IMG/VR virus record: IMGVR_UViG_3300037087_000757
Reading direction: 5' to 3' (one strand)
Length of the DNA stretch: 64,000 nt
DNA from: an uncultured virus (IMG/VR IMGVR_UViG_3300037087_000757)
Lineage: Duplodnaviria > Heunggongvirae > Uroviricota > Caudoviricetes
The notes under the pieces are model-generated. The model was not told where the DNA came from and searched no databases. It worked only from the letters and a program-made list of their open reading frames with translations. Both the position numbers and the translations under genes were made by a program. Below are positions 1-64,000 of the stretch, one piece after another. Within the stretch, counting starts at the first letter, position 1; the number at the start of each line of letters is the position of its first letter.

Positions 1-108
1 AATACCAACCGAAAAGTCTACCAAACAAGAAAAAGGCATAATGCCAATTTTTAAGAATTGTATATTTTTTCATTGTGGATTTTTAATTTATATATAAAAA
101 CCCACAAA

Positions 109-3100
109 TTATTTATCGGAACTGTATTGAGGTAAATTTGATATTATCTTACTATGTTTCTGTATTTTATCAGAATCAATTTTTTCTAACATACATATTC
201 CAAGTGCAGTATTTTGTAAAATTCTCTTTTTTAATTCAATCTTAAAATGGGGATTATTGGGTTCGATGTCAGTAATTTTACACATCCTCTTAGTGAACAT
301 TCTCTTCCATTCTTCCAAGTCCCATTGTTGATTATATTCACCCCAAAGATAATTCTGTATCTTTCGAGCCGAAATTACACATTCATATAAATAAATTTCT
401 TCAGATGAAAATCCCATCAATTTTAGGAAGAACTTTTTCATTAAAATAAATTTGTTAAAGAAAACATTTCTGATACATCCAATACTGATAAATCATTAAC
501 ATTATTTCCGACATCTTTCATTATTTCCATTATCAATTCCCTATCTCCATCGGATTCTAATTTATGTAATTCGATAACATATTTTTCGTTATTCTTTTCA
601 AGCTCCGCTTTATATTCTTCAAAGGTCATATCCTCACTTGAGTATTGTTCAAATAATTCCAGATAATTTCCTTTTTTTAAAAGATTTTGTATAGCAATTA
701 TACAAAGTTCATATTTTCTTTCTTCTTTTTTCATTTCATATAAGGTTTACAAAGATCCCAAATTTTTTCAAATGACTCTCGAGCTTCACCCACTCTAAAT
801 GCGGCGTGTCTTAAAAGTATAAACAAACGGACACGACCACCTTTACGATCATTCTCAGCGTCGAATTCCAATTTTAAAGCTAAGTGATCAAAAAATTCCA
901 CCACTTTATCATAAGGCATATCAGCAATATCACTAGCGACTTGTCCTAAGTCCTTTAAGTATTCTGGTACTTTGTGTTTAGAACAATTACTCTTTTTTAT
1001 TTCTTCTTCTATTTTCTCAGAAGAATCATGTACAAATGGATGCTTTTTCATTTCTTTTCAACTAAAATTGTTCGATTCATATTTGTAGCCACAATCCATA
1101 ATCTAATTGTGTTTTTCACATCAAGAAAAGCCGGTTCATAATCTTCATATCCACTATACATTGAACCACTTATTTGTGGTGAATAATATCCTTCTTTCTT
1201 GACACATTGACCTATTATCACACCTTTACCATGTTCTTTATGGAAAATAGCTTTTCTTATACTCGGTAGAAATCTTCTACCTTTTGTAAATGTATCTTCA
1301 ACGGCCACACTTAATTCAAATTCATTATCAGTATATAATTTTTTATCAATTAATGATTTATCCATTATATACACCATTTCGGATAGATATTCATCGAATT
1401 CTATCTCTTGTAGAAAGTTTTCTTTCTTTTTCATATTATTTGAGAATATCGTCTAATTTTTTTAATCTTGATTCATTTATATAATGTTCACTTTTCAATA
1501 GTTCTGTTATTTGCGGTTGCCAATTAAATGATTCGTCATTATAATTTATTCCCATTTCATAACCTTCATATTTTATCTTTTCACACCTTGTACACTTTTT
1601 AACCAATCTTTCTAATTTAACACCCGATAAACCAGATAAATATTTTGCACTTTGAAATCCAACATCTACATATTTATGAAAGTGTATTTTCATGCATGTC
1701 CCTCTCCCCAATTATCATCATATCCAGCGAAAAATCTTCTTACTTTATCTCTTAATAAAACGATTTCAGATTCTTCATTTATATCAATCCCATCTATACA
1801 CATTCTATCTTTATTTATCAAATAGGCTAATTTCTGAAATGATTTTTCAATACCCATAGAATCAAAATGTTTATCTTCTTTTTTATTCCAAACCCTAATT
1901 TCTGGATCTGGTAGACGATATTTATCACCATCTAAATGACCTTTCGAGTGTGATATTGCTTCTGATAATTTAACGAATATACGATTATCAGAAGTGGAAT
2001 ACAAAGTATCTAATTGACTTCCAAGTTCTGATTCAAAATATTCTTTTATTTGTTGTGTCATAATTTATTTATTATTTAACCATACCTTTAAAATATCTTC
2101 CACCGATTCCAGAGAAATAAATTCAGCATCTATCTTATAATCCCCTGTTCCCTCAATGTGAGTAATACTCAACTGTCCAAATCCACCATTCTCACTTATC
2201 CATTCAATCTGAACTCCATTTACTCCACGATAGATTTCTTTTGCTTCAATAATTTTTCCTTGTTCGTGTCCCGTCATGATAAAATATCTTTTAATTTTTC
2301 ATATCTAATATCATTTATGCCATATTCATCTTCAGGATACCATTCTATTATTGTTTTATCCAATAATGGTTGTGTGTTATCATCCAATCTACCCTCTGTA
2401 TGAGCTACTGCTTCTTCGTAATAACGAATAAATACACGATCATCAGAAGTTGAATATAAAACATCTAATTGTTGACCCAAATCCGATTCAAAACATTCAT
2501 TAATTTGCTGTTGGGTCATATTTCCTTTATTAATTTAACCTTATCTGTTTTTAATCTATAATTATTCTGATATAAAATATCACCGATCTCAACTAAGAAA
2601 ATTCTTGAACCCATACTTTTCTTTTTTAAATATCTTACAAGACCTCGAGCTTGGGATAAACCATTCGCCACCCATATACCACCAAAATCCGATGATTGAT
2701 AATTTATATTATCTGGATTCTCATATTTCCATTTACCAACTCTATAAGTCATTATATTAGGATTCTTTCGTAATCCTAATGATTTCATATCTTTGGTAAC
2801 GACCTTATAATATTTATTCTTTCTTTCCAATACCAAATTTACTTGGTCTTTCTGATTCGGATTCTGATTTTTTATCATCTTCACCAAAAATTATATCCAT
2901 GATTTCTTCTTGTTGTTCAGTCATTTGAACATCATCATTTGTCTGATCTGGAACTTGTTCCGTTTTTTCCTTATTAATCATATTCCAAAATTTATTGTTG
3001 TTACTGTGTTATATTGTGCATATTTATATATCTCACTACCATGAACATTCCTATTTCCAGAAATAGAACCTTGAATAATATTATTTAATTGTTCATCATT

Positions 3101-4016
3101 CTTTTGATGTAATTCCATAAAGTTTTTTCTAGCTTTTGAATCTGTTAAAAGTTTAATAATTATATCCGTTGTAAAGAATGTGTTTAGTTCTCCATCTTCT
3201 AAATAAAAACATTCACAAGTACAATCATATCCATGAAATTTGTAAAATAACCATTCGGGATTTTCTTTCATCAAATTGGGTATATCCTTGTATATTGAAT
3301 TAGAAGAATACATCCATCTGAATTCTTCTAATTCATACTCATTTAATTGATATGATTTATCAAAATTATATCTCATCTTTTAATTCCTCTATTTTTTCAT
3401 TTAAAAGATCTCTTATCTGAATTGCCTCTTTTTTCGTGAATCCAATCCATTTGATGTTTTTTCCAAAGTCAAATATTATCAATTTACCATCCTGAACAGT
3501 AAGAGAAAATCTTATTTCTCCATCATCATTATCATTGAGTTTTCCATCTGGGAATTTTCCAGTTGCACCCAAAGATGATGAATTAAATTTTTCTATGAGT
3601 TCAGTTAATTCTTTCAATTTTTTAAATTGATCAATATCATTGAATGGTTTACTATTTCCATCTTCTGGTGCTTCAAATCCGTGATGTGACATAATATTGT
3701 TGTTATTTTTTAATAAGGATTTAACCTTATATTAACCTTATATTTAGGTGTTTAAAATATTTTCTATTTGTTCTTTTGTTAATTGACTTTCAAGTTGTTT
3801 CCTCAAATCTTGATATATTCTATCCATTTCAATTCTTCTGGGAGATCCCTCGGTATATGAATCAATAATAGCTTGATGGGCACAACCAATAACCCATCTG
3901 ACTATTTTAATCACACCAGCATCTGTTTTACCATATTCTTCCTCTACTCTATCGAAATTATTATCCTGACTGAATTCCAGAATAATCTTTTTACTCTTAT
4001 TAAATTTGTTCTTCAT
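109..4016 (-). other. Run of about 11 small, tightly packed hypothetical phage genes
   Basis: ORFs of 70-132 aa abut or overlap (ATGA, TAATG) on the minus strand; no recognisable domains; includes paralog pair 1690..2061 and 2274..2519. Confidence 0.8.
3727..3753 (-). promoter_or_regulatory. Class II promoter-like motif AAACAC-N15-ATATAA
   Basis: Same bipartite motif and 15-nt spacer as at 4036, 10255, 30470, 30652, 35134, 37571 and 63117; upstream of 3366..3692. Confidence 0.55.
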
Positions 4017-4035
4017 TATGAATTGTATATGTACT

Positions 4036-4062
4036 TTATATCATGAAAATCGAGAAAAGTTT
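4036..4062 (-). promoter_or_regulatory. Class II promoter-like motif AAACTT-N15-ATATAA
   Basis: Minus strand reads AAACTTTTCTCGATTTTCATGATATAA, about 20 nt upstream of the ATG at 4016. Confidence 0.6.
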
Positions 4063-4064
4063 TT

Positions 4065-4073
4065 TAATATATA
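4065..4073 (+). promoter_or_regulatory. Putative late promoter TAATATATA driving the leader-tagged operon
   Basis: Motif recurs shortly upstream of most leader-tagged or structural-type genes. Confidence 0.65.
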
Positions 4074-4095
4074 CTAAAAAATAACGCCCACTAAA

Positions 4096-4416
4096 ATGAA
4101 ATACTTAAAATTATTCGAAGATTATAGTTCATTCGACCCATCTGGTATAAGTCCAGAACAAAGAAAAATTATATCAGACATCGTTAGAGATGGTTTTTTA
4201 GTTGCCTCTGAAAATTTCAGTGATGAATTGGAAAAAGGATTTGAAGTTCAACTTTCAACCTATGAAGGAGCTGTGGATGAAGAAACAATCGAAGAAAGAG
4301 AAGATAGTGAAAGAATTTTTAATGAATTAGCCGATAGAATCGGATCTGGTGAAAATGCTGGTATTATAGGTGCCGAACCCCTTAATTTTGAATGGGATAT
4401 AAGATGGGGTGTATAA
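4096..4416 (+). CDS. Putative internal head protein (CTS-like leader MKYLKLFE), acidic
   Basis: Leader motif; directly downstream of TAATATATA. Confidence 0.65.
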   Translation: MKYLKLFEDYSSFDPSGISPEQRKIISDIVRDGFLVASENFSDELEKGFEVQLSTYEGAVDEETIEEREDSERIFNELADRIGSGENAGIIGAEPLNFEWDIRWGV

Positions 4417-4432
4417 AAAATAAATTATAAAA

Positions 4433-4789
4433 ATGAAGAACATTAAAAAATTTCAAGATTTTATTAATGAAGATTCTATAAATGAATCTACCATTACAAA
4501 AATGTTTGGGGATAAAGAATATAAATTCACCGATACTCCAACCATGATAGGAGTGAAAATGTTACCGATTCCAGTTCAAGCTTTTGATTTTTTAAAAAAG
4601 GATCTCAATGATGAATCTAAAGTAGAGGAATTGGAGAATGGATGGGTTCGTTTAAAAGTTAAATCATATGGTGGTGAAGTTGTTTTATATTCACTCTCAA
4701 CAAAAGAGATGGTTTGTTTAGACCATCAACAGGGTGGAAGAATGGGAAGTGTTATGTGGGATTTTGTAAAAAATAATCCAATCGAATAA
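4433..4789 (+). CDS. Putative internal head protein (leader MKNIKKFQDFINE)
   Basis: Leader motif; second INE follows (DSINE). Confidence 0.65.
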   Translation: MKNIKKFQDFINEDSINESTITKMFGDKEYKFTDTPTMIGVKMLPIPVQAFDFLKKDLNDESKVEELENGWVRLKVKSYGGEVVLYSLSTKEMVCLDHQQGGRMGSVMWDFVKNNPIE

Positions 4790-4795
4790 ACTAAT

Positions 4796-5632
4796 ATGAT
4801 GACACATTTAAAATTATTTGAAGAATTTTATAATGAATCTATCACAAAAAGTGATCCAGAAAAGGATTATGAAAAAGTTCAAAAATATGATAAAAAAGAT
4901 CAATTAAAATGGTGTCAAATACTTTGGAATTATTATAATAAAACCCTATTTAAAAAAAAATTACCAAATGGAAATATCAGGTTCACTAAAAATATGGGAG
5001 ATAAGTTTAGTACAAGAGGGAATTATAGTCCAACAAAAAATGAAATTGGATTAAATGATCATTTATTTAATGCCACTTTTAATATTTTTAAAAGAACATT
5101 TCTTCATGAAATGTGTCATCAAGCAACCGCAAAAATTAGTGGTGAGGAAAAAGGAGGTCATGGTCCCACTTGGAGAAATTGGATGATGAAAGTTGGACTT
5201 ACTCCAAATGCTCTTGATATTGAAGCGAATGACACATATTTAAATGCTGATGAATTACAAAAAAAACAAATTAAAGATAAGTTAAAAGAAAAAGCCGTTG
5301 AAAAACAAACTCCGACATATCCATCAGAAAACAAATTTGCTAAATGGTTTAGTAAAGAAAATAATAAATGGAACTTGGGAATGATTCTCATACCAAATGA
5401 TCGAGCTGGTGAAAGATGGATATTTTTAAATATAGATGGATATGGAACAGCATATCAAATTGTTCCTTCAACTTGGTTTTTCGAGGTTTCACCTGAAGAA
5501 CTTAAATTATTAACTGATCGTAAACAAAATTTTGATGAAAGAGGTAGCAGAATAATTGAGTATAAAAATAAAAAAGATAGTCATAGAAGTGATATGAGAA
5601 GTCTAAAAAAATATTGGCGTTCTAATTTTTAA
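4796..5632 (+). CDS. SprT-like zinc metalloprotease with CTS-like leader
   Basis: TFLHEMCHQ (HExxH) plus GHGPTW, typical of the SprT family; leader MMTHLKLFEEFYNE. Confidence 0.8.
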   Translation: MMTHLKLFEEFYNESITKSDPEKDYEKVQKYDKKDQLKWCQILWNYYNKTLFKKKLPNGNIRFTKNMGDKFSTRGNYSPTKNEIGLNDHLFNATFNIFKRTFLHEMCHQATAKISGEEKGGHGPTWRNWMMKVGLTPNALDIEANDTYLNADELQKKQIKDKLKEKAVEKQTPTYPSENKFAKWFSKENNKWNLGMILIPNDRAGERWIFLNIDGYGTAYQIVPSTWFFEVSPEELKLLTDRKQNFDERGSRIIEYKNKKDSHRSDMRSLKKYWRSNF

Positions 5633-5635
5633 ATA

Positions 5636-6160
5636 ATGAGATTTATAAAAACATATGAAACATTTAACAATTCAACTTGTTATTATCGTTCTGAACCAAA
5701 ATTTCTTGGTGAATCATTTAAATTTGTTCCAGATGGATATTATGAAGCCATTGATGACAATAATGAGCCAAAACTTATATTCAATGAATACCGTGTTTCA
5801 AAAATACCAGAAGTATGTGCTTCAAAATATATAGGTGGATGCGTTATGGGTGGATTTTCAATGAATCATACGAGGGAATACTTTATATATGAAATTTGTG
5901 AAAAACCAGAGAAAGATATTTCACATTGGAGTAATGATGATTTTGAATATTTAGAAGAAGTTAGATATAGGCATACCGTTATCGGAAAATATATTGGTAA
6001 AGTAAAATTGACAGAATATCAAAAAAAATTATTTGAAATTTTTTATAAACATCTAAATTATCAATATGATGCTGGTGTAGATGAAGTATTTGATAAATAT
6101 TGGTCAGATATTGAAAATGGTAAATTAGACAAAGAACTGAAAAAAATTAAAGCGATATGA
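5636..6160 (+). CDS. CTS-leader protein, possible divergent ADP-ribosyltransferase fold
   Basis: Leader MRFIKTYETF; YYRS...VCAS...EEVRY arranged like R-S-E strands. Confidence 0.4.
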   Translation: MRFIKTYETFNNSTCYYRSEPKFLGESFKFVPDGYYEAIDDNNEPKLIFNEYRVSKIPEVCASKYIGGCVMGGFSMNHTREYFIYEICEKPEKDISHWSNDDFEYLEEVRYRHTVIGKYIGKVKLTEYQKKLFEIFYKHLNYQYDAGVDEVFDKYWSDIENGKLDKELKKIKAI

Positions 6161-6396
6161 AACACATAAAAGATTTTAAATTAAACGAAGATAAATCCAT
6201 TGACGGATTGAGACTTGAATCTATATTTTCAAATCTTACTGAAATAGATAATTTCAAAGAATCAATAGAATTTTTATCTTCTTTAAATCTCACAAAAGAA
6301 CAATATAATAAACTTGAAGAGATTATGAATAAATATGGCGAAGCTAGATATGATAGTGGATTTTCATCAGGTCTGGATTCAATGACAGAATTTTAA
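6157..6396 (+). CDS. Small CTS-leader protein (MKHIKDFKLNE)
   Basis: Leader nearly identical to that of 9230..9430. Confidence 0.6.
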   Translation: MKHIKDFKLNEDKSIDGLRLESIFSNLTEIDNFKESIEFLSSLNLTKEQYNKLEEIMNKYGEARYDSGFSSGLDSMTEF

Positions 6397-6411
6397 AATA
6401 AAAAATGATAT

Positions 6412-7311
6412 ATGAAGTATTTACAACTATTCGAAAATTTTAGTAAGGAAGATTTTAAAGTCTGGGATGAACTGTTTGGTATTCTCGATTGGAAATTCAA
6501 GTCAACCAAAAACGGTGATATGTCTTTAGATGGTGAATCTACCTATAACGAACTCAAAAATAAATTTCATTTAAAGAAATTTGAACAATATCTTGTTGAA
6601 TCGGTGGCTAAAGATCTGAAGGATTATATCGAAGATGAATATAAAGATGACTTAAAAGATGAATATGGTTTTTATGAAATAAAAGTCGATGATCCCGAAA
6701 AAATAAAAAAACAATTATTAAAAGATTTTGAATCTGGTATAATGAAAATAGATGTAAATGGAAAGAAATTGATAATTTTTAAGAATGATGCGAAATTTGA
6801 TTGTGTAATGTTATACGCAAATGTTGATAAGAAAATGTGGAAAGATATATTAGAACAAATTGATGAAGATGACCTTTACGAAGATCCTGAGGGTGTGGAA
6901 GAATATGGACTTGAAAAAGAACCTCATATAACGATAATATTTGGTATTCATTCAGATGAGAATGACCAAGAAAAAATAATGAAAAAATTAGAAGATTATA
7001 AACCGATTGAATTAAAAACTGGTGAAGTTGGTATGTTTGAAACTGATAAATACGATGTTATTAAGATAGATGTAAAACCAACAAAAGAATTATTAGCTTA
7101 TAGAAAAGATTTAATAGAAAATACAAAGAACACTCAAACCTATGATACATATACACCCCATATGACAATCGCTTATGTTAAAAAGGGCAAAGGAAATAAA
7201 TATATAAAGAAGATAAAGGTAGAAGAAATGGAATTGGAATTTGATACTATCAAATATTCTGATAGTAATTATAAGAAGAAAACAATTAAATTAACTCAGA
7301 ATAAAAAATAA
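6412..7311 (+). CDS. 2H phosphoesterase (T4 gp57B/Acb1-like) with N-terminal and internal CTS-like motifs
   Basis: Two HxT motifs (EPHITI, TPHMTIAY) preceded by CVMLY; leader MKYLQLFENF and internal HLKKFEQYLVE. Confidence 0.75.
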   Translation: MKYLQLFENFSKEDFKVWDELFGILDWKFKSTKNGDMSLDGESTYNELKNKFHLKKFEQYLVESVAKDLKDYIEDEYKDDLKDEYGFYEIKVDDPEKIKKQLLKDFESGIMKIDVNGKKLIIFKNDAKFDCVMLYANVDKKMWKDILEQIDEDDLYEDPEGVEEYGLEKEPHITIIFGIHSDENDQEKIMKKLEDYKPIELKTGEVGMFETDKYDVIKIDVKPTKELLAYRKDLIENTKNTQTYDTYTPHMTIAYVKKGKGNKYIKKIKVEEMELEFDTIKYSDSNYKKKTIKLTQNKK

Positions 7312-7313
7312 AT

Positions 7314-8522
7314 ATGATATTATGGAAAAATATTAATGAAAATAACAAAAAAAGTATGATACATAAAATAGAAAAATATTTACGAGATTTAATTACTGGA
7401 AAAATTCCAGTTAAATTGAAACTTCATGAACCAGATTCATCTGAAAAAATGGAAACATTTAAAGAAGATGTTAATATCGAATTACCAGATGATAGTGGTA
7501 TTAGTTGTGAATTCGAATGGGGTTACAAAAGAGAAAAAGGGATGAAAAGTAAAAATCGTTTAACTCCAGATGATCCCGATTCATTGACATTAAATTGGCT
7601 AAACATACAATCGTTTTCTTATTATGAAACAGAAATAACCCCACTACATTTAGGACCAATGTTTGAAACTCCTGAATTAAAGGGATTGATGTTAGAATTC
7701 TTATCAAATGAAATAGTCGGAAATTATGTTGATGAAATTGGTGAAAATGTTGATAAAGAAATTAATAATTTTAAAAAAGGAGAAACAGATTATATAACAT
7801 ATAAGGAAAATAAGCATAATGAGAATATATTTATTAGTGGATCGATTAAAGAAACAGTAGATGAATATACAAAATACATTTCTAATTATTTAACTAATTT
7901 TCTCAATTGGGTTTATAATACGAAAAAGAATAATTCAGAGTTAAAATTATATAAAATCGAAGATGTTGTAAATAAATACATGACAGAGGAAAAACCAGAA
8001 AATGTATCTGAGAATGTTTTAAAAGATTTCACTTTATGGGTTTATGAAAAAGCAACCAATAATAAACATCAACGAGAAAGTAGAATTATGAAATTCGATC
8101 AATTCGTGAATGAGAGTAAAATGTTTATTAAACATTTTCGACCAGAAGAATATGAATACGAAATCAAAAAATTATCTGAGTGGAAAAATCAACCAAACCA
8201 TTTCTATACAACAAATGATAAAAGTAAACATTTAGAGATCGTATTGTATGTTAGTGGAAAACCAACTGAAAAATTTATTTTTGATGGTGATAAATCCAAT
8301 GAAAGTAAGATTGTAACAGCTGATCAAATGGTTAGAACATTCGTAGCAAATGTGGATGCTGGTTGGATTTTGAAAAGTGTATTAAAAGATAAAGGATCAA
8401 TCGAAGAACAACTAATAGAACATTTCGATGTTACCTATGGAATTGAAAATATTCAAGTAAGAAGTCCAAGGGAATTCAGGAAGGCTGTATCTCAGTTATG
8501 TAAATTATATCTGAAAAAGTAA
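7314..8522 (+). CDS. Hypothetical protein with internal CTS-like motif (possible polyprotein or fusion)
   Basis: N-terminus MILWKNINE; in-frame internal MKFDQFVNE beginning at ATG 8088. Confidence 0.6.
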   Translation: MILWKNINENNKKSMIHKIEKYLRDLITGKIPVKLKLHEPDSSEKMETFKEDVNIELPDDSGISCEFEWGYKREKGMKSKNRLTPDDPDSLTLNWLNIQSFSYYETEITPLHLGPMFETPELKGLMLEFLSNEIVGNYVDEIGENVDKEINNFKKGETDYITYKENKHNENIFISGSIKETVDEYTKYISNYLTNFLNWVYNTKKNNSELKLYKIEDVVNKYMTEEKPENVSENVLKDFTLWVYEKATNNKHQRESRIMKFDQFVNESKMFIKHFRPEEYEYEIKKLSEWKNQPNHFYTTNDKSKHLEIVLYVSGKPTEKFIFDGDKSNESKIVTADQMVRTFVANVDAGWILKSVLKDKGSIEEQLIEHFDVTYGIENIQVRSPREFRKAVSQLCKLYLKK

Positions 8523-8558
8523 ATTTTTTATATATAAGTAAAAGTAATAATATTACAA

Positions 8559-8957
8559 ATGATAAAAAATTTTAATCAATTTCTCAATGAGAAAGAAATG
8601 TGTTGGAGTATTAAAGAAGAACGACCTATAAAAGTAAAAATTAGAAAAGCGACAGATCGAAGCTCAGGAAACTGGTGGTTGATTGGGGATTCCGAAAAAG
8701 AATATATTATAGAACCAGAACCGATGACAATGACTTATGAAACATATTATAAACTTGGTGATAATCTATCACAAGATCAAATTGATTATGGTTTGAGTAA
8801 TGGGAGAACTTATGATGAAAAAACTTTAAAATATCCAAATGATGTACATAAGGGAACATATGATTATTCTAATGGTGAAACATATTTTGTGGCACCAACA
8901 GAAAAAGATCTCGAAAACTGGTTGAATTTTTATAAAGATGTAGTTGTTAGAATTTAA
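8559..8957 (+). CDS. CTS-leader protein (MIKNFNQFLNE)
   Basis: Leader; TTATATATA at 8528-8536. Confidence 0.65.
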   Translation: MIKNFNQFLNEKEMCWSIKEERPIKVKIRKATDRSSGNWWLIGDSEKEYIIEPEPMTMTYETYYKLGDNLSQDQIDYGLSNGRTYDEKTLKYPNDVHKGTYDYSNGETYFVAPTEKDLENWLNFYKDVVVRI

Positions 8958-8968
8958 TATATAGTTTT

Positions 8969-9226
8969 ATGATAGAAAGAGAATCACAAATAAAAGAATT
9001 ATATGATCTTCGTCATCGTCAAGATGTAGAACTACATACCCACTTTGATTGGGAAAATAGGATGGTTGAAAAAATGGTTTCAAGCCATATGTACAATAAT
9101 CCAATAATGAAAGACTTTCTTGGTCGCTACCAAAAATTATTAGTCTGGATGTACGAATCAAATGTGGTGATAAGAAACTTATATAATTATACAGTAGGTA
9201 AATACTACAATAAATATAATAACTAA
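8969..9226 (+). CDS. Hypothetical protein
   Basis: ORF with TAATATATA at 8955-8963; no clear leader. Confidence 0.6.
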   Translation: MIERESQIKELYDLRHRQDVELHTHFDWENRMVEKMVSSHMYNNPIMKDFLGRYQKLLVWMYESNVVIRNLYNYTVGKYYNKYNN

Positions 9227-9229
9227 TAT

Positions 9230-9430
9230 ATGAAACACATAAAGGAATTTCAATTAAATGAAGAAAAAAGAAACATCGATTTTAGTAATGAAACATTCTC
9301 AGGAGAACAGGTTAACACTTTCTATAAACTCAGAAATTTATTACTCGAAGAACAAGGACTTACTAACTCTGAGATTGTTGATGTTTTGGAATTCTTAATA
9401 AGATTTGTTAAAATTCATTTTCCCAAATAG
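9230..9430 (+). CDS. Small CTS-leader protein (MKHIKEFQLNE)
   Basis: Leader motif. Confidence 0.6.
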   Translation: MKHIKEFQLNEEKRNIDFSNETFSGEQVNTFYKLRNLLLEEQGLTNSEIVDVLEFLIRFVKIHFPK

Positions 9431-9451
9431 GGTTAACTATGAAAATGAAGT

Positions 9452-10246
9452 TTAATTAAATTCTGGAATTTCTTTTTTTAATACTCTGTAAATATCATAT
9501 TGTTTTATACGGGTCATCGCGATTTTCGAGAGTTCTTTTCTCCAATCATAGTTCGTGATGACCCCTTTGATTCTATCCCTCAATAAATCGTTATGGATAA
9601 TGATTTTATACTCTCCAGCAAACTTTCTGTCCGTAGGTGATAATATCCTACCAGCACAACCAGATCCCCAATAAACCATTCTTATGTCGTAATTTACCAA
9701 TTCGTCATAATTCTTATGATCCTGTCTTACAATTGTGATGTCTTTCGGATTTACCTGAGGTTTATTGTTCAATTTTCCATTCACTGGCCTACGGTAAATA
9801 TTTAAACAGCAGTGAAGTTCTACACCAGAATAATTCTTTTTTCCCAAATCCTCACTATGAACCAAATCGAACTCATATAAAATCATTGTATTATCCAACT
9901 GACTTATAGGTAATATGAATGAGATATAATCTCCCAGATCTACACATTTCTTGAAAAACTTCATAGCTAATAACATTCCACGACCATATGGTGGATTACC
10001 AATAAACAGTCTACCCTTTTTATAAGGAATGTTCAAAGTAAGAAAATCCTGTTGGATTATATCAGGATGTTCGGGAGCGATGTCATAAGCGGTAACAAAG
10101 GGCCATTGAGAAATAAAAACCCCGTTTCCACCACTTGGTTCTATTATATCGGTAATGTTTTTATATCCAATGACATCAAATGTCTTATCGAAACAATAAC
10201 GAGCGGTTTCTAACGGGGTGTAATATTTATCATTTTCAATCTTCAT
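9452..10246 (-). CDS. N6-adenine DNA methyltransferase (gamma-type motif order)
   Basis: KYYTP, SAM-binding IEPSGGNGVF, catalytic GNPPY. Confidence 0.85.
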   Translation of the reverse strand: MKIENDKYYTPLETARYCFDKTFDVIGYKNITDIIEPSGGNGVFISQWPFVTAYDIAPEHPDIIQQDFLTLNIPYKKGRLFIGNPPYGRGMLLAMKFFKKCVDLGDYISFILPISQLDNTMILYEFDLVHSEDLGKKNYSGVELHCCLNIYRRPVNGKLNNKPQVNPKDITIVRQDHKNYDELVNYDIRMVYWGSGCAGRILSPTDRKFAGEYKIIIHNDLLRDRIKGVITNYDWRKELSKIAMTRIKQYDIYRVLKKEIPEFN

Positions 10247-10254
10247 ATCATATG

Positions 10255-10281
10255 TTATATGATAGATTTTTGAAAAAGTCC
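10255..10281 (-). promoter_or_regulatory. Class II promoter-like motif GGACTT-N15-ATATAA upstream of the methyltransferase
   Basis: Same spacer as other class II copies. Confidence 0.5.
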
Positions 10282-10284
10282 CCT

Positions 10285-11001
10285 TTAATTTAAAAGAGTT
10301 ACACCAAAGGCGATAATTAATCCCATGATAACAGTTGAAAATTTCTGTATATTATATTTATGATTCTCTCCCGATTCAAAGAGAATCGATGTGGATACAT
10401 GAAGAAAAATACCTATAACCAAAGCCATTGTATAAATGAAAAATGTTTCTAAGGATACTGTTATAGTTGACATTATGTATTTTCCAACCAAAGATCCAAA
10501 AGGTGTCATAAGTGCAAATATGAACAGATACAAAAAAGCTTTTCTTTTCGATAAACCATAATGTAGAAATAAGGCCATTAAAGTCAAAGAGATAGGGATG
10601 TTATGTACAACAATACCCAATACTAATGAATTTTTTATATTGAACATAAACGAAGATAGAATGGGTAATCCCTCTAAAAAAGAGTGAATACATAATCCAA
10701 ACAAAAGTAAAAAAGGTGATATTTTTTCTCCCTCAGAATGAATGTGTTCATGACCATGTTCAGCCCCCTCGGTGATCAATTCCAAAACTAGCTGGATAAC
10801 AAAACCGATTACAATGAATACTCCAGTATAAGGTAATGACTTTTGAAAGACTTCTGGAACTAAATTCATAAAAGTAATTCCAATAAGAAAAGACCCACTA
10901 AAAGCCAATAAAAATTTCAGGAATTTACCTTTGGGTTTGAAATAGAGAATGGAAGAACCACAGATTATAACCGTAATAAAAAGGACAAATAGATATATCA
11001 T
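10285..11001 (-). CDS. ZIP (Zrt/Irt-like) divalent metal transporter
   Basis: About 8 hydrophobic helices, His-rich loop EHGHEHIH, HSFLEG and HNIP metal-site helices. Confidence 0.88.
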   Translation of the reverse strand: MIYLFVLFITVIICGSSILYFKPKGKFLKFLLAFSGSFLIGITFMNLVPEVFQKSLPYTGVFIVIGFVIQLVLELITEGAEHGHEHIHSEGEKISPFLLLFGLCIHSFLEGLPILSSFMFNIKNSLVLGIVVHNIPISLTLMALFLHYGLSKRKAFLYLFIFALMTPFGSLVGKYIMSTITVSLETFFIYTMALVIGIFLHVSTSILFESGENHKYNIQKFSTVIMGLIIAFGVTLLN

Positions 11002-14000
11002 ATAAAATGAACTTTTTTACCGTGTTCTTCTTTTAATTTTTTCTTCAAGAAATCAACAATATCATCCACAATACACTTCGGATTCAAATAACCATCGAAA
11101 TTAATTTCAGTGAATGGTTTTTCATCAATCGAACCGAATCCCTCAAATAAAACACCATTTGATTTCATCAATCCTTGTATCGGTTTCACTTCACCAAATA
11201 CAAGAACTTTATTTTCTTCTCCACTTATTTTATATGTGAATTCGGTCTTGTGTGTGGACATATTTAAAAATATTTCGAGATATAGGTTACATTATTCATT
11301 ATTTCTGCTCCCCAAATAATAAACCAGTATCCAATCAAATATGTGATAAAACCAGTGAAGAATATTAATCCTGTGCTAACCATTACACCAAAAATCTTAC
11401 CTAAATTATCCACCCCGAAAAATTTCCAAATACGTCTCCATACCCAATTGAATAGATGTTGAATAGAACAAAGAATCACAATTATACAAATGAATGCGAA
11501 TTCAATCATAGGTGGATTATTAACTTCTTCTGATTGTACGACCCATCCATTATCGAGAAATAAAGCAATTGACCATTTAATCAAAAAATATCCACACCAA
11601 TATGAAGCAATACCAGCAAATACACTAATCCAAAAATTTAATGTCATATCACTTGCTTCATCATTTGATCTCCACATCCAATTAATTAAATGCTGGATAG
11701 TGATAAGTATGGTCAGTACACAAAATATCGAAAATACTAACATATCTTTTTATTTTTGGTTAATTTTTTGAATCATGAATTCTTAAATAATCTTTGAATC
11801 CAAATGAAAATTGAGTGAAATTCAAACCGACATCTTCTAAGATACTCATTTCAGTGACCCATTCCATAGGAATAGGAAGATCAGCTTCCATATAACGATT
11901 GATGGCTTCATACAAACTTACTATTCGACCATGTACGAGATCAAATTCACACATACCACCATTTTCATTGATGGTGTTATCTATGACTTTCTCCCAATAA
12001 ATATGAGAGGGAATTACTCCTAATGGTGGTTTGTGAATCATTGAATACCATTTTTCGAAAAACTGATTAATTCTTCACCCAGAACTCTTGCTTCTTCAAG
12101 AGTTAAAGGTATAAATGTGGTATCCTTTGCATCAGCATTATGTTTGAGTTTCAATGAGATGTTTTGATAAGTTTTTGTGGGTTCTGTTAAAATAAGAATC
12201 TGTCCACTTTTCGGATAAATACGGGATTCGGAAATTCCTTTGGTTCTAAATATCTGAACCTTTTTGTTGTTATCGTCCATATTAAAATATTTTATCAAAT
12301 GTTCCACAAAAATATAAAATTACCAGAAGTATGATACAAAAGAATATCTTCCAATAATTATCGATCTTCGGCTGTATCAGTCGTGATAAGAAATGGTAAC
12401 TGAAGGATAATATAAATCCCAGCTACTACTAACATAAAAATTTGAAATCCTAACATATTAAATGTTTTTAAAATCGTCAAATACTCTTTTTCCTTCAGTT
12501 GTAATCCAAAATGTATTGTTGGGCCAATAATCGTGATAAACCCATCCTTTCTTAGCCAACTTACAAAGATAACTTCCACCACATAACCAAGCCGCCTTTC
12601 CTTTTGTGGACCCATTACCAGTATTCTTACTGGATGTAAACATATTGGTTTTAGTACCTTTCCACATAGCCTCAGCGAATCGTTTGGCGGAATACCTGTT
12701 GTCATAACCAGTATCCCTCAGAATTCCCAAAGCTTTATACTGAGATGGTGTTAAATGAATTTTTGTGAGATCTTCCATTACCTTTGTTATTCGAGGTCGT
12801 TTCCACCACTATTGATGGATTCCATGAGATCACCAAGATTGTTATATCCAATTACTTCATCCACGATTTCACCCCCTTCTGTCATGATTTGAATAACTGT
12901 CACATCATCCCTCAATTCAGTTTTGTAAAACAGATTGGGTTCTTCTGTGTGATGAATGTTGTTATCCTCATTGCTAATGTAATAGAGCTTTTTCATAATC
13001 AGATCGTTTTAGATTAAAGGATTAAGAATACAAAGGTAATATAATTTCCCGAAATAAAAAAATTATTTCCACTGAGATAATTCTGAGAGAGAATATTTTG
13101 AATTTATTTTATTGGCAATCCATTGTGTAGCTTTGTCAAAATCTGGTTCATCTGATAAATAATGATATTTCTGATCAGTCATCCACATCGTTATAATCCA
13201 TCCAATTCTTTTACTTAATCGAATTTTAAAAAGTTTATCAGATGTTATTTGATTCTCCAACCATTTCATAGCTTCTAAAAAATCATCGAGTCTATCTTCT
13301 TGATCTTCAAACTTAACAGTAGTATCACTCTTACTTTCATTTATCAAAATAAAAATAATTTCTTTCATTCTCTTATTTAACCTTACTGGAGAAACAATAG
13401 AACCTTTAGTATTAAACATAGCCAATCCTTCAGCGAAAGAACCTTTCTCTAATCCTAAAAATCCTTTTTCTTTATTTTTATTCCTCATCCGCTTCAGGAT
13501 CTATATAAGACCTGTTGATTTCAGAAAATTTATCCAATAATTCTTGATGTTGTTTATGTTCTCCACATTGAGGTGTCAGGTAATTAATATAGGGTGCAAA
13601 ATAGCCAGACATCGGATGTAAGTTGAATCTTATCGTGACCAAATCACAAATCAGCTTCCCGAAACGGGAAACATCCTTGGTGTAAATATCAGTTAGGTTT
13701 TTTGGCTTCGATTGCTGAGCTATTTTTTTCTTTACTTCAGGGGATAGTTTTTCATTTACTTCCTTAAAATATTCCTCCATATCATCATATATTGAAGAAC
13801 TTCTATCCTTACCCAAAATCCAAAATAAATGTTCACGATGAAAATGTTTGTCCATATGTTCCCATAATTGCCACATAGCCTTTTCACCGATCCACATTTT
13901 ATCTTCTGGAATTTTTATATAATGAGTAAGACAACATTCATCAGAATATTTTGAATTAAAATAATAAATAGAATTCTTTTCATGTTGCAACCATCTTCCA

Positions 14001-14971
14001 TCTGAATAGAATTTTTCTCCATTATATTCCCATTCATGATAAAATCTCTTTGGATCATAAGTTGGATTTTTTACTTTTTCTCCATTATATTTAAATCCAA
14101 GTAATTCAAGTAACTTCGGATTTCCAAAATCCAAATGACCTTTTCCAGCAAAACCATCAGTAACATTGGAACTCATATAATCATAAACCTGTCGGTCAAT
14201 GAACATAAATGTCCATTTTTTCATTTCTCTATTCTTTTTAAGGAATGTTGGAAAATCTTCTTCATCATCCCTTATACAACCTCTGGTGAAGAAATGACAG
14301 AAATCTTCAATAGAACAATTGAAATATTTTTCAATTGTCTCCGTGTTATCGTTTAATTCAATGTTTTCAATTCCACCATAATCATCATACTCTCCAAAAA
14401 TCGGGAGAGTGGCTGGTAAATAAGGTAGGTATGAAAAACTTTCAGATTCCACTTTCTTCAACGGAAGAAAAACACATTTACGACCAGCGGTAATAGCAAT
14501 ATTGCTTATTCCACAATAAACTGACCAACTTCCCATAATTTAAAATATAAAATAATATCCAATAAAATAACCAATCAATAAGAGAAGCCATGGTCCAAGA
14601 ATTCCAGACCATAATTTCACTTTTTCAAAATCCTTATATCCCTGTTCATCTTTATCCTTGTTGTGTTGGTTATAAGCTGAATAATCCAATCCCTTAAATA
14701 AGGAAATAAAGAACCAGAGACCTACAGCTTGATAAAATGTGATATGAGTTAAGGCGGGAAAAACTGGTAGAATAAACCAGTACCAAAATTTATATAATAA
14801 AAATCCCCAAGCGAAAGCCCCGTATATTGTCGCGATAATCATCATGATTCCCACAACTGAAACTGAGCCTAAGATAATGATAAACCAAGTGATAAATTTT
14901 TCAAGAATTGATTCATCTGATTTTGTTTTCGATTTTAGGAGTTTATCCAAATCATTACTGTCCATTTTCAT
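10998..14971 (-). other. Run of small hypothetical genes, several of them membrane proteins
   Basis: Contiguous minus-strand ORFs: 10998..11261, 11264..11743, 11760..12041, 12038..12307, 12458..12778, 12787..12996, 13063..13488, 13478..14536, 14540..14971. Confidence 0.75.
13031..13062 (-). promoter_or_regulatory. Class I (host sigma-type) promoter TTTTTTATTTC-N12-TACCTTTG
   Basis: TACCTTTG matches the Bacteroidota -7 consensus TAnnTTTG; near-identical copy at 17091-17122. Confidence 0.7.
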
Positions 14972-14976
14972 TATTT

Positions 14977-15492
14977 TTAAATGAAAATGGACAGTTTAGT
15001 TCTAAATTCAGGATTACTATAAATAACGAAAGTTATTTCTTTTACATGAACTGGTTGACTGTCGTTGAACATCTCCAAGGCTAATATAACCTCATCCAGA
15101 ACTTCATCCTCTGATTTTTCAACAACACCCAACATAACACCCATACGAATCGTTGGAAGTGTGACAGAACTAAGTTCTTGTTTTTCAGCCTCCATCAATC
15201 CACTGAGAATAATTTCATGTAATTTCTTGATTAAATTATCAATGACAAATATGACATTTTGAAATGAATTTTGTGGCTGAAATTGACCACGAATGAAAAA
15301 CGATTTCCCCTCTTGGAATTGATCCATTTGATTTGATAAATCCTGATGAAATTGATTTCCAGATGTTCGAACAATTACATTGTCAATTCCACCAAACCAT
15401 AATCCACTACCATTAATAGCGGTGATAAGAGCACCAGAGGGAACAGTAGATATATCACCAGAGATTACTTTAACATTTAAATTTCCTTTCAT
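14977..15492 (-). CDS. Macrodomain protein (ADP-ribose binding or hydrolase)
   Basis: VISGDIS...ALITAIN..GLWFGGID..I and SVTLPTIRMGV follow the macrodomain pattern, with degenerate N/G loop residues. Confidence 0.75.
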   Translation of the reverse strand: MKGNLNVKVISGDISTVPSGALITAINGSGLWFGGIDNVIVRTSGNQFHQDLSNQMDQFQEGKSFFIRGQFQPQNSFQNVIFVIDNLIKKLHEIILSGLMEAEKQELSSVTLPTIRMGVMLGVVEKSEDEVLDEVILALEMFNDSQPVHVKEITFVIYSNPEFRTKLSIFI

Positions 15493-15529
15493 AACGAGCC
15501 TAATTTTAATTATTCAATATTCAGAATAT

Positions 15530-15560
15530 TAAATGTAAAACAAAATTTCCAAATAAAAAA
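15530..15560 (-). promoter_or_regulatory. Class I promoter-like motif upstream of the macrodomain gene
   Basis: TTTTTTATTTG-N12-TACATTTA, same spacing as the 13031 copy. Confidence 0.55.
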
Positions 15561-15700
15561 ATTAATGATGTAAAAAAATTTATATTAATTTAGATTCATT
15601 AAAAATATATATGACTTTATTTCAGTCTTTTATCATATTTGATGGATAAAAGCCATTTAAATATGGTTATATATAAGAACAAAAAATAATCAATTAAGCA

Positions 15701-16444
15701 ATGAATAGAATTTATAACCTTAAAAAACAAACCCCAGATGAAAGAGACTTTCAACTAAAATCAATATTGGATGTCCATCCATCTGTGAAAATCACGATGC
15801 CAAAATTATTTACTTTGGTGTCTAAATGTCCACCAATTTATGATCAAGGTAATTTAGGTAGTTGTACAGCTAACGCTGGTGTTGCTGCTCGTGTAATGTT
15901 AAATAGTCTAACTATTAATCTTTCTCGTTTGTTTCAATACTACGAAGAAAGAGTTATTGAGGGAGATCCTACACAAGACGGTGGTGCTCAAATGAGAGAT
16001 ATCGGAAAAGCATTGCAAACATATGGTGTAAGTGAAGAATCATTCTTCCCATATGATATAACCAAATTTGCTAATTCACCCTCAACTTCAGCCGTTACTA
16101 ACGCCCTGAAATATAAAATCAAATCCTATATTTCAGTTACTACACAAGACCAAATTAAGCAAGTCTTAGTATTACAACAAAAACCAGTTTTAATGGGAAT
16201 GGATGTTTATGAATCTTTTGAATCAGCATCCGTTGCAAAAACAGGTAAAGTTCCTCTACCGAAAAAAGGTGAACAACTATTAGGTGGACATGCCGTTCTT
16301 ATCATCGGTTATAACAACGATAAGAAATGGTTCGTCTGCCGTAATTCTTGGGGATCATCTTGGGGAGATCACGGTTACTTCTACCTGCCTTATACATATT
16401 TCACAAAAGGATATGCATATGACTTCTGGGTTCTACAAAACTAA
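15701..16444 (+). CDS. Papain-like cysteine peptidase (family C1)
   Basis: DQGNLGSCTA (Gln/Cys), GGHAV (His), RNSWG (Asn); TTATATATA at 15667-15675. Confidence 0.92.
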   Translation: MNRIYNLKKQTPDERDFQLKSILDVHPSVKITMPKLFTLVSKCPPIYDQGNLGSCTANAGVAARVMLNSLTINLSRLFQYYEERVIEGDPTQDGGAQMRDIGKALQTYGVSEESFFPYDITKFANSPSTSAVTNALKYKIKSYISVTTQDQIKQVLVLQQKPVLMGMDVYESFESASVAKTGKVPLPKKGEQLLGGHAVLIIGYNNDKKWFVCRNSWGSSWGDHGYFYLPYTYFTKGYAYDFWVLQN

Positions 16445-16506
16445 TCATACCCTATCAGGTATAATCAAATGGTTATACGAAATTAATGTACCCGAACAGG
16501 TATAGC

Positions 16507-16537
16507 AAAAAAAATTCAGATTTCTCTGAATTTTTTT
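16507..16537. terminator. Bidirectional intrinsic terminator between convergent genes
   Basis: A8-TTCAGA-TTTC-TCTGAA-T7. Confidence 0.75.
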
Positions 16538-16554
16538 ATTTGTAAGATTTTCTA

Positions 16555-17037
16555 TTATTCAGTTTCCCATTTTTCATTCAAAATGTTGTAACGCTGGTAT
16601 GTAATGTCCAGAGTTCCACCATAATTTGAAGAAAATTTAAAATAAATATACTTCGGGAGATTCAATCTCATTTCCTGTGCGTATTTCTGAGGCATCGAAA
16701 CATCCTTATTTCCAATGAACAGGGTAACTCTATCAAGAGACTTAATGAGTAAGTAATCACCCGTTCCACTGACGATGATTGTATTATTTTCAAGATTGAA
16801 TAAGGTATCACCATTAAAGGTTACAACATTCAAATTTCCCTGTATTAAGGTGAAATTAGTGTAGTTCTGAATGAAGTTGATATCAACGGGAGTTGGAGTA
16901 ACGGGTAGACTATTGAAGGTCTGTTCAAAAGTCATAGTGGGAGTTGGTGTGACCTGTTCATCTTTTTGTTTATTACAAGAAGTGAACACAAGAGAGACCA
17001 TCAAGGTCATGATTGTCAATAATGCGATTTTTTTCAT
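16555..17037 (-). CDS. Lipoprotein
   Basis: MKK + hydrophobic stretch + FTSC followed by NKQKD. Confidence 0.75.
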   Translation of the reverse strand: MKKIALLTIMTLMVSLVFTSCNKQKDEQVTPTPTMTFEQTFNSLPVTPTPVDINFIQNYTNFTLIQGNLNVVTFNGDTLFNLENNTIIVSGTGDYLLIKSLDRVTLFIGNKDVSMPQKYAQEMRLNLPKYIYFKFSSNYGGTLDITYQRYNILNEKWETE

Positions 17038-17090
17038 TTTGGTTTTGGTTTTGGTTAAACAAAAGTATTATCTCTTATTAGAATTGAATA

Positions 17091-17122
17091 CAAAGGTATG
17101 ACAATTCTCCGAAATAAAAAAA
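17091..17122 (-). promoter_or_regulatory. Class I promoter TTTTTTATTTC-N12-TACCTTTG
   Basis: Shares GAATACAAAGGTA and CCGAAATAAAAAA with the 13031 copy at identical spacing. Confidence 0.7.
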
Positions 17123-17126
17123 TAAA

Positions 17127-19009
17127 TTAAAGAAAAAAGGTCAACTTGGTAATTTCTTTTTCATATTTGGGTTTATTTTGAACAGCTGATTTATAGAATT
17201 CTAACATATCATTTATTGTAACCTTTTTCCAATTATCAAATTTCTTAGTAGGTTTATAATCTGAAGGTATATTCCATCTTTCACGAGTTCCTAAAATAAC
17301 TGATCCATCATCCATGAAAATAGGAAGATATGGTTTAGTCTGGAATGCTTTCCCTTTTTTATAACAAGTATCAAACCATCTTTTTTTAAAAGCGAATTGT
17401 CGGTCTGTCCATTTCCATTCTGGATATTTATTTGAGGTTTCTAAGGGTAAATACCAAACACCGACATTTTCCCACCAACACAATTCACCATCTTCAATAC
17501 TCTCAATGAGATATTTAGTTGAAAAAGAATCTGATGATGGATTTATTTCCTTTAACCATCCTAAATAATACTTCGTTACGGGGGCTGATTGTAACATCAC
17601 CAAACTATCAATGGGAGGATATTCCCTGAGACCATATCCTCCATGAAACGATGAATCTGAACTACCAAGAGAATATGAATATCTATCTTCTTTTTGACCG
17701 AAACATTTTACTGTACAGAAAGCAATGACATAATTCAATATCTCTATTCTCGCTAAATTCCTTGATTCCTTCATACTTTTTTATTTTTTACCTTAGGATA
17801 GACCTTAGATAATAGTTTCCATTCCAGAAAATCAAGTATCTTTATATCAAGACAAATTCGATCCTGATCCTTTTTCCAATCTCTGAATTCTAACATCACC
17901 TCATAACAATCAATTTTATCAAGTGAGTTCGTAAACCAATATAATTTAATATGTGTGGCTTTTCTTATTCCTATTTTGCCCTTTCCACAATAACCATTTT
18001 CTTTAAGGAATTTCATCATATCCTTTTCAAACAATTTTTCGTCTATAAGTGAGAAATTCATAACCAGTAAATTTTCATTTTTAATACCTTGTTATCAACA
18101 CGATTCTTATTAGCCTCTAATTCGTATTCCTCAACCGCTTTCAAGAAATCTTCCTTTCCATACCACCAACCAACAATATGACATTTCTTGGGAACTTCTA
18201 ATTCGTTATAAGCCCTTAAAGATTCTTCCTCTGTTTCAAAAACAAAAGTGTCCTCTAACATCATCTGTGTAACAGCTATCGGATTATAACCGTGTTCACG
18301 AATGATTTTCAAATCTTCTTCGAATTCAACAAGAGATCTATCGTGGTTATACTTTATTTCTTTTTCCATAAAAATCATTCAGAAAGATAATGTTTAAGAG
18401 CTTCCCTGATAGTCTTGAACCAATTCTTTTTCTCAATAAAGAAACTCATTGATACATCAGACACATCTGCTGAAATTGACTGAAAAATTGAACCACTTAT
18501 AGAGAAGTTCCCAGCGTCATCATTTAAGATAGATGGGGACTCACCAAGTCTGGCTAATGATTCAATCATGAAATCCACATCCATACAATTCTGAAAGTCG
18601 ATGATAGTAGTCCTGATTCGTGTGGCTAATTCATCTATTTCTTTGGGTTCTTCATCCATTTCATAACCTGTTTTGATATCCCAGCTTTCATTATAAGCTT
18701 TGAGAAATTCATCTCTCCTTGAAAGTAAAGTTGTAACTTTATATTCGGGTGTATGTAATAAAAATTCATCATCAGGTGTTTCCATACTTTTTATTTTGTT
18801 ATAATGAATTCTTCACGAAAAACTTTTTCAGCGTCCTTCTTAGCTTCACCCATAGTCATATTCTGACCCTGTGATTTCCAACTTTTTACCATCGCTTTGG
18901 CTTCTTCCACAACTCTTACTTTGAGTTGTTCTTTTGTCATTGTCTGTTTTATCATTTCTTTAAATCTTTCATTTGAAAAAGAATAATACCCACACCAGTA
19001 TAAAACCAA
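17127..19009 (-). other. Run of small hypothetical genes
   Basis: Overlapping ORFs 17127..17774, 17771..18061, 18058..18378, 18375..18785, 18791..19009; class I promoter motif at 19082-19112. Confidence 0.75.
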
Positions 19010-19176
19010 AGGTTACTAAACTGGTGAAAAGAAACACATTAAAGAAAATCTTATCTAAATTTTTCATAAGAATTGTTTTCGTAAATATAAAAACAAATTT
19101 TGAAATAAAAAAATCTTTCGTTAAAAAATTAATATATAGAAGAAAAACAACCATCATATATGGAAAAAATAAACAG

Positions 19177-19647
19177 ATGGTAGATGATTTTAAGATGGTT
19201 ATTGAAAATGATGTTTATTTAAAAATTTTAGAATATTATGATATTACCATTTTAGATAAGGAAACGATTTCAAAAATACTGAATGATTTAGTAGATCAAG
19301 GATTTTATGGTTGGGATGATAATGGATGGAGTAGGTATTTATATTTCATGGTAAGTTCGATTTTTTCCAATCCTATCAAAAATGAATTTAAATTCGTAGA
19401 ACTTGATAAGAAATGGGATGATGAAGATAGGGGTGGAGTTGTTTATAATTATTATGAATATGAAGATCCTGAGAATGAAAAATTATTAGAAAATTCCGTT
19501 TACAGGGTTTTATGGGATGTTTTTAAGTATGGTAATAATATAAAGGGAAATGATTATCTTAATAGATTGGAAGATATTAATGAGAAACTAAGGGAAACAT
19601 CAAAAAAATTAATTGAACATATTAGGGAGAATAGTGATGGTGAGTAA
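19177..19647 (+). CDS. Late-type protein with probable CTS-like leader (start revised from 18973)
   Basis: TAATATATA at 19130-19138; first in-frame ATG downstream gives MVDDFKMVIE; possible frameshifted start at 19160. Confidence 0.55.
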   Translation: MVDDFKMVIENDVYLKILEYYDITILDKETISKILNDLVDQGFYGWDDNGWSRYLYFMVSSIFSNPIKNEFKFVELDKKWDDEDRGGVVYNYYEYEDPENEKLLENSVYRVLWDVFKYGNNIKGNDYLNRLEDINEKLRETSKKLIEHIRENSDGE

Positions 19648-19658
19648 ATTTGTAATCA

Positions 19659-20654
19659 TCATTCCATATATTTCCCCTCTGAATTTATTTTCGATAATTT
19701 ATGTTCGGAATTAAAAACTTCCACGATATCCACTGATTTTTGTCTTGGTCGAACTATTATTTCCATTTCCTGTGGAAGAACCGCTTCTCCTTCTAAAAAA
19801 TTATTATTTTTGGCCCAATTGGTATCCAAGAACAATTCGGATGATGGGAATGTATGTTTGAGTACAATACCTATTTCATTTGATTTCATATTTCTTGTAT
19901 CACCCCATCCTTTCTTTCCACTCGCGAACATTCTTGCCACTTTTAAATCCATTGTCCAACTTGGTTTGGAACATATAATTTTATCACCTACTTTTAAGTC
20001 CATGACACTTATAATTCCTCTATTTATTGTTTTGATTTCATTATTTGGTAGAAGTCCTACATTTGGATAATCCATATTAAAGTTCAATCCTCTATATAAG
20101 GTCATTTCATTAACATTAGTAATTAGTTCATTTTTCAGTCCAAGATATTTATTTAATTGTGTCCACCAACCGATTGTACCTCTTTGATATTTCAGCCACC
20201 ATTCTTTTATTTTATTATACTCTTCTTTGGAAAGGGTATACTGCATTTGATTTTTTGATTCTTCTTTGTACATTCTATCAAACAATTCCGTAGGTATTCT
20301 GGAAATGACAAATCCTTTCCATATGTCATTTATATCATATTTTTTCAACCAACTGTTGTCATAATCCAACCATTCTTCTCTTGTTTTGGGTGGATTGAAG
20401 AAGTCAATCAATTCTTTTTTTCCTTTTTCGGTTATTTTCCATTTGTTGTTGATGAAATCGCACAGACCTTCTTTTTTTAATAGTTTAACGGACTCTCCAA
20501 AGGTTATGCCCATTCTATCATCTTTCAACCAACTTTCTTCCATTCCATCAGTTCCGGGCCAATCATATATAAATAACATATACAACCAAGCCATTATTCT
20601 AACTCTGGTTTCTTCATCTTGGTCTGATTCGAATATTTTAAAACTTGTAATCAT
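19659..20654 (-). CDS. R-S-E type ADP-ribosyltransferase-like protein with CTS-like leader (start revised to 20654)
   Basis: MITSFKIFES leader; TLYRGL...PSWTMDLKVARMFA...QEMEIIV; TAATATATA at 20663-20671 (minus). Confidence 0.72.
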   Translation of the reverse strand: MITSFKIFESDQDEETRVRIMAWLYMLFIYDWPGTDGMEESWLKDDRMGITFGESVKLLKKEGLCDFINNKWKITEKGKKELIDFFNPPKTREEWLDYDNSWLKKYDINDIWKGFVISRIPTELFDRMYKEESKNQMQYTLSKEEYNKIKEWWLKYQRGTIGWWTQLNKYLGLKNELITNVNEMTLYRGLNFNMDYPNVGLLPNNEIKTINRGIISVMDLKVGDKIICSKPSWTMDLKVARMFASGKKGWGDTRNMKSNEIGIVLKHTFPSSELFLDTNWAKNNNFLEGEAVLPQEMEIIVRPRQKSVDIVEVFNSEHKLSKINSEGKYME

Positions 20655-20682
20655 ACAAAGGGTATATATTAAAACTTTAACA

Positions 20683-22362
20683 CTATACCCCATTATTGAG
20701 TTTAGGTTTTGGTAATTTAAATTTCTTTACGAAGTCTGGTTTTATATCAGTTCTTTCCCAGAACCACCAATTCCAAAAATCACTCCAATTTTTATTACTT
20801 CTGATTATATCATAATCTATTGTATGATATACCATTATATTTTCGGGTGGAATTGATTCGAGAGTATAAACACCATCTTCATTTACTGAGGCTGGATCAC
20901 GATATAATTGAATATCCTTGGTATTCACTTTCAAAATAACCCAATCTGTTTTATATTCCTTAACACCATAACCAATCATTAGATTTCTTTTATGATTGAA
21001 TAATTGTCGTGCTATTTGAGTAGCACCTTTCGTTGATTTTGATAAATAGATTGCGGTTGGCTCCCAATCACGATGGGTTGGTGGGTTTTGAGGTGTCAGA
21101 CCATGTTTTAATATGTCGTTTACATTTTTCAGTGGTGTTACATGAAAACAAGTGTTAATTTTAACGGGTTTAGATCCATATTTGAAATTCATTGTTTCAA
21201 CCCAAGAAAGTTCACCAAATTCTTCTGGTGTAATTTCTTTTTCGAATAAGTTAAAATTGGTTATCATATGTTCACTATACATGAGTTGTCTTTGTTGTAG
21301 GGTGAGTTTGGGTTTACTTACATTAATATTTCTCTTACCACTATACCATTCGATAGGAATGAATTTATGAATGGAAAATATTATATTACCCATTTTTATT
21401 TCTTTTTCTTTCGATTCAAATTTATCAAAATCGGGGTGGTCTAATTTCCATCCTTTCCCATTATTTCTTTTACTTATTTCGATAATATAATTATTATTCC
21501 ATATTTCGATTTTCAATTTATCTTCCAAATCATTTATAATTCTATCAAATTCATATTTTTTCGGAAAATCCCAAAATGAGATTACTTTATGTTTTGTCCA
21601 TATACGACCTTGATTTTTTATTTTAGAAAATTTAATTCCATAAATATCATCTTCAATTTTATAAAACATATCATTATGATTCCCAGATTTCTCACCTACA
21701 TATAATTCACCATCATAATATACAAAAGGAATAGCATCTGGGGATTCGTGTGTGATTTTTCTCCCATTAGGTAAATTAACAAAATCCCCCGATGATTCGA
21801 ATACTTTTTTTTCACTATACATGAGTTGTCTTTGTTGTAGGGTGAGTTTTGGTTTACTACCTGAGAAATTTCTACTATACCATTCGATAGGTATAAATTT
21901 GACAAAGGTGAAGTCATCTTCACTCCACGATATCACTTGTGTTTCAGGAACTTCTATTTTTTCATAATCGGGATGATTATATTCCCATTCTTTACCTTTT
22001 CCGTATTTAGACTTTTCAATTTCGATTTGATATTCTTGATGCCATATTTCTTTTTTCAATTTATCTTCTAAATCGTCTATAATCTTATTGAATTCATGTT
22101 TACTTGGATAATCCCAAAAGGATATTATTTTACTTTTTGTCCAAATACGACCACGATAGACGGTTTTTTTCCAAATATCAGCATATTCATCTCCTGTTTC
22201 TTCTTCAATTTTATCAATCATATCACCATGAGTAGAGGAATATTCACCAATATAAAAATCTCTCTTATAATAGAGAAAAGGTAAACTATCTGGATCTGAT
22301 TCGTTAATATATTTACCTGATGGTAATTTGATTGTATCTGATTGTGATTCGAATATTCTCAT
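20683..22362 (-). CDS. Three-module protein: two about 180-190 aa repeats plus a C-terminal His-type ART/Tpt1-like domain, each preceded by a CTS-like motif
   Basis: MRIFES / KKVFES / MITNFNLFE; both repeats end KPKLTLQQRQLMYSE; C-domain FHVT..NV..ILKHGL...AIYLS...VILKV...IPPENI. Confidence 0.7.
   Translation of the reverse strand: MRIFESQSDTIKLPSGKYINESDPDSLPFLYYKRDFYIGEYSSTHGDMIDKIEEETGDEYADIWKKTVYRGRIWTKSKIISFWDYPSKHEFNKIIDDLEDKLKKEIWHQEYQIEIEKSKYGKGKEWEYNHPDYEKIEVPETQVISWSEDDFTFVKFIPIEWYSRNFSGSKPKLTLQQRQLMYSEKKVFESSGDFVNLPNGRKITHESPDAIPFVYYDGELYVGEKSGNHNDMFYKIEDDIYGIKFSKIKNQGRIWTKHKVISFWDFPKKYEFDRIINDLEDKLKIEIWNNNYIIEISKRNNGKGWKLDHPDFDKFESKEKEIKMGNIIFSIHKFIPIEWYSGKRNINVSKPKLTLQQRQLMYSEHMITNFNLFEKEITPEEFGELSWVETMNFKYGSKPVKINTCFHVTPLKNVNDILKHGLTPQNPPTHRDWEPTAIYLSKSTKGATQIARQLFNHKRNLMIGYGVKEYKTDWVILKVNTKDIQLYRDPASVNEDGVYTLESIPPENIMVYHTIDYDIIRSNKNWSDFWNWWFWERTDIKPDFVKKFKLPKPKLNNGV
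21271..21849. repeat. 39-bp exact direct repeat, 540 bp apart, at module junctions
   Basis: TTCACTATACATGAGTTGTCTTTGTTGTAGGGTGAGTTT at 21271 and 21811. Confidence 0.95.
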
Positions 22363-22446
22363 ACAAGTATATATTTTTTTTAAGGAATGAAAATTATTTT
22401 TGGGATTCAGATTTTAATATATAAAGAAAAATAATACGGATCAATC

Positions 22447-22944
22447 ATGGCATCATTAGAAGAAGTCTGGAAAAAGATAGAAGAACAAAGGTTAGCTAAA
22501 TTAGAACAGGAAAAAATCGAAGAACAGAAAGTCTTAGAGAATTATGAAAAACAAAGACAATTCTGGATGAATGAACGTAAGTTATATGAAGCTTCAGCCT
22601 CGGCTGCAGCGGGAGCTGGTGCTGGTGGTGGAGGTGGTGGAAATGCCACACGAAGAAATGTTGCTGTTGTACCAACTGGTTTCAATGTCAGGTTTAATGT
22701 TACGGATAATTATAGTTCTATTATGGTTAACGCTGGTGTTTTTTTAGGTGACAATAGTGGAACTACTGATACGGATGGTAATTGTGTATTTACTAATATT
22801 CCAGAAACACTCGCAATGGAATGGACAATAACCAAATTAGGTTGGAGTCCTTTGGGTGGAGTTGTTGATGTAATTGCTGGTAATGTAGATGGAATTACTG
22901 GTTATATTGAACTCCCCGAAATGTTGACGAAAATAGAAAAATAA
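22447..22944 (+). CDS. Late protein: coiled coil, Ala/Gly linker and beta-rich carboxypeptidase-regulatory-like domain (possibly virion-associated)
   Basis: TAATATATA at 22415-22423; SAAAGAGAGGGGGG linker; GTTDTDGNCVF motif. Confidence 0.55.
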   Translation: MASLEEVWKKIEEQRLAKLEQEKIEEQKVLENYEKQRQFWMNERKLYEASASAAAGAGAGGGGGGNATRRNVAVVPTGFNVRFNVTDNYSSIMVNAGVFLGDNSGTTDTDGNCVFTNIPETLAMEWTITKLGWSPLGGVVDVIAGNVDGITGYIELPEMLTKIEK

Positions 22945-23121
22945 TCAGAATGGTTTATTTTTCGAGATTTTGAATCCTAAGATACCTAAATAAGTTAGAG
23001 CACTTAGTAATATTATTATCCATTTAGGTAATAATAATATAAAAAGAATGAATCCTATTGGTATTGTTAATGACAACAGGAAGCTTTTTAAATTTACTTT
23101 AAACCAATTTTTCATAATCAT
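22945..23121 (-). CDS. 58-aa two-helix membrane protein (not in ORF track); paralog of 23321..23494
   Basis: Translates as MIMKNWFKVNLKSFLLSLTIPIGFILFILLLPKW...KNKPF. Confidence 0.7.
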   Translation of the reverse strand: MIMKNWFKVNLKSFLLSLTIPIGFILFILLLPKWIIILLSALTYLGILGFKISKNKPF

Positions 23122-23126
23122 ATGTT

Positions 23127-23321
23127 TTATTTTTTAATATATCTGTTTAATCCGACATTCCATTTATGGTTACATTGAGGACAGAATCGGAAGAATGGAC
23201 CAAATTTACCAATTGGTGAAGCATTACATTTAGGACATTTTGGAATTAGTTCATCATCGACATCATCTTTTGAATGATAATTTTCTTTAATATATTCAGT
23301 GAATTTTTTTAAATTTTTCAT
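23127..23321 (-). CDS. Zinc-ribbon protein with CTS-like leader
   Basis: MKNLKKFTEYIKE; CPKC...CPQCNHKW. Confidence 0.7.
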   Translation of the reverse strand: MKNLKKFTEYIKENYHSKDDVDDELIPKCPKCNASPIGKFGPFFRFCPQCNHKWNVGLNRYIKK

Positions 23322-23494
23322 TAGAATGTTTTATTTTTTATAATTTTATCACTCAATATACTTATATAAATAAGAATGACTAATACTGAGGTAACAACAT
23401 CAGTGGTTAGAAATATAATTAAAATAAGTCCTATTGGTATTGTTAATGAAATCAAAAAATTTCTTAAATTATCCTTAAACCATTTCTTAATCAT
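23321..23494 (-). CDS. 57-aa two-helix membrane protein (not in ORF track)
   Basis: Translates as MIKKWFKDNLRNFLISLTIPIGLILII...KNKTF. Confidence 0.7.
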   Translation of the reverse strand: MIKKWFKDNLRNFLISLTIPIGLILIIFLTTDVVTSVLVILIYISILSDKIIKNKTF

Positions 23495-23724
23495 TTTTCT
23501 TCTGTCGTTTTTTTCTCAGTCGATTTTTTGTCATCTTTTGTGGCACTATTAACGAGTTTTTCCCATTCACTTTTTCCCATTTTTTTTATCATTTTCTTAA
23601 ATTGTTTGGGATCTGTTTCTTGGATATGAAGAAAGTATCTATAAAGGTTTTTCCAATTAGGTTCTAAGTTAATGATTTCTGATTCATTAATTTTTCCTTC
23701 TTTTAAGTAGTTGGTAAATTTGAT
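23491..23724 (-). pseudogene. 5'-truncated CTS-leader gene
   Basis: Open frame IKFTNYLKEGKINESE...TTEEK* lacking a start codon ahead of the leader-like motif; stop overlaps next ATG (ATGA). Confidence 0.55.
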
Positions 23725-24332
23725 TCATTATCACTATATGACATTAATCCATCCAAATCTTCTATAACTGTTAATATTGGTGTATTTGATTCTATTTTTC
23801 TAAATACTTGTGGAACAAAATTCATATAAGTTTTTAAATCATCATTATTTTTTAAAGAAAAAACAATACCACCTAAATTAACGATAGTATTAGCTAATAA
23901 TGCACAAAGACAAGTTTTACCACATCCCGGTTCACCATATAATAATATTCCACGCTTATAAGCATATTTATATTTTTTGAATAATTTCTCGTTATTCCAA
24001 AAAAACTTCATATCCTCAAGAATCATATTAAATTCATCAATGGGAAGATATAGCAATTCATCCAAATACATTTTTTGTGGATTTAAAAAATAACACTGAC
24101 GATTACCATCATAATCTATTTGATAATTTCCGGGTAATATTTTATCAACTAAAACAACTTTTCCTGTTGGATAATATCCATTTGGTCTTGATATCCATTG
24201 ACATAATGTTTCTTCGTTTTTTTGAGTAGGTCGGTCTGGTTCTTCAGTACATTTAATAGGCTCATCTGATACTAATTGATCTTGTTTAAGACCAACCGTA
24301 TCACCCATTTCCATTTGTTTTTTTCTATTCAT
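23703..24332 (-). pseudogene. C-terminally truncated AAA+ ATPase
   Basis: YKRGILLYGEPGCGKT (Walker A) and VIEDLD (Walker B), then a stop about 15 aa later with no sensor-1 or arginine finger. Confidence 0.7.
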
Positions 24333-25178
24333 AATAAATTTAAATTTAAACTTATTGTTTTTATTTCTTGTGTAGTTCTTTATATTTCTGATCAATATAA
24401 ACCAATTCCCTACGATGACATTCATCCATGATCTTCTGAATGTCCTTTTGAGAAATTACTTCTCCATTCGCGTCCATAATTACATAACCCTGTGATGGAA
24501 CACCCCAGATGGCTTTTACCAGATATTCTAACTCTCCTAAGGTTTGAATTGTATCTAAGGAAATAACAGAAGAAGCATCATAATCAACATATATCGCACC
24601 TCCTACTTGTTCATATTCAACTTCAACTATTTCATTCTTATCCGAGAAGATCCTGACATATAAATTCTGAGATTCATTAATCCTTTTTACATATCTTTTA
24701 TTGGTCTCATAATATGTTTCCAAACTAAACCCATTATCAATCAAAAACTTTTCTACATTTTTATCTTTTACATCATCATTATTAAATATGACAGAATTAG
24801 CATATCTCATCATAAGTTGCATAAATTTCAGCGGTGCAACATGATAAAATATACTATTAGGATCAGTACAGGGAATTTCTTTATATTCTGGTTGAGAATA
24901 TAAAAACTCTTTTACTTTTTCAATTGTATTTTCCATATTATTTATTTTCTGTTTAAGCACTCTGAACAATATAACTTTTCTAATCCAACATAATCATCAT
25001 CCACAATAAATCCTATGATGTTTTCACATCCATTACTACTACATTTTTGACGATGAACCACATTTGGCTTATCACAATCACACTTCGCTCCCCATAACGC
25101 GGATTCATACTCTTTTCCACAATTTAAACAAATATCTTCCATATCTTCCATATCTTCTTCCTTTCTATGCTTTTTTAA

Positions 25179-25645
25179 TCGAGTTATCTTGACTTCTTTC
25201 CGGTGTTTGACCCGTTACCCTATAAATCCCCATTCACATACAAAATCCACCTGAACACGATTCGAAATAAATCTTTCCCTCTCAATCATCCCGATATTCT
25301 CTATTAAATTATGAATCATAAACCTGTCTGAATCGGTCTTATCCCTTTTATCCATCAGTTGTCTTAATTCCCACTTTAACTGTACTAAATAATTTTCCAT
25401 GTATATTACCCTTTCTTTTTAATGTAATACCACCAAGCTATTAATAATATAATGTTCACTGGATTTAACCAATGATACCATCTCCAACCTTTTTCCTTTT
25501 CCTTTTCCTTTTCCTTTTCCTTTTCCTTTTCCTTTTCCTTTTCTTTTACCTCTGGACACATATCATCAATGTCATCAAAATAAATTTTATCTTTGTTCAT
25601 TATATCTCCGCTTTTTAATCGGTTATTCTGACTTTCTTCCGGGTG
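25179..25645 (-). repeat. Two intergenic copies of CCGGA-N3-AAGTCA motif (25179-25205, 25619-25645)
   Basis: Minus strand CACCGGAAAGAAGTCAAGATAACTCGA and CACCCGGAAGAAAGTCAGAATAACCGA. Confidence 0.75.
25491..25543. repeat. Hexanucleotide microsatellite (TTTTCC)x8.8 encoding (KE)n
   Basis: Direct reading of sequence. Confidence 0.95.
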
Positions 25646-25867
25646 CTGACAACACTACCCCTCTGACCTGTCCATTATCTTGTCATCTTCAATATCAAAA
25701 TAAAAATCCACACTCTCACTCCATTCATCATATACAGTAACCCTATTGTAACTGTTCTCCAACTCAACATCATACTTTATCTTCAATTGAGTCAATGTGT
25801 CTTTCATTAATTGTAAATCCGTCATATAAAATTACTTCACATTCCTTTTTTAATATATACATTCATT

Positions 25868-26353
25868 ATGATAAAAAGTTTTAGAATCTTCGAATCAAAT
25901 AAAGGTCTTGAATCCTTTACTGTCTATCATGGTTCAAATGAAGAACATGATTTTTCAGAAACAGGTAAACATTATCAACTTGGTGGAACTTTCTTTTCAG
26001 AAGATAAAAATGAAGCTAAATCACATGGTAAATTCCTCTATGAAATCCAGCTTAAACCTACTATTGACTTATTTAGTACTATCAATCTATCTGATTGTGA
26101 AAAACTAATAAAACATTGCGAAATCTTATATGATGATTATTTTGATGAAGATGTCGATCCAGATAACTATTTTATAAAAACACCAGAACAACTATCCAAC
26201 CATACCGATAACTGGAACGCTATCGAAAAAACTCCCGGTGTACTGGATTGGTTACATCATTATGACGGTGCTATAATTACTGAAGGTGGTTGTTTAAACA
26301 TTCTTATATTCGACCCCGTAATGGAAAAAATACAATCATATAAACTATTATAA
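25868..26353 (+). CDS. His-type ADP-ribosyltransferase-like (ART-PolyVal-like) protein with CTS-like leader
   Basis: MIKSFRIFES; VYHGS...GTFFSEDKNEA..HG...LYEIQL...YDGAII; TAATATATA at 25851. Confidence 0.7.
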   Translation: MIKSFRIFESNKGLESFTVYHGSNEEHDFSETGKHYQLGGTFFSEDKNEAKSHGKFLYEIQLKPTIDLFSTINLSDCEKLIKHCEILYDDYFDEDVDPDNYFIKTPEQLSNHTDNWNAIEKTPGVLDWLHHYDGAIITEGGCLNILIFDPVMEKIQSYKLL

Positions 26354-26418
26354 GTATAAAATAATCTTCTATTTCTGATAATCCATAAAAATGTGGATTA
26401 ATAGAAATCAATCATTTA

Positions 26419-27867
26419 TTAGATTTTTAATCCATTTACTGAATTCAATTCCGTCACTATTTCCTTTACCCTGCGTAAATACCTCAATCGTTCAATAGTG
26501 GTGAATACTTCGATTAACCTCAATTTGAAATCATTAAAGTTATCATATCCGAATTCCACAGCCATCTGCGTGTTAAACTCCTTCTTCTTATCCCAATCAT
26601 ACCTCTTTATGGTGAAATTCGTTTTCAAATTTAACTTCTTTGTGAAATATTGTACATATAAAGTAGATGTCGGTAAATAATCATTTACATGCTTCCTGAC
26701 ATTACTATTCCCTTCTTCCATTCCCTTTACTAACTTATATACATCATTTATCCTTTTTACCAATTCTTGTTTCTTACCATCCAATATCGTTGTATGTTCT
26801 ACAACATTAAAATCCTTAAATAATTCCTTTAACTCACCCATATGTTTATCTACCATTTTTACCATATCATCATATTTCCCCATAACTTCTTTTAAGGATT
26901 CTACATTATACTCGTAATAACTACGGATCTTCTCACTGATATCAATATCCTGAACTAATTCCTTAATCCCCTTATCTAAAGTGATATACCTATCATATTT
27001 GTTTACATCCTCATCGAAAAATGTCTTTACATCTATCTCACCCTGCTTATTGTACATCTTTACTATTCGACACACATATTCCCCCTTATCCATTATAACT
27101 TCATTTTCATCTCCATGTTTAAAGAATCCTATCTCCCCCTCCAATAAATCAAAATCTATTACTATATCCTTCGGTTTGGCCATAATAGATATAATTACTC
27201 CCAATTCTCCATCTATATACCTATCATTCCTCGATAACCAGTTTAAAGTCGCGGTAAATGTACTGGTTTGTTCACTGAAACGTGCAAAACCCTCAGCTAT
27301 CTTCTTACTATGAGTCCATGAAGATACTTTGTCAAATTCCATATTCAAAATATCCGTTCCTTGCTTTATACAATTAAGAAACTTCTGTCCATACGCCATC
27401 TCCCCTTTGTAAGTTTTCTCCAAGTGATACTTGTTGAATAATAAACCACGATATAAGACAATAGGATTCTTGGGTCTAAGTGACGATATTCGCTTTACTT
27501 CCTCAACGGTTTCTCTACTCAAACTTCTGTGTTTATAAGAATTGACGAAATTTAATACTGTTCTATTCACCTGTTTGTTAAACTCACTAATTAACTTCTT
27601 TATATCATCTATTATCCACTGTTTTTCAATATAATCCTGTAACTTCTTACTTCTTAGGTTCTTAAAATCATAGCTATCCTTGAAAAAATCCATTACTTGT
27701 TGATTGTTGAAAAAATAATATTTTAAGGTATCCACGAAATTTTTATTCAAAGTAGGATTTTCTATCTTACTGAATAATGGTTTCAATACATCTTGCTTCT
27801 TCATATTCTTTATCACATCCTCTTTGGGAAGATTTGAAGCTTCAAATAAAGTAAATCTGGTTATCAT
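26419..27867 (-). CDS. R-S-E type ADP-ribosyltransferase-like protein with CTS-like leader and helical C-terminus
   Basis: MITRFTLFEA; VLYRGL...VSSWTHSKKIAEGFA...DENEVIM; TAATATATA at 27874-27882 (minus). Confidence 0.75.
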   Translation of the reverse strand: MITRFTLFEASNLPKEDVIKNMKKQDVLKPLFSKIENPTLNKNFVDTLKYYFFNNQQVMDFFKDSYDFKNLRSKKLQDYIEKQWIIDDIKKLISEFNKQVNRTVLNFVNSYKHRSLSRETVEEVKRISSLRPKNPIVLYRGLLFNKYHLEKTYKGEMAYGQKFLNCIKQGTDILNMEFDKVSSWTHSKKIAEGFARFSEQTSTFTATLNWLSRNDRYIDGELGVIISIMAKPKDIVIDFDLLEGEIGFFKHGDENEVIMDKGEYVCRIVKMYNKQGEIDVKTFFDEDVNKYDRYITLDKGIKELVQDIDISEKIRSYYEYNVESLKEVMGKYDDMVKMVDKHMGELKELFKDFNVVEHTTILDGKKQELVKRINDVYKLVKGMEEGNSNVRKHVNDYLPTSTLYVQYFTKKLNLKTNFTIKRYDWDKKKEFNTQMAVEFGYDNFNDFKLRLIEVFTTIERLRYLRRVKEIVTELNSVNGLKI

Positions 27868-27932
27868 GATGATTATATATTAAAATTTGTTATAAAAAAT
27901 TAATATATAGAAGAAAAACAATTTCTCTCGTT

Positions 27933-28289
27933 ATGAAAAATTTAAAACCATATTCTAAATTTGAATATATCACCGAAGAAACAACAACAAAACCAAAAAA
28001 GTTGACAATAAAAATAGAACAACCTCTTACTACCGATGCTCAAAAAGATGTTCTTGATTTAGTCCAAGAAAGAGTGGACGCTTTTAATAAGGGTAAATTC
28101 ACTGGTGATGTGGAAAAATATTTCGAACACGATTGGAGAGAATTCGTTATTTTTCCTTTACATACTTCAAGTGGATATCTTGATAAGAATAAAATTGGAT
28201 ATGGTAAAGGGGGACACCACGTATGGGTAGTTTCCACAGTAGATCAAAAGAGATTCTTATTCATTTACGAAGATCCAAGATTCGATTAA
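27933..28289 (+). CDS. CTS-leader protein (MKNLKPYSKFEYITE)
   Basis: Leader; TAATATATA at 27901. Confidence 0.6.
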   Translation: MKNLKPYSKFEYITEETTTKPKKLTIKIEQPLTTDAQKDVLDLVQERVDAFNKGKFTGDVEKYFEHDWREFVIFPLHTSSGYLDKNKIGYGKGGHHVWVVSTVDQKRFLFIYEDPRFD

Positions 28290-28339
28290 TATACATATAT
28301 CATATAACTCATTATAAATCAATAACATATAATCAATAA

Positions 28340-28600
28340 TTTCCTGCAGAAAAAATAGCTTGCCGCGCTGCCCAAAAAAATTTTGAGCGCTAAAAAAAGG
28401 TAGGTTCCGCGGCGCCCCAAAAAAAATTTAGCTATAAAAAAGTGGGGAAAATTTCTGCCCCAAAAAAATTTTCCTCAGAAAAAATTCCTGCCGCGCCTGC
28501 AAAAATTTCTCGGTCATGGGCTATGAGCCGCGCCACCCCCTATGGGGGCTGCGCAGCGGCAGCGGCGCTGGATCATGAGCCCGGACCGGAGGGTCATGGT
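28340..28600. other. GC-rich non-coding island: about 43-bp degenerate A-tract repeats plus branched hairpin; candidate origin or packaging/terminus site
   Basis: GC blocks alternating with A5-A8 tracts; inverted repeat 28509-28591; located at the skew and gene-orientation switch. Confidence 0.6.
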
Positions 28601-28679
28601 TAGTCGAATTTAGATCCCTTGAGGATTGGATATAAAGCTCTTGACCATTTGGAAATACGAAATGAAAATTTAATATATA

Positions 28680-30017
28680 ATGCCTATGTATTATTCAACT
28701 CCAGTAATGAATGCTATAGAGAATACGCCGGGGGCTCGTGTCCTTGACGGTGGGAGAATAGAGTTACAGGTATCGAGATATCAGAAGCCAGAACAGGGTG
28801 GGAGTCCTTCAGTTCGTACAGGTGTATTCTATTTACCTGAACTTAAATCCCCGTATGGTAAACATTATAAATCTTCTTATGACAATCCTAACTCCGCTTA
28901 TGGTGGTAGTCAATATATAACTGGTACGATTGTATTGAAGAAACCATATACATTACAAGCAGGTACAGGTGGGTTAGGTCCACAGAAAGCCTTTATAGAG
29001 TTATATGGTAAAGATATGTATAAGGAACTTGAATCAGATATATTCGAGATGGTAGTAAATAGAATGCCTTGGGGTAAGAAGGTGAACCATATGGTAATGG
29101 AAGAGTGGATACAAGAGTTCATGGAGAAGTGGGAAGGTGATCCAGATTTGGCGTATGCTATAGCTGAACATAGTAACGAGGGTAATCGTATGAGATACGC
29201 GTTACAAGAACATATCATAGCACATAAGATCAGAGATAAAGGATTTGATAGTGTACTATCTTATAGTAAACATAAGGGAGAGTTCCACCTGTCAGAAGTG
29301 TTTGACCTAAGACAGATGGAGTATCCATACGAGAGTGGATTCCTAATAGAACAACACCATAACAAATTATATAACAATATCATAACAACATTCAATAGCT
29401 TTATATCTTATATGAATGAATCATATATAAAGCCGAGTGGAGGACTTATATATTTGACACAGGATATAACTTATGCGAATGCATATGCTATGGGTATGAA
29501 GAGTACAGCACATAAAGGGGTAGAACATATAAGGGATGGGGTTATATTTGTTATATGGTTAGACGAGAACATAGCTCATTGGGGAGGGGATATATGGGAG
29601 AACTGTTACAGGGCGGAAGTCGTAGAGGATTTAAAAGAATATAAGCGATCTGGTAGGTTATCTACTTTACTATCTATTATGTTTGAATCAGCGGGAATAG
29701 GATCGGATATAAATCAGTCGAATATAAAGTACTTGAATAATATGATAAAAGATCCTATTATATTACTTCAATGTATATCACCTAATGATTGGTCGGGTAT
29801 ACAAGATGGGGGGATGGGATATAGTGAAGTATGTGTAAAGAGTGTAGAGTGGAATCAGATTATAGAGATTCGTGTATATAAGGACTATGAATTGGTGGAT
29901 ACTATACAAGGTGGTATGGTGGATATAGATTTGATGGAAATTGAACCAGAGGATTACATGAATATATTTTATCATGGATCACCTTTACATTTATGGCAGT
30001 CTAAGTTATTACGATAG
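28680..30017 (+). CDS. Two-domain ART-like protein with internal CTS-like motif; second domain apparently circularly permuted
   Basis: Domain 1 GVFYL...YG...KGFDSV; linker NIITTFNSFISYMNE; domain 2 YIKP..LIYLTQDITYANAYA...SEVCV with C-terminal IFYHGS; TAATATATA at 28671. Confidence 0.6.
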   Translation: MPMYYSTPVMNAIENTPGARVLDGGRIELQVSRYQKPEQGGSPSVRTGVFYLPELKSPYGKHYKSSYDNPNSAYGGSQYITGTIVLKKPYTLQAGTGGLGPQKAFIELYGKDMYKELESDIFEMVVNRMPWGKKVNHMVMEEWIQEFMEKWEGDPDLAYAIAEHSNEGNRMRYALQEHIIAHKIRDKGFDSVLSYSKHKGEFHLSEVFDLRQMEYPYESGFLIEQHHNKLYNNIITTFNSFISYMNESYIKPSGGLIYLTQDITYANAYAMGMKSTAHKGVEHIRDGVIFVIWLDENIAHWGGDIWENCYRAEVVEDLKEYKRSGRLSTLLSIMFESAGIGSDINQSNIKYLNNMIKDPIILLQCISPNDWSGIQDGGMGYSEVCVKSVEWNQIIEIRVYKDYELVDTIQGGMVDIDLMEIEPEDYMNIFYHGSPLHLWQSKLLR

Positions 30018-30456
30018 GAGTGTTTATTCTCATCTTCACTTTAATTATATAACCATCTGCAATATAATCATTCCAGAGTTCATACCATTCATAATCACTA
30101 TTAATGATAGTTAGGTTTAGTTCTTTAGCTATTTGAGTCATTCTTTCGGACAGGAACATTTGTAATACCTTTTCTTTACTTCTACCTTTATATTGTCGTT
30201 GGTGATAGATCGCTTGCCAACATTCCTTGACCCAACCTTCCCAATATATTAAATGGTTATTACCTATATTTTGTACAAAGGTTTGCCATTCATATCCATC
30301 TCCAGTGTTGTCTAATATTTCATAGGGTTCAGGTCTCCAATCGTTATGATCTGGATCTGTTTTAAGATGATCAAGGTATTCTTGAATGATAGCGATGCGT
30401 TGTTCATCAGCTATATTGATTTCCGTGTAATCTTCAAATAATGTAAACATATGCAT
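30001..30456 (-). CDS. CTS-leader protein (MHMFTLFED)
   Basis: Leader; (TA)n run with TAATATATA directly upstream. Confidence 0.6.
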   Translation of the reverse strand: MHMFTLFEDYTEINIADEQRIAIIQEYLDHLKTDPDHNDWRPEPYEILDNTGDGYEWQTFVQNIGNNHLIYWEGWVKECWQAIYHQRQYKGRSKEKVLQMFLSERMTQIAKELNLTIINSDYEWYELWNDYIADGYIIKVKMRINTPIVIT

Positions 30457-30496
30457 ATATATATATATTAAACTTTTGTTGTATTATTTCATATAA

Positions 30497-30642
30497 GGAG
30501 CTGCTAATGGTGATGTTTTAGGCTTAAAGAGGTGAACAATCTATTAGCTGGTATCCTCGATGAATGGGGCACCCCAGAACTTAAAGTGATTTTTAACAAA
30601 TATATAGATTGTTTTTATCACTCATAGTTCTGGGGGTTTTTT
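30497..30642 (+). ncRNA. Candidate structured non-coding RNA
   Basis: Class II promoter at 30470-30496 immediately upstream; stem GCTAATGG/CTATTAGC, long stem CCCCAGAACT/AGTTCTGGGG with inner AGTGAT/ATCACT, then a T-tract; no ORF in the track. Confidence 0.5.
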
Positions 30643-30773
30643 ATAATAATAAAACAAACAGAAAAATAACTTATATAACGTCATTGAAAAACATTCGATA
30701 TAAAACATCTGATTGTTTTAAACGAGAGGATGTATCAAAATGAATTTAAAGTGTCTTAAAACGATTAAAAGCT

Positions 30774-32166
30774 ATGGATTTTAATAAAATAATGGAGAAC
30801 ATGAACTTATCTAAGATGATGCCTCCACAAAGGGAGATAGAAAATTACCTTATATTGGTTAAGGATAATTGGTCAGAGTTCAATAAAGAGGCCAGTGAAC
30901 TTATCAAGGTGGGTTATGAACCTATCGGAATGTTGGTGATTAATAATGGTTATTATGTAAAGGAATTTATAAAATATAAAGCATTATGAAAGAATGGATT
31001 GTATTATTAGTTACTTGTGTAATAGTTGCTTTTCTTATGAAAGTATTATTTCCAGCTTTACCTTTATTGGTGTTTATAATTACTGGCCTTATAATTGGAT
31101 TTTTTTGGAATAGTTTATGGACCGCAATATTTAAAAGAAATAGATAAAATGGAAATAAAGGATAAGTTGATAATATATTGATATCCTTTCTCAACAAAGA
31201 AAAGAGTTATTAAGTCAAAAAAAAGGATTGGGATTTTTTCAAAGGATCTCTTTCCCTAAATATACTGATTGGGTAATGACTGATGAAGTTAATCACTATA
31301 CTCAACAAGAAGTCATTATGAGCCACTATGATCCATTTTTCCGTGAACCAATTGGAGATATAAAGAACATAACTAAACAAGTTTCATTGAGAATGAAACT
31401 GAAGGATGGAAAAATCGAAATACACGAAATTGAATTATAAATAATATAAACAAACAAAATAAAACAAATTTAAAACTATGAAAAAACTTTATGCAATTTT
31501 TATGATGATTATGATAGTATTCGTAATCGGATTTACAACAACAAGTTGTAAAAAAACTGATACTGGATGTAGTGGTATGGGAACACTATCTCTATCAAAT
31601 CAATCAAATAGTACTACTCAACAAATTATGATTGATGGTGCAAGTTATGGTAAACTTTATCCCGGCCAATCAAAGGACATCTCATTGGCAGCTGGAACTC
31701 ATACTTGGCAATTAGTTGGACTTTCTGGTGGTAATGGTTGTACACAAGCTTCTGTAATTATCGTTGAATGCCAATCAACAGGATTCTATTGTGATGGAAA
31801 GAAACAGGGAAGTAAATAACTATTATAATGGAAGATCAGAAAGATAATACTACTAAACAGTATGTTGTCCTCGAACATCTTACAGGTGTAGATAAAGGAT
31901 ATAGATTCTATACAAATAATTCTGGAGAAATGGATCATACCATTTCCCACGATGAACATGGTATGGAAATCGTAGCATATAAAGTAGTTGGATATGTTGA
32001 TACCGATCAACAAGCTCAAGATCTGATTCATGAAGCTCACTCCTTTGAGGAAGGACTGCTTCACCACATTTCCCAATATCCACCTGAACTCTTAGCTATG
32101 ATGATGAAGGATACTTTTTATGATGATGATGAAAATCCTAATGAAAATGAGAATCCAGTAAAATAA
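30774..32166 (+). other. Small genes: 30774..30989, 53-aa membrane protein 30986..31147, frameshifted gene 31149..31440, lipoprotein 31478..31819, 31828..32166
   Basis: ORF track and manual translation; class II promoter 30652-30678. Confidence 0.65.
31478..31819 (+). CDS. Lipoprotein with small beta-sandwich (PEGA-like) domain
   Basis: Signal ending TTSC-KK; GTLSLSN...IMIDG..YG.L.PG..K.ISL.AGTH. Confidence 0.7.
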   Translation: MKKLYAIFMMIMIVFVIGFTTTSCKKTDTGCSGMGTLSLSNQSNSTTQQIMIDGASYGKLYPGQSKDISLAAGTHTWQLVGLSGGNGCTQASVIIVECQSTGFYCDGKKQGSK

Positions 32167-32176
32167 ATTGTGTGAT

Positions 32177-32311
32177 ATGTTATTCCTTATTCTTATAATA
32201 CTCTTTTTCTTTATATTTCTTGATGATTAATAATATATTATGCTGATAATATTCATATTATTCCTGATGATATTTTCTGGTCTTTTTGTTTTTACATTTC
32301 TTGATGACTAA
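32177..32311 (+). CDS. Two tandem hydrophobic micropeptides ending FLDD (32177..32230, 32240..32311)
   Basis: MLFLILIILFFFIFLDD* and MLIIFILFLMIFSGLFVFTFLDD*. Confidence 0.5.
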
Positions 32312-32524
32312 CACTATTTGATATGTGCACTGTAATTATATTATCCGTGTTTTGTATAGTATTTTGATGATTTTGGTGATTTGTTCTAAATAACTTATAT
32401 AATAGATTGTATATAATCTTGTTAAGTGTATAAATAAGAAATCAGGAGAAAGAAATAGCTCGGGGAAATTTTGATATAATGATATTATATTATATCTTAT
32501 TTATAATCTTTTCTAAATAACTGT

Positions 32525-32917
32525 TTATTCTTGTGTTAAGATTCTGATACGATCCTCTAATTCGAGAAGAGCCGCGCCTTCATCCATCATGTGAATATTC
32601 CACTTACCAGACCAAGAGTTCATTACACCTTTTATCTCTGGATCTTGATTGGCTAACTTGGGATCATTAAACCTCATGAAGATAGAATATACTTCACTCT
32701 TGTCATTGTGTAAACTAATTGATAGTTCCCCGTATTTTGTCTCTACCTTTACAGTTGACATCATTCCACCAGCAGTTGGAGGAAAAGCATATCCAGTTCC
32801 ACCTAATTTATTTAACTTCTCTTTACCAAACGCTTTTTCTAAAATCTCATATACCTTCTGATTGAAGGCGAACATATCTTTTAATTTTTCACTGATGAAT
32901 TGTTCAAATGTTTTCAT
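32525..32917 (-). CDS. Putative internal head protein with near-canonical T4-type CTS
   Basis: MKTFEQFISE vs T4 IPII/IPIII MKTYQEFIAE; TTATATATA at 32939-32947 (minus). Confidence 0.7.
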   Translation of the reverse strand: MKTFEQFISEKLKDMFAFNQKVYEILEKAFGKEKLNKLGGTGYAFPPTAGGMMSTVKVETKYGELSISLHNDKSEVYSIFMRFNDPKLANQDPEIKGVMNSWSGKWNIHMMDEGAALLELEDRIRILTQE

Positions 32918-32965
32918 AAGATTGAATTCTTTTTTCCTTATATATAAATTATTTTAATTGGATAT

Positions 32966-33217
32966 TTAAATATCCCTTTGAAAATCTTTTTCATATTTTT
33001 TCTCTACTATAACTTCAAATTCCTCGAAATATAATTTACACTCACCTGCTGGTTTCTTGAACCTGAGAAAACCATATTTATATAAATATGGAAATTTTTT
33101 CTTATTACATATAATGCGTGTTCCAATCGGAAACTCAATTCGAGCGATCGGGTCTTGGGGCTGCTGTGTTACCTGAATCCAAATACAACTTACTTTTCTA
33201 CTTCTTTCTTTACTCAT
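32966..33217 (-). CDS. Hypothetical protein
   Basis: ORF with TAATATATA at 33226-33234 (minus). Confidence 0.55.
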   Translation of the reverse strand: MSKERSRKVSCIWIQVTQQPQDPIARIEFPIGTRIICNKKKFPYLYKYGFLRFKKPAGECKLYFEEFEVIVEKKYEKDFQRDI

Positions 33218-33477
33218 AATAAATGTATATATTATTATATTTTGGGTCTCAGCGTGGGATACATATCTGATGCTTTATATATGAAGATAAAATGAATATG
33301 ATAGGGAGATGCTTTATATTTTTTCTGCAGAATATATACAATATTTCACACATTGATTAGAGTATGGTCGTTTTTTAAGCTATCAATAAAAAAGAATAAA
33401 TCTTTATAATATAAAGCAGATGAACAAGATCTGTGACTTTTACGTTTTTTACCATATTTAAAGTTATATATAAGGGT

Positions 33478-34377
33478 ATGTTTAAGATACAAGCGAAGAG
33501 TTTTCAGTTAAAGAGTTTAGGAACGAATACCACACCATCTGGTTCGACAAGTTTTTTTATGGTAGGGGGTACTGAAGTTATATCGGGTGGGTATCATTAT
33601 CATAAATTTTTCACGAGTGATACGGTAACCGCGTTTAATGGTCCGGGTAACATAGATATTTATATAATTGGTGGAGGTGGAGGAGGAGGATGTGGGGATG
33701 CGACTTCTGGAGCTGGTTTTGCTTCTGGAGGAGGAGGAGGAGCTGGTGAAGTTTATCATGACGCGGCTTATAGTGTATCGAGTGGAGCTAAGACAGTAAC
33801 TATTGGTGGGGGTGGTAAAGGTAGTAATGGTAGTGGATCGGTAGGTGGTCATGGTACTGGAAGTGGATTTGATGTATTGAATGTTTTTGGTGGAGGAGGT
33901 GGTGGATCTGGTGTTGAGGGTGGTGGTAAAGGGCCGGGAGATACAGGTGGATCTGGTGGAGGAGGTGGAGCTAGTGATACAGGTGGTGGATCTGGTGGTG
34001 GAACGGGTAGTGTAGGTGGATTAGTAAATGTTGGTGGTGATGGTAATGGTAGTGGTGGTCTTAATAGTGGAGGTGGAGGTGGTGGTGGAGCTGGTAATGT
34101 TGGAGCAACTGGTAATTCTGGTGATGTTGGTAAGGGTGGAGATAGTGTATCAATTGTTTGGGATACTACTTATTATTTTGGTGGAGGTGGAGAGGGTAAT
34201 GGTCAACATACGAGTACAAATAATAGTGGGGGTAATGGAGGTCTTTATAATGGTTTTGGAGGTGATGCTGTAGGAAACACTGGAGGTGGTGGAGGTGGAA
34301 CGACACAGAAACCCGGAGCTGCGGTTGCTGGTGGTAATGGAGCTGATGGATTTGTGATATTGAGGTATCTTGTGTAG
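33478..34377 (+). CDS. Glycine-rich phage structural/fibre-type protein (start revised to 33478)
   Basis: YHYHKF.S, IIGGGGGGG, repeated GGGGG blocks, terminal GGNGADGFVILRY; TTATATATA at 33464-33472. Confidence 0.75.
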   Translation: MFKIQAKSFQLKSLGTNTTPSGSTSFFMVGGTEVISGGYHYHKFFTSDTVTAFNGPGNIDIYIIGGGGGGGCGDATSGAGFASGGGGGAGEVYHDAAYSVSSGAKTVTIGGGGKGSNGSGSVGGHGTGSGFDVLNVFGGGGGGSGVEGGGKGPGDTGGSGGGGGASDTGGGSGGGTGSVGGLVNVGGDGNGSGGLNSGGGGGGGAGNVGATGNSGDVGKGGDSVSIVWDTTYYFGGGGEGNGQHTSTNNSGGNGGLYNGFGGDAVGNTGGGGGGTTQKPGAAVAGGNGADGFVILRYLV

Positions 34378-34417
34378 ATAGGAATTAATATAAAAATATA
34401 TAAAGCATTAATTATTT

Positions 34418-34786
34418 ATGAAACCACATTATTTCGCGGAGATAAACTTTGAGGATATAGTTCAGAGGGTTATAGTAGTAGAGAGTATAGATAAAGTTCG
34501 ATTACTTTATGGGGATGGTAATAGTAGGTGGGTAGAGGTTCATTATGATAAGGTTAAGAATTATCCATCTAAGGGTTATATTTATATATCATTACTTAAT
34601 GATTTTTATTCACCGCAACCATATGAGGGATGGATATTGGATATGGATACTTTACAATGGAATCCAAAACCATTAGATAAGAATGTTTATATACTTCCAA
34701 ATGGTATAATACCACGAATGATTGTAACCGCTGATAATAAGATATATTCTTGGAATAATGAGAGTGTTAGTTGGGTAGAGATATAA
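34418..34786 (+). CDS. Small partner protein of the type commonly found after glycine-rich phage proteins
   Basis: HYFAEI...VQRVIVV...KNYP..GY.Y...DFYSPQPYEGW.LD...WNE. Confidence 0.6.
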   Translation: MKPHYFAEINFEDIVQRVIVVESIDKVRLLYGDGNSRWVEVHYDKVKNYPSKGYIYISLLNDFYSPQPYEGWILDMDTLQWNPKPLDKNVYILPNGIIPRMIVTADNKIYSWNNESVSWVEI

Positions 34787-34798
34787 ATAATAATGGTT

Positions 34799-35134
34799 TT
34801 ATATGTCAAATGGTATAATAAATTCTTTGGATGGTTCGAGTAGAGCTAATTCTCTCCAATTTTTTATTTGTTCAGTCATGGTGGTTATTTCTCGCCATCC
34901 AGATTGAGCGAAGTTTACATATCCGTTTGGATTTAATTTAGCTTCGGTTGTTCCTTTATCCAATTGACACCATAAACAAATATCATTTTCTGAGTATGCA
35001 CGGATTTTGACATCAGTGATTATTTCACCAAAGTAATCATTGGATGATTTGAAAATTTTATTTATTATAGTTAAGAATTCATCTTTTTTCATAATAATAA
35101 TTATTTTATGTAATATGTAATATGTAATGTACAA
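34799..35134 (-). CDS. Hypothetical protein (start uncertain)
   Basis: ORF track; more likely start is MKKDEFL. Confidence 0.55.
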   Translation of the reverse strand: MYITYYILHKIIIIMKKDEFLTIINKIFKSSNDYFGEIITDVKIRAYSENDICLWCQLDKGTTEAKLNPNGYVNFAQSGWREITTMTEQIKNWRELALLEPSKEFIIPFDI

Positions 35135-35165
35135 AACTTTTTGGAATAAAAAAAATATAAAGCAT

Positions 35166-35846
35166 ATGCGTTATCATATTATAAGGGATTTAGATAGTTT
35201 GAATGAATTTGTATCGAGTTTACCTGAGTTATATTTTGGTGAGAAATATTTTATAAGGTTAATCACGCGTTCTAAGTATGTAGATAGTGTAAAAACGGAT
35301 AAGGATTTACGATCAATACTTGTGGATAGGGATGGTATAGTGAATGGTATTCAGCAGTTGGAGTGTGATATTGGTTTATATGATGGTTTGGGGGATGATG
35401 AGATAGGGATTTATATGAGTCCTAATCCGAGGGATATGGAGTTAGTAGTTAGGAATGTTTTGTTAAGGTTTAGTAAAATTATAGTTGGTGGTTATAGGGG
35501 TGAGGATGTTAACAATGTTATAACGCAGGTAATCAGGGGTAGTTGTAAGCGTCAGCGTCAGATGTATTATGATTTGGATTTTGATATAAAGGGTGGGTGT
35601 TCAGTTGATTTGATAGTCGATCAGGTAGGTAGGTTAATTAACAGGGAGTGTTTGCGTGTTTTACATACGAAGATGGGTATACATTTTATAGTTGAGTTGG
35701 GTAGGGTAGATAATATAAGTTATCCGAATTGGTTAGGGGATATAAGTAAGTTGTCATGTTTTGACAGTCAGTGTATGTCGGATAATAATATACCGATTGT
35801 AGGGTGTAGTCAGTTTGGGTTTGTACCGTATTTTACGATATTATAG
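35166..35846 (+). CDS. Possible archaeo-eukaryotic primase (prim-pol)-like fold protein (start revised to 35166)
   Basis: IYMSPNPR, YYDLDFD (DxD), LHTKMGIHFIV (T..G.H); class II promoter at 35134-35160. Confidence 0.45.
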   Translation: MRYHIIRDLDSLNEFVSSLPELYFGEKYFIRLITRSKYVDSVKTDKDLRSILVDRDGIVNGIQQLECDIGLYDGLGDDEIGIYMSPNPRDMELVVRNVLLRFSKIIVGGYRGEDVNNVITQVIRGSCKRQRQMYYDLDFDIKGGCSVDLIVDQVGRLINRECLRVLHTKMGIHFIVELGRVDNISYPNWLGDISKLSCFDSQCMSDNNIPIVGCSQFGFVPYFTIL

Positions 35847-35880
35847 AGGGGAGAAAGGTGGGATTAGATGGATTAGTTGT

Positions 35881-35964
35881 CACCCGGATTTAAGTCAGAA
35901 TATCGGAATTGGGTGGGGAAGCCGCGGATGCTGGGGTCACCCGGAACTAAGTCAAAAAATCGGA
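35881..35964 (+). repeat. Two tandem copies of CCGGA-N3-AAGTCA motif (35881-35907, 35938-35964)
   Basis: CACCCGGATTTAAGTCAGAATATCGGA and CACCCGGAACTAAGTCAAAAAATCGGA. Confidence 0.8.
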
Positions 35965-35980
35965 GTTTTTGAAGGTAAGT

Positions 35981-37507
35981 CTATTGAAGATTGTTTTTAG
36001 ATTCTATCTTAGTAATTATAGCGAGTACATCATGGGTAACGATTATATCTTTACGGTTGGGTAGTTTATTGATACAATCTATACATATTTTATCACCTTT
36101 ATAATCTTGAATACTGATATTAAACAGGTAGGCGTCGTAATACACCGAAACTGGTTTCTGACAGTAGTTACATTTAACATGGGTTAGGTTGAACCACCAA
36201 GTTTTAAATTTAAATTTTAATTTATAATTCATCCACATATACTATAATTATATTATATTATTTTATTGTGTCACCTACTTTATATTTTCTCACCAGTTCA
36301 TAGGTAAAATTACAAGAGGGGAATTGGATTAATTTTCCAGTATTATCTTTAACGATGAATACAGGATCTGCTATAATATCACCTTGTTGGGATGTAAAAA
36401 CGACAGCTGGTTTTTTCAGGTTGTTGAATTTTTCTAATCCTGATTCATATTCATTACAGGAAATCATCATGAACATAAGTAAGAATAGGGTTAAGATAAT
36501 TTTTTTCATATATTGATAATTTTATTTTATTTGGTCAATAAGATAATTAAAGATACTATGTTTACCATTTACCCCTATATCCAAAAATAGAATAAATATC
36601 GGTATGATGGTAACGATGCACCAGAATAGGATAAAAAAGGCTACAAAACTTCTCATATTATAAATAATGTAAGTGTTATTACTATAGCTACACCACTGAA
36701 TACAGCAGTCCAGAATTTCCAATCACCTTCTTCTAATCCAATGAGAAGATGTTTAGCTAATGCTTTATCGTAATTTTTCATGTTTATTAAGTTATTTTTT
36801 TAAGATAATCCATTATAGATTCGATAATTTGTTTATCATTTATTCTATGGTCAGGATGTCTTTCATTCCAAGATATTTGAAAATCTCTTACTTTCAATAT
36901 TTTTTGAATATCATTTTTTATATTAGTTATTAACAGTTTGTAGGTCGAGGTTATAATTCACTTTAACTGTATTTTGTGGTACATGGAGTCTATATGTTCC
37001 ATCTCTATATGTACCCGTTGAAATATGTTCGAACAGTACCCAATTTTTTATTTTACTTATGTCTAATACTTCATAATAGTATTCAACCAAATAAGGTTCA
37101 GTATTTTCATCTTCATATATAATGGTTTCGTAGTCATTAGTTTTGTAAAGTTTTTTACCACCTTCTTCTGCTTTATACATAATGTATTGGATATTATTTG
37201 AAGATCCGAATCCACCTATACCGAGGATAAATGATCCGCTTATTTGTTTATCATTTTGTAGGTTCAGTGAATATATCTTTTCTTTCAGGGGTGTTTTACT
37301 AACAAGTCGTGGTTCAAGGGTACTGTTTAATATAGCGGTTGTGATTGCCCAAAAAATCAGGGATATTAATATCCCGTATGTAAGCCATCCGCTAGCGACA
37401 TCTTCGATGGAGTCCCATACTGATTGATTAGAATTATTTCTTCTGATAAGAAAAGCTATTACCAATGAGATGATAAACAGTCCGATAAAAATGAATAGTG
37501 TGTACAT
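35981..37507 (-). other. Small genes including lipoprotein 36258..36509 and membrane protein 36923..37507
   Basis: MISC lipobox; class I promoter motif at 37532-37563 supports start at 37507. Confidence 0.7.
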
Positions 37508-39676
37508 AATTTTGTTTTTTATGATTTTGAATAAATATAAGTAATTGTTCTGGAATAAAAAAATATATTCAAACAAAGGGGTGTATTTTTTATATAAATA
37601 GAGTGTGAATTGTTTATCAATAGATATAAAAAAAGATTAAGGATGGAATTAGAAGAGATGAAAAAATTAGGTTATTCTATTGAATTTCCTATGTTGGAGA
37701 AGATAGAGGATTTAATATATTACGAAGGACCGCTTTTATCTCTATTTAAGAGGAAAGATGAAGATATATTCTATTTCTATTATTGGATAGATATGGATAA
37801 GACTTCTAATAGGTGGTTAATTTTTGAAGTATCTCAGGATGATATAACTAATTTTAAGGAGAAAAATGACACCATCATTTTAAAGGATTTGATTTTAAAA
37901 TCGAATAATTTATGGATTGATGATATTTCTGATGGTTTGGATGATTTAAATGATTTAAATCATGATTTTAGATATGTAGAAAAGAAAGAAATTATTAATT
38001 ATTTAAAATATAAGGTATGAAAAAGGTCAAGTTAATTAAGTTATTTGAAGCTGAAAATCCTCGTCATCCTAATAATATTCCAGAGGGTTTTGTTAAAGAG
38101 GGATATCCAATAAATGAACCAACGGTAGGTGAATCATTTCTTATGAATACTGATGATGGGGATGGATGGCACACTTCGATTGTTCAGGAAATATTTGAGG
38201 ATGGTACATTCAAGACTTTTAATTCTATTTATAAAATTGTAAGAGAATGAGATACATAGCTAAAATAGATAGAAGAATAAAAGCGAGCATGAATGGTAAT
38301 TGGATACTTCACTCATATGGTACTACAAAAAAGAGACCAAGAATTAAAAAAATAATTCGAACTGATACTAAAATCATTCTCGAAACAACATAAAAACAAT
38401 GAGTCCAGAGAAAAGAGGGATTAAAGTAGAACATTTTCCTATGTGGATACAATTGTCTAATCCACATTTAAATGATATTTTAAATCAAGATGGATACTTA
38501 TGTCTTAATAATTTGACAAAACAAGTTTATGTAATGCCATACAAAAGGAATAAAATAAATCAATAGAATATGGTAAAACCGATTAAACCGAATGAGGTTG
38601 TTAGTATTAAACTGGATAATATTCCAGATGAATTGATTGAAGCGATTAATGAATTAATCGTTAAGAAGTGGGACGGATATTCCGCTGTAGTACTTCAAGA
38701 AGATATTGAAAAGCTATTTCTTAAAAAATATCCGAATGTAAAGGAAGCTAAAAAGAAGATGTACGAAGAACACTGGATGGATTTCGAGGATATTTTTCGT
38801 AAAGAGGGTTGGTCTGTTAAGTTTGATAAGCCCGGCTACGATGAATCTTATGATGCTTATTTCGAATTCAAGCCAAAAAAGAATAAAGAAGGTTTCGAAG
38901 CAAAGGACTAATTATTTTTTAATTTTTAGAGTGTAGTTATTTTTTTATTTCGGATATTTTACTTATATTCATTTCAATTGTAAAATGACTTTATATGAAA
39001 ACACAAGAAGTAATAAAGTGGGAATCTGGTGCAGATTATTCAACAAAAACAATTGAACTATTAACTAAGAAGTTAACGGAATTGATTGGAGAGGGATATA
39101 CTATTGATAATGTTATACCAACAGAATATTACGGGAGTAATATCGCGTGTATAACCAGAGCACTTATCATTGTAAGTATATAGAAAGGGAAATAGTTATG
39201 ATGATATTTAGTGGATGTGTATTATTATTTCTCATTATAGTGATTATATTTTTTGGATCAAAAGGTTTGAGATAAATATGAAGCCTATATTCATGTTCAA
39301 AATTTATTAAAAGATAAAACGAATACTACTTATTATATCAATGAATATAAACAAATAGAAGATTAAAAATGATAACAAGAGAACAAATAGAAAACGCCCT
39401 TACTGATGATAGGGATAGTGTTTTCAAACAAGACGAGGATCATGGAATGAAGGTGGTCACACTTTTAAGAAATAAAATACCGTATTCCGAATGTCATAGT
39501 ATACTTGTCGGGGCATCACACGATCAAATATATCTACCTGATATTGGTATGATTATTAAGTATATTGATGAGAGTGATTTGTCAGTTCTTGTGGATTGTA
39601 ATTCGTTTATTGACGAAGATAATGATTGTCTTTCATTATATGTTTAATATGTTTAATTTTAGTAAGAAGTAAGTGT

Positions 39677-40198
39677 ATGAATCAATCGATTGATAACGAA
39701 AGTCAAATATTTTTTTACGAACAGAATTATTATCCATTTTCCAATTTTTCATCTTTTCAAGTGAATTGGAAAGGGTATCAATGGATGACCTCTGAACATG
39801 CTTATCATTCGGAAAAGTTTATTAATCATCCTGAGATCATAGAATTATTAAAACAAACGACATCAGCACATGATGCGTTTAAAATCGCTATGAAGAATAA
39901 GGATAAGTATCTTGAAAATTGGGATGATATTAAACTTGGCATCATGGAACAAATACTTTTAGCTAAAGTGGAACAACATCCATATGTCAGGAAGAAATTA
40001 TTTGATAGTGGAGATAAAGAATTAATTGAAAATTCATGGAGAGATTCATATTGGGGATGGGGTGAAAACAAAGATGGTGAAAATCATCTGGGTAAATTGT
40101 GGATGAAAATCAGAACAGATTTAAGATCAGATATGAGATTTAATACAAAAAATGAATTTCCTCCCGTTTCAATTTATCATGATTTTAATCAAGTATAA
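39677..40198 (+). CDS. NADAR (YbiA-like) family protein (start revised to 39677)
   Basis: FSNF, TSEHAYHSEKF, WDDIKL.IM..IL.AK..QHP, LIENS..DSYWG, GENHLGKLWMKIR. Confidence 0.9.
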   Translation: MNQSIDNESQIFFYEQNYYPFSNFSSFQVNWKGYQWMTSEHAYHSEKFINHPEIIELLKQTTSAHDAFKIAMKNKDKYLENWDDIKLGIMEQILLAKVEQHPYVRKKLFDSGDKELIENSWRDSYWGWGENKDGENHLGKLWMKIRTDLRSDMRFNTKNEFPPVSIYHDFNQV

Positions 40199-40246
40199 GT
40201 ATGAAAAAGATTTATAAGGTAATATATTTAGAACCAGAGTTATTAT

Positions 40247-40438
40247 ATGAAAGTAAATACTAAAATAATAGAGGATATTCAGATAGCGACAGTGAAGAAA
40301 TGTGGTTATTGTGATGGTTTTGGTTATCGTAATAAACATGGTTGGGATACTTGTACCTATTGTGGTGGTACTGGAAAAGTATTGGATGTTCCAATATCAA
40401 TATCTGAATTAAAAAAATCATTAAGAAATTCAAAATAG
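40247..40438 (+). CDS. DnaJ-type zinc-finger protein
   Basis: CGYCDGFG and CTYCGGTG. Confidence 0.7.
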   Translation: MKVNTKIIEDIQIATVKKCGYCDGFGYRNKHGWDTCTYCGGTGKVLDVPISISELKKSLRNSK

Positions 40439-43400
40439 ACAAAAGATGATTTTAAATATTAGTGTTTATATAAATCAGGTAGAGACGATAGAGTTATTAG
40501 CTAAATCGTTAGGTTGGAAAGAACTAAATCGTAGTGTGGGTTCAGCTCCTTTGTTCATGGGTGGATTGAAAAAAACACAAATGTTTATAATAACTTATGA
40601 TATTGAGACTGATGATAAGGTTTATAAGAGTGTAATGGATTTAACAATATTGAAATCACATCATGTTATTGAATATAAAATGTAAATTAAAATGAAACTA
40701 TCATTAAAAGAAGCAAAACGACTTTCTATTATTAAGTGGGAATTTATTATTAAAAATGGATATCCAAAAGATCACGAATTTCCTGATGAATTAGCTGGAT
40801 TAAGTTGTCATTGTGATTTTTGTGAAAGGAGTGGTTATGGTATCGGGAATATGAATGTAGAATTATGTAACAAGTGTGAATTCGGAAAAATTGCTGGAAG
40901 ATGTCCTGATGAAAAGAGTTTACTCTCACGCTGGGCTGAGAAAGAATCTCCCCGATTGGCAAAGAAAATACTTAATCTCCTAAAATCAATTGAACGATGA
41001 ATGACGAAGAAAAATGTGATGTAAGGGAGCCGGACATTCCCGTATTAAATAATGAATCTTTCCAGAATTGGATTTCGATAAAAAAATTCATTCCATCAAG
41101 ATTTGGAACATATGATATAAAGGGTGATTATGGTGGTAGATATTGGTGTTTAGTCGAAAGAGAGTATAAAGAGACAGATAATCCATTTTCATATGGTAAT
41201 AATCATTTGAGAAGAATTGAAAGTACTTGTGAATTATGTTATTGGAATGATTTAGCTGATAGATTTCAAGACAAGGATAGTGAATGGGTAGTAGTTACTC
41301 ATTGGTGTCCAGTTCCCAATCTACCTGAACATAATATTACAGAGATATCAAGGGAAGATATGTTAGCTGGAATTGAATCGGGTGTATATGAATTAGTAGA
41401 ACATGAAAATCAGAAAAAACATATTGATATTGAAGGAATGTGGAAAATAACAAAGAAACTTGCTTTATATTCTGTGTCATTGAATGATGAAGTATTTTTG
41501 AGTACTGAGATTAACGATGGAATAGAAGATTGTATGTGGTGTATTAAAAAATAATTAAATAAAAAATAATAAAATAAATTAAATATGAAAAAATATTATT
41601 ACATAACATATATGTGGACTGATTTAGGAAATAACTTCTTCTGTGACTGTATTTCTATTCATCCTACTGAATGGCTTGAAAGAGTTAATAGACATATTTA
41701 TCAAACAATAAACAAAAAAGGTCATCTTGAGACTCGGATATTTGATGATAAGTTTAAACTTTTATGGTGGACTGAAATTTTAGAAGAAAATTATCAAAAG
41801 ATAGAAAAAATCTCTGTAATGGGAGATTTTGAAGCAAGAAGAAATTTAGAAGCATCATACAAAGATGATGAATTAAAACTGAAATGATTATGATTATAGA
41901 TATTATAGCTTATTGTATATTTGGATTACTTGGGTTGTGTATACTCGCAATAATTCCAGTAGCGATTATGGAAATAAAACAGGGAAGAGGACCGGAGTTC
42001 TTTGAATCTCTTTGTAATAAAAATATCGGGGGACCAAAAGCATGAAAACATATGAATCATTTTGGTTCGAATATTACGGGAGTGGTCGAATTGGAGATAA
42101 ACATAAACCAGTTCGTAAATTCAAGTGGAGAAATTTGTGGATTGTTGGTATATTGGCTTGGTGTGTGATTATTACTTTGTGGTTAATTTTTAAGTAATCA
42201 GAAAATGAAAAAGTTTTTAGGATACGGTATTCTTGGTGGAATGATTATTGGTTTATTTTGGGTGATGTTCTGGGTTATGGGGTGGATCTTTTTACCAGTT
42301 TTAATTTCAGCTATTCTTTTATCTGCTCTAACGATAGTAATGGTTGAGGAAGGATTGGCTGGGGTTCTAATTTCATTAATTGGATTGGGAATTCTTGGAT
42401 TGTTGATTTGGGTTATGGGGTGGATTATTTTACTGGCGATTGGTATAGCGGTGGGTTTAACAGCTTTACTTATATGGGCTTTAACTTTAATATTTGATGA
42501 TTAATATATTAATTTATGAGAACAGTATACGGAAGTAATAAAATTATACCAGAGGTAAATGAATTCTGTAAGATGATTCAACAAATTAATTATCTTTCTC
42601 ATTACTTAGAGAATGAGAAAAAGGATTTTGATTTGAATCGATCAGATACTCGTTTAGCAACATTCGAGGAATTATATGAGGAAGATATAAAGACATTAGA
42701 GGAAAATCATAAGGAATTCCTTTTATTGTTTCAAAGTGTACAGGGGATTGTAAAATCTGTTTCGATGGGTATTTATTGGAAAGGGGATAATGATGATTGA
42801 AAAAGAACATCCCATATTAGAATTCTTATTGGATTTATCACCAATTATATTTATTATTCTTACATTTGGATGTGGGATATTAGGTATAGTATTTTCAATA
42901 TTAAGTATTCATCAGGGGTTCTCAATAATGAGTTATATCACTTGTATTTTTTCTGGTATCGGTGGTGCTATGGCTGGAATTTTATTATATTGGATTTATG
43001 AAGAAATATTGGAGTATTTATTTAAATTTTTTGATAGAATTTAAAATATGAAAAAGAATGATTGAGAAAGAAAAAATATTAGATGAATTAAAAAAAAGGT
43101 GGATTGAAGATTATGGTTCATTAGGGAAATATCAAGCTTGGGATGGTTACACCATGGCTGGGTTTGTTGAATATGTTTTAAATGAAATGATTAAGGAATA
43201 TGAAAAAGAAAGAAAGTAAAAATCCTGAACATATTTATTCACCGTTCACTGATGAACAGGTTAAGCTTTTAAATGACTATCAACAAATTGGAATATTTCA
43301 TCCGTTTACTTGTTGTGGTCCAGAGGAAATTAAGGAATGTACAAGATCCTCAGGTGAGTCTGATGGGTTATTGATAGCCACCACTAAGGGCTGGATATGT

Positions 43401-46400
43401 CCATGTGGAAAGTATAAACAAAATTGGGCACACAGTTGGATGGTTGATCCCAAGGTACATGAAGGTTTTAAAAAAAGTCCATTTTATAAAAACAACAATT
43501 TAAAATTAGAAAAAAATGAAAAAAATGAAAAATGAAGATATCGCTAAATTATTAGCCGATCATTGTTATAATCCACAGAATAACGATTTTGGTTTTGCCG
43601 TTCAATTATTTGTGGAAAAAACGGTTTTACCTGAAAATTTAAAGAGTTATAATAAGAAACAAATGGAAGAATATATCCTTAATTATCTTAAAGAAAAATG
43701 ACAACAACAGAAAGATTAGTATTAAGGGAATTGACAAAGAGTCTTAGTGAATCCGCAGAAAAGAACTTTACCGTAGGTGATGTTGATAAGTGGTATGATT
43801 TCGCTCAACGAATGAAATCAGTAATTGAAACTACTGTTCCAATATTGGACAGATTAACAGGTGATGATAATCCTATACAAGAATGAAAAAGGTAATTTAT
43901 TCTATTGTTTTAATCGGAATTTATTTTGGGATTAGTTACTTATCATTATTGATTCCTGTATTAAAAGATTTTGTATTTCAACCCAATGTTGTTATTGATT
44001 TCTGGATATTTATATTATATTCAATACTATTTTTCCCGATGATATTAATGATGATAATGTTTGCTCTATCATTATCAATAATATTTTTATTAGCCATCAT
44101 CACATGCTTTATTCCAAATAAGAAGAATGAATTTATAAAAAAATAAAAATGAAAATGAAAATGGAAACACCAGAAGAGAAAGCTAAAAGAATAGGAGTGG
44201 TATTTTTACCATTCACCCCAGAACCAGTTGTCATTATTGAAGAAAATAATAATGATTGGAAAAAACAAGTATTGGATGCAATTTATAAAGAAGTTATAGC
44301 TGTATGTGAATGTGGTAAAGAGATAACAATAAAGGACGGTGAGAAACCTTGTGGAAATCCAAGATGTCCTTTTGGTAGACTTGAAATATAAGATATATGA
44401 ATCCATATTGTTTATTCGGAACATTTCAAAACATAATCAGCGAGACTCCATTACCAGTTCTGATTATCATAGCGTTGGTAATAGCGTTTATCATATCACA
44501 TTTCGAGTTCAAACATTTTGTCAGGTCAGTAGGCAGACAATTGGAACGAGAAAAGTTTTATAAACAAAGAGATACATATTTTGCAAATATTAAAAACAAT
44601 TTAGAAAAATAGAAACATGGAAAATATATTTAAAATTAAATCATCGGATAATGGAAAAGTATTTATTGTAAGACCTTTATTAAATGCTAAGAATTTAAAG
44701 GAAAATATTTTATCATATAAAGTATATTTCAATGAATTAAGACAAGAATGGGTATATCGTTATTTATGTTTTGCATTAGTTGATGATGAATTAAAGATAT
44801 TTGATTTTTCTAAACAGACTCATTATTGGTTTGTGGATATGGACATTGAAAAAAAATCATCATTTCATATGTTGATGATGAATAGTGATAGGGCGTTAAA
44901 GATAACGGTGAAAACAAAGATGAATTTTTTTGATAATGAATATGAAATAATCAATGATGATAAGTATAGGTTTGATAATACTGAAGAAAAAAGGATTTAT
45001 ATCAGTAAGTTATTGAAGAATACCGATCTTGATTTATCAGCGGCTTTGAATTTTACTTTGAGTGAATTGAGTAAAAAGGATATAAGGACAGTTTAAATAT
45101 GCAAGATACACCGTTAGTTGATGTCTATATAAATAGGTTTGGATATAAAAATTTTTCATCTGAATCTTTGGAGATATTGAATTATTTTGAAGAACAATTT
45201 AGATCCCATTACAGTGAAAATATATTGGGTCTTGTATCAGATGCTGTATTTATGTTCTCAACATACCCAGATAAAAAAGAGATAGATGATGAAACGGTGA
45301 AAGAGATCTATAATAAAGCTTTGAAATGTGATTTACAAGAGTTATTTTCCCGATATGAATTATTTCTTGAAAATTCCCCTCGTGAATGGATTATTGAGAT
45401 GGTGATGGAGAAGTAAAATTTGAAATGCGTTTATGGGATATAATGCCCACTGGATATAAAATAATGAAGAAATATGCATGGCCGGGAATATCGATTATTT
45501 GTAATCATCCATTGTTATTTGATACTGTTATAGGTGAAACAACAGAAAGTGCAATAGAGGTGAAGAAGAATGAAATTGAAATTAAGGCAAACAAAACAAT
45601 AAACGACAGAGATGATTTGATAGATTTTGTAGAATGGTATTGGAGGGAGGTTCAGGGAAAACCATATCATATAAGTTCAAAGGAATTGATTAATATTTAT
45701 ATAAACGGACTATGAAAACAAAGGAAGAAATTTTAATGGAATTATGTGGTTTATCTGATCGTAAATTTTGGGATAAGTACAAAGAAACGATTAAAATTCC
45801 AGCCGAGACTTGTATTGATGCCATGGAAAAATACCACAAACAATTTAAGAAAAATAAAAAAGTATGAAATTAACAAAATTTAATCCAGAGAATAAAACAT
45901 CTCTTACTTATGGTGAGTGTTTAGAACCAGCCATGGAGATTAAGGACCAGAAGGATGCTGATCAGTATAAAGCCGATTACATTAAATACACTGAAGGATT
46001 TCTTATCAACGGTGTGAGTGAACATGGAGAAACAGCGGAACAGATTGTTAATGCCAATCTTGGATATTTCGCTGGGTATTATAGTGATGAAACAAGAAAA
46101 AGGGTCGAAAAACTTTTTTGTTGTTCACATCCAATTTTTGGTTCGATCAGTCAAAATGGTAGACCGAGTAGTGAAGAAGCTTTTGAGTGTGGTAAAAAAA
46201 GAAAAACATTAAAAGAAATAAGAAAAAATGAAAAAGAATAGATTAAATGAATTAAAGAATTTGAGTTTAATTGAATTGGATATCATATATAGATTCATTA
46301 ACGAAGGTGGATTGAATGGATATTCAACAGAATATCTCGATGTGGAATCTGATGGTGGTTTATATGAACGATGGGAAAAATTGTTAGTAAACCGTAATAA

Positions 46401-47749
46401 TTTATTGAATGATATAAAGGATATAATTCGTGAGAAGGTACAGAATTATGTTGGTGATGAACCAGATGTTGAAGAATTAGATGAATAACCAAACTAAAAT
46501 AATAATTATATGAAAAAGATTAGAGTAAAAAAGGATGCTTTTGTTTTCAATGAAGAAAACAAATCGGAAGTTAGGGTTAGTTTTAAACCCAAACAAACAA
46601 AAAAATTCAGGAAAAAACTTGGTATGACAGTACATGAAGTTGATCTTGTAATTGATGGTAATAGGATTACCATTCCGAGGATGTATCGTAATGGAAAAAG
46701 AATACATCGTAAGAGTCCGTTTAAGGCTAAGATGGTGAAATAAAAAATAAAATAGTGTATGAATTTTGATAGGGAACGAAAATTAAAAAAATTATTAGAA
46801 AATGGATGAAATAAAATTTGACAGAACAGTTATAGATATTATTAGACAATACGAAGAACTTATAAAATTATTAGAAGAAGGATTGAGTAATAATAATGAA
46901 AGGTTTCATGATCCTTCATGGGAGTCAAATCGTATGAAGAAATGTGATGAAGTAAGAAATCGAATAACAATATTAAAAGACAAAATAGGAATAAATTATG
47001 TGTAATACATTAGAAGATTTTAAGAAAGAAGTAGAACCATACAAGAACACTCTTGTATTAAACTATGTCGAATTTACAGTGGTCAGGTTAATAGATGTTG
47101 TGGAAAGGGATGATGACTATTGCTGGGTTATGGATCATTGTGGAGAGGGTATTTTTTACCTTTCCTGTTGTCTTGGTTTTATTTCATTAAAGGGAGTTAT
47201 ACCAGTAGAGGATTACGAAAGAATGGTAAGTATTTGGAATTTAAATAACGAAATAAAAGCTATATGAAACAATGTATGAAACAAGGTAAATTATATTGGC
47301 ATGAATTTACTAAGGGAAAAGGATATATTATAATTTTGTGTACTGAGAACAGTCCAAAAAATTCAGATACTTTCTCTGGTGTTGTGGTTAAAACCCGTCA
47401 AGTAACAGATGAAATCGGAGATTACAGTAAACATTGGGGTATTAAGATGTTTAAAGAATTTAATGGATCAATAAATATTAGAAAAACAAGATTAGGATGA
47501 AAATATTTAAATGTACAATAGAATCAAATAATTCCTGTTATGTCGAAACTCTTTTAGTGGTGGCGGAAGCAGTTGAACAAGCTGATAGTTTAGTAAAAGA
47601 AAACCAGAAAAATAAATGGGTAAAATATACCCAACCTTTAACTGAAATTAAAATAGATTTATCAAAGCCACAGGTGGTAAATTACTTTGGTTGGGGGAGT
47701 AGTGATAATGATAACAACTTTGATGATTAAAAAATAAATAAAAAAGAAT

Positions 47750-48151
47750 ATGAAAAAGTTAATTGGATTAGTAGTAATGATAATGATGTTTATCGGATTT
47801 GGTTGTACCAGTGGTACGACAACATTAAAGAAAACAGAAAGTAAGGAAAAGTATCAAGGATTTAATGTTTGGGTTTATGAATTTGATGGATGCGAGTATG
47901 TGAAATTTCCATCATATAACGCAACTTGGGGTGCACATAAAGGGAATTGTAAAAATCCTATTCATAATCAACAAAAGAGGGTGGATATAAAGTTTTATGA
48001 TATGGATGGTAGTTACAGGGGTACTTGCTCTATTGATTCTGTTGTTATAAGTTACAAAACCAGAAAGGTTTGTTGTTGGTCTCAGGGTAGGATAGCGTTT
48101 GAATCCGTATTAAAAGATATTGGGATTACAATGGTAGATATAAAGAAGTAA
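47750..48151 (+). CDS. Lipoprotein
   Basis: MKK + hydrophobic stretch + GFGC. Confidence 0.6.
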   Translation: MKKLIGLVVMIMMFIGFGCTSGTTTLKKTESKEKYQGFNVWVYEFDGCEYVKFPSYNATWGAHKGNCKNPIHNQQKRVDIKFYDMDGSYRGTCSIDSVVISYKTRKVCCWSQGRIAFESVLKDIGITMVDIKK

Positions 48152-51100
48152 AGGGGGATATTATGGATTGGAAAGAAAAATTAATTCAGAAATATAGAAA
48201 AGTATTGGGTTGTAAAAATTTAGATTTTAATGTTTGTTGGTGTGAAGTATGTACCAGTATAGAAAAAATAATCAACGCTACAATTAAACATATCAAAGAC
48301 AAAATTTAATAAGATGAAAACAAATGAATCAATGATTGGAAAAAAAGTGGAAGCTGAATTTCAAGATGGAGATAAATTAATTCTCACGGTTGATGAGGAA
48401 TGTGATAATGTGCCATTTGTTATGAGGGGGGTGTCTGAAGATAAAGTACTATATCATGTAGGTATATTTTGGTTTAAGGAAAAGAATATTTGTACTTGGT
48501 GGTATAAAGATTTATGTAAAGCAATATAATAATATGGAAAAAATAATAAAAGAAGATAACAGTACAGGAAATCGCCTTTCGATAGAAAAACTGGAAAATG
48601 GTAATGTAGAAATATGTATAAAGGATAAAGTTCTTGGTTTGGCAATAGATTTAAATCACGAAGAACTAAGAGATTTTACTTTACAAATTAATCAAATGTT
48701 TTTAGGTTTGAATAAACCAATTAATCCTGATCATAATGAAACCCCTTTATCTAAAAAAGTAAAGGAATTAATGAGAGAAGGTCATGTTCCTTATAATGAA
48801 GTAGCTACGGTTCATCCAACTTGGTCGAGTAGAGAGATTAGTGATTATATCAGTAATGTTTGTTATGGATAAAGATCTTTTTATATTTATTTGTAAATTA
48901 TTTTCAAGTGCTATAGCTTCGTATTTTTTTGTCATTCTGGTATATTATCATTTCATGGAAAAGATAAACAAGGATGGGGAGTATGATTCACTGATTATGA
49001 TGTTGACAGTTCCCGTTGGTATTTTTTCTTTTATTGGTTTATATTGGTTAAGTTTCTTTTTATTTGGACAAACAAGTTATTAAAGTATATGAAAAATAAT
49101 ACCCAACATTTGGAATTCATTTATAGACGAATGATTCATGTTCACGGTGAGAATCCCAATTATGATTATATGATAAATTTCAAGAAAGCTATAGAGGAAA
49201 ACATTGAGAGATTCATTATATGTTATAATTACAATGATGATATGATGATGTATGATACAGTAAAAAAGGAATTTATTTTATCAGTGAAAGGTGGTGGATT
49301 TCCGAAGGATTGTCATGTGGATTTTGAAATTCTTCCCCAAACAATTCAGGAACTTAAAAAAGTGGCTGAAAAACAGGATTTGAACGCTTTCACTGTTCAT
49401 GTATTAAAGGAATATAAAACAGGTGAACCATGTCCGATAGCGATATTTGAAAAAGATTTAGAGAAATATTAAATAAATATGGAAAAAATAACAAAAAATA
49501 AAAGACTAACAAAAAGACAAAGACTTTCAGTTTATAAGAGGGCGTTAACATTTATTGAAAATAATGCTAAGAAAAATAGTGATGGTGTTTATCATTCTGG
49601 TTTATGTTATGCTATAGGTCAATCGACTTCAACTTTTTTTTATCTTGAATCTTCTGAATTTTTTCCTGAAATTTACAAACATAAACCAAAGAAACCTTGG
49701 GGTATTTTTTGGTGGGCCCGCACAAAAGAAGGTATGGATAAGCGTATAAAAGTTTTAAAATTAGTAATTAAAGAATTATCTTAAATATGGAAACAAAATA
49801 TTATTTTATCCCTTACAGATGTAAAACAACATCATGGCAGAAAAGGTCAGAGACCGAGGGTTACATATATATCAGTTCACACGAACAATTATATCAGAAA
49901 ATAACCGATGTTCATCCTATAAAGTTTCAATTAGATTGTAATGAGAAGTATGAAAACATTATTGATGGTGATTATCAAAGAAAGGAAGAATATTTGGTGT
50001 TGAATTGGATACCATTAACGAAAGAGGAATACGAGGAATTTAAAGGAAAGGTAGGATGAGAAGAATAATAAAATTGTTAATATTTATATGGCTTTTATGG
50101 TGGATAATTGGAATAATAAAATTTGTGATTCTACCATGAAAAATTTACAAAAATTAAATTAATAAAAAGAAAGATAGTGGAAAAAATAATAACATATTTT
50201 GGTCAGAAAGCCAAAGTTGGATGTGATGAAAAATGTAATAAAGCTTGGGGTCGTAATCGTAGACCGAGAGTTTATCCAACGATAAATGAAACCAAAATTT
50301 TCGGTTTAGAAGGGGGTAGAGTTTATCCCGATGATTATAACGAAGAAGATTATGTTTATTGTTCTGATGATGAATTGGATAAAGCACCCGTAGATCCAGG
50401 CACTTATGAAGGTTCAGATGGTAAACCAGTTGGTAAGAAAAATATTCCCAATAAATGGTGTGTAAGAGAATGTGAAAGATGTTCAATGTCGAATCTGGGA
50501 GAAATTGATAAGCTACTTACATTACGAGATTTCTCAAAAAGAGTATAATATGTTATGGTGTGATTTAGAAGTGGGTGGAGTAATATACTATTGTGATTTC
50601 AATATGAATTCTCCAGAGGAATTCCCCAAAGAATTAAAGATACTCAGTATTGAAAAGGGAGAAGAAAACTTTCTTATACTACTTGAGGGATTAGATGATA
50701 TAATTGAATTACCGTTTAAACAATATTTTACTCAGAATAATGGTACGGATTTCAGTGGAGATGTTACTGCCTTTCATGTAATAGCAGCTGATGTAGATGG
50801 ATTCTGGGAACAGTTTAATAGTATTAGAGATGCTGTTAAAGATTTTAAAGATTTTATTACTGAATAATTTTTAATTCTCAATTTTTTTACTTATATTTAA
50901 TTTAGAGATGTGGATAATATCTTATCCGAAAATAATTGAAAATATTAAAAATGAATTAGATAAGGAAAAATGAGAAAAGCTATTTATGAATGTCCGAATT
51001 GTGGTCACATTGATACTGTAACATTAGGTAAAGGTAAAAAACCTGAGGAGGAGAGAATTTGTTCTTATTGCTATCCTGAATCTGGTGGATATTTTGTTAC

Positions 51101-51472
51101 AGAATGGGTTATGAGATTAATTAAAATAAGTAAGTGATATGTCTATACGAGAAGAAGATAAAGAAGTAATATCAGAAAAATTGATGTACTTTTATGATAA
51201 CAAATCAGATAAAAAGTATCTGTATTTATTAGTAACTATTAATAACGAAAAAGCGAAATGAAACAATTTTTTAAAAATGTATTGATGTATGTTGCATCAT
51301 TAATCGTATTATTTGTTCCAGTTTATTTTATAAGTTCAGTCGCTGGTGGAAGTTTTGATATTCATTTCTGGGCTGAGAATGTAAGACAGGGAGCATTAAC
51401 CGTACTCATTGTATTGGGTTCATGTATAACAATAGTATTTCTTTTTAAAGTTATTCTCGAAAATTTTGATTT

Positions 51473-52339
51473 ATGAAAAAATTAACAAAAACACAATTTA
51501 TTACCTATGGATTTATTTTCTTGGGGGTAATAGCTATTTTATGGTCATTCTTATGGGATGTAAAATTTCCATTTGATTCTGTTAATTCGAAACATGGATT
51601 AGTGGCTTATGGAGCCGTCCATGCTGTATTTAATGCTATTTTCATTTTAGGATGGGTGGTTTCATTGATTACTTTATTTATGGAAATGGATAGTGATAGT
51701 GATATTTATTCTCGATTTTACATCAAGAGAAATCGTTCTTACAGTCATGATGAAGCCGCGGAATCCATTTTACCAAGTTTCAAATTCAAGAAGAAATGGT
51801 TTGTCTGGATAGTTATTATTGTAGCTGCTTGTTTCTTATGGAGTTGGGGTAGTACTATTGGTGGACAATCCGTATCAATGTATAACAAGTCAAAGATGTA
51901 TCATAATGATTATACTCAGATGGTACAAGAAAAGAAAGGTTTTTATGATAAACTTTGGAAAACATATTTAACAAAGGAAAAGATAACCAATATAAATAAG
52001 GAAACTTTTATTCAGGTGGCTAAGATCATTATGGAGAACCGTAAAGATGGTGATAAAATTTCTTGGAAATGGGTACAGGAAAATCAACAAATTCCATTCT
52101 CAGAATTCAGTAAATTTTATGAAGATTTAAGTAATTTTATAGCAGCCCAAAGAGAGGGTTATTTCAACATTGAAAAACAATGTCAGTTAATAGCTAACAT
52201 GAATAATACATTATTGGATACTTTTCCTCATAATATCTACAATAAGGTATTAGGATGTCAGAGAATTAAGTTTGAATACGGATTCTTATCTGATTCAACT
52301 GAGAATGTATTCAGGAGTAAGAAAGAAAATCTCAAATAA
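51473..52339 (+). CDS. Membrane protein with possible LemA-like helical domain
   Basis: Three hydrophobic helices, then a helical domain ending NNTLLDTFPHNIY. Confidence 0.45.
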   Translation: MKKLTKTQFITYGFIFLGVIAILWSFLWDVKFPFDSVNSKHGLVAYGAVHAVFNAIFILGWVVSLITLFMEMDSDSDIYSRFYIKRNRSYSHDEAAESILPSFKFKKKWFVWIVIIVAACFLWSWGSTIGGQSVSMYNKSKMYHNDYTQMVQEKKGFYDKLWKTYLTKEKITNINKETFIQVAKIIMENRKDGDKISWKWVQENQQIPFSEFSKFYEDLSNFIAAQREGYFNIEKQCQLIANMNNTLLDTFPHNIYNKVLGCQRIKFEYGFLSDSTENVFRSKKENLK

Positions 52340-55286
52340 ATGGAACAAATCAATTGGTCAGATGAATTAATGAGTTTATGTGTCGTGTATTGTCAGATGT
52401 TCAATACCGAACAAGAAGCCAAAAGAGCCACAATCGAACAAAGTAGAATATGGTATACGAGAGCCTATCAGATTAATAAAAAATTATTCGATGAACAATT
52501 GGAGAAAGTAGAATCTTTATTGAAGAAATCTTTTGAAGCCGGTGGAGATTGTTTCGTTGATGGTATTGGTGAATTGATAAGGAGAAATCCAGATTTTGAA
52601 AAATGGTTTAATAACATTGAGAAATGACAGAAGAAGATATTATTGGATTGGTATTTAAATGTCTTTCAATGACAATAAAAGCTGAAATAATTTCGGGTTA
52701 TCCAATTATAACAGGAAAGAAAGAATTTCAAAAGGAACTCGAAAAAGAATTGAAAGAATTGTTTGACGATAATGATTTATCAAAATGATCTCGTGGCATT
52801 TAGTATTGTTTATTTTGGTGGTACTTTTCTTTGTATATAAGATTTTTAGAAGTAACAAAGAAAACGGGTATAGTAATTGGGATTTTATAACACCATTATA
52901 TGTTATCGGTCTTGTTGTGACTGTTATTTTATATGGTGGTATTTTTTGGTGGTAAAAAGAAAAGAATATGATTATAAAATTTGGAAAAGAACTAATCAAT
53001 ACTGATAATGTTTTTAGAATTGTCCATGTAGATAGTAAATTAATAGTTCAGGGAAATTCTGAAAGAGAATCAATTTTATGTTTTAAAAATGAAGATTCAG
53101 CTAAATTTATTTTGGGTCGTATATATTGGAGTGTGGAACAACATTATTCAGTAATGGATTGTGATGAATCACTTGAAAAAAGAGTAGGACAATAAATGGA
53201 AAATAAAATTCAATTTAAATATAAACCCACTGGACAATGGATTATCTTTTCTGGGCATAGATGGGTGTTGTCGAATGAACCAGATTCAGAGGATAACATA
53301 TATGAATACATCAATGAGATTATATCTGATTTGAAATGTTCATTCGATGATATTGAAGTGATTGGATATAAAATGGAATCAGATGAAGCTGATGATTTAT
53401 TAACACAGATTAGATCTGAAGGATCGTTTGATTATACTTTTGAACACTATTCAAATTTTGAAAATATTAAGGATAGTAGGTTTCATGAATTGAGATTAGA
53501 TTATTTGAGAGCAAAAAAAGAATTGGAAGATTATATAAAATGGTGTAGTAATGAAAGAGAATGAGAATAACAATTTAGAAAGAGGTGATGTCGTAGTGGC
53601 CACATGGGGATATAACGATGTATTAAATGAACCGTTTAAATTCCTTTATGAATTTGGTTATTATACTAAATACGGTTGTGTAGTTTACAATCAGGGAGAA
53701 TCTAATATGCAAGATTCTCACGCTTTCAAATTGAATGAAATTAGGTTGGCAACAGATGAAGATAAACGAAATCAGTTTTGGGGAAATTAAACAATAATAA
53801 AATAAATTATATGAAAAAGGTAAAAATTAAAAGGTCAAAGAAACAGATCAAGAGTTTGTTCAAAAAAGCAAATAAGCACATTGGAACATTCACTGGTGAT
53901 ACTTATGAAAATGGTATTTTGAATACTATCGAATGGTTAACTGGTAAGAACAAACAGAATCCAATGAAAGGATATAAAAAATTACTTGAAAAGGATGAAG
54001 AAGCTCCCGTTGTTGAAAAGAAAACTGATACTCCAGAACCGGGTACAAGAGAAGGATAACAGTAATGGAAGTAACATTAAAACATAAATGTCAAGGTAAG
54101 GTTGTTAGTCAAAGAGCCAAACGAAAAACTCATAAATGTTTTAGTTATAATGAACATGCTGATATGCACTATGATAGTGGTGGTTGGAATGAATGGGAAG
54201 AAGTTTATTATGAAATAAACGAATGTAAGGTGTGTGGTCAATATCATGAGATAAAAAAGAAAAGATAAATGAAAACGAAAACGAAAATACATCCAATACT
54301 TAAAGAAACAATTAAAACAGCTGAAGCGTTGGGATTTAAATATAGGGCTGATGGTGTAGATTTTTTACAAAATTGGGTCACATTTACTTATCCAAATACC
54401 AATTCCTATGTAGTTTATATTGATCTTTCTGGTACGGGGGATATAATGAAAAAATTAGGTGATGAATTGGTGAAATGTGGAAAGATTCAACTAAGACAAA
54501 AGTGGAATCATGAATTCAATGAATTTAATTACGAGGAGGAATAATGAAAAATAATGATGTTAATTTTTATCCCGAATATAGAGATATTGTTAACGCTTGT
54601 AAAACCATAATTTATTCAAGTTATTCAAATCCGAGAATGATTGAGGAGATTATGGGTGAATCTGAAGCAAAAGAATTAAAATGTAAATGTCAATGTTTTC
54701 TTGATAAATGGGAAGTATATAGAAAAGATTTATTTGAAAAAATTTTCCAAGAAATTGAAAAATTTAAAAAACTAAAATACTAAAATAATTATGAAAAATG
54801 ATATGACAAACGAAGAAATTCGAAAGGCCGTTGATTCTGGTAAAATGAAAATATTTGACATTCCTTTGGATGTAACAGATGATTTCATTGATATATGGAA
54901 CTCACCAGAACAATTAATATTAAGAGAAAAAGGTGGAATGTTCGTGGATATAAAGCGAACTAAGGATGGTATCAATGTTCTTTCGATAGGATCACAACCA
55001 GAATACGCATTGGTAATGATTGGAATGGCTTATGGAGCTGGTGGATATAAATTAAACGCCTTTAAAAATATTGGAAAATTAAAAAACAACATAGATATGA
55101 AAGAATTAACAAAAGAAAACGCGACATTTGAAGAATGGACAGACAGGTTCATTGAAATTCTTGGAGAAAATGGATGGGTAAACCCAGAACTTGAGAGAAC
55201 CAATATGGAATGTCGTAGGGAATTATATGATGAGGGTGAAACCCCAGAATCAGCTTATCAGGAAGAATTAGTTGGTGATTGATTAT

Positions 55287-55736
55287 ATGAAAGAATCCAA
55301 TAACATAAACACTTTAGTATGTGCTGCTTTTTGTGGTGTTGGAAAATCTTTTTTATGTAATAAATATCCGAATAAATATAAAGAACTTGAATGTTGGGAA
55401 TTTAGAAAAGGGGATTTTCCAACTAATTACATCGAAGAAATTAAAGGACTCATAGGCAAAGTAGAATATTTATTCATAAGCTCTGATCCTGTTGTATTGA
55501 ATCAACTAAACAAAGAAGGAGTGAAGATATTATTAGTTTATCCTGATAATTCTTTGAAAGAGGAATACATGAAAAGATATTGTGAACGTAATAGTAGTTA
55601 TGATTTTATAGGTGTTATGTATAAACATTGGTATGATTGGGTTAATCAGTTGAAAGATCAAGATTATTGTGATCATATAATTTTAAAAAGTGGAGAATAT
55701 TTACAAAATGTAATTTTAAAAGAAAGGGTTCACTGA
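55287..55736 (+). CDS. P-loop nucleotide kinase-like protein (start revised to 55287)
   Basis: VCAAFCGVGKS Walker A near N-terminus; EEYMKRY..R lid-like segment. Confidence 0.65.
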   Translation: MKESNNINTLVCAAFCGVGKSFLCNKYPNKYKELECWEFRKGDFPTNYIEEIKGLIGKVEYLFISSDPVVLNQLNKEGVKILLVYPDNSLKEEYMKRYCERNSSYDFIGVMYKHWYDWVNQLKDQDYCDHIILKSGEYLQNVILKERVH

Positions 55737-58700
55737 TGTTCGGATTAATATTATTATCGGTTTACTTATTGAGTATAATAAGTTTTTGGTTTTGGATACA
55801 TTTAGCTTATTCAAAAGGTGGAATTTGGGAAGATTCTCAATATGATACATCATTTGTTACTATATTATTTCTTCCTCTCATCAATACAGTAATGGGTGTT
55901 TTTGCTTGGTTTATTGATTATCCAATAAAAAGAAAAAAGAAGAAAATTAATTTCGAAAAATTTTTTTTAATTAAAAAAATTGATTAACATAGTATTATTG
56001 AAAATTTAGTCTAATGTCGGTATATCCAGAAAAATGTTATTTATTACGATTCGTTAATAATCCACTTAATCATAAACTTGGTACAGAGGGATTCGAAATG
56101 ATTTGTCGTGACCCCAAAACACTATCAAGATTGGTAAACGAACAGAATGGAATTAAAAAAGTTACTCCAAAAAATGTATTTAGTTGGGAAATGAGAACGA
56201 AGTATAAATATCAGATTTATGAATACCTTTACTTTGAATAAACTTAAAATTAATCATTAAAACAGAAAAATTATGACAGGTTGTGTATTAGCTCTCTGGA
56301 TAATGGGAGGCGCAGTAGTAGGTATTCCTCTTTGTATTGGGATTGGATACCTGATTAAACAATTATCAATTGTAACTTACAAAAAAGTAAGAGAAACCGA
56401 ATTTCCGAAAGTAAATTTCAATTTCAATTTACCGAGGATTGGTATTTTTCATCGTATTCCACAATACGCTTATTCTATTATTCTTCTTATTTTTATGGTA
56501 ACAATGTTTGTGAAGTTTATACCTTGGGGACATACAAAACCATGTCACGGTAAAATAGAACAGGCATTCTTCCAAAAAATGGGTCAGAATCCGAAAGCGA
56601 TGATAACAACGACATTGGATATTCTTAAATAACAAATAAAATTTTATATGAGAACAAAAGAAGAAAAAGATGAAATGATCAAGTGTTTAGAATCTCAGAA
56701 AGAGAAAGCACCTGTGATGACTTTTTTCGGTGATAATAATCATGACGCCATTGATGCTCAAATTGAGGTTATTGAGAATGATTATGATGACGATGAAGTA
56801 TATAAGAATTGGGAATCAAATGATAATACATTATCAGCCGCTTTAGTGGTTGTTGAATGGTTAAATGGTAATGATAGTGCTGGTGAAGAACTCAGAACTC
56901 AATGGGATTAATATGAACTGTTTATCATTAGTAATACTTGGATTGGTTGTAATAACCTTATTCAGTACTGGACATCCCTTTTTAGGGATATGTGTGGCTT
57001 TAGTAATGTTAGTTTACGGCGGTAGGACATTAAAATAAAGTGATATGTTTAAGGATAACATTTGGTTAATATATGGTGCTATTATTTGTTCAACTATTGG
57101 GATGATAGCCGGGGTTTTTAATACAACGATATCATTTTTTCTTTTGTTCCCATCGTTAATTCTGATAGTAACTTATATCTATTTGAAATTTTTTAAAGGA
57201 AAATAATTATGATTGAACAGATATTAAAGAATAGAATAGAAATAGCTAATGAGGCCGAACATTATTTATTGAGGAATGTGGTGATTTTATTTGGCACATG
57301 ACACATGGAATGAATCGTGGTGATATTCCAGATGATTCAGCTATTCATGAAGATATTAAGAATATGAGAGAGGTTCAAGAATATATTTTATCTAAATTGG
57401 ATAAATATGGTGTAGATCCTAAATCTTATAGCGACAGGAAAAATGGAAGTTATTGGAAATGGTATGATTTTTGGCATACTTGGCACAAAGAAAAACTTTC
57501 CGATGATGATTGGAAAGAAGTAAATAGAAGAATGATGGCCGAAGAAAATTATGATGAATTTCTTCCGAAAACTAAATGGAACGATTAAAAAAATAAAATT
57601 ATGACAACAAGAATAAAGGGATTTACGATTACCTTAGAAAAGGATCTCCGTGAAGATGATATAGAAGAATTGGTAACAGCTCTTCGAATGGTTCGTGGTG
57701 TTGCTTCTGTCGATCCACTTGAAAAAGGAACAGAAGATGATATGGCACGAGCAAGAGTTTATTATGAACTTAGGGATAAATTCTATGAATTTATAAACAA
57801 AGAATTGAAACTGAATGGATGAAATGGATCAATTGAGTACTGAGATTGCTCAAAATTTAGAAGATTGTGCATCCAATCTGGATAATGTAATGAAAGAAAG
57901 AGAGGGAAAAAGATTCTGTAACTTCAAACAATTCCAGATGCTTAGATTTATCAGGAATTATGTTAATGATGTCAAAAGAATAGATGAAGTTGAAAATAGG
58001 GTGATACAATACGGGGAATATATTGAGAATACAATTACTGATCAAGTATTATGAAAAAAGGAAAAACACAAAGAGGGTTTGATTTCTGTGAATTCAAAGA
58101 TAGAAATGGAAACGAATGTTCTATTCAGATGTCGAGTATCGCCACTGAGAATTGTATTTGGTTTGGAATTGATGAACCAAAATTGACCGTATTCGAAAAT
58201 GAAGATATGGGTAAATATATTGAAACTACCTTACCCAAAAATTGGATGGTAGAAGGTAGGATGCATTTATCACAAAAACAAGTGAAAGAAATATTACCTA
58301 TTTTACAAAAATTCGCCGAAACAGGAGAAATATGAAATATGTAATTTACGGTTTTATTACAACATTAATAATTGTATTTAGTGTTCAATTATTGATTGGA
58401 CAAGATCCACCTCGTATTCATCGTACACCAACAGATGTTTTATATAAACCAAACACGACAGTTAAGAAATTTTATTCTGGGTTGATGGGTGATTATATAT
58501 TGGTTTTTAAATATGATTCCAATTCATATATGATTCCTCAAACATATCCTGAAGGTGTAAGACATTATGAAGCAAGAGTAGGAATTTTTAAAAGATACAA
58601 ACAAACAATTCATTATGATTTAGTTTATACTTTTTGGTGTACCTATACAAAGGGTCTTTGTTATGAGGATGATATATCTGATTTGGTTTATGAGTCATAT

Positions 58701-60186
58701 AAATTAAGATGGGATAGATGGAAGAAACCTCATCGTATTACTATAAAGACTCTTTTGAAAACCATTATGGAGAAAGAAAAGGCCGAACTTGAAGATACAA
58801 ATAAAAATTCAGATACAACCGTTTATCTTTTCTATTATTAGTATCCGTCCTTTCTATTAAAACAATTTGGTTTAATGAGAATAATGTAGCTTTCTTCAAA
58901 TATAAAGAACCAATTGTTTCTCTGAAATATAACAACAATGGAATATCTGGATCATTTATGCTTGGTTCTGGTAGTGTTGAATCCACAAGATATTATTATT
59001 TCATGAAATCCAATAACGATGGTTCTTACTCAGAAAGTAGGGTTATTGCACAAGATAGTAAAATATTCGAGGACGCGGATAGTCTTAATCAACCTTATGT
59101 TGTTAGAACATACATATATAAAGTATTTACATCATTGAAATATTTTATATTACCATCTTCGAAAGGTACAGTAAGTGTTGAGGGAACTGGATGTAGCTGT
59201 TCGGGTAATAATAAAGTGGAAATTCATGTACCAAAAGGTACTATTATTCAGGAATATCAAATTAAATTTTAACATGGTATTATAATGAAAGAAGATAGAG
59301 AATATATCAGATTAACTTGGCCAGATTATCAGTCATTGATGGAAGAACATAGTTCGGAATGGACTGAGGTTGCTTCTTTTGGTGGAACAGATGTACTTGT
59401 TCCGAAAAAATGGGTGATTGAACAAAGAGTAAAAATCAGAAAAGAAAAGAAATCCAAAATTGAGATAGAATTAAAAGAATATTTTAAGGGAACATACATA
59501 AAAGAATTCAGATTAAATGATTATACAAATATGATTGGTGAAGATTGTATTGAAATCTTTTCACTTGATCCCTATTTCGATGAAGATTATGATGGAAAAT
59601 TCGATGATGATATTGATAAAATTGGTGAGAAATATAATATTCCATTGAGTTTCGATAGTGGATCTTATGGAAAATAAAAATAAGCGAGAGAGATGAATAA
59701 AGAATTTACAAGAGGTTGTGATAAAGATATAAACAGAGAAGGCTGGGGAACAGTGATGATGATATTCACTCTGGCACTGGGTTTCTTCTTTTTTTATGTT
59801 CGTTTTTTTGAAAGAAAATATTATCTGAATAGAAAACTATTACTGTATCTATTAAGAAATAAAGAAATCACTCTTAAATATATTGGCCCTATTGGTAAAT
59901 CTTGGGATATTGATGAATACCAATTTGAGTATCATGATAAAACATATATAATTTGGCATTTTTACAAAAAAGGAGAATTCACCTTAGATTTGGGAGAATA
60001 CAAAACAACATTAAAAATGTTTTTTGGCAAAGAAGGTTTATCTGGATTATTTATTGGTGATTTTGTTGAATATTTTAGAGTTAAAAAGATATTAAAATAT
60101 TTTAAAAAAACAGATCAGACATTCAAAATTGATGACAATAAATTAAAAATTTGGTAATATCAATCTCTTTAATCAACTTCTAATTT

Positions 60187-60208
60187 GGGGCTAAATGCCC
60201 CTTTTTTT
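60187..60208 (+). terminator. Intrinsic terminator
   Basis: GGGGC-TAAAT-GCCCC followed by T7. Confidence 0.8.
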
Positions 60209-61374
60209 ATTTTAAACAAAGACAGGAAAAATGATTATATAAAATAAAAAGTTTATCCCGATGTCAGATGTTGAGATAAAATTGGAACAAGCCAGTAAAT
60301 TATTAAGTATGGGTAAGTTACCAGAGAAATCAGAGAACTTCATCAATTCACTTAAAAGAAAAAAGAATATCAGAAGATTGACAAAAAGACAATATGATTG
60401 GTTAAGTCAAATAGCTAATCAATACCATGAGGTTACTATTTTCAGGGGAATAAAAGAAGAATCCGAACCAGAACCAATAATTAAAAAATACGAGATTCAA
60501 CAATCAGAACCTAAATCAGATGATTGGTTTGATAATCTTTAAAAAATAAAAAACAGATATGAACGATTTATTAAAAAAACATTTTACCGAAGAAGAATTC
60601 AATACTATAAAAAATAATGGAAAGAAAACGGGTCTGGATCTTGGATATCTTTGTAAGGAATTAAGTAGGAAAAAAATTCCAAATGGATTTAAAAGAAATT
60701 ATCCCGGTGGACCAGATGAACAAGTATTTTCGGAAATTATTGAATCTGTCTATCTAATAAACTATTTTGACGGAGAAGAAAATTTTTGGAGAATTGAAAT
60801 TAGAGACGGACATGGAATGTCTGGTTATTCTGGAACATCTGGTGAGATCCCAAGATTTCAAGAAAATCCAAATATATTTTATGGATTTGGTGATGTATAT
60901 GGTGAATTAAAACCTTTTTCTGAAAGTAAGAGAAATAATAAAGCCATCAATAATCTAAAAATAACTGATCGATTAGAGAATAATTTTTTGGCTCCTGTAT
61001 TGATTTATTTAAGAGAACAAATTAGTGGGGGGTTATCGAGTACATCAGATGAAGAAAATAAATTTGTCGTAGAAATATGGAGATCTTGTTGTGTTGAAAG
61101 ACATAATAGTAATCATGCTGGTGATTTGATTATGACAGAAAAGGAAATATTAAATAATTATCTTTACAAAAAATAAATACAAAGTATGGAAGGTGTAGAA
61201 GTAAAAATATCTAAAACAACAAAAGCCAATACACCCTATGGATTTCATTATAAAGCCAAGGGAGCTTATGTTCAAGGAAAATATATAATTGTGGTGGGTG
61301 AATTGAAAGAGAATAATACTATCAGAATTAAATATCCTAAGGATGATGTGGAACTAAAATTTTTTTAAAACGAA

Positions 61375-62121
61375 TTATAAAATTTTTTCAGCATAATCGA
61401 AAAAATTTGAACCGTCTGGATTTAATTTTGGATTATTTCTTTTATCAAATTTATAAGCTTCTTTGAAATATAATTTACCATAGTTGGATATTGAAGTTCC
61501 ACATTTCATTATTTCAATTTTCCAATAATCAGAGAGGTATTTATTTAATTTCTTACCTATATCCGCGAAATCTGAGTAATTATCAGAGTCACTACATTTT
61601 TTGTATTGTAAAGGTGTTAAAATATTTTTACATTCATCGAGAAATCTTTTTATTTTATTTTCATTCCAGTTATTATATAAGTAAGAAATAGGTTCATTAG
61701 ATAGATAATTATCTAATATAAAATTCATTTTATCCTTGACTATTTTTGTACCATAATTAATAAATTGACCAACATAATCTTCATCTGGCATAACATCGGT
61801 AAATCTATTTTCATCAATAATAAATAAATATCCAAATTCACCAGCTTCCAGTAGAGGTTCAACATCCATTGAATATCCAACCATATTGGCACCAAGAATA
61901 TAAATAATAGATTCCTTTAAATTAGGAGTACAGTAAGTTCTCCCGACATCCGGTGTAATTTTACCGCCTTTTTTATCATTTTGATTCCCCGGTTTTAAAT
62001 AACCATCTTTCATTATTTTTTCACCTAATGTCGTAACGGAACATCCATGATAATAGGTAAACTTTATAGAAACAGTTTCAAAAAGTTTATAATTGGTAAT
62101 TAAGTATTTATTTTCATTCAT
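61375..62121 (-). CDS. His-type ART-like protein with CTS-like leader
   Basis: YLITNYKLFE; YYHGCS...IMKDGYLKP...TYCTPNLKESIIY...GYLFII; TTATATATA at 62156-62164 (minus); lone counter-oriented gene in the arm. Confidence 0.6.
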   Translation of the reverse strand: MNENKYLITNYKLFETVSIKFTYYHGCSVTTLGEKIMKDGYLKPGNQNDKKGGKITPDVGRTYCTPNLKESIIYILGANMVGYSMDVEPLLEAGEFGYLFIIDENRFTDVMPDEDYVGQFINYGTKIVKDKMNFILDNYLSNEPISYLYNNWNENKIKRFLDECKNILTPLQYKKCSDSDNYSDFADIGKKLNKYLSDYWKIEIMKCGTSISNYGKLYFKEAYKFDKRNNPKLNPDGSNFFDYAEKIL

Positions 62122-62227
62122 ATTTATTTAATTGATTCATTTTAATCATCATGTGTATATATAAATTTTTTTATAAAACTTTGTTAGAAAGTAGAACTAA
62201 ATATATGATAAAAATAATCACAAATGA

Positions 62228-63118
62228 ATGTATTATAAGAATGTAGATGACCTCACTCCAGTTGAATTATATGACGGAGTTTACTATAAGAGAGATGACC
62301 TATACAGACCTTTTGATCCAGAACCATTGAATGGTGGTAAGGTCAGACAATGTATAACCTTGATTCAATCTAATTTACAAAAAATAAAAACTGAACATAA
62401 TGGTGGGGTTGCTACTGAAACCAGTATAAATAGTCCTCAGGGAATTATTATTAGTCGAGTTTGTAAGGAATTTGGTTTGAAATGTATAATTGGAGTAGGC
62501 GGACAGGGAAAGAATGATAATAAAATTTGTGATGAAATAAGAAAAAACGGGGCCGAAATAATCACCCTTTCTAAAATGGCTTATAGTAATGTTCTACTTA
62601 GTAAGCTAAATGAATTAAACAAAAATTATAATTATTTTATTATCCAGTTCGGTATAAATGTAAGTGAGAGTACAGAAATCAGAGATTATATAGCTAATCA
62701 AGTGGCTAATATTCCAGATGAATTGGATAATCTGATCATTCCTACTGGTTCTGGAATATGTGCTGGTGCTATACTTTATGGTATAAAGAAATTCAATAAA
62801 AAAGTAAAGAATGTTTATGTGATTCAAATAGCTGGATACGACAGAACAGATACCATAAATGAAATTTGTAGTGATGTACCTTATATCTTTCTACCTTATA
62901 ATGTATTTCCATATTCAAAGAAATTAAAGATATTTATAAGACCTGATTTTCAATTAGATACTGTTTATGAAGCTAAAGGTTATCATTGGATGAAAAATTT
63001 CCCACACTTTGATGGTGATTATAAATGGGGTAAAATAAAAAAACCAGATCTTTCTCTTTTATCCCTTCAAGGAAAAACTTTATTCTGGTGTGTGGGGGAT
63101 GCGTCGATGTATCGTTAA
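62228..63118 (+). CDS. PLP-dependent enzyme, fold type II (ACC deaminase/D-cysteine desulfhydrase-like)
   Basis: LTPVE...YYKRDDL...GGKVR (PLP lysine), IIPTGSGI phosphate loop, LDTVYEAK. Confidence 0.85.
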   Translation: MYYKNVDDLTPVELYDGVYYKRDDLYRPFDPEPLNGGKVRQCITLIQSNLQKIKTEHNGGVATETSINSPQGIIISRVCKEFGLKCIIGVGGQGKNDNKICDEIRKNGAEIITLSKMAYSNVLLSKLNELNKNYNYFIIQFGINVSESTEIRDYIANQVANIPDELDNLIIPTGSGICAGAILYGIKKFNKKVKNVYVIQIAGYDRTDTINEICSDVPYIFLPYNVFPYSKKLKIFIRPDFQLDTVYEAKGYHWMKNFPHFDGDYKWGKIKKPDLSLLSLQGKTLFWCVGDASMYR

Positions 63119-63148
63119 ACTTTTTGATTCTGATATAATATAATCATC

Positions 63149-63442
63149 ATGAAAAAAGATCTTTTTTATAAAGACGCTAGTGTAATAAGAAAAGCTCGAG
63201 AAATGACTGAGAAATTAGAATTCAATGATAAATTTCTCAATACAGTTTCGGTTATTATTGATGATTTTATAATACCAACTTGTGATGAACCAGATTTGAA
63301 TTTTTGGAGAAATGTTAAATTGGAAGTTACAAATTTATATGAAGAATTAATAAACAAAGATAGGTTTGATAAGTTAAATGAAATATTAGACCAACCAATA
63401 AAAAATAATGTATTAATTGATGATGAAATTATTAAGGACTAA
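63149..63442 (+). CDS. Hypothetical protein
   Basis: ORF preceded by class II promoter AAACTT-N15-ATATAA at 63117-63143. Confidence 0.65.
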   Translation: MKKDLFYKDASVIRKAREMTEKLEFNDKFLNTVSVIIDDFIIPTCDEPDLNFWRNVKLEVTNLYEELINKDRFDKLNEILDQPIKNNVLIDDEIIKD

Positions 63443-64000
63443 GTATAATGATTATGATTTAAGTGACTTACCAAATCCATTTTTTCAGGATTTAAGAGAA
63501 ATGTCAGAAAATGATTTGAATGATGTAGCTGAACAAATTAGATTAGGATTATTAAAGAAGTGGCAAACCAACAAACAACCATTGGGTGGTGGTAAAAAAA
63601 CTGATGAAAAAATTATAAAAGATTTCAGAGAGTTATCAAAGTTTAATGATGATCTTACACTGGTATGTGATGATGAAGGGAATAGAAATATAGTTAAATT
63701 CTTTGGAAAACAACCATCAGGTATTAATCAGTATTTTCCTGAAATGTTGGATACACCAATCTCACTTGGTAATAAGTCTGTAAGTGTTATGGATGTTATC
63801 AAGACAACAGATGTTTTCCAAAAGTTTTTCTATTCAGTTGTCTTTAAGGATAGAATGTATAGTTTTACAATGTGGTATAATAAAGAATTCATTTCACAGG
63901 AAACTTGGGATTTATTAGGTGATAAAATACCAATCCAATTGGATGATGTTAAGAAATCCGAATATGGTTATAAATTACCTTTCTTTTTCAAAAAAGGAAT
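63420..64000 (+). CDS. Large ORF running off the window end; function not determinable
   Basis: Open frame MMKLLRTKYNDYDLSDLPNPFF...SGINQYFPEML... with no stop before 64000. Confidence 0.6.
   Translation, partial: MMKLLRTKYNDYDLSDLPNPFFQDLREMSENDLNDVAEQIRLGLLKKWQTNKQPLGGGKKTDEKIIKDFRELSKFNDDLTLVCDDEGNRNIVKFFGKQPSGINQYFPEMLDTPISLGNKSVSVMDVIKTTDVFQKFFYSVVFKDRMYSFTMWYNKEFISQETWDLLGDKIPIQLDDVKKSEYGYKLPFFFKKG

Follow-up and report, generated by a model that had tools for sequence, protein, structure and literature searches.

T4 late promoters are described as carrying TATAAATA at positions −13 to −6 (PMC1524935), and the middle and late promoters of phiEco32 as carrying AATGTA, centred at −11.5 and read by the phage sigma factor gp36 (PMC12276001). 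In T4, the reader is gp55, which acts with gp33 and the gp45 clamp. Phage genomes larger than 634 kb have been placed in Mahaphage, with Bacteroidetes as their predicted hosts, and translation factors have been reported for these phages (PMC7162821). The DNA analysed here, a 64-kb stretch from an uncultured virus (IMG/VR record IMGVR_UViG_3300037087_000757; hereafter the window), is part of a phage of about 737 kb. It carries the motif T(A/T)ATATATA, in which the initial annotation had seen a late promoter analogous to those of T4.

Comparison with T4 revealed that (i) the motif likewise consists of one AT-rich −10 element of the octamer type, apparently with no strong −35 element; (ii) its last eight bases, (T/A)ATATATA, are one position off (T/A)ATAAATA; (iii) an A is conserved six bases after the element; and (iv) the motif lies upstream of virion genes, here in the complete relative LR756501.1. 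The analogy is supported for the T4-late-like geometry and the virion bias, together with the orientation specificity of the motif, but not for a gp55-like sigma factor. Unlike in T4, the conserved core is not TATAAATA, an extra 5′ T and a T run are conserved, no gp55-family gene is found in the complete relative, the candidate sigma factor has a region-4 domain, and about one-fifth of the sites lie exactly 5 nt from the start codon. The short N-terminal tag of some motif-headed proteins resembles the T4 internal-protein capsid-targeting sequence.

The form TAATATATA is one base from TAATGTATA, a longer form of the phiEco32 element. In phiEco32, as outlined in PMC12276001, a divergent two-domain phage sigma factor redirects the host core to a short AT-rich −10-type element, which is the arrangement that we envisage here. 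However, no sequence relationship between the two systems can be detected; they belong to different phage lineages, have hosts of different phyla and differ in genome size, and the present phage has no known gp79-like partner. We conclude that T(A/T)ATATATA probably forms the −10-type core of a class of promoters that are phage-specific and serve a non-early regulon in the ~737-kb phage and its megaphage relatives.

Position and orientation of the motif in the window

The motif is enriched in the window and oriented towards start codons. An exact scan of the 64 kb gave 22 strand matches, which represent only 17 distinct sites because TTATATATAA is palindromic; 100 whole-window shuffles gave 10.8 ± 3.9 strand matches (largest 20), and 22 was reached in 0 of 100. 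Position and orientation form a stronger test than this count. An ATG in the orientation of the motif follows within 0–38 nt at 17/17 sites, and opens an ORF of at least 40 aa at 16/17. A sense motif lies within 45 nt upstream of 13 of the 157 longest-ORF genes, against 1.5 ± 1.2 (largest 8) when these upstream stretches were dinucleotide-shuffled 1000 times. Of the 11 occurrences of TAATATATA, 10 are followed by a first-ATG ORF of at least 60 aa, whereas its reverse complement, also with 11 occurrences, precedes one only once; the window background for any of the 512 A/T-only 9-mers is 819/5550 (14.8%).

All 16 exact sites listed in the initial annotation are real, the one given as about 30460(−) being 30462–30470, and an extra site was found at 88–97. 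On the plus strand, TAATATATA occurs at 4065–4073, 22 nt before ATG 4096 (MKYLKLFEDY), where it heads a run of leader-tagged genes at 4096, 4433, 4796 (SprT-like), 5636, 6157, and 6412 (2′-5′ RNA ligase/Acb1-like); at 8955–8963, 5 nt before ATG 8969 (85 aa, without leader; the next gene, at 9230, is leader-tagged); at 19130–19138, 38 nt before ATG 19177; at 22415–22423, 23 nt before ATG 22447 (165 aa), with the top matrix score of 19.3; at 25851–25859, 8 nt before ATG 25868 (MIKSFRIFES; weak ART-PolyVal match); at 27901–27909, 23 nt before ATG 27933 (MKNLKPYSKFE); and at 28671–28679, abutting ATG 28680 and 6 nt before ATG 28686, where the database form P0001 (443 aa) begins. On the minus strand it occurs at 20663–20671, 8 nt before ATG 20654 (MITSFKIFES, 331 aa); at 27874–27882, 6 nt before ATG 27867 (MITRFTLFEA, 482 aa); at 30462–30470, 5 nt before ATG 30456 (MHMFTLFEDY); and at 33226–33234, 8 nt before ATG 33217 (83 aa).

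The form TTATATATA is found on the plus strand at 8528–8536, 22 nt before ATG 8559 (MIKNFNQFLNE); at 15667–15675, 25 nt before ATG 15701 (Peptidase_C1); and at 33464–33472, 5 nt before ATG 33478 (Gly_rich_2/phrog_2295 protein, 299 aa). Its minus-strand copies are at 89–97, palindromic with 88–96 and 15 nt before ATG 73, whose ORF runs off the left edge (matrix score 16.7); at 32939–32947, 21 nt before ATG 32917 (MKTFEQFISE); and at 62156–62164, 34 nt before ATG 62121 (leader-like NYKLFE at residues 10–15), with a 12-codon upstream ORF at 62152. Except for the glycine-rich protein, no recognisable capsid or tail genes are present in the window. The start codons proposed earlier at 20654 and 33478 gain support, since the motif sits inside the longer ORF call in both cases; the start at 19177 is plausible, with its gap of 38 nt and a 7-codon upstream ORF at 19160.

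Both near matches reported earlier proved to be genuine AAATATATA sites, at 22368–22376 (−), 5 nt before ATG 22362 (MRIFESQ, 559 aa), and at 34394–34402 (+), 15 nt before ATG 34418. These two gene-facing sites are plausible candidate copies of the motif; 6 of the 8 AAATATATA copies in the window face no gene, and the position matrix, trained on the exact-match sites of LR756501.1, cannot judge near matches fairly. A one-mismatch candidate, TAGTATATA at 4068–4076 (−), lies 51 nt before ATG 4016 at the head of a minus-strand run (109–4016) and scores a weak 10.0. The only high-scoring TATAAATA in the window, at 38234(−), faces no ORF. The sixth base after the motif is A at 13 of the 17 window sites, and nothing clear emerges in the −35 zone from these 17.

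The motif is unevenly distributed. It is carried by 16 of the 72 genes outside the interval 34.8–61.4 kb and by none of the 85 within (Fisher p 1.4e-6). This arm (34790–61370, plus strand) holds 85 mostly plus-strand small ORFs and zero exact motifs, and as a presumed early region it serves as an internal contrast; the expectation that the motif would be rarer there was borne out. The claim that the motif tracks leader-tagged genes did not hold in its simple form, because 7 of the 17 window sites head genes without a leader, as judged by our reading of the N-termini. Scans of the window for tRNAs and Rfam families found nothing, no near-identical DNA was present in the phage collection, an exact 35-mer search in IMG/VR gave no match, and single-protein locus searches there gave nothing usable.

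Spacing, target genes and conservation in relatives

In LR756501.1 (complete, 735 kb), the motif precedes 180 of 1003 genes, defined by longest-ATG-ORF calls, against 11.6 ± 3.4 (largest 21) in 200 shuffles. Of its 263 sites, 223 lie inside the 7% of the DNA that is non-coding, and upstream stretches carry TAATATATA in sense in 121 cases and in antisense in 11. The gaps between motif and ATG fall into discrete classes, with 34 at exactly 5 nt, 16 at 6–8 nt, 8 at 9–14 nt, and a broad mode at 15–26 nt. Across the 180 sites, the sixth base after the motif is A in 154 and the seventh in 130; a T precedes the motif at −1 in 151, within a T run from −1 to −3; and only weak information, at most 0.39 bit per position, is found 12–20 nt upstream.

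These spacings bear on whether the motif acts in DNA or in RNA. As an RNA-level signal, it would be either a processing site that trims polycistronic RNA or an aid to the initiation of translation where the host lacks Shine-Dalgarno pairing, and its strand specificity and its location 0–38 nt from start codons, where A-rich 9-mers are also enriched in the window (30–55%), would suit such a role. However, the divergent genes at 27874(−) and 27901(+) have one copy each, and these copies, like that at 4065(+), lie in gaps beyond the reach of upstream same-strand genes. The motif heads gene runs rather than every gene, and there are two discrete gap classes with an A conserved at +6. Since that A keeps its place whatever the distance to the ATG, it fits a transcription start site better than a ribosome signal, and we rate the RNA-level reading as very unlikely.

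The motif has a gene-class bias in LR756501.1, the genome in which its association with virion genes was observed. Setting aside 18 of the 290 proteins of at least 250 aa, which spanned 20-kb fetch boundaries, we chose two gene sets by hand from the PHROG descriptions of the remaining 272. Of the 16 virion or lysis genes, 8 have an exact motif in the 80 nt before their start, versus 3 of 38 DNA/RNA-metabolism genes (Fisher p 0.0012). The motif-headed virion genes include those for the portal, prohead protease, terminase, baseplate wedge, and tail fibres, and 8 of the 16 have no exact motif of their own. The 3 motif-carrying DNA/RNA-metabolism genes are all endonucleases. A motif-headed small ORF immediately precedes some replication genes (primase, a second polymerase, and clamp loader) and the sigma gene. 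The motif most likely serves to switch on the genes of the virus particle late in infection.

The same distribution speaks against ordinary promoters for the primary sigma factor of the host that would be used throughout infection, a reading to which we give very little weight. The motif is AT-rich, −10-like and spread all along LR756501.1, at about 5 sites per 20 kb, as such promoters might be. However, none of the 35 replication or nucleotide-metabolism genes other than endonucleases that were examined in LR756501.1 has it, and neither does the 85-gene arm of the window. The primary-sigma promoter of Bacteroidota consists of TTTG at −33 and TAnnTTTG at −7; the motif is unlike this consensus and lacks the TAnnTTTG −7 box, and a different element that does contain TAnnTTTG occurs in the window. 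In LR756501.1, TAnnTTTG lies within 70 nt upstream of 15 of the 180 motif-headed genes. As a candidate general early promoter of that genome it was rejected, with 88 sense versus 68 antisense upstream stretches giving no clear signal.

With leaders defined in LR756501.1 by our leader pattern, the motif lies upstream of 32 of 81 leader genes versus 148 of 922 others (odds ratio 3.4, p 2.5e-6). The motif had been offered as independent support for the leader family; the enrichment of leader genes agrees with this, but they make up a minority of targets (32 of 180), so that the support is weak.

The motif is conserved where its surroundings are not. In 8 aligned upstream regions of orthologues (37–70% amino acid identity, from contigs that include ones of 346 and 205 kb), the sole invariant block is TT-W-ATATATA, followed by 5–6 nt and the ATG, and the flanks have fully diverged. 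A locus search with the 13-sequence alignment A2 (alignment A1 was too divergent) gave 13 low-GC loci showing the orthologue start, of which 8 have the motif (7 at a gap of 5 nt and 1 at 26 nt) and 5 lack it. A 78-kb relative carries the motif at 24 of 119 genes, which include a ResIII/DEAD helicase and a transposase. The pattern TAATATATA-N5-ATG occurs 26, 24, 28, and 10 times in four genomes larger than 634 kb; read backwards it occurs 1, 0, 1, and 0 times, and with the reverse-complement motif 1, 2, 4, and 2 times. The relatives with the motif include LR756501.1 and the other three >634-kb genomes of Al-Shayeb et al. 2020.

That the motif is a functionless by-product of AT richness, or of the copying of one promoter-plus-leader cassette, is already contradicted, and we give this reading virtually no credence. 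Sites 19130 and 27901 do share longer flanks (aaaaatTAATATATAgaagaaaaacaa), and many targets are paralogous leader genes. However, composition-matched controls fall short of the observed counts, the flanks of orthologous sites diverged while the 9-mer stayed invariant, and 148 of the 180 targets in LR756501.1 are without a leader.

Candidate readers of the motif

The gp55-like sigma factor expected under the T4 analogy was not found: phrog_234, the family into which T4 gp55 falls, had no match among 147 window proteins, in the 78-kb relative or in the complete 735-kb relative. Exactly one gene of LR756501.1 has a Sigma70_r2 domain; it is ECF-like, and no other sigma-family gene was found. The orthologous protein of the 78-kb relative contains Sigma70_r2 and Sigma70_r4_2, as does the homologue P0041 (57% identical), and the family comprises 64 homologues, with contigs of 597, 735, and 737 kb. 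P0041 is encoded on a contig of 736,551 bp, and the longest contig with P0001 of the window also measures 736,551 bp; this equality of size, taken by itself, makes the sigma gene a candidate member of the window's own phage.

Residues 23–181 of P0041 match SigW (5wuq, E 2.6e-8), sigma-H, and sigma-E. The nearest solved structure is SigW of Bacillus subtilis, an ECF (group 4) sigma factor, from which P0041 differs by about 100 extra C-terminal residues. The conserved ECF-like sigma is the candidate reader of the motif. Counting against this assignment, ECF sigma factors usually read bipartite −35/−10 promoters, whereas the −35 zone of the motif holds at most 0.39 bit per position; the usual ECF promoters also contain GC, and the motif is unlike them.

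An RNA polymerase of the phage itself, diverged beyond recognition, could also read the motif as a promoter or initiator, with transcription starting within or beside it, as in phages that use their own polymerase. Many huge phages have polymerases of their own, and a signal of one AT-rich element with strict spacing would fit an enzyme of this kind; the search for T7-like polymerases was uninformative, because its control matched in no genome. However, the beta-type domain PF00562 is absent from LR756501.1, in which about a third of the proteins were scanned against families, while the corresponding control matched 14 of 14 genomes, and the conservation of a sigma-family gene in the clade implies that the host core is in use. 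We regard this alternative as unlikely.

Possible leaderless late messages and the proposed megaphage regulon

In the promoter that we propose, a weak A-rich/TGR signal about 12–20 nt upstream would be followed by a short T run, the 9-mer at about −14 to −6, five bases, and an initiating A. Its most likely reader would be the host RNA polymerase core with a phage-encoded sigma factor, one ECF-like sigma being conserved in the clade. The regulon would comprise the virion genes (portal, prohead protease, terminase, baseplate, and tail fibres in the relative) and many genes with leaders of the M-x-x-F-x-x-F-E type.

With the conserved A six bases after the motif, as in T4 late geometry, the exact 5-nt class would give leaderless mRNAs, the transcript beginning at the A of the start codon; a gap of 15–26 nt would give a transcript with a short A-rich leader. 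A few extra 5′ bases spoil leaderless initiation, and the dearth of 9–14-nt gaps (8 of 180) fits this rule. We suggest, tentatively, that the late programme of the largest known phages may run through one simple promoter whose start falls on the A of the ATG at about one-fifth of its targets, so that a class of leaderless late messages would include those of many leader-tagged, probably capsid-packaged enzymes.

In full-text literature searches, the 9-mer returned unrelated papers only, no Mahaphage promoter was found (the single mention of "promoter" in the 2020 Mahaphage paper and preprint concerns CRISPR targets), and no phage late regulon with a leaderless class coupled to its promoter was found. 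In uncultivated phages of 600–740 kb, most of the roughly 1000 genes have no known function, and expression data exist for none. With a clade-wide promoter of fixed geometry, these genes could be sorted from sequence alone into a late or virion-associated regulon, start codons could be fixed, transcription units marked, and candidates for packaging singled out among the proteins. The analysis also puts forward a single candidate protein for the late switch, the conserved ECF-like sigma, and the 5-nt spacing of the motif predicts a class of leaderless late mRNAs. If this is true, then together with the phage translation factors it would provide a private route from the phage's own sigma factor to the preferential translation of its own late mRNAs, in a host whose translation makes no use of Shine-Dalgarno pairing.

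Placement of the motif in the window

A pattern scan of the window for the 9-mer T(A/T)ATATATA (TWATATATA) returned 22 strand hits; as TTATATATAA is palindromic, these correspond to 17 distinct sites. All 16 exact sites of the initial annotation were recovered at the positions assigned to them, and a further site that its list lacked is located at 88–97. In number alone the hits exceed expectation only modestly, as whole-window shuffles gave 10.8 ± 3.9 strand hits (largest 20); the real signal is the placement of the motif. At 16 of the 17 sites, an ATG opening an ORF of at least 40 aa lies 0–38 nt past the motif in its orientation, and the 17th site faces an ATG at 73 whose ORF runs out of the window. 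A sense motif is present within 45 nt upstream of 13 of the 157 longest-ORF genes, versus 1.5 ± 1.2 (largest 8) in 1000 dinucleotide shuffles of those stretches. The divergent neighbors at 27874(−) and 27901(+) each have their own copy.

The enrichment also held against an AT-matched background of all 512 A/T-only 9-mers, scored for a first-ATG ORF of at least 60 aa downstream. Such an ORF follows TAATATATA in 10 of 11 occurrences and its reverse complement in 1 of 11, compared with 14.8% of the 5550 occurrences of the A/T-only 9-mers and 30–55% for the A-rich words among them. In the arm of small, mostly plus-strand ORFs (34.8–61.4 kb), the presumed early region, none of the 85 genes is motif-headed, versus 16 of the 72 elsewhere in the window (p = 1.4e-6).

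The window contains other elements as well. A second promoter-like element, TTTTTATTT(C/G)G(G/A), has 5 exact copies (13049–13060(−), 15548–15559(−), 17109–17120(−), 38942–38953(+), and 49057–49068(+)), and 17 matches with one mismatch allowed (10.6 ± 2.8 expected). At 13038(−) and 17098(−), TACCTTTGTATTC, which contains TAnnTTTG, lies approximately 12–14 nt after this element. The TAnnTTTG box belongs to Bacteroidota primary-sigma promoters, and the second element possibly represents a host-type (early) promoter class. Several small proteins (16555–17037(−), 31478–31819(+), 36258–36509(−), and 47750–48151(+)) have lipoprotein-like signal peptides ending in ...S/T/G-C (e.g., MKKIALLTIMTLMVSLVFTSC), which fits a Bacteroidota-type host. 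A GC-richer repeated element (...CACCGGAAAGAAGTCAAGATAAC.CGATTAAAAA.GC...) occurs in two similar versions, at 25152–25214 and 25601–25654, each upstream of one of two neighboring small genes on the minus strand that end at 25151 and 25600, respectively. The unusually GC-rich, gene-poor region 28290–28680, directly upstream of the motif at 28671, contains repeated GCGC...CCCAAAAAAA(A)TTT units, and tRNA and Rfam scans gave no match in it.

Conservation and architecture in megaphage relatives

The GC content of the window is approximately 30%, and few of its proteins could be named with PHROGs and Pfam. Those downstream of a motif or within a motif-headed run include an SprT-like protease (4796), a 2'-5' RNA ligase/Acb1-like protein (6412), a C1 peptidase (15701), a weak ART-PolyVal match (25868), and a Gly_rich_2 protein (33478). 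The protein at 28686–30017 has a 443-aa form in the protein database, and the longest contig with this form is 736,551 bp; therefore, the window is a piece of a megaphage.

Relatives of the 28686–30017 protein were collected from 71 metagenome loci and 29 IMG/VR loci, among which the motif is absent from the high-GC relatives. Fourteen loci have a GC fraction below 0.36, and 13 were scored, as one has no gene start. The 9-mer lies exactly 5 nt before the orthologue ATG in 7 of these and at 26 nt in 1, and is missing in 5 (L005–L008 and L042). When the window was aligned with the 7 gap-5 loci (protein identity 37–70%), the sole invariant block in the 8 upstream regions was TT-W-ATATATA, then 5–6 nt, then ATG, with scrambled flanks. 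In the 78,010-bp IMG/VR record behind locus L073 (GC 25%, estimated completeness 11%), 24 of 119 ATG ORFs have a sense motif within 50 nt upstream, and many of the 24 have leader-type N-termini (M-x-x-F-x-x-F-E type).

The complete 735,411-bp genome LR756501.1, published in 2020 and reached via its sigma gene, has the motif at 180 of 1003 ORFs, versus 11.6 ± 3.4 (largest 21) in shuffles. Non-coding DNA makes up 7% of this genome yet contains 223 of the 263 distinct motif sites, and its upstream stretches have TAATATATA in sense in 121 cases and in antisense in 11. In the four genomes larger than 634 kb, TAATATATA-N5-ATG occurs 26, 24, 28, and 10 times, versus 0–1 times for the backwards pattern and 1–4 times for the reverse-complement-motif pattern; thus, the signal is clade-wide. 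According to PMC7162821, the >634-kb genomes fall in the Mahaphage clade, and their predicted hosts are Bacteroidetes. A G directly follows the motif in 20 of the 26 composite sites of LR756501.1, a bias not seen in the other three genomes, which may reflect a lineage-specific discriminator preference.

A profile of the 180 LR756501.1 sites revealed T at motif position −1 in 151 and at −2 in 120, a weak T-G-R preference at −14 to −12, and an A-rich stretch at −20 to −17. T is rare as the first base after the motif, and A occupies the sixth base in 154 and the seventh in 130 of the 180 sites. The window shows these preferences as well: 14 of its 17 sites have T at −1, and 13 of 17 have A as the sixth base. 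The gaps between motif and ATG in LR756501.1 form two modes: 34 are exactly 5 nt, 16 are 6–8 nt, only 8 are 9–14 nt, and a second, broad mode spans 15–26 nt. If the conserved A is the start site, mRNAs of the 5-nt class would begin with AUG, and those of the 15–26-nt class would have A-rich leaders of approximately 10–20 nt. The former would constitute a putative leaderless class, and the near-empty 9–14-nt zone is as expected if short stubs spoil both translation-start modes.

Gene classes headed by the motif

A PHROGs scan covered 272 of the 290 proteins in LR756501.1 with a length of 250 aa or more (the other 18 cross fetch boundaries), and the named proteins were sorted by hand. Eight of 16 virion/lysis genes have an exact motif within 80 nt upstream (portal, prohead protease, large terminase, baseplate wedge, three tail fibres, and an adaptor-like protein), versus 3 of 38 DNA/RNA-metabolism genes, all endonucleases (Fisher p = 0.0012). 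If one-base variants are allowed, the major head protein (AAATATATA) and another fibre also count, which brings the virion/lysis genes to 10 of 16 (p = 6e-5). None of the polymerase, DnaB, SSB, UvsX, RNR, ligase, TK, ThyA, and primase genes of LR756501.1 has its own copy; for a few of them, the gene directly upstream is a small ORF headed by the motif. Two motif-headed genes of the 78-kb relative, for a ResIII/DEAD helicase and a transposase, argue against a late reading.

Homing-endonuclease genes, or small helix-turn-helix ORFs immediately upstream of them, often bear the motif, both in LR756501.1 (242570–243358(−), 144430–145230(+), and about 718041(−)) and in the 78-kb relative (2782–2937(−) and 54144–54296(+)). 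The putative late promoter seems to carry mobile endonucleases along.

The motif had been proposed to track the leader-tagged genes, and this stands as an enrichment, not as an identity. The leader pattern, sought within the first 22 residues, is present in 81 of 1003 LR756501.1 proteins, versus 6 of 960 when an internal position served as the control. A motif of their own heads 32 of the 81 leader genes versus 148 of the 922 others (odds ratio 3.4, p = 2.5e-6); leader genes are therefore preferred targets, yet 82% of targets have no leader. In the window, 7 of 17 motif sites head genes without a leader, as judged by eye from the N-termini, and several leader genes (4433–6412, 9230) are merely next in a run behind a motif-headed gene.

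In an alignment of the 28686–30017 protein with its relatives, the leader-type sequence is also internal. N-domain relatives (~250 aa) terminate in ...ITSYK(L/V/A)FE plus 2–6 residues; in the window protein, NNIITTFNSFISYMNE connects the N-domain to a C-domain, which is homologous to separate leader-tagged proteins, one of which starts MITKFQLFE (P0011). Thus, the tag may direct cleavage or targeting, and may do so between domains as well as at the N-terminus. Other phages have the conserved N-domain (TPGA...VSRYQKPEQ...RTGVFYLPE) fused to an ADP-ribosyltransferase (PF03496, PF18760) or a lytic transglycosylase (PF01464), and the phages with this domain range from 25% to 70% GC. The domain therefore resembles a common module that carries enzymes to be injected or packaged.

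Candidate sigma factor and comparison with T4 late promoters

A gp55-like sigma factor, suggested by the initial annotation as a counterpart of the motif, was not found: phrog_234, to which T4 gp55 belongs, gave no hit in the 147 window proteins, the 78-kb relative, or LR756501.1. LR756501.1 has exactly one Sigma70_r2 gene, and no RNA polymerase beta-type domain was detected in this genome. The orthologue in the 78-kb relative has both regions 2 and 4. Some of the 64 homologues come from contigs of 597,284, 735,411, and 736,551 bp, the last of which matches in length the contig assigned to the window, and the closest solved structures to the one from the 736,551-bp contig (P0041) are ECF sigmas such as SigW. 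We infer that this sigma factor is the candidate reader of the motif.

T4 late promoters are described as TATAAATA at −13 to −6, often with A or T at −13 in relatives (PMC1524935). The last eight bases of our motif, (T/A)ATATATA, differ from the T4 element at one position, and the conserved A after the motif coincides with the T4 +1 position. A precedent for a phage sigma acting on a single short AT-rich element is phiEco32 gp36, which is reported to read AATGTA at −11.5 (PMC12276001). The proposed analogy to T4 late promoters is thus retained in geometry and virion-gene bias, but the tests run place the motif outside the gp55-dependent family. We conclude that the motif is genuine: its occurrence is strongly non-random and depends on orientation, and its conservation extends across the largest known phages. 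The best explanation is that the motif forms the core of a phage-specific promoter with a bias toward virion genes and a geometry like that of T4 late promoters, which would be active late in infection.

Follow-up and report, generated by a model that had tools for sequence, protein, structure and literature searches.

On the minus strand of the window, a stretch of 64,000 nucleotides from an uncultured caudovirus, a single open reading frame (P0001, 20683..22362, 559 aa, with the stop codon counted in the coordinates) is a real gene that encodes one fusion protein of three cassettes. Module 1 (M1, aa 1-184, 21811..22362) is an orphan alpha/beta domain with its own tail, module 2 (M2, aa 185-364, 21271..21810) is a second copy of the M1-type domain, again with its own tail, and module 3 (M3, aa 365-559, 20686..21270) comprises an internal leader and a domain predicted to adopt an ADP-ribosyltransferase (ART) fold; these units and the features within them all lie on the minus strand. 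The original prediction had divided the gene into three units by their openings, which are indeed found at aa 1, 185 and 365: MRIFES (aa 1-6, 22345..22362), a short form of the leader or module start motif; KKVFES (aa 185-190, 21793..21810), the start motif of M2; and HMITNFNLFE (aa 365-374, 21241..21270), the internal leader that opens M3. It had also reported that M1 and M2 end identically, and both close in the same 15-residue peptide, KPKLTLQQRQLMYSE (aa 170-184, 21811..21855, and aa 350-364, 21271..21315), whose last 13 residues, KLTLQQRQLMYSE, are encoded by two copies of an exact 39-bp repeat placed 540 bp apart (copy 1 at 21811..21849, copy 2 at 21271..21309); in 100 dinucleotide-preserving shuffles, matches of this type averaged 0.00. 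The Pro codon directly before the repeat differs between the copies (CCA/CCC). Searches of P0001 against Pfam, PHROGs, NCBIfam and PADLOC gave no family match, those in Pfam, PHROGs and NCBIfam revealed no peptidase domain, and neither tblastn with P0001 nor megablast with window positions 18000-25000 gave a match among 50,697 phage records.

M1 and M2 had been read as diverged repeats, which they are (99 of 185 aligned residues identical, 54%; BLASTP E 1e-64), and the family to which they belong is, judging from profile searches, a large, viral and uncharacterised one. With the module profile, 1033 cluster representatives were retrieved at E<=1e-3, 109 of them even at E<=1e-30, and 25 IMG/VR loci bear the family; a strict DNA pattern for the core motif had no match in 185,579 prokaryote genomes, a narrow pattern whose zero count is therefore no proof that the family is absent from cells. 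At least two copies are carried by 129 of 159 matched proteins, with a maximum of 11, and, tandem copies being the rule, M1-M2 represents a tandem duplication rather than a fusion of unrelated genes; since M1 and M2 match the two modules of P0002, the closest homolog, at identities of 42-56% without clean pairing, this duplication cannot be dated. Single modules also occur as stand-alone genes (P0018, P0019, P0022 and P0023). The motif [LI]-x-E-[SN]-P-D marks 284 module starts, with L or I at position 3 in 261 and E at position 5 in 279 of them, and is near-invariant at protein N-termini (113) and internal repeats (173) alike, so that the FES of M1 and M2 is evidently the family's own start motif and offers no independent evidence of a restarted leader. 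The proposal that every module restarts with the leader thus gains nothing from M1 and M2; the leader of M3 also opens a stand-alone gene.

Within the module, H45, G71, R72 and K78 are invariant and E5, W83, P86, E114 and Y162 nearly so, a pattern that suggests a ligand or active site. The structural model of the module (pLDDT 87.5, pTM 0.81) reached best Foldseek E values of 0.18 against PDB and 0.1 against BFVD, and VIA-align over 48,161 chains a best Z of 4.3 (Stay-Green, 7y5y_B), with GNAT-like folds at Z 3-3.8. The family had no match in Pfam, PDB or BFVD; its profile gave a single chance match (0.28) against PDB sequences, M1 had no usable match in the ESM Atlas, and a literature search covering its sources in part found no publication describing the family or its motifs. 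A Stay-Green identity was dropped, the PF12638 match (25 bits, cut-off 27, one module of locus L017) and the Z of 4.3 both lying below trust. In other proteins the module is fused to enzymes, namely CCA-adding-type nucleotidyltransferase, 2H, HD_4, cytidylyltransferase, GNAT and WYL_2 domains as detected with Pfam, whose names for the fused domains also include the PolyA_pol head (E 2.7e-34 and 1.2e-31), CTP_transf_like and NTP_transf_2; moreover, a PolyA_pol gene adjoins locus L004 and an S1-domain gene adjoins L017.

The peptide at the two junctions is, from its distribution across homologs, the module family's own C-terminal tail, ..PLxWRQAhYxE before S or N. Its logo reads KK.PLxWRQAhY(S/Q/A)E followed by S or N (n=101, with Glu in all by construction of the search pattern), and start and tail motifs both close in Glu and then S or N. 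As many as 35 of 122 full tails stand at protein C-termini, and the tail is therefore more than a fusion joint; a further 33 of the 122 precede non-module domains, and in P0006 and P0009 the tail is present again after an unrelated domain. Many family tails come after a G(F/W/Y)GS.. linker, and any one protein keeps to a single tail variant (YSE/YSE in the window, YAE/YAE in P0002, FSE/FSE in P0009). Tail and leader lie 5-14 residues apart in fusions; in P0002, module 2 follows directly on the tail (..LMYAE-NCD..) with no separate h-x-E. A scan for the junction pattern had no match in IMG/VR and 3 in metagenome contigs, of which only locus L001 is a relative, L002 and L003 being chance matches in unrelated genes. 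In the AF2 model of the full protein (pTM 0.42), M1 and M2 appear as separate domains with pLDDT >90 (for M1 over about aa 7-163), and the junction helices and linkers have pLDDT 33-57: tail 1 forms a short helix at 175-183 (block pLDDT 57 and 43) and tail 2 a helix at 355-364 (block pLDDT 45 at aa 351-360), around which segments 346-353, 355-357, 359-361 and 363-378 are listed at pLDDT<50. Both junctions are predicted to lie exposed, as low-confidence linkers that connect domains folded separately, and not to be buried in a single fold, which agrees with the earlier idea of separable units.

The ART-fold core of M3 was placed by VIA-align and Foldseek at about aa 392-520 (20803..21189, minus strand). 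VIA-align superposes it on the C-lobe of Tpt1/KptA (chain residues 84-180) at Z 9.3-8.3 and rmsd 2.3-3.4 A over 86-93 residues, the best superposition being that on 8tfi (Z 9.3, rmsd 2.5 A, 86 residues) and the top 14 rows all being Tpt1/KptA; Foldseek gave E 1.5e-3 at prob 1.00. Weaker matches comprise pertussis toxin S1 (Z 7), DarT (Z 5-5.6), diphtheria toxin (Z 5) and PARPs (Z 4.4-4.7), all ART matches cover model residues ~390-520, and the Atlas leads (DarT/PARP, Arr and Tox-ART-HYD1) stand at 0.91-0.92. The AF2 model of M3 is only moderately confident (pLDDT 40-76). At E<=5, Pfam returned PARP alone (E 0.23) with no Tpt1/KptA family match, and PDB sequences gave no Tpt1 match. Judging from the superposed models, the fold of M3 is that of an ADP-ribosyltransferase and most resembles the NAD lobe of Tpt1/KptA. 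H407, S441 and E495 (M3 positions 43, 77 and 131), candidate NAD-site residues, are invariant in 4 sequences. The likeness extends to the NAD-binding C-lobe only, whereas the N-terminal RNA lobe has no counterpart in M3, in which ~30 residues precede the core and therefore leave no room for it; in Tpt1/KptA, this RNA-binding lobe carries part of the catalytic residues. A second likeness lies in the company kept by the module family, members of which are co-fused with 2H and nucleotidyltransferase domains, the RNA-repair partners of KptA according to an extract of PMC9503650.

The leader is shared by other genes of the window: its core stands no more than 6 residues from the start Met in 10 of 137 window ORFs, against 0.8 expected, and it heads a variety of domains (SprT, 2H, weak ART-PolyVal, the module and M3), the SprT-like and 2H genes scoring above the Pfam cut-off. 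These two are the MTHLKLFEEF gene (4799..5632, plus strand), with an SprT-like metalloprotease domain, and the MKYLQLFENF gene (6412..7311, plus strand), with a 2H / 2'-5' RNA ligase-type phosphoesterase domain. The MIKSFRIFES gene (25868..26353, plus strand) has weak ART-PolyVal and AcrIF11-type ART matches, both sub-threshold (PF18760, E 3e-4, 22 bits, cut-off 31.2; NF052490, E 4.4e-5, 24.4 bits, cut-off 50), and a complex prediction of M2 plus tail with its product gave a score of 0.00 (mark 0.34). The MITRFTLFEAS gene (26419..27867, minus strand, 482 aa) has no family match. Next downstream of P0001, the MITSFKIFES gene (19659..20654, minus strand) has no family match and returned nothing useful from PDB sequences, and its sequence can be read as that of a putative R-S-E ART. 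An RNA-library contig at 20547-20697 covers mostly the 5' end of this neighbour and only the last 15 bases of P0001, and may be DNA.

How M3 came to be joined to M2 can be read from the joint itself. Homologs of M3 exist as stand-alone genes (P0016 at 72% identity, P0162 and P0163), and a stand-alone M3-type gene opens with the same leader as M3. In L028, L016 and L001, unfused leader-tagged cassettes are adjacent genes with an overlapping stop/start, TTATGATAA, and the DNA of the M2/M3 joint, GAA CAT ATG ATA ACC, keeps in frame the ATGATAA start signature of such unfused genes, thereby supporting gene concatenation. The retained signature shows M3 to have been, by all appearances, a once separate, downstream and translationally coupled gene, with the M2/M3 joint as its fusion scar. 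Of the suggestion that whole leader-tagged genes were concatenated, the part concerning M2/M3 is supported by the scar and the unfused arrays, and the part concerning M1-M2 gives way to tandem duplication.

Taken alone, this anatomical part of our best explanation is very probably correct; the whole of it, which adds a mechanism of packaging, cleavage and effector delivery, we put at a probability of roughly 40%. Each cassette would take the form of an N-terminal leader ending in h-x-E, a folded domain, and a flexible linker with a conserved tail ending in Y-x-E, the leader and tail acting as capsid-targeting and processing signals in the manner of the capsid-targeting sequence (CTS) that Alt and the internal proteins of T4 carry. 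P0001 would be packed into the prohead of a huge phage of the myovirus type, a prohead protease cutting after Glu would sever the chain at its exposed sites, ..YSE and ..(L/I/V)FE (the candidates in P0001 being ..IFE before S, ..VFE before S, ..LFE before K and ..YSE before K or H), and the products would be delivered to the host along with the DNA, to act there as early effectors. The T4 prohead cleavage consensus is L/I-x-E, and Glu occupies the P1 position at both peptide ends here, in 279 of 284 start motifs and, by pattern construction, in all 101 tails; the leader is likewise a shared N-terminal peptide with differing domains behind it. The prohead proteases of T4, phiKZ, 201phi2-1 and SPN3US all cut C-terminal to Glu, according to excerpts of PMC5694885.

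L020 is found immediately upstream of a portal gene of the T4 type (PF07230, E 6.9e-64) and L017 between adaptor-like and baseplate-wedge genes, and these are the only two of 8 annotated related loci that stand beside virion genes; no head or packaging genes were found near P0001 in the window, nor head-maturation genes in the 20 kb beyond the L020 portal. A family search found no prohead protease among 72 window ORFs, and PF03420 (the T4-type Peptidase_S77) had no match in 5 related records, a weak negative since these records are 10-33% complete and the control genomes also lacked a match. Some features of the peptides themselves fit cleavage poorly: the tail is conserved over ~15 residues, far beyond the need of a three-residue protease site, its P3 is mostly Y, unlike the L/I of T4 or the A/S/G of SPN3US and phiKZ, and the lack of a separate h-x-E between tail and module 2 of P0002 counts against the cleavage reading. 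The Glu of the start motif could, moreover, be a structural or catalytic residue rather than one at which cleavage occurs.

The nearest parallel is provided by the T4 internal proteins IPI-III and Alt with the protease gp21, where a short N-terminal peptide ending in hydrophobic-x-Glu likewise precedes unrelated, fast-evolving proteins. Excerpts of PMC9026906 describe the T4 CTS as a 10-residue N-terminal propeptide common to otherwise unrelated internal proteins and report that Alt, itself an ART, loses propeptides at both ends; the cargo of the present cassettes also includes an ADP-ribosyltransferase, and a second Glu-ending peptide is found at cassette C-termini. P0001 differs in having no sequence similarity to T4 proteins, in a 15-residue tail without T4 counterpart, in the fusion of cassettes into chains of up to 11, and in that both its packaging and its protease are putative. 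Polyvalent proteins, which Iyer et al. 2017, in the portion of PMC5512222 cited here, propose to be delivered together with the DNA and to have their domains freed by proteolysis, resemble P0001 with its three folded units in combining several effector-type, duplicated and shuffled domains per phage polypeptide, and a neighbouring leader gene weakly matches ART-PolyVal; however, P0001 contains no peptidase domain, its repeated module lies outside the described repertoire, and its joints are conserved peptides whereas polyvalent joints are anonymous linkers. Ejection proteins of SPN3US and phiKZ offer a further likeness, given that their paralogous head proteins carry propeptides with several Glu-ending protease sites (excerpted from PMC5694885), but the motif there is A/S/G-x-E and the propeptides are often >100 residues long. 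No homology links them to P0001 by tblastn over the 50,697 phage records. In encapsulin cargo, a flexible Gly/Ser-rich linker connects a folded domain to a short conserved peptide at the C-terminus, a parallel to the cassette tails in arrangement only.

Knowledge of huge phages comes almost entirely from metagenomes, and the majority of their genes lack a functional assignment. What is defined here is an orphan domain family (1033 cluster representatives) unmatched in Pfam, PDB and BFVD, a leader and a tail, both portable, which flank the module as well as unrelated enzymes, and a clear instance of the fusion of neighbouring cassette genes into a single reading frame. If the peptides are packaging and processing signals, sequence alone would suffice to list the effectors that uncultivated huge phages inject, and virome proteomics would have a concrete target; if they are not, the module would still count as a new domain with links to RNA-end enzymes and to NAD-dependent ones. 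A wider generalisation, which we regard as tentative and rather doubtful, is that huge phages possess a two-ended cassette grammar in which a leader (MITKFxLFE or h-L-x-E-S-P-D) and a tail (PLxWRQAhYxE), borne on flexible linkers and serving as signals for capsid targeting and for the prohead protease, load and release any domain placed between them, stop/start fusions string the cassettes together, the orphan module is the commonest cargo, and polyproteins of up to 11 units are cut by the head protease into single injected effectors.

A serious contender, though one on which we would not bet, is that P0001 is an unprocessed multidomain cytoplasmic enzyme, in which M1 and M2 bind a substrate (e.g., RNA or tRNA ends) or regulate an NAD-using ART, and in which leader and tail serve to link or cap the repeat units and take no part in packaging or cleavage. 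The fusion partners of the module, being RNA-end and nucleotide enzymes (PolyA_pol head, 2H, HD_4, CTP_transf_like, NTP_transf_2, GNAT and WYL_2), would also suit an RNA-repair enzyme that is never packaged, and the PolyA_pol and S1-domain genes beside L004 and L017, the closeness of M3 to the RNA 2'-phosphotransferase fold, the invariant H45, G71, R72 and K78, and the lack of a detected protease in the window and in the five partial records all point the same way. A cytoplasmic enzyme does not, however, account for the same leader on unrelated proteins at more than the expected frequency, for the persistence of the tail at 35 protein C-termini and behind non-module domains, or for arrays of up to 11 modules without a Pfam-detectable enzyme domain (the Pfam scan covered L005, with 6 modules, and gave 0 families there; P0024, P0033 and P0035 have 3 to 8 modules). 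Nor does AF2 give a fixed arrangement of M1/M2 to M3 (pTM 0.42).

It is improbable that the junction serves mainly as a recombination handle for the duplication, deletion or swapping of cassettes, with the peptide incidental, as at the variable ends of polymorphic toxin genes. The rare codons CTC, ACC and CTA are common to both 39-bp copies and absent from L001 for the same peptide, M1 and M2 share only 49-87% DNA identity per 15-codon bin outside the repeat, tail variants are uniform inside each protein, and a joint of the form ..SE-H-(M/I)-IT.. precedes differing C-terminal domains in the window and in L001, all of which favours a handle. On the other hand, identical residues use the same codon at 13 of 14 degenerate positions inside the junction and at 59 of 78 (76%) outside it, a weak contrast (Fisher p = 0.29; p = 0.035 for an unbroken run of 12 degenerate codons); much of the DNA identity of the repeat stems from a conserved peptide and strong codon bias. 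Compared with L001, the 13 junction codons (39 nt) carry 7 synonymous changes and no non-synonymous one, and, since codons differ while the peptide stays, selection acts on the peptide and not on the DNA. Contigs of 4 runs contain no joints, insertions, deletions or duplications at the repeats, although contigs hide rare variants. The original prediction had left the junction peptide as either a signal or a recombination joint; its conservation supports a probable signal at the peptide level, and conservation of the joint at the DNA level was not seen between the window and L001.

Still less credence attaches to leader and tail being docking peptides, the tail of one cassette binding the leader of another to build non-covalent effector chains of which the fused genes would be the covalent version. 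Such docking would be consistent with two conserved peptides that always lie at opposite cassette ends, come within 5-14 residues of each other in fusions and are predicted as short helices on flexible linkers, as well as with cassette genes in translationally coupled arrays, but AF2 monomer models pack neither peptide against anything with confidence. That the open reading frame is an artefact, whether a mis-assembly across the repeat or a pseudogene read-through, can practically be dismissed: assemblies do break at the 39-mer, as a 39-letter contig of run X6 spanning exactly 21811-21849 indicates, but contigs of runs X6, X11 and X12 cover both flanks of each repeat and the gene with 0 differing letters, the frame is open over 559 codons, M1 and M2 fold with high confidence in AF2, and the three-unit architecture recurs in P0002, at 46% identity.

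The minus-strand gene at 20683..22362 encodes a 559-residue protein, P0001, and its description in the original prediction is confirmed: it consists of three units, M1 (residues 1-184, beginning MRIFES), M2 (residues 185-364, beginning KKVFES) and M3 (residues 365-559, beginning HMITNFNLFE), of which M1 and M2 are repeats of each other (99 of 185 aligned residues identical, 54%, E 1e-64) with a common C-terminal end, KPKLTLQQRQLMYSE, whose last 13 codons form an exact 39-bp repeat (21271-21309 and 21811-21849, 540 bp apart). In an AF2 model of the whole protein (117 sequences, mean pLDDT 74.6, pTM 0.42), M1 (about residues 7-163) and M2 (about 192-341) are separate alpha/beta domains with pLDDT above 90, the tails are short helices (175-183 and 355-364; block pLDDT 33-57), and residues 1-5, 183-190 and most of 346-378 stay below 50. 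The model predicts exposed junctions, not buried in a single fold, and no fixed arrangement between domains. Modules also occur alone, and on both points the result goes against what would have refuted the original prediction.

The domain shared by M1 and M2 belongs to a large family. At E<=1e-3, a profile built from nine modules matched 1033 representatives of 50% clusters, of which 109 also passed E<=1e-30, and at least two copies, and up to 11, were present in 129 of 159 proteins with a module match, a top list ranked by total score that favours multi-copy proteins. Members of the family were located at 25 IMG/VR loci, with a G+C content of 20-29% in the eight measured. Related contigs of 35-235 kb are 10-33% complete by CheckV, which puts their genomes at roughly 250-700 kb; a contig of 736,551 bp, within the size range of huge phages, is listed for the protein cluster to which P0001 belongs. 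The cultured phages searched contain no relative of P0001, and 185,579 prokaryote genomes gave no hit to a strict core-motif pattern. Modelled alone, the module is predicted confidently (pLDDT 87.5, pTM 0.81); it matched nothing in the PDB by Foldseek (best E 0.18), among 48,161 chains by VIA-align (best Z 4.3) or in BFVD (best E 0.1), and nothing was found in PDB sequences, Pfam, PHROGs, NCBIfam, PADLOC or the Atlas. Two matches that point independently of each other to Stay-Green (Mg-dechelatase) proteins, a PF12638 match of 25 bits (cut-off 27) near residues 1161-1189 of a related gene (L017:3607-9141) and 7y5y_B as the best structural row for the module model (Z 4.3), are both too weak to use, and the lead was set aside. 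The invariant residues H45, G71, R72 and K78, with the near-invariant E5, F29, W83, P86, E114 and Y162, point to a binding or active site. A four-motif word search and a topical search at abstract level found no description of module, leader or tail in the literature. Known systems of this kind are internal proteins tagged with a capsid targeting sequence (CTS) and polyvalent proteins; new here are the module family, the cassette with a leader at one end and a tail at the other, and the joining of cassettes into chains.

The third unit is of a different type. M3 has moderate confidence in the full-length model, where its residues from about 392 to 520 fit the NAD-binding C-lobe of Tpt1/KptA (Z 9.3-8.3, rmsd 2.3-3.4 Å, 86-93 residues), with weaker structural matches to other ADP-ribosyltransferases (ARTs); since the Tpt1 N-lobe has no counterpart and no match was found at sequence level, M3 is an ART-fold domain outside the Tpt1 family. 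The proposal that modules re-start with a leader is supported for M3: its stand-alone homologs P0016 (72%, MVTKFQIFEKE) and P0162 (MIMITDFKIFEKE) begin with the leader, a further protein, P0163, carries M3 behind another leader-tagged extension, and leader residues F6, F9 and E10 are invariant in all four M3-type sequences, be the leader terminal or internal. The FES of M1 and M2 is instead the module's own start motif, because this motif is the same whether a module opens the protein (113 cases) or follows as an internal repeat (173 cases) (284 aligned starts: L or I at position 3 in 261, E at 5 in 279, S or N at 6, P at 7 in 219, D at 8 in 238).

Related phages also display the unfused state, with four consecutive leader-tagged genes in one contig (L028:2730-6355) and three in another (L016:5139-6399), joined by ATGA-type stop/start overlaps; in a third, L001, one leader-tagged gene lies on each side of the fused gene, an untagged ORF separating the upstream one from it. 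TTATGATAA stands at every gene border of these arrays, the stop TGA overlapping ATG ATA, which suggests translational coupling. At the M2/M3 joint of the window (GAA CAT ATG ATA ACC) the ATGATAA of the gene borders now lies in frame, and together with the unfused arrays this supports the predicted concatenation of leader-tagged genes, at least for M3; in L001 the fusion joint is CAT ATT ATT ACT, and the C-terminal domain behind it is a different one. The gene that closes the L028 array (MKTKFKMFESNNKLTLYHGS..) is similar to the gene at 25868 of the window.

The junction peptide itself is the module's own tail. The logo of 101 tails reads KK.PLxWRQAhY(S/Q/A)E, with S or N as the next residue and often a G(F/W/Y)GS-type linker in front, and 122 full-tail modules are followed by another module (54), a different domain (33) or the protein end (35), the free C-termini indicating that the tail is more than a joint; it recurs after non-module domains in the homologs P0006 and P0009. 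The next module begins 5-14 residues further on, and in one subfamily the spacer reads ..I-T-K-F-x-x-F.., the N-terminal leader minus Met. Tail variants agree within proteins (YSE/YSE in P0001, YAE/YAE in P0002, FSE/FSE in P0009), which, along with shared rare codons, suggests that the copies are homogenised or have a common reader.

Of the 137 window ORFs, 10 begin with the leader core, where 0.8 would be expected, and the proteins so headed are of unrelated type (SprT-like, 2H, weakly ART-PolyVal/AcrIF11-like, module, M3 and unknowns). This recalls the T4 CTS, described as a 10-residue propeptide common to diverse internal proteins and removed by the prohead protease, with Alt, an ART, trimmed at both ends (PMC9026906); characterised prohead proteases are all reported to cut after Glu (PMC5694885), and for polyvalent phage proteins it has been suggested that they arrive together with the DNA and are then freed by proteolysis (PMC5512222). 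In leader and tail alike the final residue is Glu and the next one S or N, and two relatives adjoin a T4-type portal gene (L020) and adaptor-like and baseplate-wedge genes (L017). These features lead us to rank first, at a probability of about 40%, the reading that P0001 would be packaged as a multi-effector protein and processed into separate effectors. Against it, no prohead protease was found in 72 window ORFs or in five related records of 10-33% completeness (a weak negative, as the control genomes gave no match either), a cleavage site would not require so long a tail, Y predominates at P3 of the tail, and the second module of P0002 has no separate h-x-E, the leader ending. A papain-family C1 cysteine protease (15701-16444(+), E 5.8e-19) or a leader-tagged SprT-like metalloprotease (4799-5632(+), E 1.5e-14) could be an alternative processing enzyme for the cassettes.

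Possible, if somewhat doubtful, is that P0001 works unprocessed in the cytoplasm, as an enzyme of RNA repair or an NAD enzyme, with its modules binding the substrate: the partner enzymes of other family members (CCA-adding-type nucleotidyltransferase, 2H, HD_4, cytidylyltransferase, GNAT, WYL_2) fit this equally well. Docking by leader and tail is a minor rival.

A mainly recombinational joint is likewise a minor rival. The 39-bp repeat has no equal in 100 shuffles (mean matches 0.00) in this window of 30% G+C. Outside the junction, 59 of the 78 degenerate positions at which M1 and M2 agree in residue also agree in codon; inside it, 13 of 14 do (Fisher p = 0.29; unbroken run of 12 such positions, p = 0.035). 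Most of the DNA identity is therefore accounted for by codon bias together with a conserved peptide, the rare codons CTC, ACC and CTA, common to both copies, being left over. In L001 the 39 nt for the same 13 residues differ by 7 changes, all synonymous, so that conservation between genomes is at the peptide level. The gene is letter-for-letter identical in contigs of three further runs (labelled peat metagenome; three studies, which may be one campaign), and contigs of four runs, which hide rare forms, contain no length variants at the repeat.

The window carries many short genes with few family matches, and no tRNA. TTAATATATA occurs 10 times against 2.2 expected, a count reached by 0 of 100 shuffles (4064-4073, 8954-8963, 19129-19138, 20663-20672(-), 22414-22423, 25850-25859, 27874-27883(-), 27900-27909, 28670-28679 and 30462-30471(-)). 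In the eight copies with a located downstream ORF, 0-23 nt separate it from the start of that ORF; five copies precede leader-tagged genes, and the ATG of P0001 is preceded, at a distance of 4 nt, by the variant AATATATAC. The motif looks like the promoter of one gene class, and spacings of 0-8 nt may give leaderless mRNAs. Matches above Pfam cut-offs are SprT-like, 2H phosphoesterase, Macro, NADAR, papain-type peptidase and a ZIP-family zinc transporter (PF02535, E 5.4e-23, 10285-11001(-)), the last encoded here in a phage-like window. An NAD/ADP-ribose toolkit is dispersed over 14977-15492(-), 39626-40198(+), 6412-7311(+) and 25868-26353(+), comprising Macro (E 1e-5), NADAR (6.2e-28), 2H phosphoesterase (2.6e-13) and an ART-PolyVal/AcrIF11-like match that is weak and under its cut-offs. 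An Ala/Gly run (..ASASAAAGAGAGGGGGGN..) is present in the divergent neighbour of P0001 (22447-22944(+)), which is without a family match. In related contigs, the portal gene L020:3865-6882 (PF07230, E 6.9e-64), directly downstream of a module+HD_4 gene, has an intein-splicing domain match under its cut-off (27.3 bits against 35.8), and L013, of provirus class in IMG/VR, carries a TnpB/IS605 OrfB-type gene (1532-2755; PF01385 and PF07282).

Follow-up and report, generated by a model that had tools for sequence, protein, structure and literature searches.

An outward-facing motif in four intergenic copies brackets a 10-kb region of a probable huge-phage contig and is most likely a transcription signal

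INTRODUCTION

Huge uncultured phages are almost entirely "dark," and one of the few things about them that sequence alone reveals is their cis-regulatory code. Phages that redirect transcription do so with phage-specific promoter motifs, such as the promoters of T7-type single-subunit polymerases and the middle and late promoters of T4. Polar or opposed sites also serve other purposes: the Tus-Ter and RTP-Ter fork traps place asymmetric sites of ~23 to 30 bp, as two opposed groups, on either side of a region, and in lambda two outward-facing operator sets, OL and OR, lie around a control region. Promoters of the Bacteroidota follow the consensus -33 TTTG/-7 TAnnTTTG. Known sequence-specific terminators depend on a polymerase or factor dedicated to them. 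Two kinds of repeated intergenic element are closer in setting. The PeSLs of T4-like phages are composite promoter-early/stem-loop cassettes that join a host sigma-70-type -35/N17/-10 promoter to a stem-loop (PMC4122927), and for the intergenic repeats (29 and 58 bp) of halovirus HF2, reporter assays demonstrated that they carry promoters (PMC8707807).

Here we analyze a stretch of 64 kb (the window) of a very divergent, AT-rich contig that is found in peat metagenomes and probably derives from a huge phage. An earlier note on this DNA had described four copies of a 27-bp motif, CCGGA-N3-AAGTCA, pointing outward on either side of a central region, and had taken them for polar protein-binding sites acting, for example, in primosome or helicase loading, fork pausing, or arrest of DNA injection.

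RESULTS AND DISCUSSION

Four copies of a linear, bipartite motif

The motif exists and is not random: CCGGA-N3-AAGTCA has four exact matches in the window, whereas 100 shuffles that preserved its dinucleotides gave 0.04 on average and never as many as four. The exact scan bore out the reported positions, strands, and polarity, with the left pair on the minus strand and reading leftward and the right pair on the plus strand and reading rightward:

c1: extended unit 25177-25211, core 25190-25203, minus strand, 35 nt, AAG center
c2: extended unit 25617-25650, core 25629-25642, minus strand, 34 nt, AGA center
c3: extended unit 35879-35910, core 35884-35897, plus strand, 32 nt, TTT center
c4: extended unit 35936-35967, core 35941-35954, plus strand, 32 nt, ACT center

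When up to two mismatches were allowed, 14 matches were obtained (4 with none, 0 with one, and 10 with two); since chance alone gives 8.9 matches at this setting, the ten two-mismatch matches are background. Scans with half-sites revealed no weaker relatives of the motif in the remaining spacers. That the motif occurs nowhere else holds within the window, and all of our window scans cover 64 kb of what is probably a far larger genome.

The reported core was correct, but conservation extends beyond the 27 bp of the earlier note, to a unit of 32 to 35 bp (GTCA-N1-4-CCGGA-N3-AAGTCA-RAATAW-CSGA-TT). Pairwise identity among the four extended copies is 66 to 84%, compared with 30 to 56% in their 35-nt flanks; the exception is the downstream flank of c1 and c2, which is 62% identical and has AAAAAGC in common. 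Between two invariant blocks lie 3 bp whose sequence differs in every copy; the blocks are followed by the AT-rich patch RAATAW and a C/G-containing end, while the upstream GTCA lies at a variable distance from the core. No dyad symmetry or regular direct repeat was found within the motif. There are indels in c1 relative to c2, and reading registers therefore differ between copies. With this makeup the motif looks like a recognition site in duplex DNA, not a coding repeat.

Folding of each copy within 46 to 144 nt of context gave z-scores of -0.99 to +0.49 relative to shuffles; the four copies share no predicted structure, none folds better than its shuffles, and the motif had no match in Rfam even at an E value of ≤1. 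The motif is linear, without a conserved fold.

Position of the copies relative to genes

A crude ORF map of the window (154 ORFs, 10.3% noncoding) confirmed that all four copies lie in spacers between genes. The adjoining genes are as follows:

25655-25825, minus strand: 56-aa ORF with its TAG stop before c2; first leftward gene after a divergent spacer
25406-25600, minus strand: 64-aa gene just downstream of c2; (EK)n repeat and hydrophobic tail
24942-25151, minus strand: 69-aa, double-Zn-ribbon-like gene just downstream of c1; free-standing small-protein family
35127-35846, plus strand: ORF for a predicted 239-aa protein, whose end precedes c3 and c4
35981-37576, minus strand: four-gene block faced by c3 and c4; 1.6 kb of credible genes

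Both left copies are co-oriented with the small genes that follow them. Copy c2 starts 4 nt past the stop codon of the 56-aa ORF and ends 16 nt upstream of the ATG of the 64-aa gene. The next ORF (25215-25400, minus strand) starts 5 nt after the 64-aa gene, and c1 starts 3 nt past its TAA stop and ends 25 nt upstream of the ATG of the Zn-ribbon gene. The right copies form a tandem (57 bp from start to start) in a convergent spacer, directly behind the end of the plus-strand gene: c3 starts 32 nt past the TAG stop of ORF 35127-35846 and 2 nt past a third in-frame TAG, and 13 nt separate the end of c4 from the stop codon of ORF 35981-36238, which converges on it from the minus strand. The block that they face encodes an 85-aa Zn-ribbon protein, an 83-aa lipoprotein-like protein, a 66-aa membrane protein, and a 217-aa protein matching phrog_8077; the ORF map holds no credible plus-strand ORF behind c3/c4. 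A same-strand stop codon thus lies shortly before each copy, c4 being in tandem with c3. This geometry relative to genes points to transcription, and we consider it most likely that the copies are transcription signals, not replication or injection sites.

A separate class of signal

The GC contents of the three motif spacers are 0.38, 0.41, and 0.48. Of the remaining spacers that measure 40 nt or more (36 in number), a single one, 28290-28679, reaches 0.38; it is a 390-nt noncoding stretch with phased A-tracts and GC-rich segments. The motif therefore forms a signal class of its own. A different box, TTAATATATA, occurs 11 times in the window, 9 times between genes, and all nine intergenic boxes lie 1 to 24 nt upstream of a co-oriented ATG; one stands in the divergent spacer 25826-25867. 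The host-like TAnnTTTG box has 13 intergenic matches in the window, 0 of them in motif spacers, and a sigma-70 scan placed no site on a copy on its strand; a host-type promoter, whether sigma-70 -35/-10 or Bacteroidota type, was therefore rejected. The genes downstream of c1 and c2 have neither a TTAATATATA nor a TAnnTTTG box. At least three distinct kinds of signal can thus be told apart in the window: host-like boxes, the gene-proximal TTAATATATA box, and the rare CCGGA/AAGTCA motif.

Proteins encoded in the window were sought by a Pfam scan of 150 of the 154 ORFs, 22 of which were also compared with PHROGs; only about a dozen of the 150 had a Pfam family above the cutoff. Among the ORFs so scanned, no RNA polymerase (including a single-subunit RNA polymerase gene), sigma factor, or DNA-binding regulator was recognizable. 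The records of 5 distant relatives had no match to PF00562 or PF00940, and PF00940 had none in control genomes either. The motif was not found in any relative examined, nor the sequence in any RNA run.

Comparison with known systems

The copies resemble T7-type and T4 promoters in being short (about 20 to 35 bp), linear, and strand-polar, in lying in spacers a few tens of nucleotides before starts, in being few per genome region and sometimes tandem, and in having a conserved binding part followed by an AT-rich patch. They differ in that neither the ORF scan of the 64 kb nor the PF00562 search of the distant relatives turned up a cognate polymerase, sigma factor, or activator and in that c3/c4 have no gene to drive; T7-type promoters, moreover, are usually more alike than these copies. 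PeSLs likewise are regulatory repeats of a plastic region, lying in the spacers that separate its small, fast-evolving ORFs; they could end one unit and start the next and might serve as recombination points (PMC4122927). The setting here is similar, with c1 and c2 flanking ORFs of 56 to 69 aa and variant junctions nearby. Unlike PeSLs (PMC4122927), however, the motif spacers have neither a host-type early promoter nor a stem-loop, and a PeSL-type composite cassette was rejected. The HF2 repeats are also virus specific, intergenic, and of similar length, but they are AT-rich archaeal promoters whose position is conserved among relatives (PMC8707807), whereas the motif here is GC-richer than its surroundings and no motif-bearing relative was found.

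A candidate promoter class firing outward

The reading that we favor, tentatively and at somewhat short of an even chance, is that the copies are a minor phage-specific promoter class firing outward, distinct from the common TTAATATATA box and from host-type (Bacteroidota-like) promoters. We infer protein binding, transcription start at the copies, and the identity of the recognizing factor, which would be a sequence-specific DNA-binding component of the phage transcription machinery. The copies would lie on the inner edge of the leftward gene block and of the rightward one. Copy c2 would drive ORFs 25406-25600 and 25215-25400, c1 would drive the Zn-ribbon gene and the genes behind it, including one for an AAA ATPase, and the c3/c4 tandem might start a rightward transcript antisense to the four minus-strand genes, or a short RNA. 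Co-orientation of c1 and c2 with closely following genes that have no TTAATATATA box argues for such promoters, as do the nonrandom, spacer-confined occurrence of the motif, its linear, bipartite makeup, the GC content of its spacers, and the promoters carried by intergenic repeats of similar size in HF2 (PMC8707807). Against them are the close same-strand stop codon before every copy, the site of c3/c4, which is a classical place for a terminator and not for a promoter, the lack of a recognizable polymerase, sigma factor, or regulator among the 150 ORFs, and the lack of support from conservation. An ordinary promoter element, which the earlier note had named as the outcome that would speak against its proposal, is the most likely reading, although not proven: the motif is well supported, and its most likely function is an ordinary one. 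If the copies are promoters or insulators, the motif delimits a block of genes whose timing differs and offers a handle for finding the phage factor that reads it.

The main rival, which we regard as possible but doubtful, is that the copies are hairpin-free, sequence-specific one-way terminators or insulators, or composites of terminator and promoter. Such sites, two in series on each side, would stop transcripts leaving a central 10-kb region of individually promoted genes. The stop codons just before the copies fit this rival, as do the doubling on both flanks and the outward polarity; in their convergent spacer, where the plus-strand unit 33478-35846 ends, c3/c4 would shield the four minus-strand genes from antisense transcription. 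Hairpin terminators are also scarce, with only 2 in 24800-36400, compared with 5.4 in shuffles, and neither in a motif spacer. However, if c2 and c1 stopped transcription, the ORFs from 25406-25600 through 25215-25400 and 24942-25151 onward would have no recognizable promoter, and only 16 to 25 nt would be left before the next ATGs; most other convergent junctions in the window measure 0 to 21 nt and have no motif. No copy is followed by a hairpin, and there is no consistent T-run after the motif; nor was a dedicated polymerase or factor seen among the 150 ORFs. An intrinsic (Rho-independent) terminator was rejected, as the terminator scan gave no site at any copy and the copies fold no better than shuffles. 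Terminators with a hairpin and T-run, read by eye, do occur elsewhere in the window (16445-16554 and 60158-60260), and termination here therefore need not use the motif.

The bipartite makeup with its variable 3-bp center would also suit an operator, at which a phage repressor or activator would bind and so tune neighboring promoters, the site itself not being one. The few copies cluster at region borders, c3 and c4 could bind cooperatively, and the layout loosely recalls the two outward-facing operator sets of lambda. We nevertheless think an operator unlikely: the motif shows neither dyad symmetry nor a regular direct repeat, the distance of the upstream GTCA varies, no helix-turn-helix protein or other regulator is recognizable nearby, and the motif spacers have no separate promoter-like box.

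Proposed polar barriers and GC skew

The general idea of a polar protein-binding site fits what was found, a linear, nonpalindromic, bipartite, strand-oriented, and spacer-confined motif, but nothing positive was found for the replication and injection roles proposed for it. Polar barriers unrelated to transcription (a Ter-like fork trap, helicase loading, or an injection or packaging pause around an origin-like region) seem to us highly improbable. The two opposed groups do flank both the cumulative GC-skew minimum near 28 kb and the noncoding stretch 28290-28679, and opposed groups of asymmetric sites, here two minus on the left and two plus on the right, are a geometry common to Ter traps. 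In contrast to Tus-Ter and RTP-Ter, the bracketed region here more likely holds an origin-like spacer than a terminus, and the sites are tied tightly to gene boundaries, a placement relative to stop and start codons that barriers would not need. The earlier note had put the copies near the edges of a strongly skewed zone; the skew, however, mostly reflects gene orientation, as it reverses at the point where gene orientation reverses and coding strands are G-rich throughout the window. Among the 150 of 154 ORFs scanned, no replication, packaging, or recombination protein was recognizable, nor was any terminase, terminator-protein, or primosome gene (Pfam, 150 ORFs; PHROGs, 22), and the specific proposals of primosome or helicase loading, fork pausing, and injection stop found no support.

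A broader version, in which the copies are polar barriers of a huge phage, either a Ter-like trap or injection/packaging pause around 28290-28679 or hairpin-free one-way transcription insulators walling off the 10-kb island, we judge to have only a small chance of being right. The island genes are ADP-ribosyltransferase-like and probably anti-defense. Neither a Ter-like or injection barrier nor a hairpin-free insulator is known to have been described in phages of this type, as far as literature searches extend; if the copies proved to act as barriers to replication or injection, the mechanism would be new to phages.

Possible RNA-level action, mobile ends, or read-through

The inverted arrangement, with two sites at each end of a somewhat GC-richer region, might also suggest the ends of a mobile or invertible segment bracketing 10.8 kb, and at the RNA level the motif would fall in the 5' leaders of the genes after c1 and c2, where it could be a processing site, a translational operator, or, given that the 57-bp spacing of c3/c4 resembles a repeat-spacer-repeat, a solitary CRISPR-repeat mimic. 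As a group, these readings are very unlikely. The bracketed region is native to the phage, because TTAATATATA boxes lie both inside and outside it. Ends of a transposon or invertible segment found no encoded enzyme among the 150 ORFs (no transposase, integrase, or resolvase family at an E value of ≤0.01), the copies have no dyad symmetry, and no target duplication was seen by eye. Metagenome contigs show variant junctions in the region (e.g., 25135, 31150, 32387, and 35054), but among the joints listed from contigs of 4 runs, with thin cover at the copies, none changed strand there. A CRISPR repeat or solitary repeat unit was rejected, since the copies are only 66 to 84% alike with a variable center, and across 185,579 species genomes the pattern for c2 to c4 formed no array and matched just 3 times, each time singly and in unrelated phyla. 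RNA-level action is further disfavored by the lack of a conserved RNA fold.

Finally, the c1 and c2 spacers are the only ones among 26 same-strand spacers of 30 to 150 nt that are both in frame and stop free, as if they were translated or bypassed by read-through or ribosome hopping, joining the flanking small ORFs. We give this almost no credence. A HMMER search with the c1 product against 1.84 billion representatives gave 52 matches, 0 of which span both halves: 51 cover only the Zn-ribbon half (query residues 78 to 152), mostly beginning at residues 1 to 7 of free-standing 61- to 100-aa proteins, and the remaining one is the upstream ORF itself. The c2 product had no match, and the motif registers differ between copies. 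Programmed read-through or translational bypass was rejected, as no homologue among these matches fuses the flanking ORFs. GC-rich spacers such as these hold fewer stop triplets by composition.

Four copies of an intergenic motif point outward from the central region

The pattern CCGGA-N3-AAGTCA had four exact matches on both strands of the 64-kb window, at the positions and on the strands reported in the earlier note. They form a left pair on the minus strand (c1 and c2) and a right pair on the plus strand (c3 and c4), both pointing outward from a central region of ~10 kb.

Motif copies and their placement (extended units are from alignment of the copies, each on its own strand)
25190-25203 (-): c1 core, exact match; extended unit 25177-25211 (-), beginning 3 nt past the TAA of ORF 25215-25400 and ending 25 nt short of the ATG that opens ORF 24942-25151
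25629-25642 (-): c2 core, exact match; extended unit 25617-25650 (-), beginning 4 nt past the TAG of ORF 25655-25825 and ending 16 nt short of the ATG that opens ORF 25406-25600
35884-35897 (+): c3 core, exact match; extended unit 35879-35910 (+), beginning 32 nt past the TAG of ORF 35127-35846
35941-35954 (+): c4 core, exact match; extended unit 35936-35967 (+), 57 bp after c3 and ending 13 nt short of the stop of ORF 35981-36238, which is convergent

Dinucleotide-preserving shuffles gave a mean of 0.04 core matches, and none of 100 shuffles reached four; the motif is real and statistically solid. Within the window there were no one-mismatch copies and 10 two-mismatch copies, compared to 8.9 matches expected for the entire search, and because the former are absent and the latter are close to expectation, the motif family is closed. 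Half-site scans of the window likewise turned up no degenerate copies in any other spacer, and the claim that the motif occurs nowhere else holds for these 64 kb. Alignment of the copies gave GTCA-N1-4-CCGGA-N3-AAGTCA-RAATAW-C(S)GA-TT, a conserved unit longer than the 27 bp originally described. Pairwise identity was 66 to 84% among the extended copies and 30 to 56% in the 35-nt flanks, except that a short AAAAAGC common to c1 and c2 downstream raised that flank to 62%. The 3-bp centre differs in each of the four copies. Relative to c2, c1 lacks one base and has one extra base, which puts the motif in different reading registers; it is therefore conserved as nucleic acid and not as peptide.

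Copies c1 and c2 have the same orientation as the genes that they precede (24942-25151 and 25406-25600). The left pair sits on the inner border of a block whose genes are mostly on the minus strand (about 9.4 to 25.8 kb) and the right pair near that of a plus-strand block (37.6 to 61 kb), with genes of mixed orientation in between. Over 1.6 kb behind c4 we found no credible plus-strand ORF; four minus-strand genes are located there, one of which matches phrog_8077 (E = 5.5e-10).

A translated or bypassed insert joining the small ORFs at c1 and c2 was considered and rejected, as no homologue spans both halves. Among 26 same-strand spacers of 30 to 150 nt, only those of c1 and c2 are in frame and stop-free. 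When the c1 read-through product was compared by HMMER with 1.84 billion representatives, 51 of the 52 matches covered the Zn-ribbon half alone, mostly starting at the first residues of free-standing proteins of 61 to 100 aa, the remaining match was the upstream ORF itself, and none spanned both halves; the c2 product had no match. The open frames across these spacers are best put down to GC-rich composition and chance.

The 69-aa product of 24942-25151 (-) is a Zn-ribbon protein with eight Cys residues, from a family (51 representative clusters at E <= 0.001) of small free-standing proteins with no function assigned; the closest Atlas clusters for which a taxon is recorded are viral, which we take as a lead only. 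Comparison of the Zn-ribbon protein next to the left sites with that next to the right sites showed no relationship, and PDB sequence searches with three neighbouring proteins gave no match below E = 0.5. ORF 25406-25600 (-) contains about eleven tandem CCTTTT hexamers (25486-25545) that encode an (EK)n run, and its 64-aa product has a hydrophobic C terminus. TAG stops cluster in the central region (25655-36238), for example, in ORFs 25655-25825, 28680-30017, 30001-30456, 33478-34377, 35127-35846, and 35981-36238, and three in-frame TAGs occur within 12 codons past ORF 35127-35846. Alternative genetic codes (TGA=W and TAG=Q) brought no convincing gain, and TAG=Q gave no convincingly longer genes.

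The motif appears to be private to this phage lineage

Scanning of relatives, as the earlier note had suggested, gave no exact motif in those examined, all of them distant: LR756500, LR756508, and LR756511 had no match in 1.54 Mb, L122 had none with up to one mismatch in 21 kb, and G001 to G003 had three one-mismatch matches and no exact one in 279 kb. Named phages gave no megablast match to 24 to 37 kb, and the Gly-rich ORF gave no tblastn match. In IMG/VR, the 482-aa and 445-aa proteins retrieved no related loci, and an exact 43-mer of the c3 region was absent. One alignment (A2) had no match among genome contigs; of two Zn-ribbon alignments, A3 was too loose and A4 gave 53 pattern stretches with no relative among them. 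A loose pattern with 14 specified bases matched at least 118 stretches in IMG/VR, and all 80 of those listed were single matches, which we attribute to chance, as we do the 1 viral and 3 genome singletons obtained with a stricter pattern; the viral one lies in coding DNA of higher GC content on a 252-kb IMG/VR contig that is unrelated. As far as the collections reach, the motif thus seems private to this lineage. The motif itself is new, in that it was not found elsewhere and the literature searched gave analogues only; a phage-specific transcription signal, its most likely kind, is already well known.

The copies resemble sites on duplex DNA

RNA folding of each copy with 46 to 81 nt of context, and of the c3/c4 spacer on both strands, gave z-scores of -0.99 to +0.49, and the predicted folds had no helices common to the copies. 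Because the folds are no better than those of shuffles and no helix is common, the motif is linear. Rfam gave no match at the gathering threshold in the whole window and none at E <= 1 in 24900-36300. About one helical turn separates the two invariant blocks, with an unconstrained centre between them, a layout that looks like a putative protein-binding site on duplex DNA. Dyad symmetry is absent from the motif. We consider it unlikely that the copies are operators read by a regulator.

A mobile or invertible segment was rejected, as Pfam revealed no transposase or recombinase among 150 ORFs and dyad symmetry is lacking; among the joints listed for contigs from four runs, with thin cover at the sites, none changed strand. 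The TTAATATATA box is present on both sides of the borders, and the bracketed region is therefore native. Target-site duplication at the outermost copies was rejected by eye, the T/A run in common being the conserved tail of c1 and c2. Readings of the copies as RNA-level signals or mobile ends are, even taken jointly, quite improbable. A CRISPR-repeat mimic was also discarded, as the copies are too dissimilar from one another; in 185,579 species genomes, a pattern fitting c2 to c4 matched only three singletons, which come from phyla that are not related.

Other signals in the spacers

A second and commoner signal, the TAATATATA box, occurs 11 times in the window and is probably the usual gene-proximal promoter of the phage. 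Nine occurrences are intergenic, all 1 to 24 nt upstream of a co-oriented ATG, and six of these lie in the mixed-orientation central region (25.8 to 33.3 kb).

Intergenic (T)TTAATATATA boxes (9 of 11 occurrences in the window, each 1 to 24 nt ahead of a co-oriented ATG)
4065-4073
8955-8963
22415-22423
25851-25859
27874-27882 (-)
27901-27909
28671-28679
30462-30470 (-)
33226-33234 (-)

The (T)TTAATATATA box is probably the main gene-proximal promoter of the phage, giving very short leaders. Neither a TAATATATA box nor a TAnnTTTG box is present in the three motif spacers, and they lack a sigma-70-type site on the strand of the motif. Their GC contents are 0.38, 0.41, and 0.48; of 36 other spacers of >=40 nt, only the 390-nt spacer at 28290-28679 reaches 0.38. 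That spacer is non-coding (GC 0.42), lies at the cumulative GC-skew minimum and a strand switch, and contains four to five A-tracts that resemble CCCCAAAAAAATTT and are in phase, with a GC-rich segment prone to hairpins behind them. It had no Rfam match and a fold z-score of -1.6, and may represent an origin or a non-coding RNA. Hairpins with T-runs, judged by eye to be terminators, occur elsewhere (16445-16554 and 60158-60260).

Spacer elements of the form TTTTTTTATTTCGG...TAccTTTGTATTC, 84% identical to each other
13026-13068 (-)
17086-17128 (-)

These resemble -33/-7 promoters of Bacteroidota type. Two spacers contain TAccTTTG boxes, and most genes have A-rich leaders lacking a Shine-Dalgarno sequence; together, these sequence features suggest a Bacteroidota-type host.

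A putative transcription signal

We infer that the four copies are a putative transcription signal that a phage-specific factor would read as duplex DNA; the reading that we tentatively place first is a minor class of promoters that would direct transcription outward. This reading is favored by the co-orientation of c1 and c2 with the genes behind them, by the resulting leaders of 16 to 25 nt, and by the missing usual promoter box, and it fits the tandem duplication and the position at the inner borders of two divergent blocks. Virus-specific intergenic repeats usually prove to be promoters, a precedent that also favors it. For example, each of the nine intergenic repeats of halovirus HF2 that were assayed drove a reporter (PMC8707807).

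Against promoters, however, c3 and c4 face convergent genes, in a classical terminator position, each copy lies close behind a stop codon, and no RNA polymerase or sigma factor was recognisable by Pfam among 150 ORFs of the window. The placement of c3 and c4 is better accounted for by the main rival, a one-way terminator or insulator lacking a hairpin, or a combined terminator and promoter akin to the PeSLs, composite promoter-early/stem-loop cassettes of T4-like phages (PMC4122927). We hold this to be possible but doubtful; it would leave no promoter for the genes that follow c2 and c1. The replication or injection barriers proposed in the earlier note (helicase loading, fork pausing, or injection stops) are compatible with how the copies are placed around the GC-skew minimum and the odd 390-nt spacer at 28290-28679, but this aside we found no support for them, and they seem very improbable.

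Gene content and populations of the phage

The window has a GC content of 29%, no tRNA, and about 154 mostly small ORFs, many with 4-nt overlaps. A Pfam scan of 150 of the 154 mapped ORFs, in batches of 30 and 120, placed few above the cut-off: SprT-like, 2H phosphoesterase, ZIP transporter, papain-like protease, Macro, NADAR, AAA, glycine-rich domain, and PALP. The 2H phosphoesterase ORF had an additional, weaker Acb1 match below the cut-off, and ART-PolyVal matched only weakly. The SprT-like, 2H phosphoesterase/Acb1-like, Macro, two weak ART-PolyVal-like, and NADAR domains are typical of host take-over or counter-defence.

Loci of assigned domains
4796-5632, 6412-7311, 14977-15492, 25868-26353, 28680-30017, and 39677-40198: domains of take-over or counter-defence type
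10285-11001: ZIP transporter
15701-16444: papain-like protease

The 559-aa ORF 20683-22362 (-) has an internal tandem duplication of about 540 to 552 bp (21271-22293; 72 to 87% identical). The best tblastn matches of the AAA protein were three uncultured phage records of 462 to 595 kb. The 482-aa ORF adjoining c2 has distant homologues (28 to 33% identity) on contigs of 78 to 330 kb with CheckV completeness of 19 to 32%, and closer ones at 58%, 38%, and 43% identity; the gene for the 58% homologue, found for ORF 26419-27867, is on a contig of 13 kb.

Of 17 DNA runs that contain the stretch or part of it, 16 are peat metagenomes; none of the runs listed is of RNA. Four DNA runs that were compared gave identical low-cover fragments without variation at the motif. 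Contigs from several peat runs diverge from the window at 25135, 31150, 32387, and 35054, with the same loose ends in two to three runs, which suggests that mosaic variants occur together or that there are paralogous copies; at 25135, the Zn-ribbon gene receives another start and upstream region. Among 4-bp palindromes in the window, CCGG (26 observed versus 32 expected) is not avoided, but ACGT and CTAG (7 versus 175 each), TGCA (43 versus 175), and GCGC (9 versus 32) are scarce, which suggests restriction avoidance.

Follow-up and report, generated by a model that had tools for sequence, protein, structure and literature searches.

A conserved and probably circularly permuted ADP-ribosyltransferase domain in very large phages

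Genes and Features at the Locus

The window analyzed here, a 64,000-nucleotide stretch of DNA from an uncultured virus, is phage-like and AT-rich (30% GC), and it encodes a Macro domain, a NADAR domain, and a 2'-5' RNA ligase or Acb1-like protein, which together with at least four ADP-ribosyltransferase (ART)-like genes look like a dense toolkit of ADP-ribose writers and erasers (Table 1). ARTs are central weapons of phage-host and toxin biology. The ART-PolyVal/AcrIF11-like gene of the window also matches the NCBIfam AcrIF11 model below its cut-off (E 4.4e-5), and among its homologs P0062 clears the PF18760 cut-off of 31.2 bits (40.4) and P0063 falls short of it (30.9). Another leader-bearing gene, at 26419-27867 (-), encodes 482 aa with LYRG, SSWTHS, and ENEV motifs and has no Pfam, PHROG, or NCBIfam match; the order of these motifs is presumably that of R-S-E (Alt/VIP2-type) ARTs, a putative assignment. 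Upstream of the ORF considered below, the intergenic stretch at 28290-28680 holds three to four repeat copies spaced about 44 nt apart, each with a GC-rich core followed by A7-8 T3-4. These repeats reach 56% GC against 30% for the window, match no Rfam family, and have a fold z-score of -1.4.

The ORF at 28680..30017 corresponds to a protein that begins at its second Met (P0001) and is present on seven contigs, the longest of which measures 736,551 b. A conserved N-terminal module and a rear domain (residues about 248-445) are separated by the linker NIITTFNSFISYMNE, after which the chain continues directly with SYIKPSGGLIYLTQDITYANAYA. The rear domain begins SYIKP..IYLT..YANAYA, and the protein ends IFYHGSPLHLWQSKLLR (..IFYHGSPL..W..LLR), followed by a TAG at 30015-30017; both this start and the YHGS motif at the extreme C-terminus had been named in the original prediction, and both were confirmed in the translation and in the DNA. 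An extension of the ORF by TAG recoding was considered and rejected: with TAG read as sense, window ORFs that are 150 codons or longer total 10,549 codons instead of 9,964, and because these ORFs are barely lengthened, the stop is taken as real. Direct BLASTP against the other ART-like genes of the window gave nothing significant, and tblastn found no counterpart among 50,697 phage records.

Table 1. Coordinates of the ORF at 28680..30017, its parts, and the ADP-ribose-related genes of the window.
Feature	Position	Strand	Remarks
2'-5' RNA ligase / Acb1-like	6412-7308	+	ADP-ribose toolkit of the window
Macro	14980-15492	-	ADP-ribose toolkit of the window
ART-PolyVal / AcrIF11-like neighbor gene, leader-bearing	25868-26353	+	Pfam PF18760 E 3e-4, below cut-off
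Whole ORF, 445 aa	28680..30017	+	Conserved N-terminal module fused to a probably permuted ART-like domain
N-terminal module, about residues 1-220	28680..29339	+	Own conserved family (alignment A4)
Leader-like linker, residues 233-247	29376..29420	+	Ahead of the rear domain
Strand and helix IYLT..YANAYA.G, residues 257-272	29448..29495	+	Putative ART strand 2 and helix 2; Tyr258, Tyr269
GGD[IV]W motif, residues 302-306	29583..29597	+	Asp304 invariant (alignment A1)
Helical insertion, residues 303-379	29586..29816	+	Between strand 3 and the Glu strand; model helices 89-165
GYSEVCV strand, residues 380-386	29817..29837	+	Invariant Glu383, candidate catalytic Glu (ART strand 5)
C-terminal strand and short helix, residues 429-445	29964..30014	+	Putative ART strand 1 and helix 1; His432, Gly433
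NADAR	39626-40195	+	ADP-ribose toolkit of the window
Canonical-order relative, ART-fold, 248 aa	61375..62121	-	YYHG at strand 1; family A2

The N-terminal Module

Most relatives of the full-length protein share its front part: 23 of the 29 matches lack the motifs of the C-terminal domain and therefore align through the N-terminal module, which is visible in 9 of the 15 homolog sequences inspected. Elsewhere the module is fused to ADPrib_exo_Tox (P0013), ART-PolyVal (P0017), and SLT (P0026) domains. Its neighbors in the Atlas are RES, ART-PolyVal, and AcrIF11, which we treat as a lead only, and they conflict with the weak match to CMP-NeuAc synthetase (1qwj_A, E 6.6e-4) obtained in a PDB profile search. 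The module has no Pfam or NCBIfam match and no hhalign link to ART-PolyVal or to family A2. The GC content of positions 28680-29339 is 0.389, compared with 0.301 for the window.

A Small Family With a Conserved Motif Order

With residues 233-445 as the query, an exhaustive search of 1.84 billion proteins returned only 19 representatives at E ≤ 1e-3. The resulting family alignment (A1) comprises 21 sequences and follows the numbering of a 231-aa piece, to which 214 is added to obtain ORF numbering. Invariant across it are Y44, A52, Y55, A56, G58, D90 with its GGD motif, E169, G219, and P221, the second Tyr lying 11 residues beyond that of the Y-x-T strand, and within the GYSE strand (model strand 170-172) Y167 is invariant along with E169. 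In the C-terminal motif, conservation is 90% or higher at Y217, H218, and S220, and Ser replaces the His in one sequence.

The order of these elements was followed by a motif scan of 24 full members, which left out two fragments (P0044 and P0048) and two doubtful matches (P0046 and P0047). Y-x-T is followed by GYSE and then by YHGSP in all 24, three viral loci included, so that the His always comes after the Glu strand instead of in the canonical ART order, where the His strand is first. YHGSP lies 4-17 residues from the protein end in 16 of the members, and the remaining eight are domains inside longer proteins. Because both the conserved residues and their order hold across the family, the C-terminal motif is more than a chance occurrence.

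The rear part of about 200 residues also occurs independently: P0011 and P0025 begin with it, P0028 has it in the middle, and P0012 and P0029 end with it. The form encountered most often (at least 12 of 24) is a stand-alone protein, of 209-225 aa. Kin of the family are found on viral contigs of 675,678, 362,763, and 13,431 b. No aligned member (0 of 21) has a Pfam match at E ≤ 1, the family has no NCBIfam or PHROG match, and its profile found no PDB sequence.

Members of the family often keep the company of other ARTs. In the polyprotein P0032 the permuted domain is followed by a PARP-like domain and then by ART-PolyVal, at locus L003 the family gene is flanked by two ART-PolyVal genes, and two relative genomes hold one copy each of the permuted family together with seven and two ART-PolyVal matches, respectively.

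Further observations concern the two other loci. In the 675-kb phage (L001), the genes at 3348-3926 (+) and 5417-6178 (+), which flank the family member, bear the leaders MKYIKLFEEYN and MRYLKTFEKFS, and one of them shows an ART-like RGEG ... GLYLTDD..A..Y pattern with no Pfam match. On the 13-kb contig (L002), the family member adjoins a gene for 914 aa at 4301-7045 (-) with an insertion that, by eye, appears intein-like or of homing-endonuclease type; the ORF at 2060-2590, which neighbors it, is a Peptidase_M15_3.

Predicted Structure

AlphaFold modeled A1 as one confident domain (pLDDT 82.5, pTM 0.77), in which strand 43-46 and helix 49-56 (IYLT/YANAYA; pLDDT above 90) are followed by strand 72-79, a helical insert at 89-165, strands 170-172, 180-187, and 190-196, and lastly by strand 215-220 and helix 226-229. 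The final strand and helix are also modeled with high confidence (mean pLDDT 91 in block 211-220 and 85 in block 221-230), and the block before the last strand, 201-210, averages 66. When this model was compared with 48,161 chains by VIA, ARTs made up 12-13 of the best 25 structural neighbors, and the non-ART chains among those 25 cover the helical insertion only. The scores are modest (Z of at most 4.2), the ART matches share 8-17% sequence identity with A1 in the structural alignments, and Foldseek was negative. The best match in BFVD, Gp610 of Bacillus phage G (215 aa; E 0.038, TM 0.30), is a lead only.

The point at which these alignments begin is itself informative. For all 13 chains listed for both models, the alignment to A1 begins 13-76 target residues later than the alignment to the model of A2, the family of the canonical-order relative at 61375..62121 (an alignment of 13 sequences): at residue 17 versus 1 in EcPltA, 21 versus 1 in pertussis S1, 17 versus 4 in LT, and 22 versus 9 in TreX. 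A late start in the target is what would be expected of a sequential aligner if the A1 domain has no strand 1 and helix 1 at its N-terminus.

At the profile level, A1 gave no significant hhalign link to an eight-sequence alignment of ART-PolyVal (PF18760), either native (E 0.022) or rotated as described below (E 0.0035), and neither did A2. Since a link to ART-PolyVal was not detected, the assignment of A1 to the ARTs rests on the modest structural scores, the ART-rich neighbors, the motifs, and the gene context. A1 combines ART-fold neighbors with a conserved His-Gly, two Tyr residues, and a strand-borne acidic residue.

Comparison With a Canonical-Order Relative

The product of 61375..62121 had been singled out earlier as carrying the canonical order, and its translation bears this out, running from YYHGCS through GYLKP to TYCTPNLKESIIYILG. 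In native order, hhalign aligned A1 with A2 at E 5e-5 over strand 2, helix 2, and strand 3, pairing the IYLT..YANAYA block of A1 with TYCTP..IIYILG of A2 and placing GGD[IV]W where A2 has its invariant PDEDxVG. In the second-best alignment (E 0.012), IFYHGSPL from the C-terminus of A1 lies opposite YYHGT from the N-terminus of A2. Rotating the A1 columns, so that the C-terminal end stands before the N-terminal start, raised the score from 33.8 to 46.4-47.5 at all 13 cut points, lowered E from 3.3e-4 to 2-3e-6 (2.4e-6), and extended the alignment from 43 to 58-108 columns, with the rotated A1 collinear with A2 from the A2 His strand onward. Controls stayed near the native score: 33.7 for the core alone, 33.9 with the block reversed, 33.5-34.7 for ten shuffled blocks, and 33.0-38.9 when eleven other blocks were put in front. 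Across the joined ends, with the leader removed, 17 residues separate the His from the Lys of the KP loop, compared with 18 in the canonical ORF. The expectation, raised with the original prediction, that a re-permuted sequence should outscore the native one thus held at the sequence level (33.8 to about 47 against A2, with controls at 38.9 or below).

Common to the two families are the block of strand 2, helix 2, and strand 3, the Tyr-x10-Tyr spacing, the acidic motif that follows strand 3, and a large helical insert; both also come from phages and have an N-terminal leader. They differ in that the YYHG strand and helix 1 are N-terminal in A2, whereas their counterparts are C-terminal throughout A1, and in that the strand-5 Glu is invariant in A1 but variable in A2. 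Judged from these sequence comparisons, A1 is related to A2, yet it forms a family of its own, in which the elements are ordered differently.

An alternative that we regard as improbable is that the rear domain is an ART-derived core which has lost strand 1, the C-terminal YHGSP strand being convergent or unrelated and packing elsewhere, with no true permutation. The likeness to the canonical strand 1 is a motif of about 6-15 residues that reaches E 0.012 alone, and the packing of strand 215-220 within the fold is a prediction. However, the motif matches the His-Gly-Ser signature exactly, with conservation equal to that of the Tyr and Glu positions, and the joined termini are collinear with A2 at nearly the canonical spacing (17 versus 18), with no gain in the controls. 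In the pocket of H-Y-E ARTs, moreover, the His strand provides a core NAD contact, which a pocket without that strand would miss.

The terminal position of the strand and helix, after a linker of low confidence (block 201-210), and the frequency of the family in multi-ART polyproteins would also suit a domain swap, in which this element completes another subunit or ART-like module and the monomer is incomplete until assembly or processing. We consider such an arrangement very unlikely, because AlphaFold has the element as a confident strand in a single-chain model and because the family occurs most often (at least 12 of 24) as stand-alone proteins of about 210 aa. Least probable by our estimate, and likewise very unlikely, is that the fold likeness and motifs are coincidental and the domain is structural or a different enzyme: the lack of a profile match to known ART families, the VIA Z of at most 4.2, and the negative Foldseek search fit this, but 12-13 of the best 25 VIA matches among 48,161 chains are ARTs, profile homology is significant to A2, whose own model has ART neighbors, the H, Y, Y, and E are invariant or nearly so, and the gene lies among ART-PolyVal, Macro, and NADAR genes.

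The natural circular permutation of the original prediction is accordingly supported in part. The order conserved across the family, the second hhalign pairing, the gain on rotation, and the ART-rich neighbors speak for it, and that the last strand holds the strand-1 position is probable from the sequence comparison.

Leader, Linker, and Likeness to Capsid Targeting

The stand-alone members, the ART-PolyVal gene of the window, and the homologs of that gene have M-I-[TK]-x-F-x-[IL]-F-E, or a sequence very like it, at their N-termini. In the window the motif is found on five ORFs, at 19659-20693 (-, at an internal Met), 25868-26353 (+), 26419-27867 (-), 30001-30456 (-), and 61375-62121 (-), and a sixth match to the regular expression, in an 81-aa ORF at 37182-37427, was judged doubtful. 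Another phage clade of relatives has leaders and linkers resembling I-I-N-E-E-I-E-N-L instead. In the ORF at 28680..30017, the linker stretch NIITTFNSFIS can be aligned with the leaders (M-I-T-x-F-x-[IL]-F-E) at the N-termini of the stand-alone relatives, and for this reason the ORF looks like a leader-bearing stand-alone gene fused behind another module. In the A1 model the linker is a helix of low confidence, with pLDDT about 46-54. We also considered whether KLYNNIITT, with Asn for the His, could be a canonical strand 1 concealed ahead of the rear domain, and rejected this, because the stretch aligns with the leaders, is unconserved, and is modeled as that low-confidence helix.

The T4 prohead protease follows an [IL]-x-Glu rule. 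Parts of the T4 literature describe how diverse internal proteins have only a 10-residue capsid targeting sequence in common, in which residues 4 and 7 serve mainly for targeting and residues 8 and 10 for processing, and how this leader is removed by the prohead protease (PMC9026906, PMC3012670). A putative likeness of the present system to T4 Alt and the internal proteins lies in diverse effectors that share a short N-terminal leader, here ending in [IL]-F-E. One of the two relative phage genomes has a Peptidase_S77 (gp21-like) protease match at 67.5 bits, and the other has no match to it. Unlike the N-terminal leaders of T4 internal proteins, the leader-like stretch in the ORF at 28680..30017 is internal and degenerate, reading ..SFISYMNE, so that the [IL]-F-E signature is lost and the nearest Glu is in YMNE. 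The original prediction had the N-terminus of the domain created by cleavage after the leader Glu; that the linker is still cut in this protein is possible but somewhat doubtful, and the permutation does not depend on cleavage, given that some members, of about 210 aa, stand alone.

A Probable Permuted ART and Its Possible Origin

Taken with the motif, model, and profile results, the rear domain is probably a real, conserved, circularly permuted H-Y-E ART from very large phages. The first beta-alpha unit of the fold, strand 1 with the NAD-binding His-Gly-Ser and helix 1, would have been relocated to the C-terminal end, and the chain would run through strand 2 (Tyr258), helix 2 (Tyr269), strand 3, the helical insert, the Glu383 strand, and a hairpin to strand 1 (His432) and helix 1. 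By analogy with T4 Alt and the ARTs of polyvalent proteins, the domain may bind NAD+ and, in the early phase of infection, ADP-ribosylate a target of the host or of a rival. With its separate N-terminal module, the protein would be a two-module effector, whose linker may be the relic of an N-terminal leader that, in relatives, resembles a capsid-targeting, protease-cleaved propeptide.

Among known ARTs, the His-Gly-Ser, Tyr, Tyr, Glu constellation of A1 is that of PARPs, the diphtheria-toxin group, DarT, Tpt1/KptA, and Arr. Solved H-Y-E ARTs are among the structural neighbors of both models, less strongly so for A1 than for A2, but strand 1 comes first in all of them and probably last in A1; to our knowledge, a leading His strand is regarded as a fixed feature of the ART fold. 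ART-PolyVal/Tox-ART-HYD2 (PF18760) resembles A1 in its occurrence as phage effectors, in multi-ART polyproteins, and in adjacent genes, and, as far as the relevant part of the source goes, in its H/Y/acidic type of active site (PMC5512222). It differs in having the His in an N-terminal strand 1 and usually an Asp in strand 5, where A1 has a Glu and a permuted order.

A description of a permuted ART was not found in the open full-text literature, as judged from titles, the openings of abstracts, and parts of selected papers. The portions covered of PMC9503650, PMC5087659, PMC7824862, and PMC3482391 hold no mention of one, and neither PMC5512222 nor PMC12522546 contains the string "permut". A precedent within the ADP-ribose system is the permuted macrodomain of Dictyostelium APL, attributed to tandem domains in the pertinent part of PMC5087659, although it has another fold (a macro reader or eraser, with no transferase) and belongs to another lineage. 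Circular permutation classically arises by way of tandem domains, the origin argued there for the macrodomain (PMC5087659), and the permutation in A1 may similarly have been born in tandem-ART polyproteins through a shift of the domain boundary.

A more specific scenario, which we put forward tentatively and consider unlikely on balance, is that the permuted order is a by-product of how these effectors are built, from tandem ARTs with leader-like, protease-cut linkers, in which the cut or the ORF boundary shifted by one beta-alpha unit and so gave rise to a unit that extends from the core to strand 1 and helix 1, and that the fused ORF remains a zymogen until cleavage at the internal leader, or ejection, frees the His strand to complete the NAD pocket. 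If this scenario were true, it would imply an ART timed by injection, with a target new to the superfamily.

The probable permutation itself, if true, would explain why the family has escaped every ART profile and would suggest that further permuted members have been missed in annotation. Being conserved, it would also serve as a natural experiment on the connections that the ART fold can do without, and the tandem-ART polyproteins of very large phages could be a place of origin for new domain topologies. The two unannotated ART-like families, A1 and A2, together with their common leader signal, would join the inventory of probable injected effectors of megaphages.
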